Below are positions 1-64,000 of a DNA stretch of 64,000 bases, piece by piece. Positions within the stretch are counted from its first letter, which is position 1. Each line of letters starts with the position of its first letter. The notes beneath the pieces were generated by a model, which did not search any database, was not told the DNA's origin, and saw only the letters and a list, made by a program, of their open reading frames with translations. This stretch comes from Octopus vulgaris (Eukaryota): the NCBI GenBank assembly GCA_951406725.2, contig OX597838.1:35216001-35280000 (forward strand), read 5' to 3'. The translations under genes and the position numbers were made by a program.

Positions 1-103
1 TATTAAACATGCCTGCATCAGCTGAAAGAATGACAGCAAGTATTGAATAAATCACCGTTAAGAAACTTGGAGTTCTGAATATAAATGTTTCATGGTTCAT
101 TTA

Positions 104-104
104 G

Positions 105-137
<33 letters not shown>

Positions 138-476
138 GTATATGTATGTGTATGTATATGTATATGTATGTATATGTATATATATATATGTATATGTATA
201 TATATATGTATATGTATATATATATGTATATGTATATATATGTATATGTATATGTATATATATATGTATATATATGTATATGTATATATATGTATATGTA
301 TGTATATGTATGTATATGTATATGTATGTATATGTATGTATATGTATATGTATGTATATGTATATGTATGTATATGTATATGTATGTATATGTATATATA
401 TGTATGTATATGTATATGTATATGTATGTATATGTATATGTATATATATGTATATGTATATATATGTATATGTATG

Positions 477-510
<34 letters not shown>

Positions 511-515
511 TATAT
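104..515. repeat. Compound (TA)n/(TATG)n/(TATATG)n microsatellite
   Basis: Directly visible; source of the YIYM-type ORFs. Confidence 0.97.
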
Positions 516-694
516 ACTCTTTTACTCTTTTACTTGTTTCAGTCATTTGACTGCGGCCATGATGGAGCACCGCCTTTAGTTGAGCAAATCGACTCCAGGT
601 CTTTTTTGCTGAACTGCTAAGTTACGGGGACGTAAACACACCAGCATCGATTGTCAAGCGATGTTGGGGGCCAAACACAGACACGCAAACATAT

Positions 695-746
<52 letters not shown>

Positions 747-908
747 GACGGGCTTCTTTCAGTTTCCGTCTACCAAATCCACTCACAAGGGTTTGGTCGG
801 CCTGAGGCTATAGCAGAGGACACTTGCCCAAGATGCCACGCAGTGGGACTGAACCCGGAACCATGTGGTTGGTAGGTAAGCTACTTACCACGCAGCCACT
901 CCTGCACC
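516..908 (-). mobile_element. tRNA-derived SINE family A, with ~40-bp internal deletion
   Basis: Head GG(T/C)GCAGGAGTGGCTG..GG with B-box GGTTCAGTCCC, internal (TA)(TG) microsatellite, (GTAAAAGA)n tail; flanked by (TA)n. Confidence 0.92.
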
Positions 909-934
909 TATATATATATATGTATATATATACA

Positions 935-1083
935 TATTGAATGTAAAAACGAATTGGAGACAATCAGAAGGTCTGTAATTCTTCAGTTATTGACCAATTG
1001 GTAATATTCAGTTTTGCACTGACGATAGCTGACAAAGAATTACAGACCTTCTGTGTGTCTTCCATTCGTTCTAACATTCAGTA
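935..1083. mobile_element. Palindromic MITE-like element (~50-bp imperfect inverted arms)
   Basis: TGAATGTAAAAACGAATTGGAGACAATCAGAAGGTCTGTAATTCTT pairs with AAGAATTACAGACCTTCTGTGTGTCTTCCATTCGTTCTAACATTCA. Confidence 0.7.
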
Positions 1084-1154
1084 TACATTATGTCATTTGT
1101 TTATTTACCATGCATTTTTTCATTTATTAAGTAATGGAACACAACACACACCAA

Positions 1155-1188
<34 letters not shown>

Positions 1189-1959
1189 TTGCTATTATGT
1201 TAAACTGTTACATGTCCAAATTTGGCCAAATGTGTTTGTTTCAATATTTATTTTTGCTTGCAATAGCCAGTTCTTTTGGCCAAACTATTGTATCTCCAGC
1301 TGCTTCAGATGCAAAGATATCAAAAATTGTCAAAGTGGAGTACAGCAGTTTTGCTATTGAATGGTGAAACTATTTTTTTGTTTTCTGAAAAAGCAACGTT
1401 TTGGACTTACAAAACTTTTGCATCAAAGAACCCCTCAAATCAAAGAACCCCTCAAATCTAGGATTTCCTTGACTACTAATGGCAAGTTCCTTTTCGCTGC
1501 TGAGTTCTCAAGTTTACAGGTGTATGCTGAGAGTAGCTTCATATAAACAAGCCATTCTCATCACTTTTTGACAAATTCATTCAAGGGAAGCACCTTTGTC
1601 TCCACTCTCATCTATCTTTACATTTTCACCTTCCTTTCCTACCTGACCTTCTTCTCCATCCTCACTTTCCTTTCCAAGAAGAACCTAAAGAACCAATGAA
1701 GGCTTGACCAAAGATGAAAGTGTCTGTTTTTACCTTTCAACCTTGCCTGTCATGAAATCTTTTTCTTTATGGCCATCAAATAAGAAAACTGACTGATTTT
1801 CTCTCAGCCAAATGAAGGCATTGAGACAATCTTCAGAATGGGACTTGGCTGATTGTTAGATATGTCCTGTATGCAACAACAGCTGTTTGATGTAATTCCA
1901 CAAGTCAGCAATTACACATAGTATATATTACAACGATAATAGATTATCCTTATTTTCAG

Positions 1960-2570
1960 CTAAGATTCCACTGAGGTCAACTTTGCCTTTCATCCTTTTG
2001 AGGTTGATGTAATAAGTACCAGTTGAGTACTGAGGTCGATGTAATTGACTAGCTCCTTCCTCCAAAATTTCAGGTCTTGTGCCTATAGCAGAAAAGATTA
2101 TTGTTATTAGTTTAGGTGACCAGCTGGCAAAATCATTAACATGTTGGGCAAAATGCTTAGTGAAGTTTCTTCTGCTTCTTTACCTATTTCTTTATTACCT
2201 ACAAGGGGCTAAGCACAGAGGGGACAAACAAGGACAGACATAGGTATTAAGTCAATTACATTGACCCCAGTGCGTAACTGGTACTTAATTTATTGACCCC
2301 GAAAGGATGAAAGGCAAAGTCGACCTTGGCGGAATTCGAACTCACAACGTAACGCAGACGAAATACCGCTAAGCATTTCGCCCGGCATACTTACGTTTCT
2401 GCCATTTCGCCTTCTGCTTCTTTACCGTTTGGGTTTGAATTCTGCCAAGGTCGACTTTACCTTTCGTTCTTTTTGGGTTGATAAAGTATATACCAGCTGA
2501 GCAGTGGGATCGATGTAATTGACTTAGCCACTCCACCAAAATTCTTAGCCTTGTGCTAAAGCTTGACGCC
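1960..2570 (+). mobile_element. Two tandem old D-type SINEs; the second is split by a young D copy
   Basis: Diverged GAGGTCGACTTTGCCTTTCATCC...GATGTAATTGACT body and (ATT)n tails. Confidence 0.8.
2185..2410 (-). mobile_element. Young D SINE nested antisense in an old D SINE
   Basis: 16-bp TSD CTTCTGCTTCTTTACC at 2169-2184 and 2411-2426; central GACTTTGCCTTTCATCCTTTCGGGGTC..TAAATTAAGTACCAG resembles the Meta-SINE domain. Confidence 0.92.
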
Positions 2571-2614
2571 ATTATTATTGCTAGTTGTGTGAATTTCTTT
2601 CAGTACTTCAGTTT

Positions 2615-2776
2615 ATCATCATCATCATCGTTTAACGTCCGCTTCCCATGCTAGCATGGGTTGGACGGTTCGACCGGGGATCTGGGAAGCCAGAAGGCTG
2701 CACCAGGCTCCAGTCTGATCTGGCAGTGTTTCTACAGCTGGATGCCCTTCCTAACGCCATACCCTTCCTAACGCCA
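2615..2776 (-). mobile_element. RTE LINE 3'-end copy (family E), 5'-truncated
   Basis: GGAAGGGCATCCAGC...GGACGTTAAACGATGATGATG on minus strand. Confidence 0.88.
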
Positions 2777-2803
2777 AATATATATATACAATTATTCTTC
2801 ACC

Positions 2804-3139
2804 GTGAAGGTGCATAGCTCAGTGGTTAGAGCATCGAGCTTATGATCGTGAGGTTGTGAGTTCGATCCTGGACCGGGCTGCACGTTGTGTTCTTGAGCAA
2901 GACACTTTATTTCATGTTGCTCCAGTTAAAACTCAGCTGTAGAAATGAGTTGTGACATCACTGGTGCCAAGCTATCGGCCTTTGCTTTTCCCTTGGATAA
3001 CATCAGTGGTGTGGAGAGGGGATACTGGTATGCATGGGTGACTGCTGGCCTTCCACAAACAACCTTGCCCGGACTTGTTCCTTGGAGGGTAACTTTCTAG
3101 GTGCAATCCCATGGTTATTCATGGTCAAAGGGGGTCTCC
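2804..3139 (+). mobile_element. tRNA-Arg-like CORE-type SINE family C
   Basis: A/B boxes, GTTGTGTTCTTGAGCAAGACACTT CORE-like segment, near-TSD TATTCTT(C/T)ACC. Confidence 0.88.
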
Positions 3140-3279
3140 TATTCTTTACCATATTGCAGTTCACCTATGACAGTTTATTATTTAAGCCTTTGTTGATTCC
3201 TCCATGGTGTTGTTTTGCATTTATAATAAAATTAATATATACAGATTATAGAAATAATAAAAAAAAAATACACAGTATA

Positions 3280-3440
3280 GGCGCAGGAGTGGCTGTGTGG
3301 TAAGTAGCTTGCTAACCAACCACATGGTTCCGGGTTCAGTCCCACTGCATGGCATCTTGGGCAAGTGTCTTCTACTATAGCCTCGGGCTGACCAAAGCCT
3401 TGTGAGTGGATTTGGTAGATGGAAACTGAAAGAAGCCTGT

Positions 3441-3473
<33 letters not shown>

Positions 3474-3694
3474 GTTTGTGTGTCTGTGTTTGTCCCTCTA
3501 GCATCGCTTGACAACCGATGCTGGTGTGTTTACGTCCCCGTCACTTAGAGGTTCGGCAAAAGAGACCGATAGAATAAGTACTGGGCTTACAAAGAATAAG
3601 TCCCGTGGTCGATTCGCTCGACTAAAGGCGGTGCTCCAGCATGGGTGCAGTCAAATGACTGAAACAAGTAAAAGAGAGAGAGAGAGAGAGAGAG
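3280..3694 (+). mobile_element. SINE family A, full length
   Basis: Complete head, microsatellite and tail. Confidence 0.93.
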
Positions 3695-4102
3695 TACAGT
3701 ACTGTTTCTACTTCATGGATTTTCACCTATCACGGTGAGGTTTGGGAACATAACCCTTGCAACAGTTGAAGGATTACTGTACTTATATTCTTTTTTTAGT
3801 TTCAGTGAATGGACTGAGGCTATATTTGGGCAGTGAGATTGAGTGTTTTTATCAATGATATAGACCCTTGTACTTTATATGACATTCATTTTATTAATCT
3901 CTATTACGTGAATGGCTATGTTCTCCTAAGTTACGTCCCTTCCTAAAGTTACCTTAACTTTACTGATTTAGATACTGACTGGTATTTTACTGCAGTATAT
4001 TAAAACAAATGTGCATACACATATATGTGGTATAGCTGTGTGGTTGGGAAGTTTGCTTTGCAACCATATGATTATTGGTTCTATCACACGGCACTAAAAT
4101 GT

Positions 4103-4138
<36 letters not shown>

Positions 4139-4285
4139 AAAATTTAATAAGGGTAGAAATTGATATTAATCAATTAAAACCAGTGGCCCAGCATATTAAA
4201 AAAATCCGAAGATTAAAATATTTTTACATAGAAAATTTAAATGACTGACCACTAAAAGTGGACGGTCAACATGCTAGATATAGAC

Positions 4286-4317
<32 letters not shown>

Positions 4318-5345
4318 TCTATGCAACCTTTTACTTGTGTGTGTGATGGGCTTCTGTCTATAACAAGTTTCTCTCACTTGTCATTGGTCCATCTTGGGTT
4401 GACCTATGCTGGAAGATACTTGCTCAAGGTACTGAGAAGTGAGATTGAACCTTCAATATAGCCGTATAGCCATGTGAAAGCACATACATTTTAACTAATT
4501 CTCATGGTCAAAGTATTAAAATAACTGTGTATTTGTATAAGTATCTAATGAATTATCTTCCTTTTCATTATTATTTTTCTACTTTTTATTTTTAATGAAA
4601 AAGTTAAAAATAATTATAGTTAGAAATATTTAGAAGTGAATTTTATTAAGAAAAAAATTTATTTTTGAAACTTTTTCATTTATCTTATTATTATCATTGT
4701 TATTATAAGTTGTTGTTTTCTTTATTATTGTTGTTGTTGATATGACAGAATTAATTTTTATTTTTATCTCATGTCATATAAACACAGCAGTAAATTTTAA
4801 TGGTTCCAGATAGCTTCTTCCTAGAAAGAATATAAAATAAAAACCAAAATAAAAATAAAAATTTCAATTTTCTGTTGAGCAGGCTATTTTTTTTTTTCAT
4901 TTTTTATTTTCTGTTCTTTTATTTGTTATTTTTTTAAAATATATTTTTAGAAATTATTCTCTATCACATACTTATATCAAGAATTTCCCTTTGAAAACAA
5001 AGAAATGACATTTTTTTTATAAATGGAAAGTTAAATTCCAATATATATATATATACACATCCATACACACACACACACATCTGTGTGTGTGTGAGTGGGG
5101 AGTGGCTATGTGTATGTGCACATTATGTAATGCTTATATATATAAATATATATATACACACATGCCCATAACACATCCATATGTACATATATTATACAAA
5201 TACATACATATGTATATATACTTTTCATCAACATCCTGTTCATTTATGTATATTCTAGCTTGTGTGTGTACGTGTGTGTGTCCTTAATTCTACTGAAATC
5301 TGTTCAGCTTTTAACATTTTACATAAGCTATTATTATTATTATCA

Positions 5346-5379
<34 letters not shown>

Positions 5380-5856
5380 ATAAAACTCTAAAATAACAGC
5401 AACAATAACAAAATTTAACAACAAACACAACTACACTGACAATAGGAACAATAAAAAAATTAATAATAACAATAAGAGAAATACACATAAGATGATAATA
5501 ACATTAGCAACAATACAAAATATTCCAAATTTTCTCCTTATCCTCCCCATCTTTCAATCTATCCAAGATTTGTCAAAAGTAAGAATTTTTTTTTCCTTTT
5601 TCCTATTGTTGAATGGTTCTCTTTTCTTTCTTTCTTTCTTTCCTTTTGTCTCTTTCACTTTCAGATCATTCACAACTTTCTTGCATCCTTCTCTTGTCTA
5701 TTTTTGATAAAAGAAACAATTTGAATTTACTTAGAAACGTTACAGCTGATGGCAAATTAGTAAAGTTGTTATAGTGTAAGATAGATGGAGACGTAAAACC
5801 TTGTGTTATTTTTTTTCCCAGTTTTCTGCACTCTGAGTTCAATATCTACTGAAATT

Positions 5857-6280
5857 GTCATCATTTCCATGTCCACTTTGCCATGCTTGCATGGGTCAGA
5901 TGGAATTCATTGAGAAACATTTTTCTACAGCTGGATACCCTTGCTGTTGCAAACACTTAACTTGCACCTAAGTAAGGTAATATTTCTCCATGACCAGACA
6001 TGTTTCCATGAAGACTGGGAATGAATTGTCCCACTTGCATGACAGACATTCATTTAAAACTATCATGTGATGTCAAGTCAAGGAGACAGTAACACACACA
6101 CACACACACACACACGATGGATGTCTTTCATTTGCCAAATCCATTTGCGAAGTTTTGCTTAACCTGGAGCTATAGTTAGAAGACACTTACCCAAGGTGCC
6201 CCTCAGTGGATCTATACTCAAGTACTCAAGACCACATGACCCTGAGAATGGAAGCAAGTTTTTCAACCACCCAGCCATGT
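5857..6280 (-). mobile_element. Old SINE family G (family A head plus RTE-type tail)
   Basis: Collinear with the 61378-61801 copy. Confidence 0.75.
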
Positions 6281-6300
6281 TTCTGTGCAGTTTCTATTGG

Positions 6301-6527
6301 TTAACCCATTAGCATTTAAATTGAACTATCAGGCCCAAATACTTCACCTGTTTTATGTTAAAATTGGTCAGATCCAGCCTCTCATGCCTACCCTTCAATG
6401 CCAGTCTAAAAATAGGTAATCATGTTATTGAAACCTCAAAGCCACAAGATAATGCATGATTAATTCAAAACAATGTGAATAAAGAAGTGTTACATTTCAT
6501 AGTGTAATCTGAATGGTAAAGGGTTAA
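6301..6527 (+). mobile_element. TTAA-specific (piggyBac-like) MITE family 1
   Basis: TTAA-CCC...AAAGGG-TTAA termini; homologous to 10711-10940. Confidence 0.85.
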
Positions 6528-6867
6528 CGAAGGCACATGGCTCAGTGGTTAGAGTGTCGAGCTTACGATCGTGAGGTTGTGAGTTCGATTCCCGGACCTG
6601 GCTGCACATTGTGTTTGAGCAAGACACTTTATTTTGACGTTGCTCCAGTTAACTCAGCTGTAGAAATGAGTTGCGACATCACTGATGCCAAGCTGTATCG
6701 GCCCCTTTGCCTTTCCCTTAGATAACATCAGTGGTGTGGAGAGGGGACACTGGTATGCATGGGTGATTGCTGGCCTTCTACAAACAACCTTGCCCGGACT
6801 TGTGCCTTGGAGGGTAACTTTCTAGGTGCAATCCCATGGTCATTCATGACCGAAGGGGGTCTCCTTC
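6528..6867 (+). mobile_element. SINE family C inserted at the MITE end
   Basis: TSD TAAAGGGTTAA at 6517-6527 and 6868-6878; anticodon-like CTTACGAT. Confidence 0.9.
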
Positions 6868-7055
6868 TAAAGGGTTAAAATGAGACTAAGGTAGAAGACA
6901 TTTGACCAATGTGGTCTGCTGTGGGATCAAACCAGAGGTCATATAGTTATGAAACCACGACTGTTGGATATTTCATAACCTTTACACACTCACATGTCTT
7001 CCAAATTTCATTCATGAGAGAGTGCCTCGGAACAATCTCAGTTCAGTGACTGAAA

Positions 7056-7497
7056 CAATAATGATTTCAAATTTTGACACTTGGCCAGCAATTTCAGAGG
7101 AGGTGGGTAAGTCGATTACATCGACCCTAGTGTTCAACTGGTACTTATTTTACTGAAGGCGGTGAGCTGGCAGACACGTTAGCGTGCCGGGCGAAGTGCT
7201 TAGCGGTATTTCGTCTGCCGTTATGTTCTAAGTTCAAATTCCGCCGAGGTCGACTTTGCCTTTAATCCTTTCGGGGTCGATTAAATAAGTACCAGTTACG
7301 CACTGGGGTCGATGTAATCGACTTAATCCGTTTGTCTGTCCCCTCTGTAGTTAGCCCCTTGTGGGTAGTAAAGAAATAGGTACTTATTTTATTGACCCCG
7401 AAAGGGTGAAAGACAAAATTGACCTCGGTGCAATTTGAATTTAGAACGTGAAGACGGACAAAATGCTGCTAAACATTTTGTCCAGCATGCTTACAAT
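7056..7497 (-). mobile_element. Old D-type SINE (host of a nested young D)
   Basis: Two halves join collinearly across the insertion. Confidence 0.85.
7157..7378 (+). mobile_element. Young D SINE nested antisense in an old D SINE
   Basis: 17-bp TSD GGTACTTATTTTA(C/T)TGA at 7140-7156 and 7379-7395. Confidence 0.92.
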
Positions 7498-7753
7498 TGA
7501 AACAACAATGTGTGTGTGTGTGTTGGAGTAGGTCTGTAGAAGAAAAACTAAAGATAGTCAAATCAGGATGAAGTGAAGAACTTAATGCTAATGAAAGATT
7601 TGGATGATAGTCAGAAAAACTTGAATAATTAGATTTGTTGTCTTAAATGTAGAGATGCTTTGAATCCAGAACTATTTGTTATTTGTAATGTTATATTCTG
7701 TAAACACACACACACATACGTGTGAAAAAGAATACAGACAAACCCACACAAAT

Positions 7754-7812
<59 letters not shown>

Positions 7813-8175
7813 AGTGCACACGCACACATGTGCATACAGGCAAGTGTGCACAGTGATAAATGTACAAATACATCTGATAATAAACCTTTTGTTAACATAT
7901 ATGTATATCCTGTAGGCAATGTTACAATGTCCGTCCTCCTCCTTCTCCTCCTCCTCTGCCAGAGGAGGATAGATGTGAGCAGTGTTCCATGTTGATAGGT
8001 CACTGTGGCGGCTAATGAATTTACATTTGCTTATTGAGGTGGTCAAAAGTTGGTGATGTCATTTTCTTGTAGAAGTTTGTATATCTGTACAGTTTATAGC
8101 AGATACAGTGTTTGAATACAAGTGATGTTACACCTTTGTTCTGTCTCTTATATTGCTTGTATGTATGTATGTATG

Positions 8176-8208
<33 letters not shown>

Positions 8209-8210
<2 letters not shown>

Positions 8211-8621
8211 TCTTTTTCTTTTACTCTTTTATTTGTTTCAGTCATTTGACTGCGACCATGCTGGAGCACCGCCTTTAGTTGAGCAAATCGACCCCGGGAC
8301 TTATTCTTTGTAAGCCCAGTACCTATTCTATTGGTCTCTTTTGCCGAACTAAGTGACGGGGACGTAAACACACCAGCATCGGTTGTCAAGCAATGCTCGG
8401 GGGACAAACACAGACACAAAAACATATACACACACACACACATATATATATACATATATACGACAGGCTTCTTTCAGTTTCCGTCTACCAAATCCACTCA
8501 CAAGGCATTGGTCGGCCCGAGGCTATAGCAGAAGACACTTACGCAAGATGGCATGCAGTGGAATTGAACCCGGAACCATGTGGTTGGTAAGCAAGCTACT
8601 TACCACACAACCACTCCTGTG

Positions 8622-8623
<2 letters not shown>
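8209..8623 (-). mobile_element. SINE family A, full length
   Basis: Complete element between (TA)n tracts. Confidence 0.93.
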
Positions 8624-8663
<40 letters not shown>

Positions 8664-8686
8664 TATACACACACACACACACACAT

Positions 8687-8908
8687 TCAGTAATCCCTCG
8701 ACTATCATGGGTGTTACGTTCCAAAACCCTCAACAATAGTAAAAATCCACAAAGTAGAAACAGTACTGTACTGTATATTTTTTAAAATTATTTTTATAAT
8801 TTGTATAGATTTATTTTATTATAAATGCAAAACAACACCATAAAGGAATCAATGAACAATCATAGGTGAACTGCAATAGGTGAATCGTGGTATGGTGAGG
8901 GATCACTC
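8687..8908. mobile_element. Tigger/pogo-like MITE
   Basis: Imperfect TIRs CAGTAATCCCTCGACTATC ... GGTATGGTGAGGGATCACTC followed by TA. Confidence 0.65.
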
Positions 8909-9240
8909 TATATATAATATATGTGTGTGTGTGTGTATATATATATGTATATGTTTATATGTATATATATAATATATATATGATTGTGTATGTATGTGTG
9001 TGTATATATATATGTATGTATATGTTTATATGTATATATATAATATATATATGATTGTGTATGTATGTATGTGTGTTTTCTATATATATGTGTGTATGTA
9101 TATATGTATACATACACATGCTGGAAAATGCACAGATGTAAACATACAAAACATATGTGCACATGCATATTTTCATACATCAACACACACACACACACAT
9201 ATATATATTTAGCATGCACAAGTTGGCACAAACATGCATA

Positions 9241-9516
9241 ATCATCATCATCGTTTAACGTCCATTTTCCATGTCAAGCGATGTTGGGGACCAAACACAC
9301 ACACAAACATATACACACACACACAGACACACACACACATATATATATATATACGACGGGCTTCTTTCAGTTTCTGTCTACCAAATCCCCTCACAAGGCT
9401 TTGGTCGGCCCGAGGCTATAGTGGAAGACACTTGCCCAAGGTGCCATGCAGTGGGACTGAACCCGGAACCATGTGGCTGGTAAGCAAGCTACTTACCACA
9501 CAGCCACTCCTGCGCC
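9241..9516 (-). mobile_element. Chimera: SINE A head and microsatellite joined to the last ~33 nt of RTE family E
   Basis: Minus-strand junction CATCGCTTGACA/TGGAAAATGGACGTTAAACGATGATG. Confidence 0.82.
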
Positions 9517-9519
9517 TAA

Positions 9520-9563
<44 letters not shown>

Positions 9564-10320
9564 TATATGTATGTGTGCATATGTGTTTCTGTCATCAAAC
9601 CAAACATGGCCAGCAACAGTGATATGGTACAAAGTAGATAAGCAAATCCATTTTATATAAAAGCATGTAATGTAGTATCCTAGTGTATTTCGAAAGTTGA
9701 ATGAAATGTCTTCGATCATAAGTCTATGAAGATTGACTTCAAACTGAACAGCTACAACAATGCAATTAGCAAGATCAATATGGCCATAACACCACCAACA
9801 ATGCCCGCCCACCATCACAAACATCTCGATCAATGCAACCCACATCATCATCACTATCAACCCACCAGCTGTTGAATCCAATTGGCTATTACAAATAACA
9901 TCATATGTCAACACCTGTGTGTGAGTGTATGAGTGCATGTGTGTGAGTGTGTATATTCAAGTGTGTGTTACTGTGTGTGTATGAGTGTGCTTGTGAGTAT
10001 GTGTGCATGAGTGTATGTGTATGTATGTCTTGAGTCAGAAGTGCAAGAGGCAAATTGCCTATAAAACCTGGTGACACTTCAGTTAACAGTAATGATATAG
10101 TACTTTCTCTTCTGCAGTCTTTCACATTTTCATCTCATTTTCATTGTTAAATCCATAGAAATAAGACAGTTTTCTGCTCTCACAAAGCAAATCTTTCCTG
10201 GTCCAATTATTTTTTACTACATTTTTGTTGTGGATAATTAATTGCTGCTGTTGTAGGATTTACCTTAAATTAAAGTTGTCTGTAAAGACAGTATCAATTC
10301 GACCTGAAGGCAGTTGTGTA

Positions 10321-11267
10321 AAAAGGAACCGTGAAGAGATTACAGTGGGTATTAAACTTGATGTTTTAAAAAAAGGATTTATGTGGGAGTAAAACTAAAT
10401 TTGCCAAAACATTAAATCTTGCAATCTCTACAGTGGGAACAATATGTAACAACAGAGAGAAAATTATGTCAAGTGCTCAAGAAGCCACTCTGTTAATTGA
10501 CAAGATCTTATTTTCCATAGATATACTATAATGCTTAAAATGGAATGATCCTTGAATAGATGGATCGAAGATCAAAATTGGTGTAATGTACTGATATGCA
10601 TGATTGTAATTAAAAAAGAGCCAAAAGTTTATATGGTGCTTTGCAGAGAATGGAATGTGAAACTTCTCATGGAAAAACCTTTTTGGCAAGTAAAGGCTGG
10701 TTTGAAAGGTTTAACCCTTTAGTGTTTAAACTGGCCACATCCGGCCCAATATATTCCACATGTTTTATACTCAAACTGGCGATTTCTAGCCTCTCACACC
10801 TAACCTACAGTGACATTCTAAAAATAAACATTCACATCATTGAAACCCCAAAGCTATAAGATAATGCATGATTAATTCAAAACAATTTGAGTGAAAAAAG
10901 TATTACATTTAACAGAATAATCTGAACACTAAAGGGTTAAGAAGCAAATGAATTTTCACAACATAAAAATGATAGGGGAACTGTGATTGCTGAAGGGGAC
11001 TGCACACCAGAACAAGTATATAATATTAATGTAACTATACTTTACTGGAAGTTCGTACTGGCTAAAACATATCTTGAGAAGAAAAATCAACATCAAGATT
11101 TAAAGCTTCCAAAATTTGTTTGACACTTCTTTGGGGGTGAAGTATCAATGGTGATATGAAATTAAAGCTGTTATATGTGTATCACTCCAAAATTCTAAGG
11201 GCTTTCAAGGGTTACAAAAAATTCAATCTACCTCTGATTTGGCATTCAAATATAAAGGCATGTTTAG
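10321..11267 (+). pseudogene. Tigger/pogo-family transposase relic (psq-type HTH, CENP-B HTH, start of DDE_1)
   Basis: Frameshifted pieces AKTLNLAISTVGTICNNREKI, RWIEDQ, FLASKGWFERF/KKQMNFHNIKMIGE, EQVYNINVTILYWK, FKASKICLTLL, GDMKLKLLYVYHSKILRAFKG...WHSNIKA match Tigger motifs; possible right TIR near 11451-11466. Confidence 0.9.
10711..10940 (+). mobile_element. TTAA MITE family 1 inserted in the Tigger transposase
   Basis: TTAA TSD at 10711-10714 and 10937-10940; removal restores codons ERFKKQ. Confidence 0.93.
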
Positions 11268-11468
11268 AAATGGTTATAAAGGTGATCATGTTGTTTCTTC
11301 TCTTTTCTTTTCTTGTGCTTCTTTTCCTTTATCTGAGAAAGTCTGTAGGAATGCAATCTCACTTGGTAATATAAAAATCATTCGAAGATTAATTTTGCAT
11401 TATGGAATTCCGCGTTATGGCCAGATTTTCAGGAACACATTATTTCTGTTAAGCAAGGGATTCCTCTA

Positions 11469-11500
<32 letters not shown>

Positions 11501-12030
11501 CATACATGCACAGACATGCATATACATATGTATGTGTGTATATTGATAAATAAATATATATATATATATATATATACACAGGTATATGTGCACACGGACA
11601 CACACACACACATACATACACACACATTCACGCATGTGTCTGTGCATGCAGCTGCAGACACATATTCTTTTGGAAACCACATGAAATAATCTAGAAATCA
11701 ATGGAACACAATGCTATATTGTGAAATCAAAGCAATGCACCAGCAGGTGGTTATATTAATATGAAAAAACAACTGTTTACTGTAGACCATAATTTATGTA
11801 GTGCATCTTGATAAACGTACAATTTTGTTTGATAATAAACATTTTGATGATAAATATATGTATACAATACTTAGATACTTTCCAAGTGATTCAGAAGTCC
11901 CTTCAGCATTTAAATAATACATTAATTTTTTTATTGATATTTTATTAGTTTTGTTTTTATATATATTTGATATTGTCTTTGCTATATTTTTAATATCTTT
12001 TGATATATCATTATTGCCATAATATATATA

Positions 12031-12440
12031 GGCGCCGGAGTGGCTGTGTGGTAAGTAGCTTGCTTACCAACCACATGGTTCCGGGTTCAGTCCCACTGCG
12101 TGGCATCTTGGGCAAATGTTCTTCTGCTATAGCCCCGGGCCGACCAATGCCTTGTGAGTGGATTTGGTAGACGGAAACTGAAAGAAGCCTGTCGTATATA
12201 TGTATATATATATATATATATGTGCGTGTGTGTTTGTGTGTCTGTATTTGTCCCCTAGCATTGCTTGACAACTGATGCTGGTGTGTTTACGTCCCCGTAA
12301 CTTAGCGGTTCGGCAAAAGAGACTGATAGGATAAGTACTGGGCTTACAAAGAATAAGTCCCAGGTTGATTTGCTCAACTAAAGGCGGTGCTCCAGCATGG
12401 CCGCAGTCAAATGACTGAAACAAGTAAAAGACTAAAAGAG
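12031..12440 (+). mobile_element. SINE family A, full length
   Basis: Complete element, TA-rich flanks. Confidence 0.93.
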
Positions 12441-12813
12441 TATACATATATATAGCGTGAGAGAGAGAGGAGGGAGAGGATGTTTATTATTCTGAAAGGG
12501 TCATAATGTATTACTAATCCTGTCCATTTATATTTGGGCATATGTGGTTCAAGTGCTCAGGTCGGTCTGGATGGGTGGTCAGTATTGTGAATACCAGGCA
12601 AATGGCCAGCTGTTATGCTATCCTTGAGGTGTGGCAGTCATCATAAGTCTGTGTGTGTGGTCAGGTTGAGGGGTAATGAAGGCATTGTGGTGGTGGATGA
12701 AATCTGTGGTGAGCTAGAAAGCGCAGAGAGAGAAAAGATGATACAAACAAGATGTAGTTCAACTGTCTTGGTTGTTAAACAGTTTATTTTAATGTTGAAG
12801 TGGCTTTTGAGTC

Positions 12814-13002
12814 TATCTATCTATCTGCTTAGTCGAAGTTGACTCTTGGTTACTCCATGGATCAGTGTCCTCCAGTCAGTTCTATCCTGGGCCGCTTCTT
12901 TCAGACTTGCTATGTCCATTCCGGTATCACTCTTGATGGTGTCAAGCCAGCAGGTTCTTGGTTGGCCTCTTCCTCTCTTGCCTCTGACCATTCCAAGCAT
13001 GA
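12814..13002 (-). mobile_element. BovB-like RTE LINE 3' fragment
   Basis: MLGMVRGKRGRGQPRTCWLDTIKSDTGM...DRTDWRTLIHGVTKSQLRLS; (AGAT)n tail; 13-bp TSD TGGCTTTTGAGTC at 12801-12813 and 13003-13015. Confidence 0.9.
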
Positions 13003-13089
13003 TGGCTTTTGAGTCACTCTGTATATATATCTGTATACTTTCATTCATCCATCCACCTTCTCTGCCTTCTTCTTTGGGGGGGGGGTTGT

Positions 13090-13376
13090 GCAGCAGGCAC
13101 CTCCTCTAGAGTATCCTACCAGAAGCAACCATCACTTTCTGGTTGGTTTCTGAAGTGTGAGCAACTGAGACTATGGCTATTATGCAATGATCTTATCCTT
13201 GAGCTACCCCTAGGTCTCCTGCCAGTTGGCTCAGCTTGAAGAATCTGTTTTGCAATTCTTTCCTATGATATTCTAATCACTTGTCCATAGCAGTGTAGCT
13301 GTGGCAGCTCAATGCAGAGAAGTAGAGGCTTAACCTGGAGAGACTTTCTCATCTCTGAGCTACACACCCTGTTGAG
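13090..13376 (-). pseudogene. Expander/Rex3-like RTE ORF C-terminal relic
   Basis: Manual translation LNRVCSSEMRKSLQVKPLLLCIELPQLHCYGQVIRIS*ERIAKQILQAEPTGRRPRGSSRIR. Confidence 0.8.
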
Positions 13377-13458
13377 TAACCCCATTTTGAGTAACCCTGT
13401 TGAGGAACCCCGTTTTAGCCACTTCCATTTGTGATCATACACTTTTGCTAAATTATCC

Positions 13459-13705
13459 TATTTCATTACTACCCACAAGGGGCTAAACACAGAGAGGACA
13501 AACAAGGACAGACAAACGGATTAAGTCGATTACATCGACCCCAGTGCATAACTGGTACTTAATTTATCGACCCCGAAAGGATGAAAGGCAAAGTCGACCT
13601 CGGCAGAATTTGAACTCAGAACGTAACGCAGACGAAATACCGCTAAGCATTTCGCCCGACGTGCTAACGATTCTGCCAGCTCGCCGCCTTCAACCAGCTC
13701 GCTGC
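13459..13705 (-). mobile_element. Young D SINE (not nested), with a short duplicated 5' piece
   Basis: TSD CTAAATTATCC at 13448-13458 and 13706-13716. Confidence 0.92.
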
Positions 13706-13831
13706 CTAAATTATCCAACAGCCATAACTGTAGATAGGGAAAGGCATGCAAACTGGATTGAAGAAAGTGAGTTTGGCATTTTTACCAACCTATGCTCTTT
13801 TGAGGGTATACATACATATATACATAAATAC

Positions 13832-14070
13832 ACGAGAAAGAGTAATCTATGGACCACTGATAAGGAGTTTACAAATCCAGTACCCAAGATACACTTTCAG
13901 CTTCATATCTATTATTATTGGAGCAACAGGATGTATACCAACCTATCTGGAGCAAAGTATGGCTGAACTTTGGATGTTGGGGAGAGAAAGCAAATCCTTA
14001 ATTTACATGCGACAAAGGATCGTGATATTTGAGACTATAAAAATCTGCAAGACCTTAATATTTAAAGAAT
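13832..14070 (+). pseudogene. REL-endonuclease non-LTR element (R4/Dong-like) C-terminal relic
   Basis: IYGPLIRSLQIQYPRYTFSFISIIIGATGCIP...ETIKICKT resembles the P(I/V)(I/V)xGAxG terminus of such elements. Confidence 0.7.
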
Positions 14071-14421
14071 GCTGGCTAAGCGATGATACTTTCCTTCACA
14101 AGCTTGCTACCAAGTAGGTGGCTGGTCAAAATTTACTCTAAAATTAAAAAGAGAAAGGGAACATACATACATATGACCTGTTGCATGTAGCATTCAAAAT
14201 AAAACGCTAATACCACTGAATATTGATTTAGTGAAGTAAATGTTGATTTAGCGATACAAACATCATATCTGCTCTGATACATGGGCATGACAATAAAAGA
14301 ATGAATGTCAGTGTGATATTTAAACAACCATGTGACCTGAACGAACCAATAGGGCCTAAATACTCTCACCAAAAAAAAAAAACATTTTAATTTCTTTTTA
14401 AAATTGTCTTTAATGATTTAA

Positions 14422-14787
14422 AGTGGTTAGGGCAGCAGACTCGCGGTCATAGGATCGCGGTTTCGATTCCCAGACTGGGCGTTGTGAGTGTTTATTGAGC
14501 GAAAGCACCTAAAAGCTCCATGAGGCTCCGGCAGGGGATGGTGGGGATCCCTGCTGTACTCTTTCACCACAACTTTCTCTCACTCTTACTTCCTGTTTCT
14601 GTTGTACCTGTATTTCAAAGGGCCGGCCTTGTCACTCTCTGTGTCACGCTGAATATCCCCGAGAACTACGTTAAGGGTACACGTGTCTGTGGAGTGCTCA
14701 GCCACTTACACGTTAATTTCATGAGCAGGCTGTTCCGTTGATTCGGATCAACCGGAACCCTTGTCGTCGTAACCGACGGAGTGCTTC
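14422..14787 (+). mobile_element. tRNA-Arg(TCG)-like SINE family B (octopus OR-type by recollection)
   Basis: GACTCGCGGTC anticodon-like loop, B box GGTTTCGATTCC; near-identical copies at 27390 and 37856. Confidence 0.9.
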
Positions 14788-15044
14788 CCCCACATGCTCT
14801 ATGCCCATGAAATTTTTATGTGGAGCTGAGTCAAACTGTTATTAAATACGTATCACTCCAGCCAAATGTATTGGGGGCTACTTTGTTTTGTTTATTCACC
14901 CATTCATATTACTGCTTCAACCCCTAAGGAACTCCACCAAACAAAAGAGGGATTAGCAGTTGAATATGTTGAGACAACTATTTCTTTATATACTCTTTGT
15001 GGAAACTCATCCAGGTCATTGGTCTGGTTGTTGCTGGTGTTGCT

Positions 15045-15215
15045 TTGCCCAGATTAACCCTGTTAGAGTAAGCCTATGACCAAAGGCATTCCAGCCACGA
15101 CCATCCTATCTCTTTAGAAGTAAGTTAAGGGCTACTTTATCGAATATGTCCTTTCCTTATGTAGGATGGCAAGGTGTGATTTGAGGAAGATTTAGGTGGT
15201 ATTTCTAGCAGGTCA
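15045..15215. repeat. Old dispersed repeat (also ~21745-21792, 24345-24500, 49015-49280, 49645-49700)
   Basis: Shared GTGTGATTTGAGGGAGATTTGG.TG.TATTTCTAGCAGG and CCTATGA.CAAAGGCATTCCAGC motifs. Confidence 0.65.
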
Positions 15216-15262
15216 TGATATATTTGTTTTGCCATTGCAAATTAGCCTAAATGAAAAATACA

Positions 15263-15566
15263 TTATCATCATTTAATACCTGTTTTCCGTGCTGACATGA
15301 ATTGGATGGTTCAACAGGAGCCAGCAAGCCAGAGGATTGTACTAAGCCTCAGTGTCTGCTTTGGTATGTTTTCTATTACTGGGTGCCCTTCCTGAAGCTA
15401 ACCCCTTTACAGAATGTACTGGGTGCTTTTTATGTGACACCAGCACTAGAGAGGTCATCTACTATCTTGCAAGATAAGGCCCACAATTGAAGGAGGGAAT
15501 TTTATTCCAGGTGATGATATAGGGACAAGAACTGATGTTTTGTTGTAGAGAAAAATACATGGCTAC
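15263..15566 (-). mobile_element. Old RTE-type 3'UTR copy (family F; also 16947-17127, 17198-17460, 41699-41925, 49716-50200)
   Basis: Diverged relative of the family E tail with (ATC)n end and shared internal segments. Confidence 0.7.
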
Positions 15567-15567
15567 C

Positions 15568-16061
15568 CTCCTCAAAGACATACATCATCTCGAAAGAGTC
15601 CAGAAGCTGGCTACCTGCATGGTTCTTGGTCTCAAGCATTTGTCTTATGAAGAAAGGCTGAAGACGCTCGATCTTTATTCTCTAGAAAAACGCCGCCGCC
15701 GTGGTGATCTCATTCTCGCTCACAACATCATAAGCGGAAAGTGTAACCTCTCGAAAGAGCTGTTCTTCACTCCTGCTCCAGAGCGTCAGCTGTGGGGTCA
15801 CTCCGAAAAGCTCTATCTGCAACGATTTCATCTCAATCGAAAGAGAGGGGCTTTCTCCGTCCGGGTTGCGGATCCGTGAAATAAGCTGTCGGACGAGATA
15901 GTGAAGATGCCGACGACCGCTCGGTTCAAGGTCTCTCTTGACCACAAATGGCCTGAACTCTTTGCATGAACACCACCCTATACATAACTCCCTGTCCCCC
16001 TACATGGCCTTGCTTTTGCTTTTTGAGCCAAAAAATTAACTTAACTTAACTAACTTAACTT
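15568..16061 (+). mobile_element. CR1-clade LINE 3' end
   Basis: KDIHHLERVQKLAT...LSYEERLKTLDLYSLEKRRRRGDLI...GHSEKL...AFSVRV; premature stop; (AACTT)n tail. Confidence 0.93.
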
Positions 16062-16842
16062 ATGTGTTGGGGCATACCTTCAGGTGACATAAAAAAATAC
16101 AAAAAAAATCTATAGAATTATAAAAAAAAAACACTTAAAAAAAATAAAAATAAAAAGGGAAATTCTAAAAAAATAGGAGATAGAAGTAAAAAATGGAAAA
16201 ATGAAAATTATTAAAGTGACGGAAATGGTTATTAATCATCTACCTTTGACAGAATCCAGCTGTGTATTTTAATGTTATTTTGTTTCAGTAATGACAGTGT
16301 TTGTTCAACATTATGTATTAAATCATTTTAATTATTATTCAGATTTTTATTTATTATTTTTTTGCGAGGGGGCCATATTTTAAAAATAAAATTATGTAAT
16401 TAAATGAAATTCCTAATAATTTCAGTTTTAAATACGATTATAATTCTAGATACTGTCATTTAATGTGTTCGGTGATATTTACGAGAAATCTGAGACCAGA
16501 GAGCAAATAGCATGGTGCCACTATTACCATTTTTTTTTCTGGGGTTGATTTAATCATCAATAATCTTTCCCAGCTCTTGAATTTGTAGCCTTGTACCAAT
16601 GTTTAATAATCAATAAAATTATGAGAGTATCACGTTATTATTGATTGGGGAAAAGTGTTTATGAAAGACTTTTTTTTTTACACTTAAAAAATTGAATCTT
16701 GAAAGGTCTAATTAATCACATTCTTAATTCATTTAAATTATTCAAACTTTGAAAGTTTAATGATATTTAATGATAAAACTACAATTTATCTGTCTGTTTG
16801 TCAAAAAGAGGAAACATAGAATTTGTTCAAAGTGCGATGATG

Positions 16843-17490
16843 TCTCAGATCTTAATTTAGTTGAGTAGTTTCTTAAGAGTTTTATTCTTTCAGTTATATA
16901 AATTGTTTATTTTCTAAACGACACTGTATATACAGTTAAGTTACACCATCACTGTCTAAAGCCTATTTTCCATGCTGGATGTACTGGATGCTTTTTATGT
17001 GGCACTGAGGTTACTAAGCAACTTGCAAGGTAAGACCCTTAGTCGAGGAGGTGTGGTATAATATGGAGGGAGATGGCTTTACGCCAGATGAGGAAAAGGT
17101 TAAAGTATGATAGGACAGAGACAGGTGTGTGTGTGTGTGTGTGTGTGTGTATAATTTCAGCAGATCTCAATGACATTGTATATACAGTTAAGTTATACCA
17201 TCACTGTTTAATATCTGTTTTCCATGCTGGCATGGGTTGAATGGTTTGACAGGAGCTGGTGAGCCAGAGGATTGTGTCAAGCTCCAATGTCTGCTTTGGA
17301 ATTCCTAATGCCAACAATTCAACAGGGTACTGGGTGCCTTTTTATGTGGCACTGGCACTAGTGACATCACCAAATAACTTGCAAGACAATGGAGAGGGTA
17401 GGTTGTTATATTAAGAGAGGTGGCTTTATGCTAGGTAATGAAAGGTTAAAGTATTATTAACCAGAAATGTGCATGTGTGTGTGTGTGTGT
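16843..17490. repeat. Diverged local tandem duplication (~300-bp unit)
   Basis: GACA(C/T)TGTATATACAGTTAAGTTA..CCATCACTGT plus family F piece plus (TG)n occurs at ~16920 and ~17172. Confidence 0.7.
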
Positions 17491-17554
17491 ATATACATAT
17501 ATGAAGAAACAAGTCAAGATAGAAAATGCTAAAATAATTTTATAAAGAACATTT

Positions 17555-17591
17555 CAGTACCGGTTTCAGTCATTTGAGACCTTTTCAACTG
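17555..17591 (-). ncRNA. Minimal hammerhead-like motif in a Penelope-type fragment (~17500-17737)
   Basis: Minus strand CAG-TTGAAAA-GGTC(TCAAAT)GACT-GAA-ACCGGT-A-CTG; variant core with palindromic stem III. Confidence 0.55.
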
Positions 17592-17735
17592 TAACGATTA
17601 AATAATTAAATTTAGAAAAATTAAAAGAAAAGTTTTTTTAAAAGAATATTTGTATAGTGTTCAAATATAAGTGGCATTTTCCTTGTTTCTGCCTTTCTCT
17701 GTCTCTCTTGTTTACACTTGTGGGTTCGAGGTCGT

Positions 17736-17776
<41 letters not shown>

Positions 17777-17929
17777 GCAGATAGCTATTTAAAACACTGG
17801 GAGAAGCACAATTTAAAGTGAAGTCTCAATAACATACAGTCAAGATACTTTTTTGTATATTTATTTATTTAGCTGATGTCTTTCAAATTTTTATATTTGA
17901 AAGAGGTGTGGCTAGTTGTGAAAGCACAA

Positions 17930-18915
17930 ACACCTGAACAGAAGAAAAAATACAAACAAAGGTTGGAGTGAGATAAAGTGAAGCAATCATAGAGTAATTA
18001 TGATTGGAGGAAAGTGATATGTAGTAATGAAACCTGAATCTTCATTGGCTAAGAAGATGATGCTGAAACTTTTGCCTAGGATCAGCCTCATAAAACATAT
18101 GAAAGTGACTGCTTGAAGAGAAAAAAAAATCAGATTTTTTTTTTCACTGATTTATGATAGGAAGTTACATGTCTGGTAAATGATTTGGGAAGATAGCAAT
18201 TATAAACTCAACAATCAGTGCGCAAATGTACATGAAAACTTTTGACATTTTTCTCATGCCATCAACAAAAAATAAATTTGATGAAGCCATTTTTCAGGAT
18301 GATAATAATGCAACTTGCCACAGAGAAAAAGTGTTTAAAATCTTTCCTTAGCAAAATCATATCAATTCAATGAAATGGTCAGCTCTCAATCCAACCAAAG
18401 ATTTATGACAGAAATTTAAAAAAAACCCAAAAAACCAAAAACAAAATTTGCCTTTGGCACATCTCCGTCCTGCAAAGCTGATTTGTCAACTGCTATTCAA
18501 GAAAGTTGCAACCATTTTATAGAATATTGTTTTTCATTAGTGAACTCTTATATTTCAAAGAACTCAAGCTGTCATAAAAGCCCGCAGGGAAACAACAAAG
18601 TATATATTCAAGGTGGTACTCCAGTATGGCCACAGTCAAATGACTAAAAGAATAAAAGAATAATTAGATTTTTTTTTTTCTGTTCAGGATTTCATAATTT
18701 TTTGTCATTTTGATTTAGAGAGAAATATGTTGTTAATTAAAATAATTTGTTTGAGGAATATTTTTTTCCTCAAGACAAAATGTTAAGCTATTTAACAAAA
18801 ATTGTTTTGTGTTATATTTGGGATTTTTTTTTTTTTTGCTTTGAAGTAAAAATGAAAAAAAACCTATGTGAATAACAATCAAATATGGTGATTCTAGAAT
18901 TTTTACCAGGGAGTG
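17930..18915 (+). pseudogene. Tc1-like transposase relic with right terminal repeat
   Basis: Pieces DWRKVICSNET, IFQDDNNATCHR, SMKWS, AVIKARRETTKY; 3' end GGTGATTCTAGAATTTTTACCAGGGAGTG. Confidence 0.8.
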
Positions 18916-18974
18916 CATTGTTAACTCAAATAATGCTTGATATTTTTATATAATTAAAAGCACAATAATAATAA

Positions 18975-19752
18975 TAAGGATAATAATGATCCTTTCTACT
19001 AAGGCCTAAAATTTGGTAGGAAGGGGTAAGTCGATTACATTGACCCTAATGTTTCACTGGTATTAAATTTTTTGATCCTAAAAGGATTAAATGCAAAGTC
19101 GACCCCAGCAGATTTTGAACTCAGAATGTAAAGATAGATGAAATACCGTGAATAATTTGTTTTCTTTATTCACCAGTAAGGGTTCAGAAAAAACATTTGG
19201 ACTCAAAGCCTAAAGATTTGGAAGAAATGCTGTTTAGCATGTTGTCTGATGCACTCCTGATTCTGCCAGCTTGCTGTCTTAATAATAATAATGATAATAA
19301 TATTAGTAAGTCTTTCTACTATAGGCATAGGGCCAGATATTTCTGGAGAGAGGGCTAGCTGATTATATCGACCCCACCCCCAATGGTCATCTGATATTTA
19401 TTTTATCAACCCTAAAAGGATGAAAGGCTAAGTTGACCTTAGTGGTATTTGAACTAAGGCAGCGAGCTGGCAGAATCGTTAGCACGCCGGGCGAAATACT
19501 TAGCGGTATTTCGTCTGCCGTTACGTTGTGAGTTCAAATTCCACCGAGGTCGACTTTGCCTTTCATCCTTTCGGGGTCGATAAATTAAGTAATGGACTTA
19601 ATACCTATGTCTGTCCTTGTTTGTCCCCTCTATGTTTAGCCCCTTGTGGGAAATAAAGAAATAGGTATTTGAACTCAGAACATAAACAGCCAGAAAGAAT
19701 GGTGCTAAACTTTTTTTCTGGTGTGGTGATGATTTTGCTAGTTCACCACCTT
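18975..19752 (-). mobile_element. Cluster of old D-type SINEs separated by (AAT)n
   Basis: Repeated diverged D bodies in the same orientation. Confidence 0.8.
19456..19663 (+). mobile_element. Young D SINE nested antisense in an old D SINE
   Basis: 12-bp TSD GGTATTTGAACT at 19444-19455 and 19664-19675. Confidence 0.92.
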
Positions 19753-19763
19753 AATAATAATAA

Positions 19764-20022
19764 TCATCATCATCATCATCATCGTTTAACGTCCGTTCTC
19801 CATGCTAGCATGGGTTGGACGGTTTGACCGGGGATCTGGGAAGCCAGAAGGCTGCACCAGGCTCCAGTCTTATCTGGCAATGTTTCTACAGCTGGATGCC
19901 TTTCCTAACACCAACCACTCCATGAGTGTAGTGGGTGCTTTTTACGTGCCACCTGCACAGGTGCCAGGCGAGGCTGGCAACGGCCACGGTCGGATTGGTG
20001 CATTTTACGTGCCACCGGCACA
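19764..20022 (-). mobile_element. RTE family E 3' copy
   Basis: (ATC)n tail; stops at ACGTGCCACCGGCAC; abuts an old D (to ~20225). Confidence 0.9.
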
Positions 20023-20469
20023 AGAACTTGAAATTTTGATGGGGAGGGTGGCACTAGCCAGTCATATCAACCCTAGTTCTTAACCGGTTCTTATTTTATT
20101 GACCCTGAAAGGATTTAAAGGCAAAGTCAACCTCGGCAGCATTTGAACTCAGAAGGTAAAGACAGATGAAACACTGCTAAGCGTTTTGTCTGGCATGCTA
20201 ACGGTTCTGCTCGTTCATGGCCTATAACAACATCAGCAAAAATAACAGGTATATATTTGGCTTATGTCTTCTGCTGTTACTTGAAGTTTTTAACAGTCAG
20301 ATGGCCATATTGGTCAATAACCAATTATTATAATTCAACGGCAGCCATCTGGTTGATTGAACATTCTCAGAACTTGAAGTAACAACGAAAGGCAGAATAT
20401 GAATAAATACAATTACAATCCACACAGTGTGTTTTGAGTACCTCAGCACTTCTCTTATTTGTTATAAAC

Positions 20470-20470
<1 letters not shown>

Positions 20471-20514
<44 letters not shown>

Positions 20515-20898
20515 TCGCACACACACACAATCACATACACTTGCATACACACATACACTTGCATACACACACACACTCGCATACACAGACACACTTGCAT
20601 ACACACACTCGCAAACACACACATACCCTTGCATACACACACATACTCGCATACACACACACACTTGCGTACACACACACACTCGCATACACACACACAC
20701 ACACTCGCATACACACACACACACACTCGCATACACACACACACAATTGCATACACACAAACACACACTCGCAAACACACACACACACACTCGCATAGAC
20801 ACACACACTCGCAAACACACACGCACACACACACACTTGCATACACACACACTCGCAAACACACACATACACTTGCATACAAACACACACACATATAT
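20471..20898. repeat. Compound (CA)n microsatellite with recurring CT(C/T)GCA units
   Basis: Directly visible. Confidence 0.95.
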
Positions 20899-21025
20899 GA
20901 TACAGTCATTAATTTTTATGTTTGTTTTTCCTTGCTGACATGGGTTGAATGGAGATTTATTTGAGGTTGGGTTTTATGGTCATATACCCTTCCTGTCTCT
21001 GATCATTACCTGTTTTTCAGCTAAA

Positions 21026-21061
<36 letters not shown>

Positions 21062-21984
21062 CCACTGCTCTGTGAAGGTGCAGTGCTGCAGGATGTAATG
21101 CTTTCAGGGAGTGTAAGCATAATGCCACCATTTTGCTCAGAAGGTGTCACGCAATGATTTGGAATACAACAATTTGTTTTGACAATGGTATGAGTAGTTC
21201 AGTTGAATCTTGGTTTTGCCGAGCCCCTGATGAGGAGGAAATATGTCTAATTTTATTGCAAATGGTAGTCATATTTTGGGATTAACAACTATACCAATCA
21301 ATTGACTGGACCTGAGTTCATAGTACCAGAGATCCCACCCTTTCCATCAAGAGTAAGGAGTCAATACTGAAACAGCTTTGGATTCACAACTTTAATATAT
21401 CTTAGCAAAAGGTCTGAGAGTTCTATGAGGTGTAACTGTTGAAGTGTTCCCAGAACAATTGGACCAATTTCCATCTGATATACCAGGTGAACCCACATCA
21501 GGCTAAGAAATGAAAAAAAGGGCTACTCTGTTCAATTCATTACTTTACCAGCTCTGATTCTGGAGTTGGAGCTGGGAAGTGATAGGGTTGCTAATGGTGG
21601 TGCTCCAGCATGGCTACAGCCTCTGGCTGAAACTGATGATAGAATAATGGAATACATGAGAGTGGATCAACAGTCACTTCTTGTGTGTGTTTGTGTGTGG
21701 TACCACTAATAAGTCTTTGTTAATCAAGTTGGTATCGGAACTGCTGTGTGATTGCCCTGCTAGAAGTAGCACCCAAATCTCCCTCAAATCACAATATAGT
21801 TAAACAATATAACTGCATCAATCATTCAACACAGTAACAGAACTTTATTGAATACTTAATACAAGTGTGTTAGAATAGATTTGCAAAATCCTGAGAAATT
21901 CGTAAAAAGCTAGAAGTGTAAAATATCAGTGACAATGATTATTTCTTTTGATAACGGTATTAGTGTCTCAGACATATAGGAGAA

Positions 21985-22030
<46 letters not shown>

Positions 22031-22429
22031 CAGTAGAAAATAAAAAAAGACAGCCAAGTTTTGTGGTGTCAGGTCTTGCCTTAGAATATTTGTGACGTAA
22101 GTGAAGTAATTTTGCAGGTAAATAAAATTTCCCAAACTGGATTATGATATAGAATTGCCAAGAAACTTAGTACTGCATCACTCCACTTTAATAATAATAA
22201 TAATGATGTTGATGATGGGAATGTAGTAAATATTTTATTTGGCTTTAGAATGAGAATGAAGTAGTTCATAAAATGTCCAATGCTGGTCTTACAAGATAAC
22301 CCTCGTTCTGATCTTCCTTGTGTAACCAACCAGTTTGTTAAATATTGCTGTTGTTGATGTTTTTTGACTCGTAGGTTAGCAGACCACCAAAAAAACAAAA
22401 ACAAAACATATATATATATATATATAATT

Positions 22430-22821
22430 GATCAACATCAATAGAAATTGTAGCTGTAATACCAGTGCCAGTGGCACATAAGAGAACCACCTGAACGTGG
22501 CCATTGCCAGCGCTGCCCTGACTGGCCTCCGTGCCGGTGGCACGTAAAAAGCACCATCCGATCGTGGTCATTTCCAGCCTGGTCTGGCCTCCGTGCCGAT
22601 GGCACGTAAAAAGCACCGTCCGATCATGGCTGTTTGCCAGCCTCGTCTGGCACGTAAAAAGCACCCACTACACTCATGGAGTGGTTGGCGTTAGGAAGGG
22701 CATCCAGCTGTAGAAACACTGCCAGATCAGACTGGGCCTGGTGCAGCCTTCTGGCTTCCCAGACCCCAGTTGAACTGTCCAACCCATACTAGCATGGAAA
22801 GCTGACGTTAAACGATGGTGA
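22430..22821 (+). mobile_element. RTE family E 3'UTR copy with ~60-bp internal tandem units
   Basis: GGCAC unit starts at ~22473, 22539, 22601 and 22649. Confidence 0.9.
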
Positions 22822-22908
22822 CAATACTATATCAATATGTGACTGCGTGTGTATCATTGGCGACTTTCTTTCTCCGTCTTCCCTTCCTTGGACCTTTCCT
22901 TTTTCTAT

Positions 22909-22943
22909 GTTTCTGACGAAGAGCTCCGCTCGAAATGTTAAAT
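22909..22943 (+). ncRNA. Minimal hammerhead ribozyme motif in a Penelope-type fragment (~22830-23045)
   Basis: GTTT-CTGACGAA-GAGC(TCC)GCTC-GAAA-TGTT-AAA; canonical CUGANGA/GAAA core, stem III probably CpG-decayed from ACGT. Confidence 0.68.
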
Positions 22944-24025
22944 CATCCTTTCTTTCCTTTCCTGAGTGTCTAATAACACTATACTTGTTCCACGTCCTCG
23001 CGTTGTTGTGTTTTCTCTTTGTTCATGTTTGGATTAACTATACATACTACATCCTTGGTTCTGAGTCATTCCTGTGAAAGTAATGTGATTTTGAATTTAA
23101 AAAAACTGTCAATAAAAATAAATATAGACTCTATAAAACGTATTGAATACTTTTCTTTTGTTTATATACCCATCTAACCCTCTATCTATCCATTTATCTA
23201 TCCATCCATTTATCCATTCATTTATCCACCCATCCATAAATCCGCATTATTATGCACAAACAAGAATCTACATTCAGTTAAAAATCTGAAATCTAGTGTA
23301 GATTGGAGATAGGATATCTACCATCAGTTACAAATTATATCATACGTATTATATGTGGGTGTGTATTTTGCAATTTGTTGTTTCCATCTAAGTATATACT
23401 CTCATTCTCTCGTATGCATGTATTCAAAAACAGTATAATGAAGATTGCTTCATTTGTCTTGTTTGATGGCATGTTCACCTAAATTTAATTATGCAGTGAT
23501 GCTCTCCCTCATCTCATCAATGAATATTAAACCACTAAAACATAGCCGAGGTAATGGGAGGAAAAGACTCAAACACACACACGTGTTCATATATGCATAC
23601 ACAAACACAAACAGGCATATACAAACACACCCTGATGCATACATATGCAAACATATATATATATACACACAGACATACACATGCATACACGTTCGTGATT
23701 CATCTTCTATTATTAACTGAATATAGCTCTTTTGTTTCTTCAAGGCAAATTGCCGAAACGACCACTGTGACGACAACCACGGTTGCCGCTGCCACCACCA
23801 CCATCAACTCCACTACTACCATCACTGTTTCTTACTTTTCTTATGCCCCCAAAACACTAGACATTTAGGGATTAAATTGTTCTCATCTTAACAGTTGACA
23901 TTTTAAGTTTTTCTTCTTTTTTCTTCTCTTGTTTGGCAAACAAAATTTGCATATTCGAAAAAACTTGTATTCTTAGCTGCTTGTTTATTTGAATGTCTTT
24001 TGCATGGATAACCAAGCATTTAGAG

Positions 24026-24244
24026 CAGTGCTTTTCAAACTTTTTGCTGGAGCGGAACCCCAAGGAAACATTCCACTGGCTCGAGGAACCCTGGTGCAAT
24101 AATTTAATAGTTTTATGCACACATATCTGCACAGGAGAATTAAAAATTACTGCTGATTTTAGCAGTTTTGTAACTTCTTGTGGAACCCCTGGACTGTACT
24201 GGTGGAACCCTAAGGTTCCGCGGAACCCTGGTTGAAAACCACTG
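24026..24244 (+). mobile_element. hAT (Charlie-like) MITE
   Basis: TIRs CAGTGCTTTTCAA/TTGAAAACCACTG; 8-bp TSD ATTTAGAG. Confidence 0.95.
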
Positions 24245-24951
24245 ATTTAGAGCAACACTTGTAAAAGATGGTGCTAATCATGATAAAGGTCTACTAGTGA
24301 TGTTTGTATTAGGGTGGTGGATGTGGTGATGGTGGTGTTGCTGTTATCAACCCTAATCAACCTACACTCAAAGGCTCTCCAGCAGTGACAATCTTGTCAT
24401 TTTCAAAGTGTCTAGCACATTTCCAGTGTCGTTTCTCCTTACTTTAAATGCTAGGGTATGATTTGAGGGAAATTTGGCTGTTATTTTAGCAGGTCATATA
24501 ATTACCTCGAGACATAATTGTTGGATATTGGTGGTAATTGTGGTGGTGCTGTTATTTGTCCGATTGAATAGACTTATGATTAAAGACATTTGGAACGAAT
24601 GGCTTTTTGTTGTTGTTGTGTATATATCTTGTGTTCATACAGGCATAGACATAGCTGTGTGGAGAAGCTTGCTTCCCAACCATCTGGTTTTGGTTTAGGT
24701 CCCACTGAGCAGCACCTTAGGCAAGTGTCTTCTAGTATAACTCCAAACCAACCAAAGTCTTGTGTGTGGATTTAGTAGATGGAAACTAAAAGAAGCCTGT
24801 TGTAAATATATTTTTGTGTTAAATTCAACTTACATTGAAAGTCAACAAAGTTTGCTTCAGAAGTATTGAGATGTATTGAAAGATACAGATAAGGAAATAA
24901 TTTTATTCTCAAATGTAGGATAATGCTAATACAATAGCATGAACAGGATAA

Positions 24952-25363
24952 ACTCTCTTTACTCTTTTACTTGTTTCAGTCATTTGACTGCGGCCATGCT
25001 GGAGCACCGCCTTTAGTCGAGCAAATCGACCCCGGGACTTATTCTTTGTAAGCCCAGTACTTATTCTATCGGTCTCTTTTGCCGAACCGCTAAGTGACGG
25101 GGACGTAAACACACCAGCATCGGTTGTCAAACAATGCTAGGGGGACAAACACAGACACACAAACACACACATGCATAGATATATGTATATATATATATAC
25201 GACGGGCTTCTTTTCAGTTTCCGTCTACCAAATCCACTCACAAGGCTTTGGTCGGCCCAAGGCTATAGCAGAAGACACTTGCCGAAGATACCACGCAGTG
25301 GGACTGAACCCGGAACCATGTGGTTGGTAAGCAAGCTACTTACCACACAGCCACTCCTGTGCC
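24952..25363 (-). mobile_element. SINE family A, full length
   Basis: Complete element; inverted relative to an old A-type head at ~24643-24802. Confidence 0.93.
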
Positions 25364-25702
25364 AATATATACACACAAACGTTGTCCCACCTTACCTCCC
25401 TCTGTGAACACTTTGCTGTTGAACACCATGATTCTCTCCTCATTTCTACTTTACTTAAAAAAATGATATTCTTATAAATGCACATGGATTAAATCATCTC
25501 TGATTTCTCTGTTTCTCCCCCTCCCCACCCTCTCTCTCTTTTGCTTCTTACTTTCCTTGTCTTTCTCTCACCACTTTTTATTTGTCATAAGATTAATACA
25601 TCGAATAGTTCTTTCATTCATTCTGCATCAATCATAAACATCTTATTTTTTTATAGTGTTATGTTTGCTTTATTATGCATTTAAATAACATCTCCTCATC
25701 AA

Positions 25703-26198
25703 CATTTAACGCCCATTTTTCCATGTTTGCATGGGGGTAGACGGAATTTGTTGAGGCAGATTTTCTACAGCTGAATGCCCTTCCTGTTGCCAACCTTCAC
25801 TTGTTTCCAAGCATGTTAATATTTTTCCCATGACCAGAAATGTCTTCCCTATTGAACTCTTTCCACTAGACCTAAACTGGTAATCGGTCCCTTGCAACCT
25901 ATTTATAGAAAAGAGGCATTACTGCTCTCTGCTAGAAACTGTGAAACTATAGTTGATAAAGGGGAGAGAGAAAGAGAAAGAGGGCATTAGTTTGCCATGC
26001 CTTCGGGAGATAGGTTAAACTAATTTCATATTATAGTGGACTACAGTTTTATCTATTCTTCTGAAACATAACTAACTTTACTCTAAATTTATCTTGAAAA
26101 TAAATACTATGGCTTGTATGACAATAACGCTTATTTACAGCCATCACATGATGCCAACACAAGGGTATACACAAACATATGCACACATATACACACAC

Positions 26199-26249
<51 letters not shown>

Positions 26250-26408
26250 ATGAGCTTCTTACAGTTTTCATTTAACAAATTCACTCACAAAGCTTTAATT
26301 GACACTGGGCATTTGTAGAACACACTTACTCAAGGTGGCTTGCGGTGGGACTGAACCTGATACCATATGGTTGGGAAGCAAGCTTCTCAATCACACAGCC
26401 GTGTCTGC
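25703..26408 (-). mobile_element. Old SINE family G, interrupted
   Basis: RTE-type tail at 25703-25850; body and head at 26110-26408. Confidence 0.7.
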
Positions 26409-26439
26409 ATTTATATATACATCTTTTATCCTTTTTTTT

Positions 26440-26835
26440 AATCTTTTACTTGTTCTGATCATTGTACTGCAGCCATGCTGGAGCACTGCCTTGAGAAATT
26501 TTAGTCAAATTGACACAATTAGTTACTTTTTTTTTTTTCGAAACCTGGGTACTTATTCTTTTGGTCTCTTTTGCCAAACTGCTAAGTTACAGAGACATAA
26601 ACACACCAACACCAGTGGGGGACAAACACAGACAAAAAGACATGCACGTGTGTATACACACACACACATACACGACAGGCTTCTTTCTGTTTCTGTCTGC
26701 CAAATCCACTCATGAGGGTTTGGTCAGCCCAAGGCTATACCAGAAGACACCTGCCCGAGGTGTCATGCAGTGAGAGTGAACCTGGAACCATGTAGTTGCA
26801 AAGCAAACTTCTTACTACACAGCCATGCCTGCACC
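26440..26835 (-). mobile_element. Older A-type SINE
   Basis: Diverged but collinear with family A. Confidence 0.82.
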
Positions 26836-26844
26836 TACAGGCAT

Positions 26845-27242
26845 ACTCTTTTACTCTTTTACTTGTTTCAGTCATTTGACTGCGGCCATGCTGGAGCACC
26901 GCCTTTAGTCGAACAAATCGACCCCGGGACTTATTTTTTGTAAGCCAAGTACTTATTCTATCGGTCTCTTTTGCCTAACCGCTAAGTGACAGGGATGTAA
27001 ACACACCAGCATTGGTTATCAAGCAATGCTAGGGGGACAAACACAGACACACAAACACACACACATATATACATATATATGACATGCTTCTTTCAGTTTA
27101 TGTCTACCAAATCCACTCACAAGGCATTGGTCGGCCCGGGGCTATAGCAGAAGACACTTGCCCAAGATGCCATGCAGTGGGACTGAACCCGGAACCATGT
27201 GGCTGGTTAGCAAGCTACTTACCACACAGCCACTCCTGCGCC
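26845..27242 (-). mobile_element. SINE family A, full length
   Basis: Complete element. Confidence 0.93.
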
Positions 27243-27389
27243 TATGCACATTTACATGCATGCATGTGTTTGTATAATAAGTTTTGACAAAGTCAAATTA
27301 TACCCACCGAGGATTGGTCAATCGAAACCAAGAGTAGTAAATACTTGCCTGACTTTGCCACACAGTGTAACTAAATCCGGAAACACTAT

Positions 27390-27783
27390 TTTTTTAGAAG
27401 CACTCTGTCGGTTACGACAACGAGGGTTCCGGTTGATCCGAATCAACGGAACAGCCTGCTCGTAAAATTAACGTGTAAGTGGCTGAGCACTCTACAGACA
27501 CGTGTACCCTTAACGTAATTCTCGGGGATATTCAGCGTGACACAGAGAGTGACAAGGCTGGCCCTTTGAAATACAGGTACAACAGAAACAGGAAGTAAGA
27601 GTGACAGAAAGTTGTGGTGAAAGAGTACAGCAGGGATCACCACCATCCCCTGCCGGAGCCTCGTGGAGCTTTAGGTGTTTTCGCTCAATAAACACTCACA
27701 ACGCCCGGTCTGGGAATCGAAACCGCGATCCTATGACCGTGAGTCCGCTGCCCTAACCACTGGGCCATTGCGCCTCCACTCCT
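27390..27783 (-). mobile_element. SINE family B, full length
   Basis: TSD GGAAACACTAT at 27379-27389 and 27784-27794. Confidence 0.92.
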
Positions 27784-28123
27784 GGAAACACTATATGGCT
27801 ACAGCGTGAATTTCTTAACCAAACAGGCAGGACAAAAACTTTGTCCAATAAAGAGTAAAATATTTTGTATGTATGGAGTTCAGAAGTCTTTGTAGCTGTG
27901 CTACATATTATTTTTACAGACTTTGTCATGTTTACAGACTTTGTTTTTTTTTTATTCTGACTGAGAAAAAACTGAAGTTATTTTTTCCCAATAAAAGACA
28001 GAAGACAGCCGCTTGTTAGCTTTCCATTGCTTTTTCATACCGAAGGTCTCTCATAAACATTATGTATTTATATATTTTTGGTGCTATGTTTTATAATTCT
28101 ATATTGGTGCCTATGTTAGAAGC

Positions 28124-28166
<43 letters not shown>

Positions 28167-28699
28167 GCTATTATTGTTTCTGACTCCTGAGGACTATTTT
28201 CTTAATTAAACTGCTTTTTATGTAATATCCGTGAAAGAAACAGTTTTCATTTCATTTTGCTTCTATAAATCAATGCAAGCGACATGTTCCTCCCAGTCAA
28301 GATAAACATACTGAAAATAGATATGTAATAGATGTAATAGATACATCATTAGCCATGTAGTTATAGAGGTTTGTCTAGTAACCGTGTTGTTCTGAGTTCA
28401 AACCTATTGCCTACTGGGCAAGTGTGAACTGGAACCCAGGGTTGACCAGTCTCTTGTCAGTGAAATTTGTAAGATAGAAATATTTCAGACGCTCTTCACG
28501 TGTGTACGTGATATCATCATCATCATTATCAGCAGCATTGTTTACTGCATCGACTTTTCCATGCCTGCATGGGTCAGATAAAACTTGCAGCATGTTTTTC
28601 CACAGTTGGATGCTCTTCCTGCCTCCTAACCCCTTACCTGTTTCCAAGCCAAGTAATACTTCTACCAGTTCTTTAAGCGACAAACAGCTCAATAAATGG

Positions 28700-30302
28700 A
28701 TATATACATACACACACATAGACTCATAATACAGCTGTGTGTGTGTGTGTGTGTGTATGTAAAACAACAGCAACTGAAGGTTGAGATATTAGTCATTAGA
28801 ATGTAATGCCGAAGACATTCGTCTCAAATGCAACAGAGATTGATATAAGCAAGGTTAAAAGTAGTCATTTAATACTTTCCCAACTTAACCTGCAGATTCT
28901 AGGAAATGATCTTATAATACAGTGTAAGCCAATCATAAATAAAATGGACCTCTGTATTCAGTTGTTTGATCAATGAGCAACCAACTCATAAAATTAGCAA
29001 TGTGGATGAACAATCTATGATCTGTAACCCCTTGGCATAATTTTCAGGTAGGCTCTCTGGTCAAAAAAAATTTACTTCCTAACCAGACAGTTTCAAGTTC
29101 GGTCCCACTACATGGGGCCTTGAACAATATTCATTCAAGAAGTGTCATTCATACAAGCGGTGTCATTTACAGACAAACGATCCCCTTTGTAAGAAAGCTG
29201 ACCTTGTTCAGTGTCAATATACAAACTATCAAGACAGGAGGAAGTCATACACACAAGTTCACTCATACACCAACACACACAAGCATACACTAACACACAA
29301 ACACACTTGCATATACAACAGGCTTCTTATACTATCCCTCTATCAAAATAATTCACAAAGTGCTGGTTGACCCAGGGCTTTAGTAGGTGCTATGCAGTGG
29401 GACTGAATCTAGACCACATGGTTGAGAAGCTTGCTTCTGTAACTCACACGCATGTTTAACCCTTTCGTTACTGTATTTATTTTTAGATGCTCTGTGTTTC
29501 TTTCAATTACTTTAAATATAACAAAGAATTTAGTAAAATAACTTGGTTATCATTAAGCTAGTGTTAGGTACATAAATTGTGACTAAGGTTTGGTGGAAGA
29601 TTTTAATTCAAAATTTATGAAAACAAGACATTTGTCCTCGGAGCCAGAGCCTGTTTCAGCCGGGTTAGTAACGAAAGGGTTAAGGATGTGATTTGTGGGA
29701 AATTTGGATGGTGCTTTTAGTAGTGCATTTAGCCACATGATACCATTTTAGGATCATGGCTTTTATTTATTTTACATATAAAGGGGCTAGTGGGATAAAT
29801 TTGAATAGCTAATGTTTTTCAAACTTTAGAAACATGACACGCATTATATTTAGGATGAACTGAAAAAGTTGATTGCTCAAGGCCCCGTGTAGTGGGACCG
29901 AACTTGAAACTGTCTGGTTAGGAAGTAAATTTTTTTGACAAGAGAGCCTACCTGAAAATTATGCCAAGGGGTTACAGATCATAGACTGTTCATCCACATT
30001 GCTAATTTTATGAGTTGGTTGCTCATTGATCAAACAACTGAATACAGAGGTTCCATTTTATTTATGATTGGCTTACACTGTATTATAAGATCATTTCCTA
30101 GAATCTGCAGGTTAAGTTGGGAAAGTATTAAATGACTACTTTTAACCTTGCTTATATCAATCTCTGTTGCATTTGAGACAAATGTCTTCAGCATTACATT
30201 CTAATGACTAATATTTCAACCTTCCGTTCCTGTTGTTTTACATGCATACACACACACACACACACAGCTGTATTATGAGTCTGTGTGTGTGTATGTATAT
30301 AT
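28700..30302. repeat. Long inverted repeat: arms 28700-29128 and 29872-30302, 743-bp spacer
   Basis: Arms are reverse complements with about a dozen differences by eye (~97%). Confidence 0.97.
29456..29683 (+). mobile_element. TTAA MITE family 2
   Basis: TTAA-CCCTTTCGTTACT...AGTAACGAAAGGG-TTAA; second copy at 37276. Confidence 0.93.
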
Positions 30303-30372
30303 GCATACATACATGTTTGAGTGTGTGTATATATACACACACACTCACACGTTTATATATACATACATAAAA

Positions 30373-30417
<45 letters not shown>

Positions 30418-30483
30418 TATGTATATATACACACATACACATGTGTGTGTTGTGTGTATGTATATATATACACACATACATAC

Positions 30484-30523
<40 letters not shown>

Positions 30524-30664
30524 GTGTATATATATATATATACACATATATATATATATATACATACACGTGTGTATATATATGTGTATTTGTATGTATA
30601 CATACATATGTATATTTATACATAGTTGTGTGTGTATATATATGCATCTATATATATATATATA
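30283..30664. repeat. Compound (TA)/(TG)/(CA) microsatellite
   Basis: Directly visible. Confidence 0.95.
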
Positions 30665-32083
30665 ATTAATTTAGTTATGTTTATATTCCTGTCATAATTT
30701 GCTTTGCTTAGATAGCAAAAATGTCTTCATTCAATTGTATTAATGTTGTTCAATTGTATCGTTATCAATTTTACTGTCTGTCTTATTGCATACATCACTC
30801 AAACCTTTCAAGAGAGGTGAGGGAATATTTCCAGTTTACTACCGATCTCGTAAAAAAAAAACAAAAAAAAAGACTAAAAAAAAAACAAAGGAAAAGACAA
30901 AAAGAAATGAGTAAAATAAACAACAGAAAAAAAATTGAATTATCCTGCTTTTAGTTTCCACAATTTCTGGTTTTTTTTTATCCGTTTTTTTTTTTTTGTC
31001 TCTCAAACAAAGAATAAAAGATAAACTCAATAACATTCAGAAATATCTTAGTATTATGTCACTGTTCCAATATTGATTTAAGAGCCAAAATGTTCTTGCT
31101 GCTTTGGTGTTCCGTTTCCATCTGTGGAATCTCTTCCTTTGACCAAACATCAGAATGAAATGAACTATCTTTTGCCGAGTTTCCAAGTGTTGTGTTTTAT
31201 TGACGAAGCTTACACCATAACACTGATATATCTACTGGGACAGTTTTTATATTAACTTTATCCTTTGTCATCAGTTGTTCTAGCTTCTCCATGTTCCCCC
31301 ATTTTCTCCTCGATTCTTTCTCTCTCTCTTAATCTCTCCTCCTCTTCCTCCCCTCTCACCCCCTCCTCTCTTTAATAAAGTCATTCATATGCTATCACCT
31401 TTTGCAAGGCCATGTAGGGCCCTGAAACAATATTTTTGAAGACTTTCAATGAGCTTTTTCTTTATTTTTCTTTTCTTTCTTTTACAAGAGAAGTGTCTTA
31501 ATGGTTAGGTTGTTACACTTCCCTCTCTCTCTCTCTTTCGGAGAGGCACTGAGCAGCTATACGCACACATACACACACGGCAGTAACTTTCACCTACCGA
31601 ATTCAATCACAAAGCTTCGGTCGGCTCGGAGCTATAGCGGAAGACACATAACCAAAGTGCCACACAGTGGGACTGAACCCAAAACCATGTAGTTGGGAAG
31701 CAAGCTCCCTAACTACACAGCCATACGATTGCAAAATCACGGTTTCAATTCTTGTATTCTTGAGCAAATCATTATGTTCTTGAGTGAATCACTTCATTTC
31801 ACATTCAACTGTAAATATGTAACCCTGTAATAGACTGGCATCTGGTTCATAAGGAATGTTGTGATCATGGATACTTAAATGTCATGGAAACTGGTAACTG
31901 GCCCCACGAATCCTAGGACTTGAGACAATAACATCCAGGGGTTGATGATGTTGAGGTGAATGCTTACATTGACACAACCTACAAATGTCCAAATGAAATG
32001 AGAATAGTTGAGGCAAGACAAGATGAACTGATACTATTTAGCCCCGAGTCAACTCTGAGTAAATGTCTTATTATAGCTTTGTG

Positions 32084-32325
32084 TGGCACGTAAAAAGCAC
32101 CATCCGACCGTGGCTGTTTGCCAGCCTTGTCTGGCACCTGTGCAGGTGGCACATAAAAAGCACCCACTACACTCATGGAGTGGTTGGCATTAGGAAGGGC
32201 ATCCAGCCGTAGAAACATTGCCAGATCAGATTGGAGCCCGGTGCAGCCTTCTGGCTTCCCAGACCCCAGTTGCACCGTCCAACCCATGCCAGCATGGAAA
32301 GCAGACGCTAAATGATGATGATGAT
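32084..32325 (+). mobile_element. RTE family E 3' copy
   Basis: Begins at GTGGCACG; ends (GAT)n. Confidence 0.9.
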
Positions 32326-32739
32326 GTATGTGTTTGTCTTTTTGAGTGTGGAGGTAACTACACACTGTGTGAGTGCATGCATATTTCTCTATGACTGTGT
32401 GAACACGTTTGTGCGTGTGCGTATGTTTGATTACATGTATACATGTGTGTGTACAAAGGTGACTACTGTGTGTGCGTATGTGTGCACGAAAGAGGCTGGT
32501 GTCAGAAGTGTGATGCTACAGCCATGACAATAGTAGTCTTCCTTTTATTTTTATGCATATGTGGGCTATCATTTATGGTTATATCATCAAATGTAGCTTT
32601 CTATATTTTTTTTAACCTTGTAATAGCTAAATTATCAAGATGCAGGGCCAAACATATTTATCGGCTTTTTTCAGTATATTTGATGGGGAGGAGTGTAGCT
32701 GATGTAAAAATTTTCTTATGTATACCAAAAAGGATCAAA

Positions 32740-32954
32740 GGTCCTTTTCGGTTTCCCTGATTCTGTGGCATATATATATTCCCCCTCTGGACTGAACACT
32801 GATCTGTCGCAGGATTACTCATTTAGTTAGCTGTGTGTATGGCAGCAGCATGAAATGAAAGAATTTTGCTCAAGAGCACAATACATCACCCGGTCCAGGA
32901 ATCAAAATCACAATCTGATGATCATGAGTGCTACATCCTACCTACTAAGTGTGT

Positions 32955-32958
<4 letters not shown>
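32740..32958 (-). mobile_element. Old CORE-type tRNA SINE (related heads at ~31735-31925 + and ~44428-44690 +)
   Basis: TTGTG(C/T)TCTTGAGCAAAA CORE-like segment after a decayed tRNA head. Confidence 0.65.
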
Positions 32959-32994
<36 letters not shown>

Positions 32995-33382
32995 CGATAA
33001 TAGCAGTCATATCTCTGGCAAATCATATCTGATCCCACTTAATCATCTGTTCCTTCATCTTTCCCTTTCAGTATGTTATCTATTGATTTAAAGCTTTATT
33101 AGAACTCATACCTGGGGCCCTCCCATACCCGCTGCATGCATAACTGCACATTTATGTGGTCACATGTAAACAGACACACACGCACACACACACACAGCTA
33201 CACAGCACACACTGTTGTATGTGCATGCATGAATCTGAAACACTGTAACTATTCTGAGTAGATTATAGTTACATACATACACGTATTTGCAAACACATGC
33301 AACTGCACACAAATTTATTCACATCTGTATTCACATGTACAGCCAGCTGTGTGTATATATATATATGTATATATATATATTA

Positions 33383-33578
33383 TCATCATCATCATCATCA
33401 TCATCATTTAGTGTCTGCTTTCCATGCTAGCATGGGTTGGACGGGTCAACTGGGGTCTGTGAAGCTGGAAAGCTTCGTCAGGCCCAGTCAGATCTGGCAG
33501 TGTTTCTACGGCTGGATGCCCTTCCTAACGCCAACCACTCCGTGAGTGTAGTAGGTGTTTTTTACGTGCCACCTGCAC
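33383..33578 (-). mobile_element. RTE family E 3' copy
   Basis: Stops at ACGTGCCACCTGCAC. Confidence 0.88.
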
Positions 33579-33657
33579 AGTCATATATATATATATATAT
33601 ATTGGATCGTTAGCCCCTACACGCAATTTTTTTCTCTCCTTGTTTCTTTTCTGTGTA

Positions 33658-33694
33658 CTTTTCTGTCGAAGAGCGTAGGCTCGAAATGTAAAAG
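33658..33694 (+). ncRNA. Degenerate minimal hammerhead motif in a Penelope-type fragment (~33602-33792)
   Basis: CTTTT-CTGTCGAA-GAGC(GTAG)GCTC-GAAA-TGTA-AAAG; core A6 replaced by T; element sits in (TA)n. Confidence 0.55.
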
Positions 33695-33985
33695 ACTTGT
33701 TTTATTTCTATTCCTGAGCGCCATACCAATACATTGTTTGTTTGTACTCCACCTGCCTTTGTCTTTTGTTTATTTTCGTAAACCTTCCGTTATATATATA
33801 TATATATATAGGTGTGGCTGTGTGGTAAGAAGCTTGCTTCCCAACCACATGGTTCTAGATTTAGTCCCACTGCATGGCACCTTGGGCAAGTGTCTTCTGT
33901 AGCCTCAGAGTGACCAAAACCTAGTGAGTGGATTTGGTAGGGGGAAACTAAAGGAAGCTCATTCTACATTTTTATCTATATATAT

Positions 33986-34213
33986 AAATACAGTGTACAT
34001 ATAAACACATAAGAGGTATCCATCATAGGATTCCTTGCACACTAGAAGGAACAGCTAAAGTACAAACCACTGTTAGGTGTATATGTATACATGTGTGCAC
34101 ATGTGTGTGTGTGTGCATATGCCTTATATTGGTTTGGACTTTAGCTGTTCCTTCTAGCATGCAAGGAATCCTATGATGGATACCTCTTATGTGCTTAAAT
34201 GTACACTGTATTT
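33986..34213. repeat. Hairpin with 84-bp arms (33986-34069 and 34130-34213) and 60-bp loop
   Basis: Five mismatches by eye; loop matches the reverse complement of 34853-34897. Confidence 0.95.
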
Positions 34214-34345
34214 CTATGAATAATATATAGTCTATTGACTAATTTTTCTACACGCTAGGCCACAGGTAGTAAAAATTTCTAAAATCTTTATTACCCTGAT
34301 ATTATTAATTATCTGAACCACCTATTGATCCCCTCCATTTTCTTA

Positions 34346-34485
34346 TTTCTCTCTCTCTCTCTCTCTCTCTCTGTATATATATACATATACATACACATAT
34401 ATATATATATATATATGTATGTATATATATGTGTATGTATGTATATATGTATATATGTATGTATGTATGTATGTATATATGTATG

Positions 34486-34517
<32 letters not shown>

Positions 34518-34663
34518 TGTATATGTATATATATATGTATGTATGTATATGCATGTATGTATGTATATATGTATATATATATGTATGTATGTATATGCAT
34601 GTATGTATGTATATGTATGTATGTATATATATATGTATGTATGTATATATATATGTATGTATG

Positions 34664-34697
<34 letters not shown>

Positions 34698-34752
34698 TAT
34701 ATGTATGTATGTATGTATATGTATATATATATATATATATGTATGTATATAT
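34346..34752. repeat. (CT)n plus (TATG)n/(TA)n microsatellite
   Basis: Directly visible. Confidence 0.95.
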
Positions 34753-35288
34753 ATTTACACATACATATACTTGCACTCATGCTCACATATATACCCCTGA
34801 CACACATATATCCAACTAATCTGATCAACCCATAACTACATGCACACATGCAGGCATATGCGCACATACACATGTGCACACATGTATACATATACACTGA
34901 CTAAAACATACAGAGAGATACGACCATACACAAATAAACGGACAGTTGACAGTGATTGACTGCTTTAAGTGTCTGTGATGTTACTGTCACCTGTAGTGTC
35001 ACACTTCTGACACCTGTCTCTTTCACTGCATGCATGCAGTATTTACCTTGGTACTGAAAAAGTCACACACATGTATACACATAGTCAAACATATGCACAT
35101 GTGCAAACATGTGTTCCCACAGTCATACAGAAATGTGCATGCACTCGCAAGCTGTGTAGTCACCTTCGTACTGATAAAAGACAGACACGCATGTGTACTT
35201 ATAATCACACATACGCACGTGCACAGACATGTGTTCTGTGCTCACACATTCTCACACAAACAAGCATGCATGCAAAAGCATCATACTT

Positions 35289-35367
<79 letters not shown>

Positions 35368-35563
35368 AATAAATGGAGTTTAACACAGGTATAATTCAAA
35401 TACTTATATATTATACAAAGAATTCCATGTAAACCCGAAGTTTCTACCTTTAAAAACAAGGAGTTACAACCTCTTTACTTGTGTGATTATTTTGCTACCC
35501 TGGTAACTATCTATTTTTTCCATGTTAATTGTTGACAAGGAAAAAATGCACTATATATATATA

Positions 35564-35726
35564 GGCACAGGAGTGGCTGTGTGGTAAGTAGCTTGTCTAC
35601 CAACCATATGGTTCTGGGTTCAGTCCCACTGTGTGGCAACTTGGGCAAGTGTCTTCTACTATAGCCACAGGCCAACCAAAGCCTTGTGAGTGGATTTGGT
35701 AGACGGAAACTGAAAGAAGCCTGTCG

Positions 35727-35762
<36 letters not shown>

Positions 35763-35970
35763 CGTGTGTGTGTGTCTGTATTTGTCCCCTAGCATTGCTT
35801 GACAACCGATGCTGGTGTGTTTATGTCCCCGTTACTTAGCGGTTCGGCAAAAGAGACCGAAAGAATAAGTACTGGGCTTACAAAAAGAATAAGTCCTGGG
35901 GTCGAGTTGCTCGATTAAAGGTGGTGCTCCAGCATGGCCGCAGTCAAATGACTGAAACAAGTAAAAGAGT
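35564..35970 (+). mobile_element. SINE family A, full length
   Basis: Complete element in (TA)n. Confidence 0.93.
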
Positions 35971-36284
35971 ATATATATATACACACACAAACAAATGCAC
36001 ACAGACATATACACGCAAACACAAAATCCCTCATCAGATACATACATGTATATAAGCACACATATTTGGACATATGCATAGAGACATGCACATGTGTATG
36101 CAGATGCATGCACATGCATTAGTGAAGTGTGCAGTAATGTCATGGTTCTCAAGTTTGTTGATTAGCAATTATATAATTACAAAGGCTACAAGGATAAATG
36201 CGTGGTTATAATGACCGCAGACATAACTGTGTGGTCATAACAGCTACAGCATTGCTGTGTGGTTACAATAAATACATAGTGCTG

Positions 36285-36407
36285 GTGTGGCTGTAAGAAG
36301 CTTGCTTCTGAACTGCATGATTTTAGGTTCAATCCTGCTGTGTGGCATCTTGGGTAAGTGTTTTCTACTATGGCCTCGGGCCGATCAAAACCTTGTGATT
36401 GGATTTG

Positions 36408-36447
<40 letters not shown>

Positions 36448-36860
36448 GGTATGTGCATGTGTGTGCATATGTATATATGAGTATATATACATGTGTGTGT
36501 ATGTATATGTGGGTGTGTTTATATATATGTGTGTGTCTATATATAAAGATATATGGCAGATGTGGTGTTTATGTATATACACACTGTATACATAAATAAC
36601 AGAAGCATGTATATGTGTGTGTGTGTGTGTGTGTGTCTATCTGTCAGTCTTTGTGTATGTGTCCCCCACCACTGCTTGACAACCGGGGTTGGTTTGTTTA
36701 CATCCCCATAACTTAACAGTTCAGTAAAAGTGACCAATATAAAAAGCACCAGGCTTAGAAAGTAAGTACAGGAGTCAATTTGTTCAAGTAAATCCTTCAA
36801 GGTGGTGCCCCAGCATGGGCACAGTTGTATGACTAAAAGAAGTAACAGGTAACAGATAAT
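36285..36860 (+). mobile_element. Older A-type SINE with expanded internal microsatellite
   Basis: Head at 36285-36408; tail at 36640-36860. Confidence 0.78.
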
Positions 36861-37275
36861 AAAAATTGTTCAAAGGAAGTATTTAAATAACTATTGTACA
36901 TATGTTTCCATAATAGATATTGATACAATAAATATCTATCATTTCATCGGCAACTGAAGTCTAAACAAATGTTTAAAATGAAATAAAATATAATGTTTAT
37001 TATTACACATTGACAACTACAAACCATTTAGTTTATTGTGTGTGTCTGTGTGTGAATTTGTGTGCATATGATCGTTATTGGTATTAAAAATGTCAACAGT
37101 GAGTTGAAAATTAGTAGAAAGTGCTTCCATGGTTTGTGTGCTATCACTGGCTTTAGAGGTGGTTGGATGACTCGTTTGAACTGTAGTTGTTGACAAATGC
37201 TTCTTAAGGTTTTTTCCCCACGAATCTAATTGTGTTACTGTTATTGGTTTATGAAAATTGTTTTGTGCAAGCTGT

Positions 37276-37503
37276 TTAACCCTTTTGTTACCATATTTCT
37301 GTTGAGATGCTCTGTGTTTCTTTCAATTACTTTAAATATAACAAAGAATTTAGTAAAATAACTGAGTTATCATTCAGCTAGTGTTAGGAACATAAATTGT
37401 GACTAAGGTTTGGTGGAAGATATTAATTGAAAACTTATGAAAACAAGACATTTGTACTCAGAGCCAGAGCCGGTTTCAGGCGGGCTGGTAACGAAAGGGT
37501 TAA
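37276..37503 (+). mobile_element. TTAA MITE family 2
   Basis: TTAA TSD and CCCTTT(T/C)GTTAC TIRs. Confidence 0.93.
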
Positions 37504-37855
37504 ATGAGAAATTTTAAGTAAATATTTCCGTATTTGTTTCATTTCTTAAAAAAGGAACTTTTTTCGTTTGTCACAAAAACTCATGCCTTTAATTTAACCG
37601 AAGATAATTTGCATTCTTTGAGAGTAATGTTAGAATATAGAGCATAGTTGTTCAGTGTCATGAAAAAGATATAGAGCCTGCTATCATCATCATCATAATG
37701 CTCACTTTTCCATACTTGCATGAGTCACATGGAATTTGTTGATGCAGGCTTCCTATAACCAGATGGCTTACCTGTAGCCTACCCTCACCTGTTTCCATGT
37801 AAAGTAATATTTCCATATGACCTGACATGTTTCCACAAAACTACTGTCAAGTAAT

Positions 37856-38182
37856 GGATGGAATGGAAACACTCCGTCGGTTACGACGACGAGGGTTCCG
37901 GTTGATCCTACCAACGGAACAGCCTGCTTGTGAAATTAACGTGTAAGTGGCTGAGCACTCCACAGACACGTGTACCCTTAACATAGTTCTTGGGGATATT
38001 CAGCGTGACACAGAGAGTGACAAGGCGGCCCTTTAAAATACAGGTACAACAGAAACAGGAAGTAAGAGTGAGAGAAAGTTGTGGTGAAAGAGTACAGCAG
38101 GGATCACCACCATCCCCTGCCGGAGCCTCGTGGAGCTTTAGGTGTTTTCACTCAATAAACACTCAAAACGCCCGGTCTGGGA
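37856..38182 (-). mobile_element. SINE family B, 5'-truncated, inserted in an old G SINE (~37685-38340)
   Basis: TSD TGTCAAGTAAT at 37845-37855 and 38183-38193. Confidence 0.9.
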
Positions 38183-38555
38183 TGTCAAGTAATACGCACA
38201 CACACACACACACTCGAGCACTATGGACCACTTTCAGTTTCTGTCAACTAAATCCACTTATAAGGTTTTGGTGCCACACAGTGGGATTGAACTTGAAACC
38301 ATATGGTTTGAAAGTAATCTTCTTACTACACAACCATGCTTGTTACTATGATGTTAATATTCTATGTTATTATAAAGGATAAACTCTATAGAGAGGGGAT
38401 ATTTTGTTTTCTCAGTTGTCAAATAGAGTGTGTGACAAAGAACTCGTACTAATCATATTTCTATGGATTGCTGAAATAAATTTATATGTCAAAAAGATCT
38501 TTTTATATTATTTAATACTAAAACAAAAGCCATAGTAGGGGATCTGTTTCCTATT

Positions 38556-38940
38556 TTGCATTCAGCTTTAGACTGGGAGATGCAAGTGGACTTAAAGGGC
38601 AAGCTTGACTTCCCAGAGGAGATAGTGATAATATTACTCCAAGCAGACATGTTCCTGCTCTCCAGAAATACAAAAGCAATCATCATGATCAAACTCACAG
38701 TGCCCTGGGGGGACAGACTTCACTGGGTAAAGAAAATGATGCCCTTGTCAAGGAGGTGCATGTGGCTGCATTCCTCATTGAAGTCAGTTGCTGCAGATTT
38801 CCAGTTAGATTAGTGCACTGTTTCCTGCAGAAGATAGGTCTTGAACCTAGATATCTGAAGAAAGCCACCAAGGAGATAGGCACAGTGGTTGAAACTAGCT
38901 CAAAGTGGCTACGGTTGATAAAAGATTAGAAGTGGAACCC
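38556..38940 (+). pseudogene. Hero-clade non-LTR retrotransposon REL-domain relic
   Basis: DWEMQVDLKGKLDFPEEIV..LQADMFLLS..TKAIIMIKLTVPW then, after a frameshift, IEVSCCRF...ETSSKWLRL; matches the Hero DW..VDL...FP..I...RPD...ELTVPW / EVGCRGF pattern. Confidence 0.83.
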
Positions 38941-39606
38941 TTCCATAGGTGAAGACTAGCTCAGTCTTCTCTGCCCCTTTCAGGCAAAGTGTACAGGCTA
39001 AAAGGTGAAATGCTTGAAACCCTGTGATACCTGCTGATGATATGGAAAGGTTTCAAGCATTGCAATGGATTTAGAAGACCTTGTAAAACCTCTGAGTTGC
39101 TCCTGAAATTTCTGTGTAGGGAAAAGCATCTCTGTCTCTCCCAACACCACTTGACAACCAGTGTTGGTTTGTTTACATCCCTGTAACTTAGCAGTTTGGC
39201 AAAAGAGACCAGTAGAACAAGAATTAGACTTTAAATAAGCACTGGGTTGATTTGTTTGACTAAACCCTTCAAGGGTGTGCCCAAGCATGGCTGCAGTCCA
39301 ATGACTGAAAAAGGGAAAGAAATAAAGATAAAAATATTTTTTTAATTTGAATTAAATGCAATAAATTATTGACTCAGCCAAAATAAAATAGTAAGAATTA
39401 TTATTAATTTTCTTCTTAGACTCTAGGAAAACAAAAACCATTCTGAGAATTTTTTGATAGACTTGATTTCAGCTGAAAAATGATGTCTGGCAATAACTTT
39501 TTGCCTAAAACCACATCCACAGAGAGAAGAATATCTTGCAAAATCCAATATTTCAATGTCAAACTGAAGCTGTGTATGATGAATAGGCTGTTGGATATGG
39601 CAATAC

Positions 39607-39969
39607 ACTCTTTACTCTCTCTCTCTCTTTTACTTGTTTCAGTCATTTGACTGTGGCCATGCTGGAGCACCGCCTTTAGTCGAGTAAATCGACCCCGGCA
39701 CTTATTCTTTGTAAGCCCAGTACTTATTCTATCGGTCTCTTTTGCCGAAGCGCTAAGTGACGGGGACGTAAACACACCAGCATCAGCTGTCAAGCAATGC
39801 TAGTTGGACAAACACATACACACAAACACATACACATAAACACACACATATATATATATACATATATATACGACAGGCTTCTTTCAGTTTCCGTCTACCA
39901 AATCCACTCACAAGGCATTGGTCGGCCCGGGGCTATAGCAGAAGACACTTACCCAAGATGCCATGCAGT
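39607..39969 (-). mobile_element. SINE family A, 5'-truncated
   Basis: Tail and body intact; inverted relative to an older A tail at ~39130-39330. Confidence 0.92.
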
Positions 39970-40082
39970 TTTACAACCAAAACCATCAACACAAAAATGT
40001 GAATAAAAAAATACAAAAAAAGAAAAAACCGATCAAAACCTAAAGTACTGAATGAAACATAAAATAATAATAATAATAATAA

Positions 40083-41148
40083 TCTTTTCTACCATAGGCA
40101 CAGGGCCTGAAATTTTGGGGTTGGGGGCTAGTCAATTACATTACCCCCAGTGTTTAACTGGTACTCAGTATTTCATCAACCTCAGTACTCAAGTGGTAAT
40201 TATTTTATCAACACACCACTGCCCAACCGGTACTTCGGCGAGCTGGCAGAAACGTTAGCATGCCGGATGAAATGCTTAGCGGTATTTCGTCTGGCGTTAC
40301 GTTGTGAGTTCAAATTCCACCGAGGTTGACTTTGCCTTTCATCCTTTCGGGGTCGATAAATTAAGTACCAGTTCCGCACTGAGGTCGATGTAATCGATTT
40401 AATACCTATGTCTGTCCTTGTTTGTCCCCTCTATGTTTAGCCCCTAGTGGGTAATAAAGAAATAGGTACTTCTTTCATCAACCTCAGTACTCGAGTTGTA
40501 CTTCTTTCATCAGCTGTGGAAGGATGTAAGGTAAAAAATCAACCTTGTTAGAATTTGTACCCAGAACATGAGGATGGACAAATCATTGCTGAATGCGGTG
40601 GCTGATAAAATCATAACATGCCAGACAAAATGTCTGATTTGTTAATGATTCTGCCAGCTCACTTCATTTTCATAAAATAATGAAAATAATAACTTTTACT
40701 AGCACAGGCACAAAACTAGAATTTTTGGGGAAAACATTTACTTGTTTATATGAAGTAAAGTACTTGACTGGTACTTTATTTTATTGACTCTGATAGGATG
40801 GGAAGTAAAGCTGACTTTGGCATAATTTGAACTCAGAACATAAAGACTCAACAAACATCACTAGGCATTTTGTATGCTCTGACAATTTTGACAATCCACT
40901 CACTACCCTTAAAATAATAATAATAATAATAATGGTTTCAAATTTTGGCACAAGGCCAGCAATTTCGGGGGAGGGGATGAGTTGAATATATTGACACCAG
41001 TACTCAACTGGTACTTATATTATTAACCCAGAAAGGATGAAAGGCAAAGTCAACCTTGGCGAAATTTGAACTCAGAACATAAAGATAGACTACATGCTGC
41101 TTAAGCATATCACCTGGTTTGCTAATGATTGCGCCAGCTCACTGCCTC

Positions 41149-41150
<2 letters not shown>
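40083..41150 (-). mobile_element. Three tandem old D-type SINEs separated by (AAT)n
   Basis: Units start at ~40083, 40692 and 40932. Confidence 0.82.
40237..40464 (+). mobile_element. Young D SINE nested antisense in an old D SINE
   Basis: TSD GGTACTTC at 40229-40236 and 40465-40472. Confidence 0.9.
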
Positions 41151-41187
<37 letters not shown>

Positions 41188-41188
41188 G

Positions 41189-41450
41189 CAAAAGTGAAAT
41201 ACGTCCATTGAGCTTCAAAAGTGACTGATACCTATCATGATCATTGCACTTGGGATCATCTCAATGAAAGCAGTGCTCTGACATGAAAAGCTTTAAATTC
41301 CAATCTTCATAGGAAGTACGCAGTTGGCAACAATGCTCAGAACAGCATGTGTTGAGGAAAATATTGCACCTCTAACCTGCGGGAAGGACTTGAAATGTGA
41401 CAAAGATAACCTAGGAAAAGGAAAAAAAAAAAGATAACAATAACAATAAT
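41189..41450 (+). pseudogene. Dong/R4-like 3' fragment next to a (TAA)n microsatellite
   Basis: 41225-41375 translates LIPIMIIALGIIS...EKL*IPIFIGSTQLATMLRTA/LRKILHL*; Dong elements are known to target TAA repeats. Confidence 0.72.
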
Positions 41451-42198
41451 TAGCAGTTTCCTTGGAAATTCCATGGCTATTTTGAAAATTGTAAGATGGT
41501 TAGAAGTTCACAGAGAAGCGCTGTTGTCTCTGGTAAATTGCTTCTCCACTGTAAATATCCATGATAATATCTAGTGAACTTAGCACTTAGTGTGAATGAA
41601 AGTACTTGTAAATTTTACACAGCTACTGTTTATTTATTTCACAGCTTGATGGACTGGATGCTTAGGAGTTTTACCAAAGGTAGAAAATACCACTGGAGAT
41701 CATCATCATCATCAACATTTAACAACTGTTTTCCATGCTGCCATGGGTTGGACAGCTTGACAGAAACTGGCAAGGTCAAGGGCTGCACCAGGTTCTATAG
41801 CCTGCTTCGCCTTGGTTTCTATGGCGTGATGCCCTTCCTAATGTACTGGGTGCTTTTAAAATGGCACCAGCACCAGTGCTTTTTACATAGTACCAACACC
41901 CACACCAATGCTTTTTACATGGCATGTTTGTTTTAGGATCTCAATTCTAAGCAGAATAAAAACAATGATGTGATGAAGAGGACGATGGCATATTGCATGA
42001 CTGATATTAGGAAGATGTGACAGAATTTGAAGGACTTTGGGTCACATCTGTTGTATGATTTGGGGTACTATATTTTAATAATTTCTGTTAGAAGATTATG
42101 ATTATGCTGAAGTAATAGAACCTGAAGGTCTGTGATTCCAATACTTCTAATATATTAGAATATATTTTGACATTAAATTCTAGGTTTGATATATTGAT

Positions 42199-42626
42199 GT
42201 TAATTTAATTTTTTGGCTCAAAAAGCAAAAAGAAAGGCCATGTAGGGGGACATGGAGTTATGTACAGGAGTGTTCATGCAAAGAGTTCGAGCCATTTCTA
42301 GTCAAGAGAGGCTTTGAACCGAGCGGTCGTCGGCATCTTGACTATTTCGTCCGGCAGCTTATTCCACGGATCCGCAACCTGGACGGAGAAAGCCCCTCTC
42401 CTTCGATTGAGATGAAATCGTCGCAGATAGAGCTTTTCGGAGTGACCCCACAGCCGATGCTCTGGAGCAGGAGTGAAGAACAGCTCTTTTGAGAGGTTAC
42501 ACTTTCCGCTTATGATGTTGTGAGCAAGAATGAGATCACCATGGTGGCGTCGTTTTTCTAGAGAATAAAGGTCGAGCGTCTTCAGCCTTTCTTCATAAGA
42601 CAAATGCTTGAGACCAAGAACCATGC
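42199..42626 (-). mobile_element. CR1-clade LINE 3' end, second copy
   Basis: MVLGLKHLSYEERLKTLDLYSLEKRR...DPWNKLPDEIV; near-identical to the 15568 copy. Confidence 0.93.
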
Positions 42627-42852
42627 GGTAATAGAACTCTAAAAGTCTGTACCACTTAATAAGTGTTCTGAAGTTTACAAAGTGAATCAACATGAAATTG
42701 ATATTGTGTTCGTTGGTCATATGCACACACAAGCATATTTATACATGCAGTGATGCAAGAGGTACATTTGCAAAGGAGACAAATAAACAGACATATACCA
42801 AAATGATCAAATATACACAGATACATATACCTATGAACTTATACATACATGC

Positions 42853-43273
42853 ACTCTTTACTCTTTACTCTTTTACTTGTTTCAGTCATTTGACTGCGGC
42901 CATGCTGGAGCACCGCCTTTAGTCGAGCAAATCGACCCCGGGACTTATTCTTTGTAGGCCCAGTACTTATTCTATTGGTCTCTTTTGCCAAACTGCTAAG
43001 TGACGGGGACGTAAACACACCAGCATCGGTTGTCAAGCAATGCTAGGGGGACAAACACAGACACACAAACATATACACACACATACATACATATATATAT
43101 ATACATATATATGACAGGCTTCTTTCAGTTTCTGTCTACCAAATCCACTCACAAGGCATTGGTTGGCCCTAGGCTATAGTAGAAGACACTTGCCCAAGAT
43201 CCCACGCAGTGGGACTGAACCCGGAACCATGTGGTTCGTAAGCAAGCTACTTACCACACAGCCACTCCTACGC
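42853..43273 (-). mobile_element. SINE family A, full length
   Basis: Complete element. Confidence 0.93.
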
Positions 43274-43846
43274 ACGTGGAAACATTTCTAAGTACACGTA
43301 TGGGCACCTGCATACACACATGAAAATATGCACGCAAGGCCACATGCAAAGACACATATGGTTATAGACATGCAAGCATATGTGCAGCACGTGCATGAGC
43401 ACACATACGCATAAACACGAACATATGTTAATACATGTAGTTGTATGCTTATGCATAGATACATGCAGAATAGCATGAGACGTCACTTTTCAGTGAGTCA
43501 CACATATTTGAAAAGACCTCCATACAAGCATGCACATGCAGGTGCAGATGCACTTGCACATAGCTGTTACATCAGTATGGTTTACCAGCTAAAGCTAAGG
43601 AAGAATGAAGTCTGCTAGTCTTGCTTTTTGCCCTGGCCATTACCCTCTTAATATTGGACTTGATGTGTTTAATTTAAGCTAGATTGGCTGGGCAATAACT
43701 CTTGTGATTTAGCTTCTCACTAATCACTACAAGTCATCCACATTTCCAAAGTAGGTGAAAGTGAAACAACCTTTTTGACTCCGTGTGTGTGTGAGAAGAA
43801 GCATGTTGTGTAATGTATGCATTTCATGTATGTATTTATTCTGCAT

Positions 43847-44267
43847 ACTCTTACTCTTTTAGTAGTCTTTTACTTGTTTCAGTCCTTTTGACTGCAGCCA
43901 TGCTGGAGCACCGCCTTTAGTCGAGCAAATCGAACCCGGGACTTATTCTTTGTAAGCCCAGAACTTATTCTATCGATCTCTTTTCGCTGAACCGCTAAGT
44001 GACAGGGACGTAAACACGCCAGCATCGGTTGTCAAGCAATGCTAGGGGGACAAACACAGACACACAAACACACACACATATATATATATATATATACATA
44101 TATACGACGGGCTTCTTTCAGTTTCCGTCTACCAAATCCACTCACAAGGCATTGGTCGGCCTGGGGCTATAGCAGAAGACACTTGCCCAAGATGCCACGC
44201 AGTGGGACTGAACCTGGAACCATGTGGTTGGTTAGCAAGCTACTTACCACACAGCCACTCCTGCGCC
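43847..44267 (-). mobile_element. SINE family A, full length
   Basis: Complete element. Confidence 0.93.
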
Positions 44268-45081
44268 TATGTATTTTATTCATGATATTCTTGTTTATTT
44301 ATGAATTTTTTTCAATAAAGTGTTATTTTCGAATCCAAATACTAATCTCTGCCATCAGAATCTAGACAGCACTTACTGGGTAGTTGAGTATATGCATGCA
44401 TTTGTGTCTGCTATTTAGTTGATAGCAGAAGGCACGTGGGCTAATGCTTAGGCTGTTGCACTCATGATTGCTAGATGAAGGGTTCAATTCCCTGATTAGG
44501 TGGTGCATTGTGTTCTTGAGCAAAACACTTCATTTCACAAATGTCCAGTCTCCCTTCGATCAGTGGTAATTGTTGGCCTCCTTGCCTTGCCAAGTGAGGC
44601 GGTGTCATTTGAGGGCTAAAATAATGCATAAGTGCATCATGCCCAGCAATGTGCAACAACATCTGATAGCCCGGTCAGTCATGTGATTTAGTTGACAGTG
44701 GTACAATGAAAGAGTTCATGGTTTTTATACATCTCCCTCACCATCACTAACAGTAGCATTTTATCTAGTAGCTTCATTGATGATATTACTAACTGGTCCA
44801 CTCATAAAAACATTCAAGAAAGCACCCTTCCCTACCACCACCACCACGATGATGATGATGATGATGTAATCTTTCTTCTGATTAACAAAACCCTTCTTCA
44901 GTATATGTTAGGACCATTAAACCCATCAGTGTGCTGTGCTGTGTCCTCCTCCTTCAGTCTCTTCTACCACTACTATAAGGGTTTCCTGCTTTCTCGAACT
45001 AGCAAGTTGTGCACTAAACTGCACAAATACACCTGATGTTCCTAAATTTCCTTCTCCCTCACATCTTCATTATCATCAGTA

Positions 45082-45641
45082 TATGACCTTCGAACTTTAG
45101 GTCTCACTGAGGAAATGACTAGAGACCGAGACCTTTGGAAGTATGCTGTGCGTGAGAAGACCCGGCAGGACAAGTGAGACCATAACCCGTGGCCTCTACA
45201 TGGGATGTAGCCAGTCCACTTATGCATACCTTTCCTTCTTGGGACACAAAACTCTACTTGTGAAGACCTGTTGAGGCAAGTGAAAATCGAAATCAATCAA
45301 CATCAATGGAAATTGCAGCTGTGATATCAGTGCCGGTGGTACGTAAGAGAACCATCCGAACATGGCCATTGCCAGCCTCGCCTGGCCCCCATGCCGGTGG
45401 CACGTAAAACGCACCATCCGATCATGGCCGTTTGCCAGCCTCGTCTGGCACTTGTGCCGGTGGCACGTAAAAAGCACCCACTACACTCACGGAGTGGTTG
45501 GCGTTAGGAAGGGCATCCAGCCATAGAAACATTGCCAGATCAGACTTGGCCTGGTGCAGCCTTCTGGCTTCCCAGACCCCAGTTGCACCGTCCAACCTAT
45601 GCTAGCATGGAAAGCGGATGCTAAACGAAGATGATGATGAT
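45082..45641 (+). mobile_element. RTE LINE 3' end: ORF C-terminus plus ~460-bp 3'UTR (longest family E copy)
   Basis: 45082-45177 reads YDLRTLGLTEEMTRDRDLWKYAVREKTRQDK*, a typical RTE terminus, then runs into the family E sequence and (GAT)n. Confidence 0.9.
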
Positions 45642-45714
45642 ATGTTATATAGACATGAGACTGGCTGTGTGATTTAGAGGTTTGCCATACAACTGTGTCC
45701 CCCTGTGTGGCTGG

Positions 45715-45935
45715 TACCTTGGATGCCTTACTACTTTAGCTTCTGGCCAACCAATACTTTGTGCAAAGAGTCGGAGCAAATGCTGCAAATCATTATATTC
45801 AATCTGCCACCTGGTTCACTCTTTATTGCGGTGTGTGGCTTGTGTGCCTCTGAGAGTTATGCCAGCAGAGCACAATCTCCTGGCAGAGCTTGTCCTAATG
45901 CTGGACAGATCAAATGATTGAGGCCAGACTGATAT
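45715..45935 (+). mobile_element. Probable RTE 5'UTR-like fragment
   Basis: GGCTTGTGTGCCTCTGAGAGTTATGCCAGC...GGACAGATCAAA...GCCAGAC resembles recalled RTE 5'UTR motifs. Confidence 0.5.
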
Positions 45936-46770
45936 GGATCACCTCTTCCCAGAGGTAAAAGTGAGTTTGCATGGGACCAACACTTCCTACCTAGTAGAAA
46001 GCAATGTTACAAAAGCATTGATAACAATAAGATCTAAGAGAGGGGAAAAAAACAGCTCAGAGCTGAGAACAGTGGAGAAACGAAACATTGATGGTTTATG
46101 CTCCATTGGGAGCAAAGGGCTTAAATAAGTTAGTTTCTATCCAATGTTCTGATAGTTCTGCTCATTTGCTACCTTCACATGTACAGAAATGTAACTAAAA
46201 AGTGTTTGTGTTCCTACAATAAAAAAAGCCTTGTAAGTTCCATTTCTGGCAGATCAGATGGCCCCCAGCGTTACGTGACCTTTACTAATAGAAAAAGATG
46301 ACATGCGATAGGAGAGGAAAAGTACACAAATTCAAAATGGTGGAAACAGAGGTACATAGATGTAAAATGTAAACACATTGGTCTTTAATATCAAAATGAC
46401 TTTGAGATGTTTTATTTATTTATTTATTTATTCTTTTTGCTTTATGAATAACTATTCATAATTTATTACAATAAATAGGATAAAGCTCATGTTTTCAGTC
46501 CACAGCTGCCATTGTGGTAGTTTTACTTGTTAATTTCTGTTGCTATAACAACAACAACTACTGCTGCTGCTGTTGCTGCTGCTGTTGCTGCTGCTATTCC
46601 TACTTCTTCTCTATCTTCTTCTATCTTCAAATTCAAACCAATAAGAGCACCTCTACAGCAATGGTTTCTAAACTGTGTATGTGAAATCTAGATATGATTT
46701 TCCAAAAATCATGAAGTTTATGCTTTCAAAGATGAAAGGAAAGAAAACAAGGTAATGGTTAGCAACAAAG

Positions 46771-47000
46771 GTGGCGAGCTGGCAGAATCGTTAGCATGCC
46801 GGGCGAAATGCTTAGTGGTATTTTGTCTGCCGCTACGTTCTGAGTTCAAATTCCGCCGAGGTTGACTTTGCCTTTCATCCTTTCGGGGTTGATTAAATAA
46901 GTACCAGTTACGTACTGGGGTCGATATAATCGACTTAATCCGTTTGTCTATCCTTGTTTGTCCTCTCTGTGTTTAGCCCCTTGTGGGTAGTAAAGAAATA
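46771..47000 (+). mobile_element. Young D SINE (not nested)
   Basis: 14-bp TSD GGTTAGCAACAAAG at 46757-46770 and 47001-47014. Confidence 0.93.
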
Positions 47001-47698
47001 GGTTAGCAACAAAGTCATTTAGCAGTAAAGAAATACCTCAATAATATCTATTCATCTAACCCATGCTAGCATGGAGAATGACTGAACAGAATGAATATAT
47101 ACGCATGGACTTTTGGCCTATTATTTTTGACTATATTTTACTCATGTGATGTTGCAATAGATGGCAGTTGCTCAAAGAGCCACTCAGTGGGATTGAATTC
47201 AGAACTTCCCATGTGGTCGTCAACTGTTTAACGTCACAAACACTACATTTGCATTCCATTGGACATTAGAAACAGAGAGAGAGAAAGAGGGAGAGATAAA
47301 TAGTGAACAAGAGTAGAAAATATATTTGCCTTTTTTTTACATATATTTATGGCCAGATGTACTTATTCATTATTCATAAATAACATTTTACTTATACTGC
47401 CAAGCCCATGTGTATAGATATGTGTTGATGTGTGTGTTTGTTTTTGTGTGCTCGGAAGACATCTAGATGTTGGACGCACCAACACATACAACCATACATA
47501 CACATCATGTAGAAATGTTATATTGCTCATTTTAAATTAGTATCATGTCCATAAAAACATTTGTCATCTGCTTCACCCAACAAGACTAGAGTTAGGTATT
47601 GACCTTTAAAAGCCCTTGGAAGTCTCAAGGCATTAACATTTTTTTTCTAAGCCTTATAGTTACACACAGTTACATACAGATGCATATATACATATATA

Positions 47699-47943
47699 TG
47701 GCACGTTAAAAGCACCAACCGATCGTGGCCGATGCCAGACTCCCCTGGCAACTGTGCCGGTGGCACGTAAAAAGCACCCACTACACTCGCAGAGTGGTTG
47801 GCGTTAGGAAGGGCATCCAGCTGTAGAAACACTGCCAGATCAGACTGGAGCCTGGTGCAGCCCCTGGATTCCCAGACCCCAGTCGAACCGTCCAACCTGT
47901 GCTAGCGCGGAAAACGGACGTTAAACGATGATGATGATGATGA
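47699..47943 (+). mobile_element. RTE family E 3' copy
   Basis: Begins at TGGCACG; (GAT)n tail. Confidence 0.9.
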
Positions 47944-48338
47944 CATTGTTAGTTTCCATGCATATAGTTTCATATAAATTTCAACTTAGACCTCTAGAGT
48001 TAGTTCTTTGGAACCTCTCTTGACTAATTCTGTATTTTATGCAGAACTTCTCCAAGAGGCAATTGGCATAAACTAAAACACCCTAAATACCTAAATAAAG
48101 TTAAATTTCACAGACCACTTTTGAAGACTGAATTTTAAGAGTTGACTTTTTTATATGTTTACTATTTTTCAGGGACTGAAATTCATGTTTAATTTTGGTT
48201 GAAATTTTAATTAGCAAAAGTACAATTTATATATAAATGATTACATAATAAGAATACAAGGATTTATGGTAATTTACATTTGATTGTACACATCAAAACA
48301 CATGTCCTGCTATAAAACTATCATTGATAAATTCTTAC

Positions 48339-48535
48339 CGTGACCTGTTTGCTCTAATTACAACGTGTGTGATACATTCATGAAGGTGTATTACTAAAAC
48401 TTTACTTTAGGTCTTCCTTTTTGTGTCTGGATTTGTTAACTGGAAAGTGTACCAACACTTGGGTTGTCAGAAAGTGTAGGTCAAGTTGTACATGTATGAT
48501 ACACAATCCTTGGCTGTGTATCTATTAAGACAGAC
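48339..48535 (-). other. Candidate non-coding exon (197 nt)
   Basis: ATTTTCAG acceptor and G/GTAAGA donor around unique sequence; stops in all three frames. Confidence 0.22.
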
Positions 48536-48675
48536 CTGAAAATCTAGGGTTGACTTTCACTTGAAGTATATGAAAAATTCTGGATTTTCTGGCTCCCAAT
48601 TAAGGGTCAACTTGTAACTGAGAGTGAGTATTAACTGGATATATATATATAGTATTATATATATAAAGTATATAA

Positions 48676-48906
48676 AGGGCGGCGAGCTGGCAGAGACGTT
48701 AGCACGCCGGGCGAAGTACTTCGCGGTATTTCGCCCGTTGCTACATTCTGAGTTCGAATTCCGCCGAGGTCGACTTTGCCCTTCATCCTTTCGGGGTCGA
48801 TAAATTAAGTACCAGTTACGCACTGGGGTCGATGTAATCGACTTAACCCGTTTGTCTGTCCTTGTTTGTCCCCTCTATGTTTAGCCCCTTGTGGGTAATA
48901 AAGAAA
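48676..48906 (+). mobile_element. Young D SINE in a TA-rich site
   Basis: Complete D body; ATATATATATAGTATT on both sides. Confidence 0.92.
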
Positions 48907-50946
48907 CACATATATATATATAGTATTGTTTATAAACTAGTGACATTGTCTCTTTGTGTTCTGGCCAGATATAATGCCAGTGTCTTAAACACTCTGTTAA
49001 TATTGTTCTTTGCTTCTGTCTAAGTCAACTCTGACCAGGTAGGACTATGATTAAAGGCATTTTATCCACAACCATTCTATCTCATCCTTTTTTTTAAGCA
49101 TTGTCTACCTAGATTTACATTATCTAAGGTGTCCTCTGTTCAAGAAAGTAGCCTTTATTTAAAGGAGTCATGTATCCATGGACTATGTTGCCCAATGATG
49201 ATAGGGTGTATGTAATTTAAGGGAGATTTTGGTGCCATTTGAGGCAGGTGGAGCTACCATATAGAGGCTTCTCTCACTGACTCAGTTAAGAAATTGATAT
49301 AAAAAAAGGTGAGTTTCTATTGTTTAGCCAGAGGTCGGCCTGAGTACTCACGGTGCTCCAGTTTGGTCATTTTATCATTTTTCCTAACTGTGTCAATGCC
49401 TCCTTTATCGAGTCATCAAGGTGATGAGCTGGAAGAATTGTTAGCACCAGCATCTTCTGTTTTTTATTCTGAGTTCAAATTCTGCTGAGGTCAAATTTTC
49501 TTTTCAACTTTCTGGCATTGACAAAATAAGTACTGGTTGAACACTGGTGTCGATGTAATTGACTAGCTCTCCCCCACCTAAACTTTAGGCCTTGTTTCTG
49601 TAGGGGAAAGAATTATTAAATGTGTCCTTTTCTGAAAGGTCTGCAGGGTGTGTTTGTGAAAGATTTGGGTGCTATTTCTAGCATATCGAGTACCCACATG
49701 AGGTTTCTTTTTAGGGCATGCATTAGATGGTCTGACAGGACCTTGCAAGCTGGATGACTGTGCCAATCTCCCAACGTCTGTTTTGGCATGGCTTCTATGG
49801 CTGGATACCCTTCCTCATGCCAACTACTTTACAGAGTGTACGGTGTGCTTTTTACTTGGCACTGACTCTCATGAGGTCACCAAGTAACTTACAAGACAAG
49901 AGCCCTCAACTGAGGTGGATGGGGGAGTCGTATTCGGGAGGTGGGTTTATGTCGGGTAACGAGCAGTTAAAATATCATACAAAGAGATAGGTACAAGTGT
50001 CTTGCTGTAGGGGGAGATACATGGTTATCCTATTAGGAGAAGAGAAACCTGGTGGTGAAGATGTTTCCAGACACACCCTCTCAAGTTACATGATGGTGAA
50101 TATAAAAGTAGTGATACAGAGGATTGGGCAGTGAGAATTTCTGGATGAATTTATGAGAGTTTGAAAGGAGAGTGACAGATGGATAGAAACGGGGAACAGA
50201 GAGGGGAATGTAACGAATGGTGAACGTGGGTGGAAGCGTGTGGTCAATTAACATTTAAATTCAAATCCAGCTAAGGTCATCTTGGCTTTTCATCCTTTAC
50301 AATACTCATTAAAATGAGTATTAGTGAAATAATTAGTAGGAGTGATTTAATTGGTCGTTCCTTCTCAAATCCCGCAAAGTTTATTGCTGTGCTTACGTTA
50401 CGAATCCAATATTCTGAGAACATATGTAATGATCACATATTTTTTATCAAGTCACATAAAAAATGATTAAGAAAACCATATTCTTACATACATACATACA
50501 TGCATGCATACTTATGTACATATGTATATAAAAGTACACATACATATTATACGATACATACCATACATGTGTTTATGCCATATAATACCATATTGTACAT
50601 ATATTAGATACAAACATACATACATACATACCATATATTTAAATATAGAACTTGATCTTATGCCTGTAGCGTTAGATTTAAAATCTATTTTAAATATTTC
50701 TCAAATAAAAAAAGAAAATGAGAAGAATAGTAATTTCTTGAAAAGCAAAAAATTGAGTGTATATCAACAATTTTTTTTTTTTTATCAACAAATTTTTGCA
50801 CATACAAACACACACACGTGTGTGTGTGTATGTGTGTGTTTGTAAAATTCCAGTGTGTATGAAAGTGGTAAAAGACTATAAGTAATAATAAAAAGTATTT
50901 CTTCTGATGACAACTTACTTTTAGCAATATATGTGTGTGTACAAAC

Positions 50947-51004
<58 letters not shown>

Positions 51005-51130
51005 TTACATATATATATATATTTACATATATATATATATTTACATATATATATATATATACACACATATATATATATATACACATATATATACACATAT
51101 ATATATACATATATACACATATATACACAT

Positions 51131-51164
<34 letters not shown>

Positions 51165-51249
51165 ATATATATACACATATATATATATATATACACACAC
51201 ACACATATATATATATATACACATATATATATACACACATATATATACA
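50947..51249. repeat. (TA)n/(CA)n compound microsatellite
   Basis: Directly visible. Confidence 0.95.
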
Positions 51250-51633
51250 CTAGCAGTATCGCCCGGCGTTGCTCGGGTTTGTAAGGGAAATAACTATAAA
51301 GCATTTTTAGAGAGTTATAGCCAAAAAATAGCAAAAAAATGGGAAAAAAATTATGGTAAATTTATTTTTGAGAGTTAAAAAGGTGGAGTTGCGTCCCCTA
51401 GACAGTCTGTGGTTTGTGTTTCTGATTCTCGACCCCATGTCGAATTTATCGATTTTTTTCAGAACTGGGGGAACTTTTCAAAATTTTCGCTGCGTTAGTT
51501 TTGAATTATGACATTGGGCTATGTGTGTGTCAAGTTTCATCAGAATCGGTTGAAAGCCGTGGTCAGGGTGAGGGTACAACCTAACAGACACACAGAAACA
51601 TGCACAGACAAACTGCCGTTTATATAGAGAGAG

Positions 51634-51634
<1 letters not shown>
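51250..51634 (-). mobile_element. Non-autonomous Helitron, variant 5' half
   Basis: Minus strand starts TC and ends with hairpin ACCCGAGCAACGCCGGGC then CTAG/T; no TSD. Confidence 0.82.
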
Positions 51635-51716
<82 letters not shown>

Positions 51717-51821
51717 TGCATTCTTTCAATTTACAAAAAAAAAAAATATTGTAATCTTTTGAGAACCAAAGAATTGTCATAACATAGATACTCACACACG
51801 TACACTCACGTGTGTGTCTGT

Positions 51822-51894
51822 CGCAGAATGGTGTAGTGGAAGTGTGCTGGACCTGTAATCCAGAGATCCTGTAGATCAAAACTATGCTATGTCA
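51822..51894 (+). pseudogene. Decayed initiator tRNA-Met copy
   Basis: GCAGAATGGTGTAGTGGAAGTGTGCTGGACCTGTAATCCAGAGATCCTGTAGATCAAAACTATGCTATG aligns to the eukaryotic iMet consensus with mostly transition changes; anticodon CAT lost. Confidence 0.8.
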
Positions 51895-52110
51895 TCATAG
51901 AACTGGTTTGTCCAAACCATACCAGCATGGGGCATGGACTTCAAATGCTGCAGCTTAAATGTGTGTATGTGTGTGTATTGCTAAAGAGTTCTTAACAACA
52001 ATCATTCACTGAAAAAAAGGACTCAGTACATAATATTGAGTGAAATATTTATTTAAAAAAAAGTTGAATGTCAATTTGAAGTCTCACAGTGGTTGGCTTA
52101 TCAAATAGTT

Positions 52111-52272
52111 ACTCTTTTACTTGTTTCAGTCATTTGACTGCGGCCATGCTGGAGCACCGCCTTTAGTACTTATTCTACCGGTCTCTTTTTGCCGAACCGC
52201 TAAGTGACGGGGACGTAAACACACCAGCATCGGTTGTCAAGCAATGCTAAGGGGACAAACACAGACACACAA

Positions 52273-52311
<39 letters not shown>

Positions 52312-52478
52312 CATATATACGACAGGCTTCTTTCAGTTTCCATCTACCAAATCCACTCACAAGGCATTGGTCAGCCCGGGGCTATAGCAGAAGAGACTTG
52401 CCCAAGATGCCACGCAGTGGGACTGAACCCGCAACCATGTGGTTGGTTAGCAAGCTACTTACCACACAGCCACTCCTG
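52111..52478 (-). mobile_element. SINE family A with internal deletion
   Basis: Head-to-head with the next copy. Confidence 0.92.
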
Positions 52479-52683
52479 TTGTATATGAAATGTAAAAGGT
52501 GGATAAAACAAATGCACTTAATTTAGTGGTTACATGTTTCCTTGTTCCAATACTGCTAGAATCACATCCAGATTCCCCATTGCCACCCCAAACTTATTTG
52601 GTTCTAAGACTGAACTGAAATGGATGAGCTCAATTGTAGAGTAAACATCTAAACATGGATACACATACATACATACGTATATA

Positions 52684-52795
52684 GGAGTAAAAGTGGCTGT
52701 GTGGTAAGTAGCTTGCTTACAAACCACTTGGTTCCAGGTTCAATCCAACTGCATGGCACCTTGAGTAAGTGTCTTCTACCATAGCCATGTATATA

Positions 52796-52842
<47 letters not shown>

Positions 52843-53330
52843 TTGTGTGTCTGTGTTTGTCCCCCCCGCCCCACATTGCTTGACAACTGAAGCTGGTGTG
52901 TTTACGTTCCCGTAACTTACCAGTTTGGCAAAAGAGACCGATAGAATAAGTACTAGGCTTCCAAAGAATAAGTCCTGGGGTCGATTTGCTTGACTAAAAG
53001 GCGGTGCTCCAGCATGGGTTTTAATTGAATAAATTGCTCCCAGGACTTATTCTTTGTAAGCCTAGTACTTATTCTGTCGGTCTCTTTTGCTGAACCTCTA
53101 AGTTACAAGGATGTAAACATACAAACATCAGTTGTCAAGCGATGGTAAGGGGACAAACACAGATATAGAGTCACATGCATAAATACACATCCGTATGTTT
53201 CCATCTACCAAATCTGCTCATATGGCTTAGATTGGCGCGAGGCTATAGTAGAAGCTTGCCCAAGGTGCTACACAGTGGGACTGAACCTGGAACCATGTGT
53301 TTGGGAAGCAAATTTCTTACCACACTGCCA
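52684..53330. mobile_element. Tail-to-tail fused A-type SINEs (52684-53017 +, ~53019-53330 -)
   Basis: Both lack their 3' termini and abut almost directly. Confidence 0.88.
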
Positions 53331-53655
53331 CAAGAAGGTAATAGGATAGTGCTGTTAGTAGGTGAGGTTTGGAAGGTAAAGGAGGAAGATGAAATATTGT
53401 AACTGAATGCTTCGAGGAAAGTTAAGAGAAGCTAAAAGTACTTAAGAAGACAGGTGGAGGTGAAAAAGCGAGGAAATTGGAAAAGTTGAAAAAGGGAAAT
53501 TTCCTTTATAGCTTAATAAACATCATAAGCTTGAAAAAAAAGTTTCTAGAACAGTTCATAAATTTCTCAAAAAAGACCTTGAAGAATTTTGAAGGCTTCA
53601 GAGTCATGGAATTACACACGCACACGCGCACACACACACGCACACACGCACACAC

Positions 53656-53738
<83 letters not shown>

Positions 53739-54094
53739 AAAGTGAAAGGGTTTTCCTGCAAAATGAGCTTAGTCAAAATACCTTACAGAATTTCTTTTGG
53801 CTCCTTCCATTCTGAGTTCAAATGCTTCTTAGATCAACTTTGGCTTTCATCTCTCTGGGGTTGATAAAAAACTGCTCACCTTGTACTTGAAGCAGAAACT
53901 ATTATTAATGTTGGATTCCAGGTAGTATGATGGCATGATTGTTAGAACATCAGAATAAAAAAAAGTGCTTTCCCGTGTTTCTTCTGGTGCTTTATGAGTT
54001 CAAACCCTGCTGAGGTCAGTTTTACCTTTCATGCCTCTGGGATGAATAAAATGAGGTATCAGTTAAGTATTGAGCTAAATATAATATAATATAT

Positions 54095-54441
54095 GTGAAG
54101 GCGCATGGCTCAGTGATTAGAGCGTCGAGCTTACGATTGTGAGGTTGTGAGCTCGAATCTCGGACCAGGCTGCGTGTTGTGTTCTTGAGCAAGACACTTT
54201 ATTTCACGTTGCTCCAGTTCACTCAGCTGTAGAAATGAGTTGCGATGTCACAGGTACCAAGCTGTATCGGCCTTTGCCTTTCCCTTGGATAACACTGATG
54301 GCGTGGAGAGGGGAGGCCGGTATGCATGGGCGACTGCAGGTCTTCTATAAACCACCTTGCCCAGACTTGTGACTAGGAGGGTAACTTTCTAGTTGCAATC
54401 CCATGGTCAGTGTCGTGACCGAAGTGGGTCCCCCCCCCCCC
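54095..54441 (+). mobile_element. SINE family C inserted (sense) in an old D SINE
   Basis: AAATATAAT repeated at 54077-54085 and 54443-54451. Confidence 0.88.
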
Positions 54442-54762
54442 GAAATATAATTGACTAAGCCCCTCTTCTTAGACATCTTTATAAAAGTAGGTTTCACCAG
54501 TCTTCCATCAGAACATTTCCAGTCAAGGGGAAATATTACCTTACCAGGCAACAAATGAGGGTTGGTGACAGGAAAGGCATCGAATGGCAGAAAAGTTTCT
54601 ATCTGACCAATGCAAATACAGAAAAGAAGGATGTTAAGAAATATTCACATAAATTCTCAAACTGCTTTTTTGTATTTGTCATACAGTATTCAGTCTTTTT
54701 TTGTTTTTCGTCAATATAAATATTAAAGAAAAAAACACAAACTTCTGAGAAATATATATATA

Positions 54763-55049
54763 CTAGCAGTATCGCCCGGCATTGCTCGGGTTTGTAAGGG
54801 AAATAACTATATAAGCATTTTTAGAGACTTACTTCCCTTGTATAAACCGAGCAAAAAATGCATTAAAAATGCGGAAAATTGATGGTAAATTTTCTTTTAA
54901 ATCGTAGACTCATCATAGAAGGGCTTGATATGAATCACGACTATAAGATACCCGCTTTTGGTTAAACTGCACCGCAAAATGTGGAAGTAGTTAGGAATCT
55001 AAATCGGAGTAGACAGACACACACACAACTTCAGTTTTATATATAAAGA
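54763..55049 (-). mobile_element. Non-autonomous Helitron
   Basis: TC 5' end, 3' hairpin and CTAG, inserted between A and T; homologous to the 62483 copy. Confidence 0.87.
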
Positions 55050-55341
55050 TATATATATATATATTTGACAGAATATTTTTATTCCAATATCCTATTCCAG
55101 TTTTTTATCACAATATCATGTATATTTGTCTTGAATATTCTCAGCACTTCCTTTTTATTGCTGTATTTTTTTTTTAACAAAAAATATTTGAAATTTTCAT
55201 TTATGTATTTTTCTGTTTTTTAAGCTATTTTAATTCCTTTGGGGCTTTAACGTTTGTTATGGATAATTGTTTGGTTTGAAAGCAAAAAAAAAAAAAATCA
55301 AAAGTGGTGAAAAAGGGCTGCTTCTACAGTCATTGCCCACC

Positions 55342-55375
<34 letters not shown>

Positions 55376-55461
55376 GTTTCATTGCAAATTTGTAATCAGT
55401 CTTCATTAACAGAGGAATATGCCCCTGGTTCTAGTGAATAAACAACTTGTGTGTTTGTGTA

Positions 55462-55492
<31 letters not shown>

Positions 55493-56559
55493 AACAAAGT
55501 GGTTCTTAAGTTAGGTTGTTTTAGCTATCATGTATGTGCATGTATGTTTTAGTATATGCATGTTTATGTTTCTGAATATGCACAAACATAATTTTATTAC
55601 CATTACCACCATCATTCACTATGCCCAGATGCCCTTACTGTCATGAAAGCCAACCTGTTCCCAATAAGGTAATCTTTCCCCATAGCTGGATGTGATTTCA
55701 TGAGATTGAAATAAAATGCACCACTTACATGGAGGTGATGCTTGTTTACACCTATGTTAAGACAAGGACGGACACACACACACACACACACACACACGGT
55801 GGCTTTTGGTTTCACTATACTTAACTCTCCTCCCGTGTTCTTGCATTCTTGCCAATCACACATCATCTCTCTTTCTTCTCTTTGTACTGTATTGTTATTT
55901 TACTTCATTTCACCTCTTCTTCTACTGTCAGTCATCCCCTACTCTCCACTCTCTCATATATCATTGATCACCTCACTTCTTACTCATCATTCACTCCATC
56001 TGCCCTCTCAACTCTACCCCACCGATCTTTACAGTCATCCCTTACTCTTCCCTACTTCCTCTTCAACAAATATTTGTCACCCTTCAACATTTGCCTTCAT
56101 TCATTATATTCAATTCCTCATCCATTCCCATCACTAACTGTCTCTCACTCTCCCCATATATTCTTACAACTTGTCTCTTCCCTATTCACCTGTGCTCACC
56201 TTCTCCTCACCTCATATCTTGAGGGTCCAACATTATAGGATTATAATTAATTATCCCTCCACATAAAAATAATCTTTGACTGTTAATTTTTTCATAAATT
56301 AAATTTCCCAAACAAAATAAACCTGAAGAACATAATCCATGACAAACCATCATCAAAATAGCCCCTTCTCAACCAATAATAAATCCCCTAATTATCCCCG
56401 CTAACATTACCCCCATATGACCAATAGAAGAATAAGCAATCAATCTTTTTATATCTCTCTGACATATATATCTCTCTTATTTTATCTCCCTTCTACGTCT
56501 TCACTCACTTCTATAAGGTGAGTTGTCATGCAGTTCCCCTTATTTCTTTTATTTTGCCA

Positions 56560-57265
56560 TTAGGAACCTGACACGGGGGGTGGGGGGTGGACAGTACAAG
56601 GACAGACAAAACATGCAGCGGGGAAGAAAAAATTAAAGTGGATGAATTGATGGGATGATGTTATATAGATATGGGGATGCAATGGCTACTTGAACCCCGT
56701 ACTCGAGCAATTACATTTAATACATTTTTTCATCTTTTTTTTCTTTCATAGTTTATCTAAAATAGTTTCACCTTAAAATAACTGTCTCTGTTAGTTCTGC
56801 CACCTCTTTATATTCAATGACTGAAGGTAGGGTATCAAACCTCACCTCCTGCCCTATGGGGTCCACATCAGACCTGAAAGTCTTTTTTTAAACTTTTTAT
56901 GTCTTTCCAAGTCCAGCAGGACACAATTTTTGTTGTGGGGAAATCCCCTGCAAACACTTTTACCCTTGTTGTATTCTTCCATTTCGTTAACATTTTCTCC
57001 TTGTTTGTGTATGCTGTTTGTTTTGGTTTTCTGTGGGGGGGCCTGAGTGGGTTGGCTGTTTGTGTGTTTTCCTGCTTATGTGTGTCTGTGAGCGTGTATG
57101 TCGGTGTGTACCTGTCTGGCGAGGCCAGGCTGTCTGGTATGTTTTTGTTTTTAAGTGGTGTGGACAGGAATGATATGTTCATGAATAGGTTTTCGTGTTT
57201 ATTTTCTGTGGGTATTTTCTCTTTGTCCTGTTCTGGCCCTTTTCCTCATATTATTTACTCTTAAA
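56560..57265 (-). other. Unidentified, probably retroelement-derived relic with a broken ORF
   Basis: Non-repetitive 104-aa ORF at 56868-57182 with a frameshifted continuation; no family recognised. Confidence 0.25.
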
Positions 57266-57534
57266 AGTGACTTAATTCTCATAATCATACCAAGCAGTTT
57301 ATTATTCTACCTCCCTAGTTATAACCCTTTAATATTCATAATCATGATTGATTTCGTTTTTTACATGTTTTTTAATTGTTCAATTTCCTTTTGCAGTTTA
57401 TGCAATGAAACAAAAGCTTTTTCTTTCATGAGTTAAGTTTGTTCACCTTCAGGCATGTGTGTTGTCTAAAAGAAAAAAAAAAAATTAGTTATTAGAGAGA
57501 TGACTTTTTCATCTTCAAATATGATATTACTTTT

Positions 57535-57720
57535 ATCATCATCATCGTTTAACGTCCGTTTTCCGCGCTAGCACAGGTTGGATGGTTCGACTGGGGTCTG
57601 GGAAACCAGAAGGCTGCACCAGGCTCCAGTCTGATCTGGCAGTGTTTCTACAGCCGGATGCCCTTCCTAACGCCAACCACTCCACGAGTGTAGTGGGTGC
57701 TTTTTACGTGCCACCTGCAC
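57535..57720 (-). mobile_element. RTE family E 3' copy
   Basis: Stops at ACGTGCCACCTGCAC. Confidence 0.9.
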
Positions 57721-58012
57721 TAGGGGTGTGAAAATTAATCAAACATTTTCTCAGGATTTGAAGGTATAGAAAAGGCTGGGATCTGCTGTATTAGATTGTG
57801 TAGTGTTCATCATGATCATTATTATCATTTTAATGTCCACTTGCAATGTTGGGATGAAATTTGCCGAAGTAGATTTTCATGGCCAGATGCCCTTCTTGTT
57901 GCTAACCTCACCTGTTTCCAAGCAAGGTTGCATTTCCTGGTAACGCTTGTTTACAATCATTACACAATGTCAAGGCAAGGAATCAGTAACACCCACACAT
58001 GCACATAAATAG

Positions 58013-58225
58013 ATCATCATCGTTTAACGTCCATTTTCCATGCTAGCATGGGTTGGACGGTTCGACCGGGGTCTGGGAAGCCAGGAGGCTGCACCAGTCT
58101 CCAGTCTGATCTGGCAGTGTTTCTACAGCTGGATGCCCTTCCTAACGCCAACCACTCTGTGAGTGTAGTGGGTGCTTTTTACGTGCCGCCAGCACAGGTG
58201 CCAGGGGAGGCTGGCAATGGCCATT
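58013..58225 (-). mobile_element. RTE family E 3' copy
   Basis: (ATC)n tail plus a partial tandem unit. Confidence 0.9.
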
Positions 58226-58612
58226 CTCTCCATTGGGTTATATCATTGGCTTATATTATTGCTACAAATCCTGATCAAACAGACCTATATACATGCACAT
58301 GTATATATGTATACGTGTATGTATGTGTGTATGTGTGAGAGAGAGGGGCTTCTTTCTGTTTCCGTTTACCAGCTCCATTCACAAGACAGTAAAGAAGCAT
58401 TTGCCCAAGGTACTGCACAGCAGGATGAAGCCAGAGCCATGTGAGTGGGAAGCAAACTGCTTACCACACAGCTGTGCCTGCACCTCTTAAAATTTAGCTC
58501 GCCTAGAACTAAACAACAACCATTATTGTCAACATCATCGTCATCATCATCACCACCACCACTACCACCACCACCACCATCACCTTCATCATTATCACAC
58601 TCATCATCAAGT

Positions 58613-58929
58613 GGTGGCACATGGCCTAGCGGTTAGAGCAGCGGACTCGCAGTCGAGGAATCGCGTGTTCGAATCTCAGACCGGGCAATGTGCGTGCTTA
58701 TGAGCGAAAGACCTAAGCTCCACGCGACTTCGGCAGAAGGTAATGGCGAACTTCTGCTGACTCTTTCGCCACAACTTTCTCTCACTCTTTCCTCCTGCAT
58801 CTTGCAGCTCACCTGCGACGGACCGGCATCCCATCCACAAGGGGAACCTATATGCCAAAGAAACCGGGAAACCGGCCCTTATGAGCCAGGCATGGCTCGA
58901 GAAGGAACAAACAGACAAAAAAAAAACAA
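58613..58929 (+). mobile_element. SINE with family B-type head and a different, V-domain-like 3' half
   Basis: Homologous to B up to CACAACTTTCTCTCACTCTT, then CTGCGACGGACCGGCATCCCATCCA...GAAACCGGG; flanked by TCATCATCA. Confidence 0.85.
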
Positions 58930-58940
58930 TCATCATCATA

Positions 58941-59359
58941 GGCGCAGGAGTGGCTGTGTGGTAAGTAGCTTGCTTACCAACCACATGGTTCCAGGTTCAG
59001 TCCCACTGCGTGGCATCTTGGGCAAGTGTCTTCTACTATAGCCTCGGGTCGACCAATGCCTTGTGAGTGGATTTGGTAGACGGAAACTGAAAGAAGCCTG
59101 TCGTGTATATATATATATATATATATGGATGTGTGTGTATATGTTTGTGTGTCTGTGTTTGTCCCCCTAGCATTGCTTGACAACCGATGCTGGTGTGTTT
59201 ATGTCCCCGTCACTTAGCGGTTTGGCAAAAGAGACCGATAGAATAAGTACTGGGCTTACGAAGAATAAGTCCCGGGGTCGATTTGCTCGACTAAAGGCAG
59301 TGCTCCAGCATGGCCGCAGTCAAATGACTGAAACAAGTAAAAGAGTAAAGAGCAAAGAG
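58941..59359 (+). mobile_element. SINE family A, full length
   Basis: Complete element. Confidence 0.93.
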
Positions 59360-59782
59360 GGATTTTCCCATGTTTGCATGGTTCAGACAGAATATTATCA
59401 AGGCAGATTTTCAATGATTAGAATCCATTCCTGTTGCCAACCCTGAAACCACCCCCACCACTCACACACACACACACACACACAAAAAAGGGGAAATGGG
59501 TACAACCATGAATTGAAACAGAGTTGTTGAATCATCTTGTAGAGCATTAGCAAGCTATTATCACTTGATGATATTAAATAGGAAATAGCTAGTGCGGTGG
59601 GAGCTCCTACTTTATTCTGGAACAATTTCAAGTGTGGTCGTTTAATGAAAAGTTGTTTTTTTTTCTTATTTTTTTCTCAATGCAAATTCATTGGATATAA
59701 AGAAGCTGCTTCTGCCAATTGCGAATGTTTATTTTGGAAATAAACAATAAAATGTATTACATTAGTTCCAGACAATTGACTC

Positions 59783-59824
<42 letters not shown>

Positions 59825-60059
59825 ATGTGTATGTGTGTGTGTTTTAACTTGCTGAATCTGAAAGACGGAGCAGTGCTGTGACCTTTAGCAACCCTCTGGT
59901 GAACTTGATGTCATTAATGTTCTGTTTAAACTGTTGCATGGGTGACTTCTGGTCTTCCATAAACAACTTTGACCAGACTTGTGCCTTGAAGGGGAACATT
60001 TTAGGTGCAATCCCATGGCCATTCATGACCAAAGGGGGTCTTTTCCCTTTTTACCCTGC

Positions 60060-60600
60060 ATACACTCATGTTACATGGAGGGGTATATAAGTGAAATGGC
60101 ACAGAGGGTTGGATAGAGTGAGTGGGTAAATAAATTCACAAGAATGTGAAAGAGTGTGAAAGGGACCACAGTGAATGAACACAAGTGAAAGGGACGGGTG
60201 ATGTTAGAAAAATATGAGATTCATCAAGGATACATTGTGTGCAGGGAGAGTGGGAGATAGATGGTAGAGGAATGCAGCAAGTAGTGACCCAAGGAGGAGG
60301 AAAAAGGGCAAGGATTAGGAAGATGAGTTGTTGGGGAAAGATTTGTCAGTGACAGATTGTGTGCAGGGCTACAGACATAAGTGGCATGTCTCTGTGATCT
60401 TGATTTTACTTAGATGGCTGGGTTTTTTCAAGAACTTCACATTACCAATCATCTTGGTCCTTTGTCATCTTCTCTGTGAGGTTCAACATCTGAAAGTCAT
60501 TCTTCACCACTTTGTCTCACACCTTTTGGGGTCTTTCTCTTACACAGGTTCCCTGCATATTTAGAGATTGGCACTTCCTTATGCAGTTCCATAAACATAG
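60060..60600 (-). pseudogene. Old RTE ORF C-terminus plus pyrimidine-rich 3'UTR
   Basis: 60420-60600 reads CIRKCQSLNMQGTCVRERPQKV*DKVVKNDFQMLNLTE.MTKDQDDW*CEVLEKT, homologous to the 45082 terminus. Confidence 0.78.
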
Positions 60601-60608
60601 ATGTGCAT

Positions 60609-60656
<48 letters not shown>

Positions 60657-60660
<4 letters not shown>

Positions 60661-61058
60661 AGGAGTGGCTGTGTTGTAAGTAGCTTGTTTACCAACCACA
60701 TGGTTCCGGGTTCAGTCCCACTGCGTGGCACCTTGGGCAAGTGTCTTCTACTATAGCCTCGGGCCGACCAATGCCTTGTGAGTGGATTTGGTAGACGGAA
60801 ACTGAAAGAAGCCTGTCGTGTATATGTATATATGTATGTGTGTGTGTTTGTGTGTCTGTGTTTGTCCCCCTAGCATTGCTTGACAACCGATGCTGGTGTG
60901 TTTATGTCCCTGTTACTTAGCGGTTCGGCAAAAGAGACCGATAGAATAAGTACTGGGCTTACAAAAGAATAATTGCCGGGGTTGAGTTGCTCGATTAAAG
61001 GCGGTGCTCCAGCATGGCCGCAGTCAAATGACTGAAACAAGTAAAAGAGTAAAAGAGT
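60657..61058 (+). mobile_element. SINE family A, full length
   Basis: Complete element inside (TA)n. Confidence 0.93.
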
Positions 61059-61377
61059 ATATATATATATATATCATATACCAAATATCAGGCTACCAAA
61101 AATATTACATTAATATTTGTTAATAATACAGCTGACAAGAAAAATATTGGAATTTTGTGTTTGTGTGTGTGATTGCAACTAATCTATTTAATAGAAAAGC
61201 ATATGATCAATTTAAATCTATTTTTATGAATGACAGGTGAATCTGATTGTAAAATTTAGCACATCACTATACTTAGAATTAATGCAATATATTTAGAATT
61301 TTGTTTTCTTTTATCTTTGGATATACAACATAAGTGTTTTAAGAAGTTTATTTTGGAACAGCTTAATTTCACATTTA

Positions 61378-61801
61378 GGTATGACTGTGGTAAGAAGTTT
61401 GCTTTCCAACCACATAGTTTTGGGTTCAGTCCCACTTCATAGCACCTTGTGTTTTCTAATCTAGCCATGGGCTGACCAAGGTGTTGTGAGTGGATTTGGG
61501 AAATGGAAGCTGAAAGAAGCCCATCATATACATCATATGTATGTGTAAGTGTGCGTTTTACTCTCTCCTTGCTTTGACATTGCATGATAGGATAGCTGTA
61601 AGCAAGTGTCACTGTCATACAAGCAGCGTCCTTCGTTTTCAATCTCTTGAGACATGTCTGGTCATGGGGAAATATTACCTTACTGGGAAACAGGTGAAGG
61701 TTGGTGACTGGAAGTGCATCTGGCTGTAGAAAATCCACTGTAGCAAATTCTGTCTGATCCATGTGTGCATGGAAATGTGGACAATAAGATGATGATGATG
61801 A
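61378..61801 (+). mobile_element. Old SINE family G, full length
   Basis: A-type head, microsatellite, then GGTTGG..ACTGGAAG.GCATC.GGCTGTAGAAAA...CATGGAAATGTGGAC..(GAT)n. Confidence 0.82.
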
Positions 61802-61934
61802 TTTCCCTTGTGTAGCATCTTGGATGAATATCTTCTAGTCTTGTCTGAGCTTGACCAATGTTTTGTGATTCAAATTTGGTAAATGGAAACTGGGCAATTC
61901 TAACTACAAAGTGACACTTTTATGAAAGCACATT

Positions 61935-62160
61935 TTAACCTTTTAACATTCAGATTACTCGGTCAAATGCAATGCATATTTATCCACTTTATTTTGTATT
62001 AATCATGCATTATCTTGTAGCTTTGAGATTTCAATAATGCGACTGTTTATTACCAGAACGGCATTGTAGAGTAGATGTGAAAGGCTGGTTCTGGCCAGTT
62101 TGAATGTAAAACAGATGGTATATTAGGGTCAGATATGGCTAGTTTAAATCCTAAAAGATT
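61935..62160 (-). mobile_element. TTAA MITE family 1, diverged
   Basis: Reverse-complement homology to 10711-10940. Confidence 0.75.
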
Positions 62161-62482
62161 GTTTGCTATGGTTACTTTTTACCTTGTTTTAACACAAAAG
62201 GTTATCAAATTTATCTGTATATCAGCTAGAAGTAGAATGTTAATTGTAAAGAATTACAAATGATGAATATTAAAACTTAAATACAATAGATGCAGCCATG
62301 GCGATATGATTAAGAAGTTCACGTGGCTTCTTGTTCAGTCCTGCTTTATGGCATCCAGGTTAAGTGACTTCTGCTATAGCTCCAGGTCAACCAATGTCAT
62401 GTGAGTGAATCTGATAGATGGAATCTGTGGAAGCCTGCCATGTATGTGTGTGTATAATATATATACACAAACATATGTATAA

Positions 62483-62787
62483 TCTTTATATATAAAACTA
62501 AAGTTGTGTGTGTGTGTGTCTGTCTACTCCGATTTAGATTCCTAACTACTCCCACATTTTGCAGTGCAGTTTAACCAAAAGCGGGTATCTTATAGTCGTC
62601 ATTCATATCGAGCCCTTCTGGGTATTAGCGCACGTCTACGATGAGTCTACGATTTTAAAAAAATTTACCATCATTTTTCCACATTTTTAATGATTTTTGC
62701 TCGGGTTGTATAAGGGAAGTAACTCTCTAAAAATACTTATATAGTTATTTCCCTTACAAACCCGAGCAACGCCAGGCAATACTGCTA

Positions 62788-62788
<1 letters not shown>
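62483..62788 (+). mobile_element. Non-autonomous Helitron
   Basis: A/TCTTT...CCCGAGCAACGCCAGGC..CTAG/T. Confidence 0.88.
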
Positions 62789-62837
<49 letters not shown>

Positions 62838-62945
62838 TGGGTCATTCCATAAATAATGTGGTTTTTTCACTGCATGAACTAAAAGTTGGAGAGGGATGGG
62901 GTAAACTACCTGCATCAACTTGCAATAAAAAGAGCAAGTTTTGAA
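62838..62945 (+). mobile_element. Possible mariner-like terminal fragment
   Basis: TTGGGTCATTCCATAAATAATGTGGTTTTTT after (TA)n; no partner end seen. Confidence 0.4.
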
Positions 62946-63358
62946 GAGTGTAGACTACTTCTTTGTTGACCAACTTGAAAAGCATGAAGGATAAAGTTGA
63001 CCCCCAATGGCATGCATATCAGATCAGAGCATAGAGGTATGTACCTGTATATGTGTGACAGTTGAAGAGAGGCTTTAATGTGGGTGGAATTAATAGATGT
63101 CATTACCAGGAATACGGGGCAAGTGAATTTAAAGATCAAATCTATAGCAATGAGAGAAAACTAATTATGACTGAAACAAGAGAAAGATAAATGATAGCAT
63201 CTTCTATACCTTATTGTTGTTTAGTCCCAAGCCAGCTGTAATTAAGTGAATCTATAATTAAAGATATTCTAACTATGAAAATCTTATTTCTCCTCAGAGA
63301 CACTACACATAAAAATACATTATTCCTATATATCCTTCTTGTTTCTAAGATGTTAGGC

Positions 63359-63578
63359 CAGTGCTTTTCAACCTTTTTGCTGGAGCGGAACCCCAAGAAA
63401 ACATTCCACTGGCTCGAGGAACCCCTGTACAATAATTTAATTGTCTTATGCACACATATCTGCACAGGAGAATTAAAAATCACTGTCGATTTTAGCAGTT
63501 TTGGTAACTTCTTGCAGAACCCTTAGACTGTGCTGGTGGAACCCTAAGGTTCCGCGGAACCCTGGTTGAAAACCAATG
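63359..63578 (+). mobile_element. hAT (Charlie-like) MITE, second copy
   Basis: Same TIRs as 24026; 8-bp TSD TGTTAGGC. Confidence 0.95.
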
Positions 63579-63644
63579 TGTTAGGCTATCATTTGAGTGA
63601 GATTCAGTTCCTGTTTCTAGCAGGCTGAGTGCTCATGTACTTAC

Positions 63645-63863
63645 AGAGTTCTTCCCTTTTGACTCCAGCAGCCCATACATACTAGTTTCTCCATGGTACA
63701 CTCTGTGATATCTATATATCATGCTGTCCAATAAATCACAAGAAAAAAACGTGAATGCTCTGAGAATTGAATTCCTTTTATAGAACAACATGGCTCTGGT
63801 TTTCCGATTTAATAGCAACGAAGATCAAAGACAAGGGAAAAGCGATATTCTTATGGAGCCAAC
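63645..63863 (-). other. Candidate exon
   Basis: GTAAGT donor (63639-63644) and weak TTATTAG acceptor around unique sequence with short open frames. Confidence 0.25.
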
Positions 63864-63957
63864 CTAATAAGTTGCTATCAGAGAAGTTGTAGAGTTACAG
63901 GAAATCTTGTTTGTTCTTTGAGAAAGTAAAATATACTTTAGATGCTCTTTAGACACA

Positions 63958-63996
<39 letters not shown>

Positions 63997-64000
63997 GAAC

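Follow-up and report, generated by a model that had tools for sequence, protein, structure and literature searches.

Can a SINE steer its own insertion into older copies of itself, and if so, in which orientation? The question arises from a window of 64,000 nt of Octopus vulgaris DNA (GCA_951406725.2, OX597838.1:35,216,001-35,280,000, forward strand), in which copies of the SINE D were located by profile annotation and classed by their young or old tails. Young D is about 231 nt long, with target site duplications (TSDs) of 8-20 nt, and is short, interspersed and high in copy number as a SINE should be; 83,307 exact young-tail ends, ending on GGTA, occur genome-wide. A- and B-box-like motifs are seen by eye in D, in which ARAGORN found 0 tRNA genes; the Rfam scan returned microsatellite matches only, with none to a tRNA at E<=0.1. 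The core is one that we take to resemble the Meta/Sauria domain.

Antisense nests follow a short target motif

Four of the seven young-tailed D copies in the window split an old-tailed D of opposite orientation, as the initial annotation had noticed, and all four nests carry a TSD, an exact repeat of 8-16 nt that always begins GGTA. The minus-strand copy at 2185-2411 (16-nt TSD, 2169-2184 / 2411-2426) sits near position 65-70 of a plus-strand host at 2116-2574, whose head occupies 2116-2178 and whose remainder occupies 2403-2574. At 7157-7378 a plus-strand copy has entered the core GGTACTT site, near position 136, of a minus-strand host at 7057-7498, leaving an exact 13-nt TSD (7140-7152 / 7379-7391). 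The plus-strand copy at 19456-19663, which has an internal deletion, splits a minus-strand host (19312-19750) near position 85 with a 12-nt TSD (19444-19455 / 19664-19675) beginning GGTATTT, and the one at 40236-40464 (plus strand; 8-nt TSD, 40229-40236 / 40465-40472) lies in a minus-strand host at 40078-40663 whose core site is internally duplicated. That three different host positions are used, as originally described, is borne out; they lie at about 70, 85 and 136 of the shared head and core, the fourth nest being in the internal duplicate of the 136 site. Un-nested young copies lie at 13459-13690 (minus strand, 11-nt TSD beginning GGAT) and 46768-47000 (plus strand, 14-nt TSD beginning GGTT), and another at 48678-48908 (plus strand) is within a (TA)n tract and lacks a clear TSD. 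A full-length old-tailed D at 40928-41146 (minus strand) is unoccupied, and in an old D at 53929-54085 (plus strand) a sense-oriented C SINE, starting at 54095, breaks the sequence near position 161, also as first reported. Old D makes up 2,479 bases, or 4.0% of the part of the window that lies outside the young copies, close to the early estimate of roughly 5%.

Motif-weighted site rates predict 7.8% antisense nesting in the window, and give a probability of 1.1e-3 for at least four of seven. The window's 4/7 is a local excess in a pattern chosen post hoc, and the genome would fill about 44,000 windows of this size. The adjacent 36 kb holds one tailed young copy, un-nested. The four nests fold into hairpins of -171 to -200 kcal/mol, values that only repeat their inverted geometry.

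The nests had been read as a sign that the SINE RNA guides antisense insertion by pairing with the old copy, with enrichment of GGTA microhomology on the host's antisense strand as the simpler alternative. Genome-wide counts favour the alternative. A blind sample of 80 stretches of 10 kb (800 kb) gave 105 tail hits, of which five were removed as LINE ends; two of the 100 young tails kept were first classed as 'other' and reassigned to sense by eye. None of the 100 tails was nested in antisense. Duplicate loci (L001, L008, L012, L097) were excluded ahead of counting. The main antisense site is filled in 438 of 128,368 copies (0.34%), much as often as GGTACTT sites of matched type outside D. Of the 194 GGTACTT[AGT] sites in the blind sample, 138 are on D's antisense strand, to which an estimated 73% of the 1,444 junctions of that type also belong, an odds ratio against non-D sites of about 1.1 (interval 0.3-7). 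As the two shares are so similar, motif enrichment accounts for the antisense insertions: antisense nesting tracks a short GGTA target motif, and genome-wide is about as frequent as that motif and the abundance of hosts predict.

Sense joins at position 48

Young D does target related copies, as first supposed, but with orientation and mechanism reversed: sense nesting dominates. Tails joined in sense to D sequence at position 48 number 41,545 of the 83,307 GGTA-ending tails, and among old-tailed copies with the position-48 site, 4,698 of 15,202 (31%) bear a young unit there. Per site, sense nesting is thus about 90 times as common as antisense nesting (31% vs 0.34%); of the 56 old-tailed copies in the blind sample, 16 were occupied in sense and 0 in antisense. 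Sense nesting could not be seen in the window, where none of the seven young copies is joined in sense, and elsewhere such joins lack a TSD and look like dimers. The site itself, positions 48-59 of a young copy, is present but unoccupied at 46817-46828 (plus strand).

The 3' partner of a young unit at position 48 often belongs to an older family whose tail is of another type. In a small class of 254 sense insertions a TSD is kept, its first base being position 48, which shows ordinary target-primed reverse transcription there; seamless joins outnumber these by about 160:1 (41,545 vs 254). Per-site occupancy climbs with the length of the match, in a correlative way, from about 0.1% at GGTAC (3,876 junctions at an estimated 2.6 million sites) through about 0.25-0.3% at GGTACTT and 0.7% at GGTATTT[AG] (2,554 of about 360,000) to the 31% of the D sense site. 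Among the junctions listed for the antisense core site, 20 of 100 have GGTATTT as the variant, vs 2 of 100 among the sites listed.

Hosts, inserts and arrays

In 26 composites, a set that keeps one mis-parsed locus (L091) and two atypical ones (L090, and L107 at position 4), host divergence is 8.4% vs 5.2% for the insert, and of the 23 pairs without a tie the host is older in 19 (p=0.004). Hosts are independent, 161 of 190 host pairs lacking any common private change. At 48-58 they agree with the young sequence in 19/20 cases, vs 15/56 unoccupied old copies, and past about 12 nt of match they look old again at positions 61 and 63, where inserts carry young alleles (0.84, 0.84) and hosts old ones (0.30, 0.42; n=20). 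Within the two older tail types there is a further bias, T50 being present in 9/9 hosts vs 25/50 unoccupied copies. An Alu-like dimeric family, with one source and units moving jointly, was considered and rejected, the 3' units being older, of three tail types and with private changes. When contigs of four public runs were compared with L073:1-1900 in a search for an empty allele, the matches were flooded by repeat copies and contained no junction-spanning piece.

The heads of composites are more diverged than those of solo copies (8.7% vs 4.7%) while their bodies are alike (p=0.02, n=15). Composite heads look host-derived, which makes the join seamless. Head allele 19 tracks host tail type weakly (4/6 vs 1/9, p=0.09), and at position 43 three composite heads have the allele of the young type. 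Among young-young dimers, 12 of 16 have the older unit at the 3' side (p=0.16, not significant), and the units differ by about 8.8%, random pairs by 10%. Arrays of at least three units are often just 1-5% apart and share private changes; they need same-template copying or DNA-level duplication as well.

Two tail variants and a tail-sharing LINE

A second tail variant joins D at position 15 rather than 48, and all five old-tailed hosts entered there carry the allele that matches it. The site of each variant matches its own 3' letters, and the two sites are unlike each other. Upstream of the nick the bases vary freely, and TA is a frequent pair at positions 3-4 in the TSDs of solo copies.

The final 45 nt or so of the young tail (46955-47000, plus strand, in the window) aligns with the 3' end of an element with RVT_1 and zf-RVT domains, the 3' tail in common with a LINE that is expected of a tRNA-derived SINE. 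Domain content fits an L1/Tx1-type LINE, a class taken from homologues; Pfam and PDB scans of short LINE fragments returned nothing relevant. This LINE is a tail relative, a candidate rather than proven partner of D. It ends on TATC or TA repeats, and among the 68 ends listed for this one LINE family none lies at position 48 or 15 and none is followed by GGTA. Tails flanked by (TATC)n, considered as a D lineage, proved to be LINE ends.

A read-through RNA as a proposed guide

How could a loosely specific insertion machinery find one position in so many dispersed copies? We lean, with some reserve, towards a reading in which young D, a tRNA-type SINE, inserts in sense at a fixed site in about 30% of its older relatives by means of a read-through RNA that splints the nicked primer, much as in R2, the 5' end being joined by homology and the antisense insertions following the GGTA motif. 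A copy would once have landed at position 48, from where its Pol III head would drive transcription through the tail into the remainder of the host, and the read-through RNA, its extension judged from the DNA, would end in GGUAUUUCGUCU... An L1/Tx1-type reverse transcriptase would hold the tail in a fixed register and prime where nicked DNA pairs with this extension. Pairing of 2-7 nt would yield ordinary GG, GGTA or GGTATTT insertions, including the four antisense ones of the window, and pairing of about 12 nt on the sense strand of any D would make a hot spot. The cDNA end would then anneal to the host's own head, leaving neither a TSD nor a doubled head, and every product would serve as a further source of read-through RNA while remaining a target, building 184-bp arrays.

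In a bolder form, which we hold only tentatively, D would be a SINE with its own guide, in which read-through RNA, perhaps aided by pairing with the sense-oriented host all along the head and core, retargets a loosely specific L1/Tx1-type reverse transcriptase, so that the element homes seamlessly into older relatives in their tens of thousands, capturing their promoters and loci. Several observations count against read-through pairing, among them the weak tie of head allele 19 to host tail type, the young-type allele in three composite heads, the lack of a significant age difference within young-young dimers, the slight divergence within arrays and the antisense excess in the window. Set against a fourfold rise between 4 and 7 nt, the jump from 0.7% at 7 nt to 31% at about 12 nt is a steep one, and the 254 TSD-keeping sense insertions are no commoner than generic ones. 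The latter means either that about 99% are joined seamlessly or that the seamless class has another origin.

Could recombination be that origin? Ectopic gene conversion templated by a dimer already present (as DNA or cDNA), a template switch of the reverse transcriptase from old-D to young-D RNA, or retrotransposition of a whole-dimer family would each make seamless joins, and the roughly 160-fold excess of these over TSD-bearing ones, the private changes common across long arrays, the hosts in L004, L031 and L002 that share changes with the insert well beyond position 60, and the reported crediting of other SINE tandem arrays to unequal recombination (PMC10702118; PMC11481361) all point that way. 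However, random breaks across 166 nt of homology would often put old alleles in the insert and young ones in the host at 61-63, the opposite of what is seen. A dimer family should share mutations and a single tail type, template switching predicts a young head where heads are excessively diverged, and young-young dimers are nearly as far apart as random pairs. We regard recombination as a rather unlikely source of the seamless class.

Alternatively, the sequence-specific endonuclease of some Tx1-type LINE might cut D at position 48, as with Tx1-Mar/SINEU in Mariner-N4, the SINE inheriting the site and the doubled head collapsing later. The domains of the tail-sharing LINE and the reported habit of Tx1 elements to target repeats (PMC4494074) are consistent with this, and TA at TSD positions 3-4 may reflect an enzyme preference, but the repeats on which the examined LINE ends, the two dissimilar sites that each fit their variant's 3' letters, and the free variation upstream of the nick make such an enzyme distinctly improbable. 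Least probable is the initial annotation's proposal that the body of the RNA, held in an R-loop with the old copy's other strand, guides antisense insertion. The window's excess (P about 1e-3 even when motif-weighted) speaks for it, and about half of the 30 antisense junctions inspected lie, by eye, in old-tailed hosts, so that up to a twofold enrichment is possible; the blind sample, the low occupancy, the odds ratio, the predominance of sense and the GGTA start of all four TSDs in the window leave it largely refuted.

If read-through pairing does operate, the target of a SINE would be set by its own RNA rather than by its partner's endonuclease. Each homing event would yield a new guided source with the site retained, a feedback that would offer a retrotransposition route to SINE tandem arrays, now credited to recombination, and head and tail swaps between SINE families could occur via the shared core. 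Pairing predicts that about 12 nt of 3' sequence redirects an L1/Tx1-type reverse transcriptase with a seamless 5' join; with a few 3' letters setting the site (48 vs 15), this would be a natural RNA-programmed retro-insertion. About half of young D copies are not independent random insertions, which bears on copy dating and on presence/absence markers.

Comparison with known systems

R1Bm reportedly uses read-through target pairing. In R2Ol, RNA beyond the 3' end of the element has the sequence of the target that lies downstream and pairs with the strand that was nicked, as proposed for D, and such pairing is reported to have lifted insertion from 12% to 96% (PMC6530143). R2 and R1Bm, unlike D, are autonomous, with a site-specific endonuclease and an rDNA target; D is a non-autonomous SINE whose specificity apparently comes from its own RNA, whose targets are dispersed relatives, and whose two variants use two sites. 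Another comparison is the crocodilian pair SINEU and Tx1-Mar, described as a Tx1-mobilised SINE at fixed positions in an older repeat with tandem re-insertion; there, an unrelated Mariner target is common to LINE and SINE and tandem copies are separated by TSDs (PMC4494074), whereas in D the target is homologous, the joins are seamless and the examined LINE lies elsewhere. In the endonuclease-targeted Tx1 systems (Tx1-Mar/SINEU, Keno, Kibi) the partner LINE occupies the target of the SINE, which the one LINE family examined here does not. Squamate SINE-derived satellites and the TSD-(SINE)n-TSD arrays of the clam Scapharca broughtonii share with D an arrangement in which the first unit has its head and those after it are cut short at one point within the head, but are credited in these reports to duplication or unequal recombination of a single copy, with about 3% of the clam's copies affected (PMC10702118; PMC11481361); in D joined tails are about half of all, and the final unit frequently comes from a different, older family. 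The snap-velcro behaviour of L1, in which priming hinges on the last 4-10 primer bases, likewise lets 4-10 nt of primer-RNA pairing steer target choice (PMC3649969), but L1 pairs poly(A) with T-tracts, whereas the pairing sequence of D would be a complex word derived from its flank.

Young D elements and the LINE that shares their tail

In the 2.8 Gb genome (227 contigs; window at G000:C25:35216001-35280000), all D elements have a common head and core of 166 nt and diverge by subfamily in the tail: young D carries a 65-nt tail with terminal GAAATA, and old D one of three types with terminal ATT repeats. Over its final ~45 nt, the young tail aligns with a LINE 3′ end; the remains of this LINE show a 69-75% match to proteins with RVT_1 and zf-RVT domains, which is compatible with the L1/Tx1 group. 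Among the ends listed, 0/68 lie on GGTA; they end on TATC or TA repeats instead, and (TATC)n or (TA)n nearly always comes next (loci L035, L053, L104 and L106), which makes the element either a Tx1-like family that targets microsatellites or one that carries a repeat tail of its own. It has about 6,000 ends genome-wide, the reverse strand mostly double-counted. The window also holds two oppositely oriented copies of a LINE 3′ fragment (15523-16045 and 42199-42738), in which a short reading frame resembles ORF2. In run X11, from organism E, young tail/shared core depth is ~0.06 versus ~0.3 in organisms B-D, hinting at a much less expanded young family, contig depth being a poor measure of copies.

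Antisense nesting follows the motif

The initial annotation reported that four of seven young D copies in the window split an old D in antisense, and this holds, with exact TSDs of 16, 13, 12 and 8 nt that all begin GGTA. The other three comprise one TSD starting GGAT, one starting GGTT and a copy sitting in a TA tract. Old D, estimated at roughly 5% of the window, measures 4.0%. When each of the 313 GGTA sites in the window is given the rate of its class across the genome, the expected antisense nesting is 7.8% and P(≥4 of 7) = 1.1e-3; the clustering is thus a genuine excess in this region, which may reflect chance plus after-the-fact selection, or a local effect. The 36 kb flanking the window hold one further young copy with tail, non-nested. 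At 54095-54435 an old D is interrupted by a sense-oriented C SINE, which is flanked on either side by a short AT-rich duplication; after it the host continues with its tail. Old-tailed D are clustered head to tail at 18986-20221 and 40078-41146, and at L045, L049, L052, L058 and L074, each copy beginning within the (ATT)n tail of the preceding one. At L096/L097 (C1:219830808-219831117), young D fragments mutually inserted in antisense form a near-perfect palindrome.

Genome-wide, the young tail followed by GGTA gives 83,307 exact-pattern matches (control 471). By the same kind of count, the tail is joined to the antisense core site, GGTACTT at about position 136 of D, at 438 of 128,368 sites (0.34%). 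A TSD is present in ~25/30 such junctions examined by eye, all from contigs 1-2, indicating ordinary target-primed reverse transcription (TPRT) insertions. GGTACTT[AGT] serves as the matched null; the D antisense strand provides 138 of the 194 such sites in a blind sample of 800 kb. This class has 1,444 junctions genome-wide (final A in 81/100 among those listed), of which ~73% are implied to lie in D, an odds ratio of ~1.1 whose interval is broad (0.3-7). Corrected counts for 100 young tails in the blind sample place 0 antisense-nested, 56 sense-joined and 44 elsewhere. Given this odds ratio and the absence of antisense nesting among the 100 blind tails, the simpler of the two earlier proposals, enrichment of GGTA motifs on the host's antisense strand, accounts for the antisense class. 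Pairing of the SINE RNA with the old copy in an antisense R-loop finds no support in an occupancy near the matched-motif rate and is very improbable. Old hosts may show up to about twofold antisense enrichment, given the many sites in young, less-exposed hosts.

Sense insertion into older relatives

In the other orientation, 41,545 of the 83,307 young tails continue directly into D position 48, giving 184-bp units, and a variant tail ending AAGAAA joins position 15, giving 217-bp units (9/54 classified joins). Sense joins exceed mere self-duplication, because 4,698 of them run on to an old-type tail 125-150 nt further; with 15,202 old-tailed copies retaining GGTATTT at that distance, 31% are occupied. 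In the blind sample, 16/56 old-tailed copies are occupied in sense (95% interval 17-42%). The sense per-site rate is ~90x the antisense rate and ~45x that of generic GGTATTT[AG] sites (2,554 junctions over about 360,000 sites), low occupancy rates being accurate only to about a factor two because exact-pattern counts are lower bounds of unequal stringency between patterns and the blind sample overestimates D density about 1.4- to 1.9-fold relative to them. Young D self-targeting is real, in sense orientation, and much stronger than antisense. The idea that young D targets its older relatives thus survives, shorn of its antisense orientation and mechanism.

Hosts bear the marks of earlier arrival. 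Over the same columns of 26 composites, the old-tailed unit is 8.4% diverged versus 5.2% for the young unit (19/23 untied pairs, p=0.004); free old D copies stand at 12.2%. Host units have zero private changes in common in 161/190 pairs and include all three tail types, with occupancy over all loci of 13/22, 4/23 and 5/39 from the closest to the most distant. At least 10/11 young matches from position 48 are found in 19/20 hosts versus 15/56 free old copies (p=7e-8), partly because the closest old type matches natively; in the two distant types, T50 occurs in 9/9 hosts versus 25/50 (p=0.007). Hosts are like old copies at positions 61 and 63, whereas inserts are young: the young allele there has frequencies of 0.30 and 0.42 in hosts, 0.24 and 0.22 in free old copies, and 0.84 at both in inserts. 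Heads of two-unit composites are 8.7% diverged versus 4.7% in solo copies, and bodies 4.3% versus 3.8% (p=0.02); head allele 19 tracks tail type weakly (p=0.09). An unresolved form, with a TSD beginning at position 48 and then a second head, occurs at 254 junctions (e.g. L028 and L110). Young-young dimers are ~8.8% apart (random pairs 10%), and longer arrays often 1-5%. At G000:C5:87874181-87875487, a 67-bp tandem array consists of the D head as far as the site at position 48, and apparently arose as a satellite from a sense insertion of this unresolved form.

How sense sites could be selected

The most economical reading, and on balance a probable one, is TPRT in a fixed register with a read-through extension of the RNA. 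A D copy sitting in D position 48 would be transcribed from its head on into the host remainder; this extension is inferred from DNA. The read-through RNA would pair with the nicked bottom strand where the top strand is GG, GGTA or GGTATTT, and most favourably where it carries the 12 nt found at the sense site of D itself. A GGTACTT target would pair via one G-U wobble, which fits the preference for the perfect GGTATTT variant at the antisense site (20/100 junctions versus 2/100 sites among matches listed). In a sense host, the head of the host would also offer the finished cDNA a complementary sequence to anneal to, so that no TSD would remain.

Could an enzyme pick the site instead? A site-specific endonuclease encoded by some further LINE is unlikely: among the ends listed for the tail-sharing LINE, 0/68 lie on GGTA, and the two tail variants insert at sites that differ from each other, both of which point to the RNA. 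Recombination routes that make the sense joins are somewhat less unlikely, if still doubtful. Counting against read-through pairing are the steep dose-response of occupancy and the lack of enrichment of TSD-bearing sense insertions; long arrays require an additional copying step, which counts against such pairing alone.

Relation to known systems

Full-text searches of the literature listed no description of a SINE that homes seamlessly, in sense, into its older relatives; subscription papers, Repbase entries or supplements may contain one. In the passages covered by the search, neither of two papers on octopus repeats (PMC13282606, PMC8967140) nor any of four surveys of SINEs (PMC4824008, PMC4758252, PMC5804259, PMC3531059) mentions the D sense-join pattern. 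Short primer pairing has been demonstrated for L1 (PMC3649969), and SINEU is targeted to Mariner-N4 through Tx1-Mar (PMC4494074). Read-through pairing has been demonstrated for R2Ol (PMC6530143), and the extension proposed for D would resemble it.
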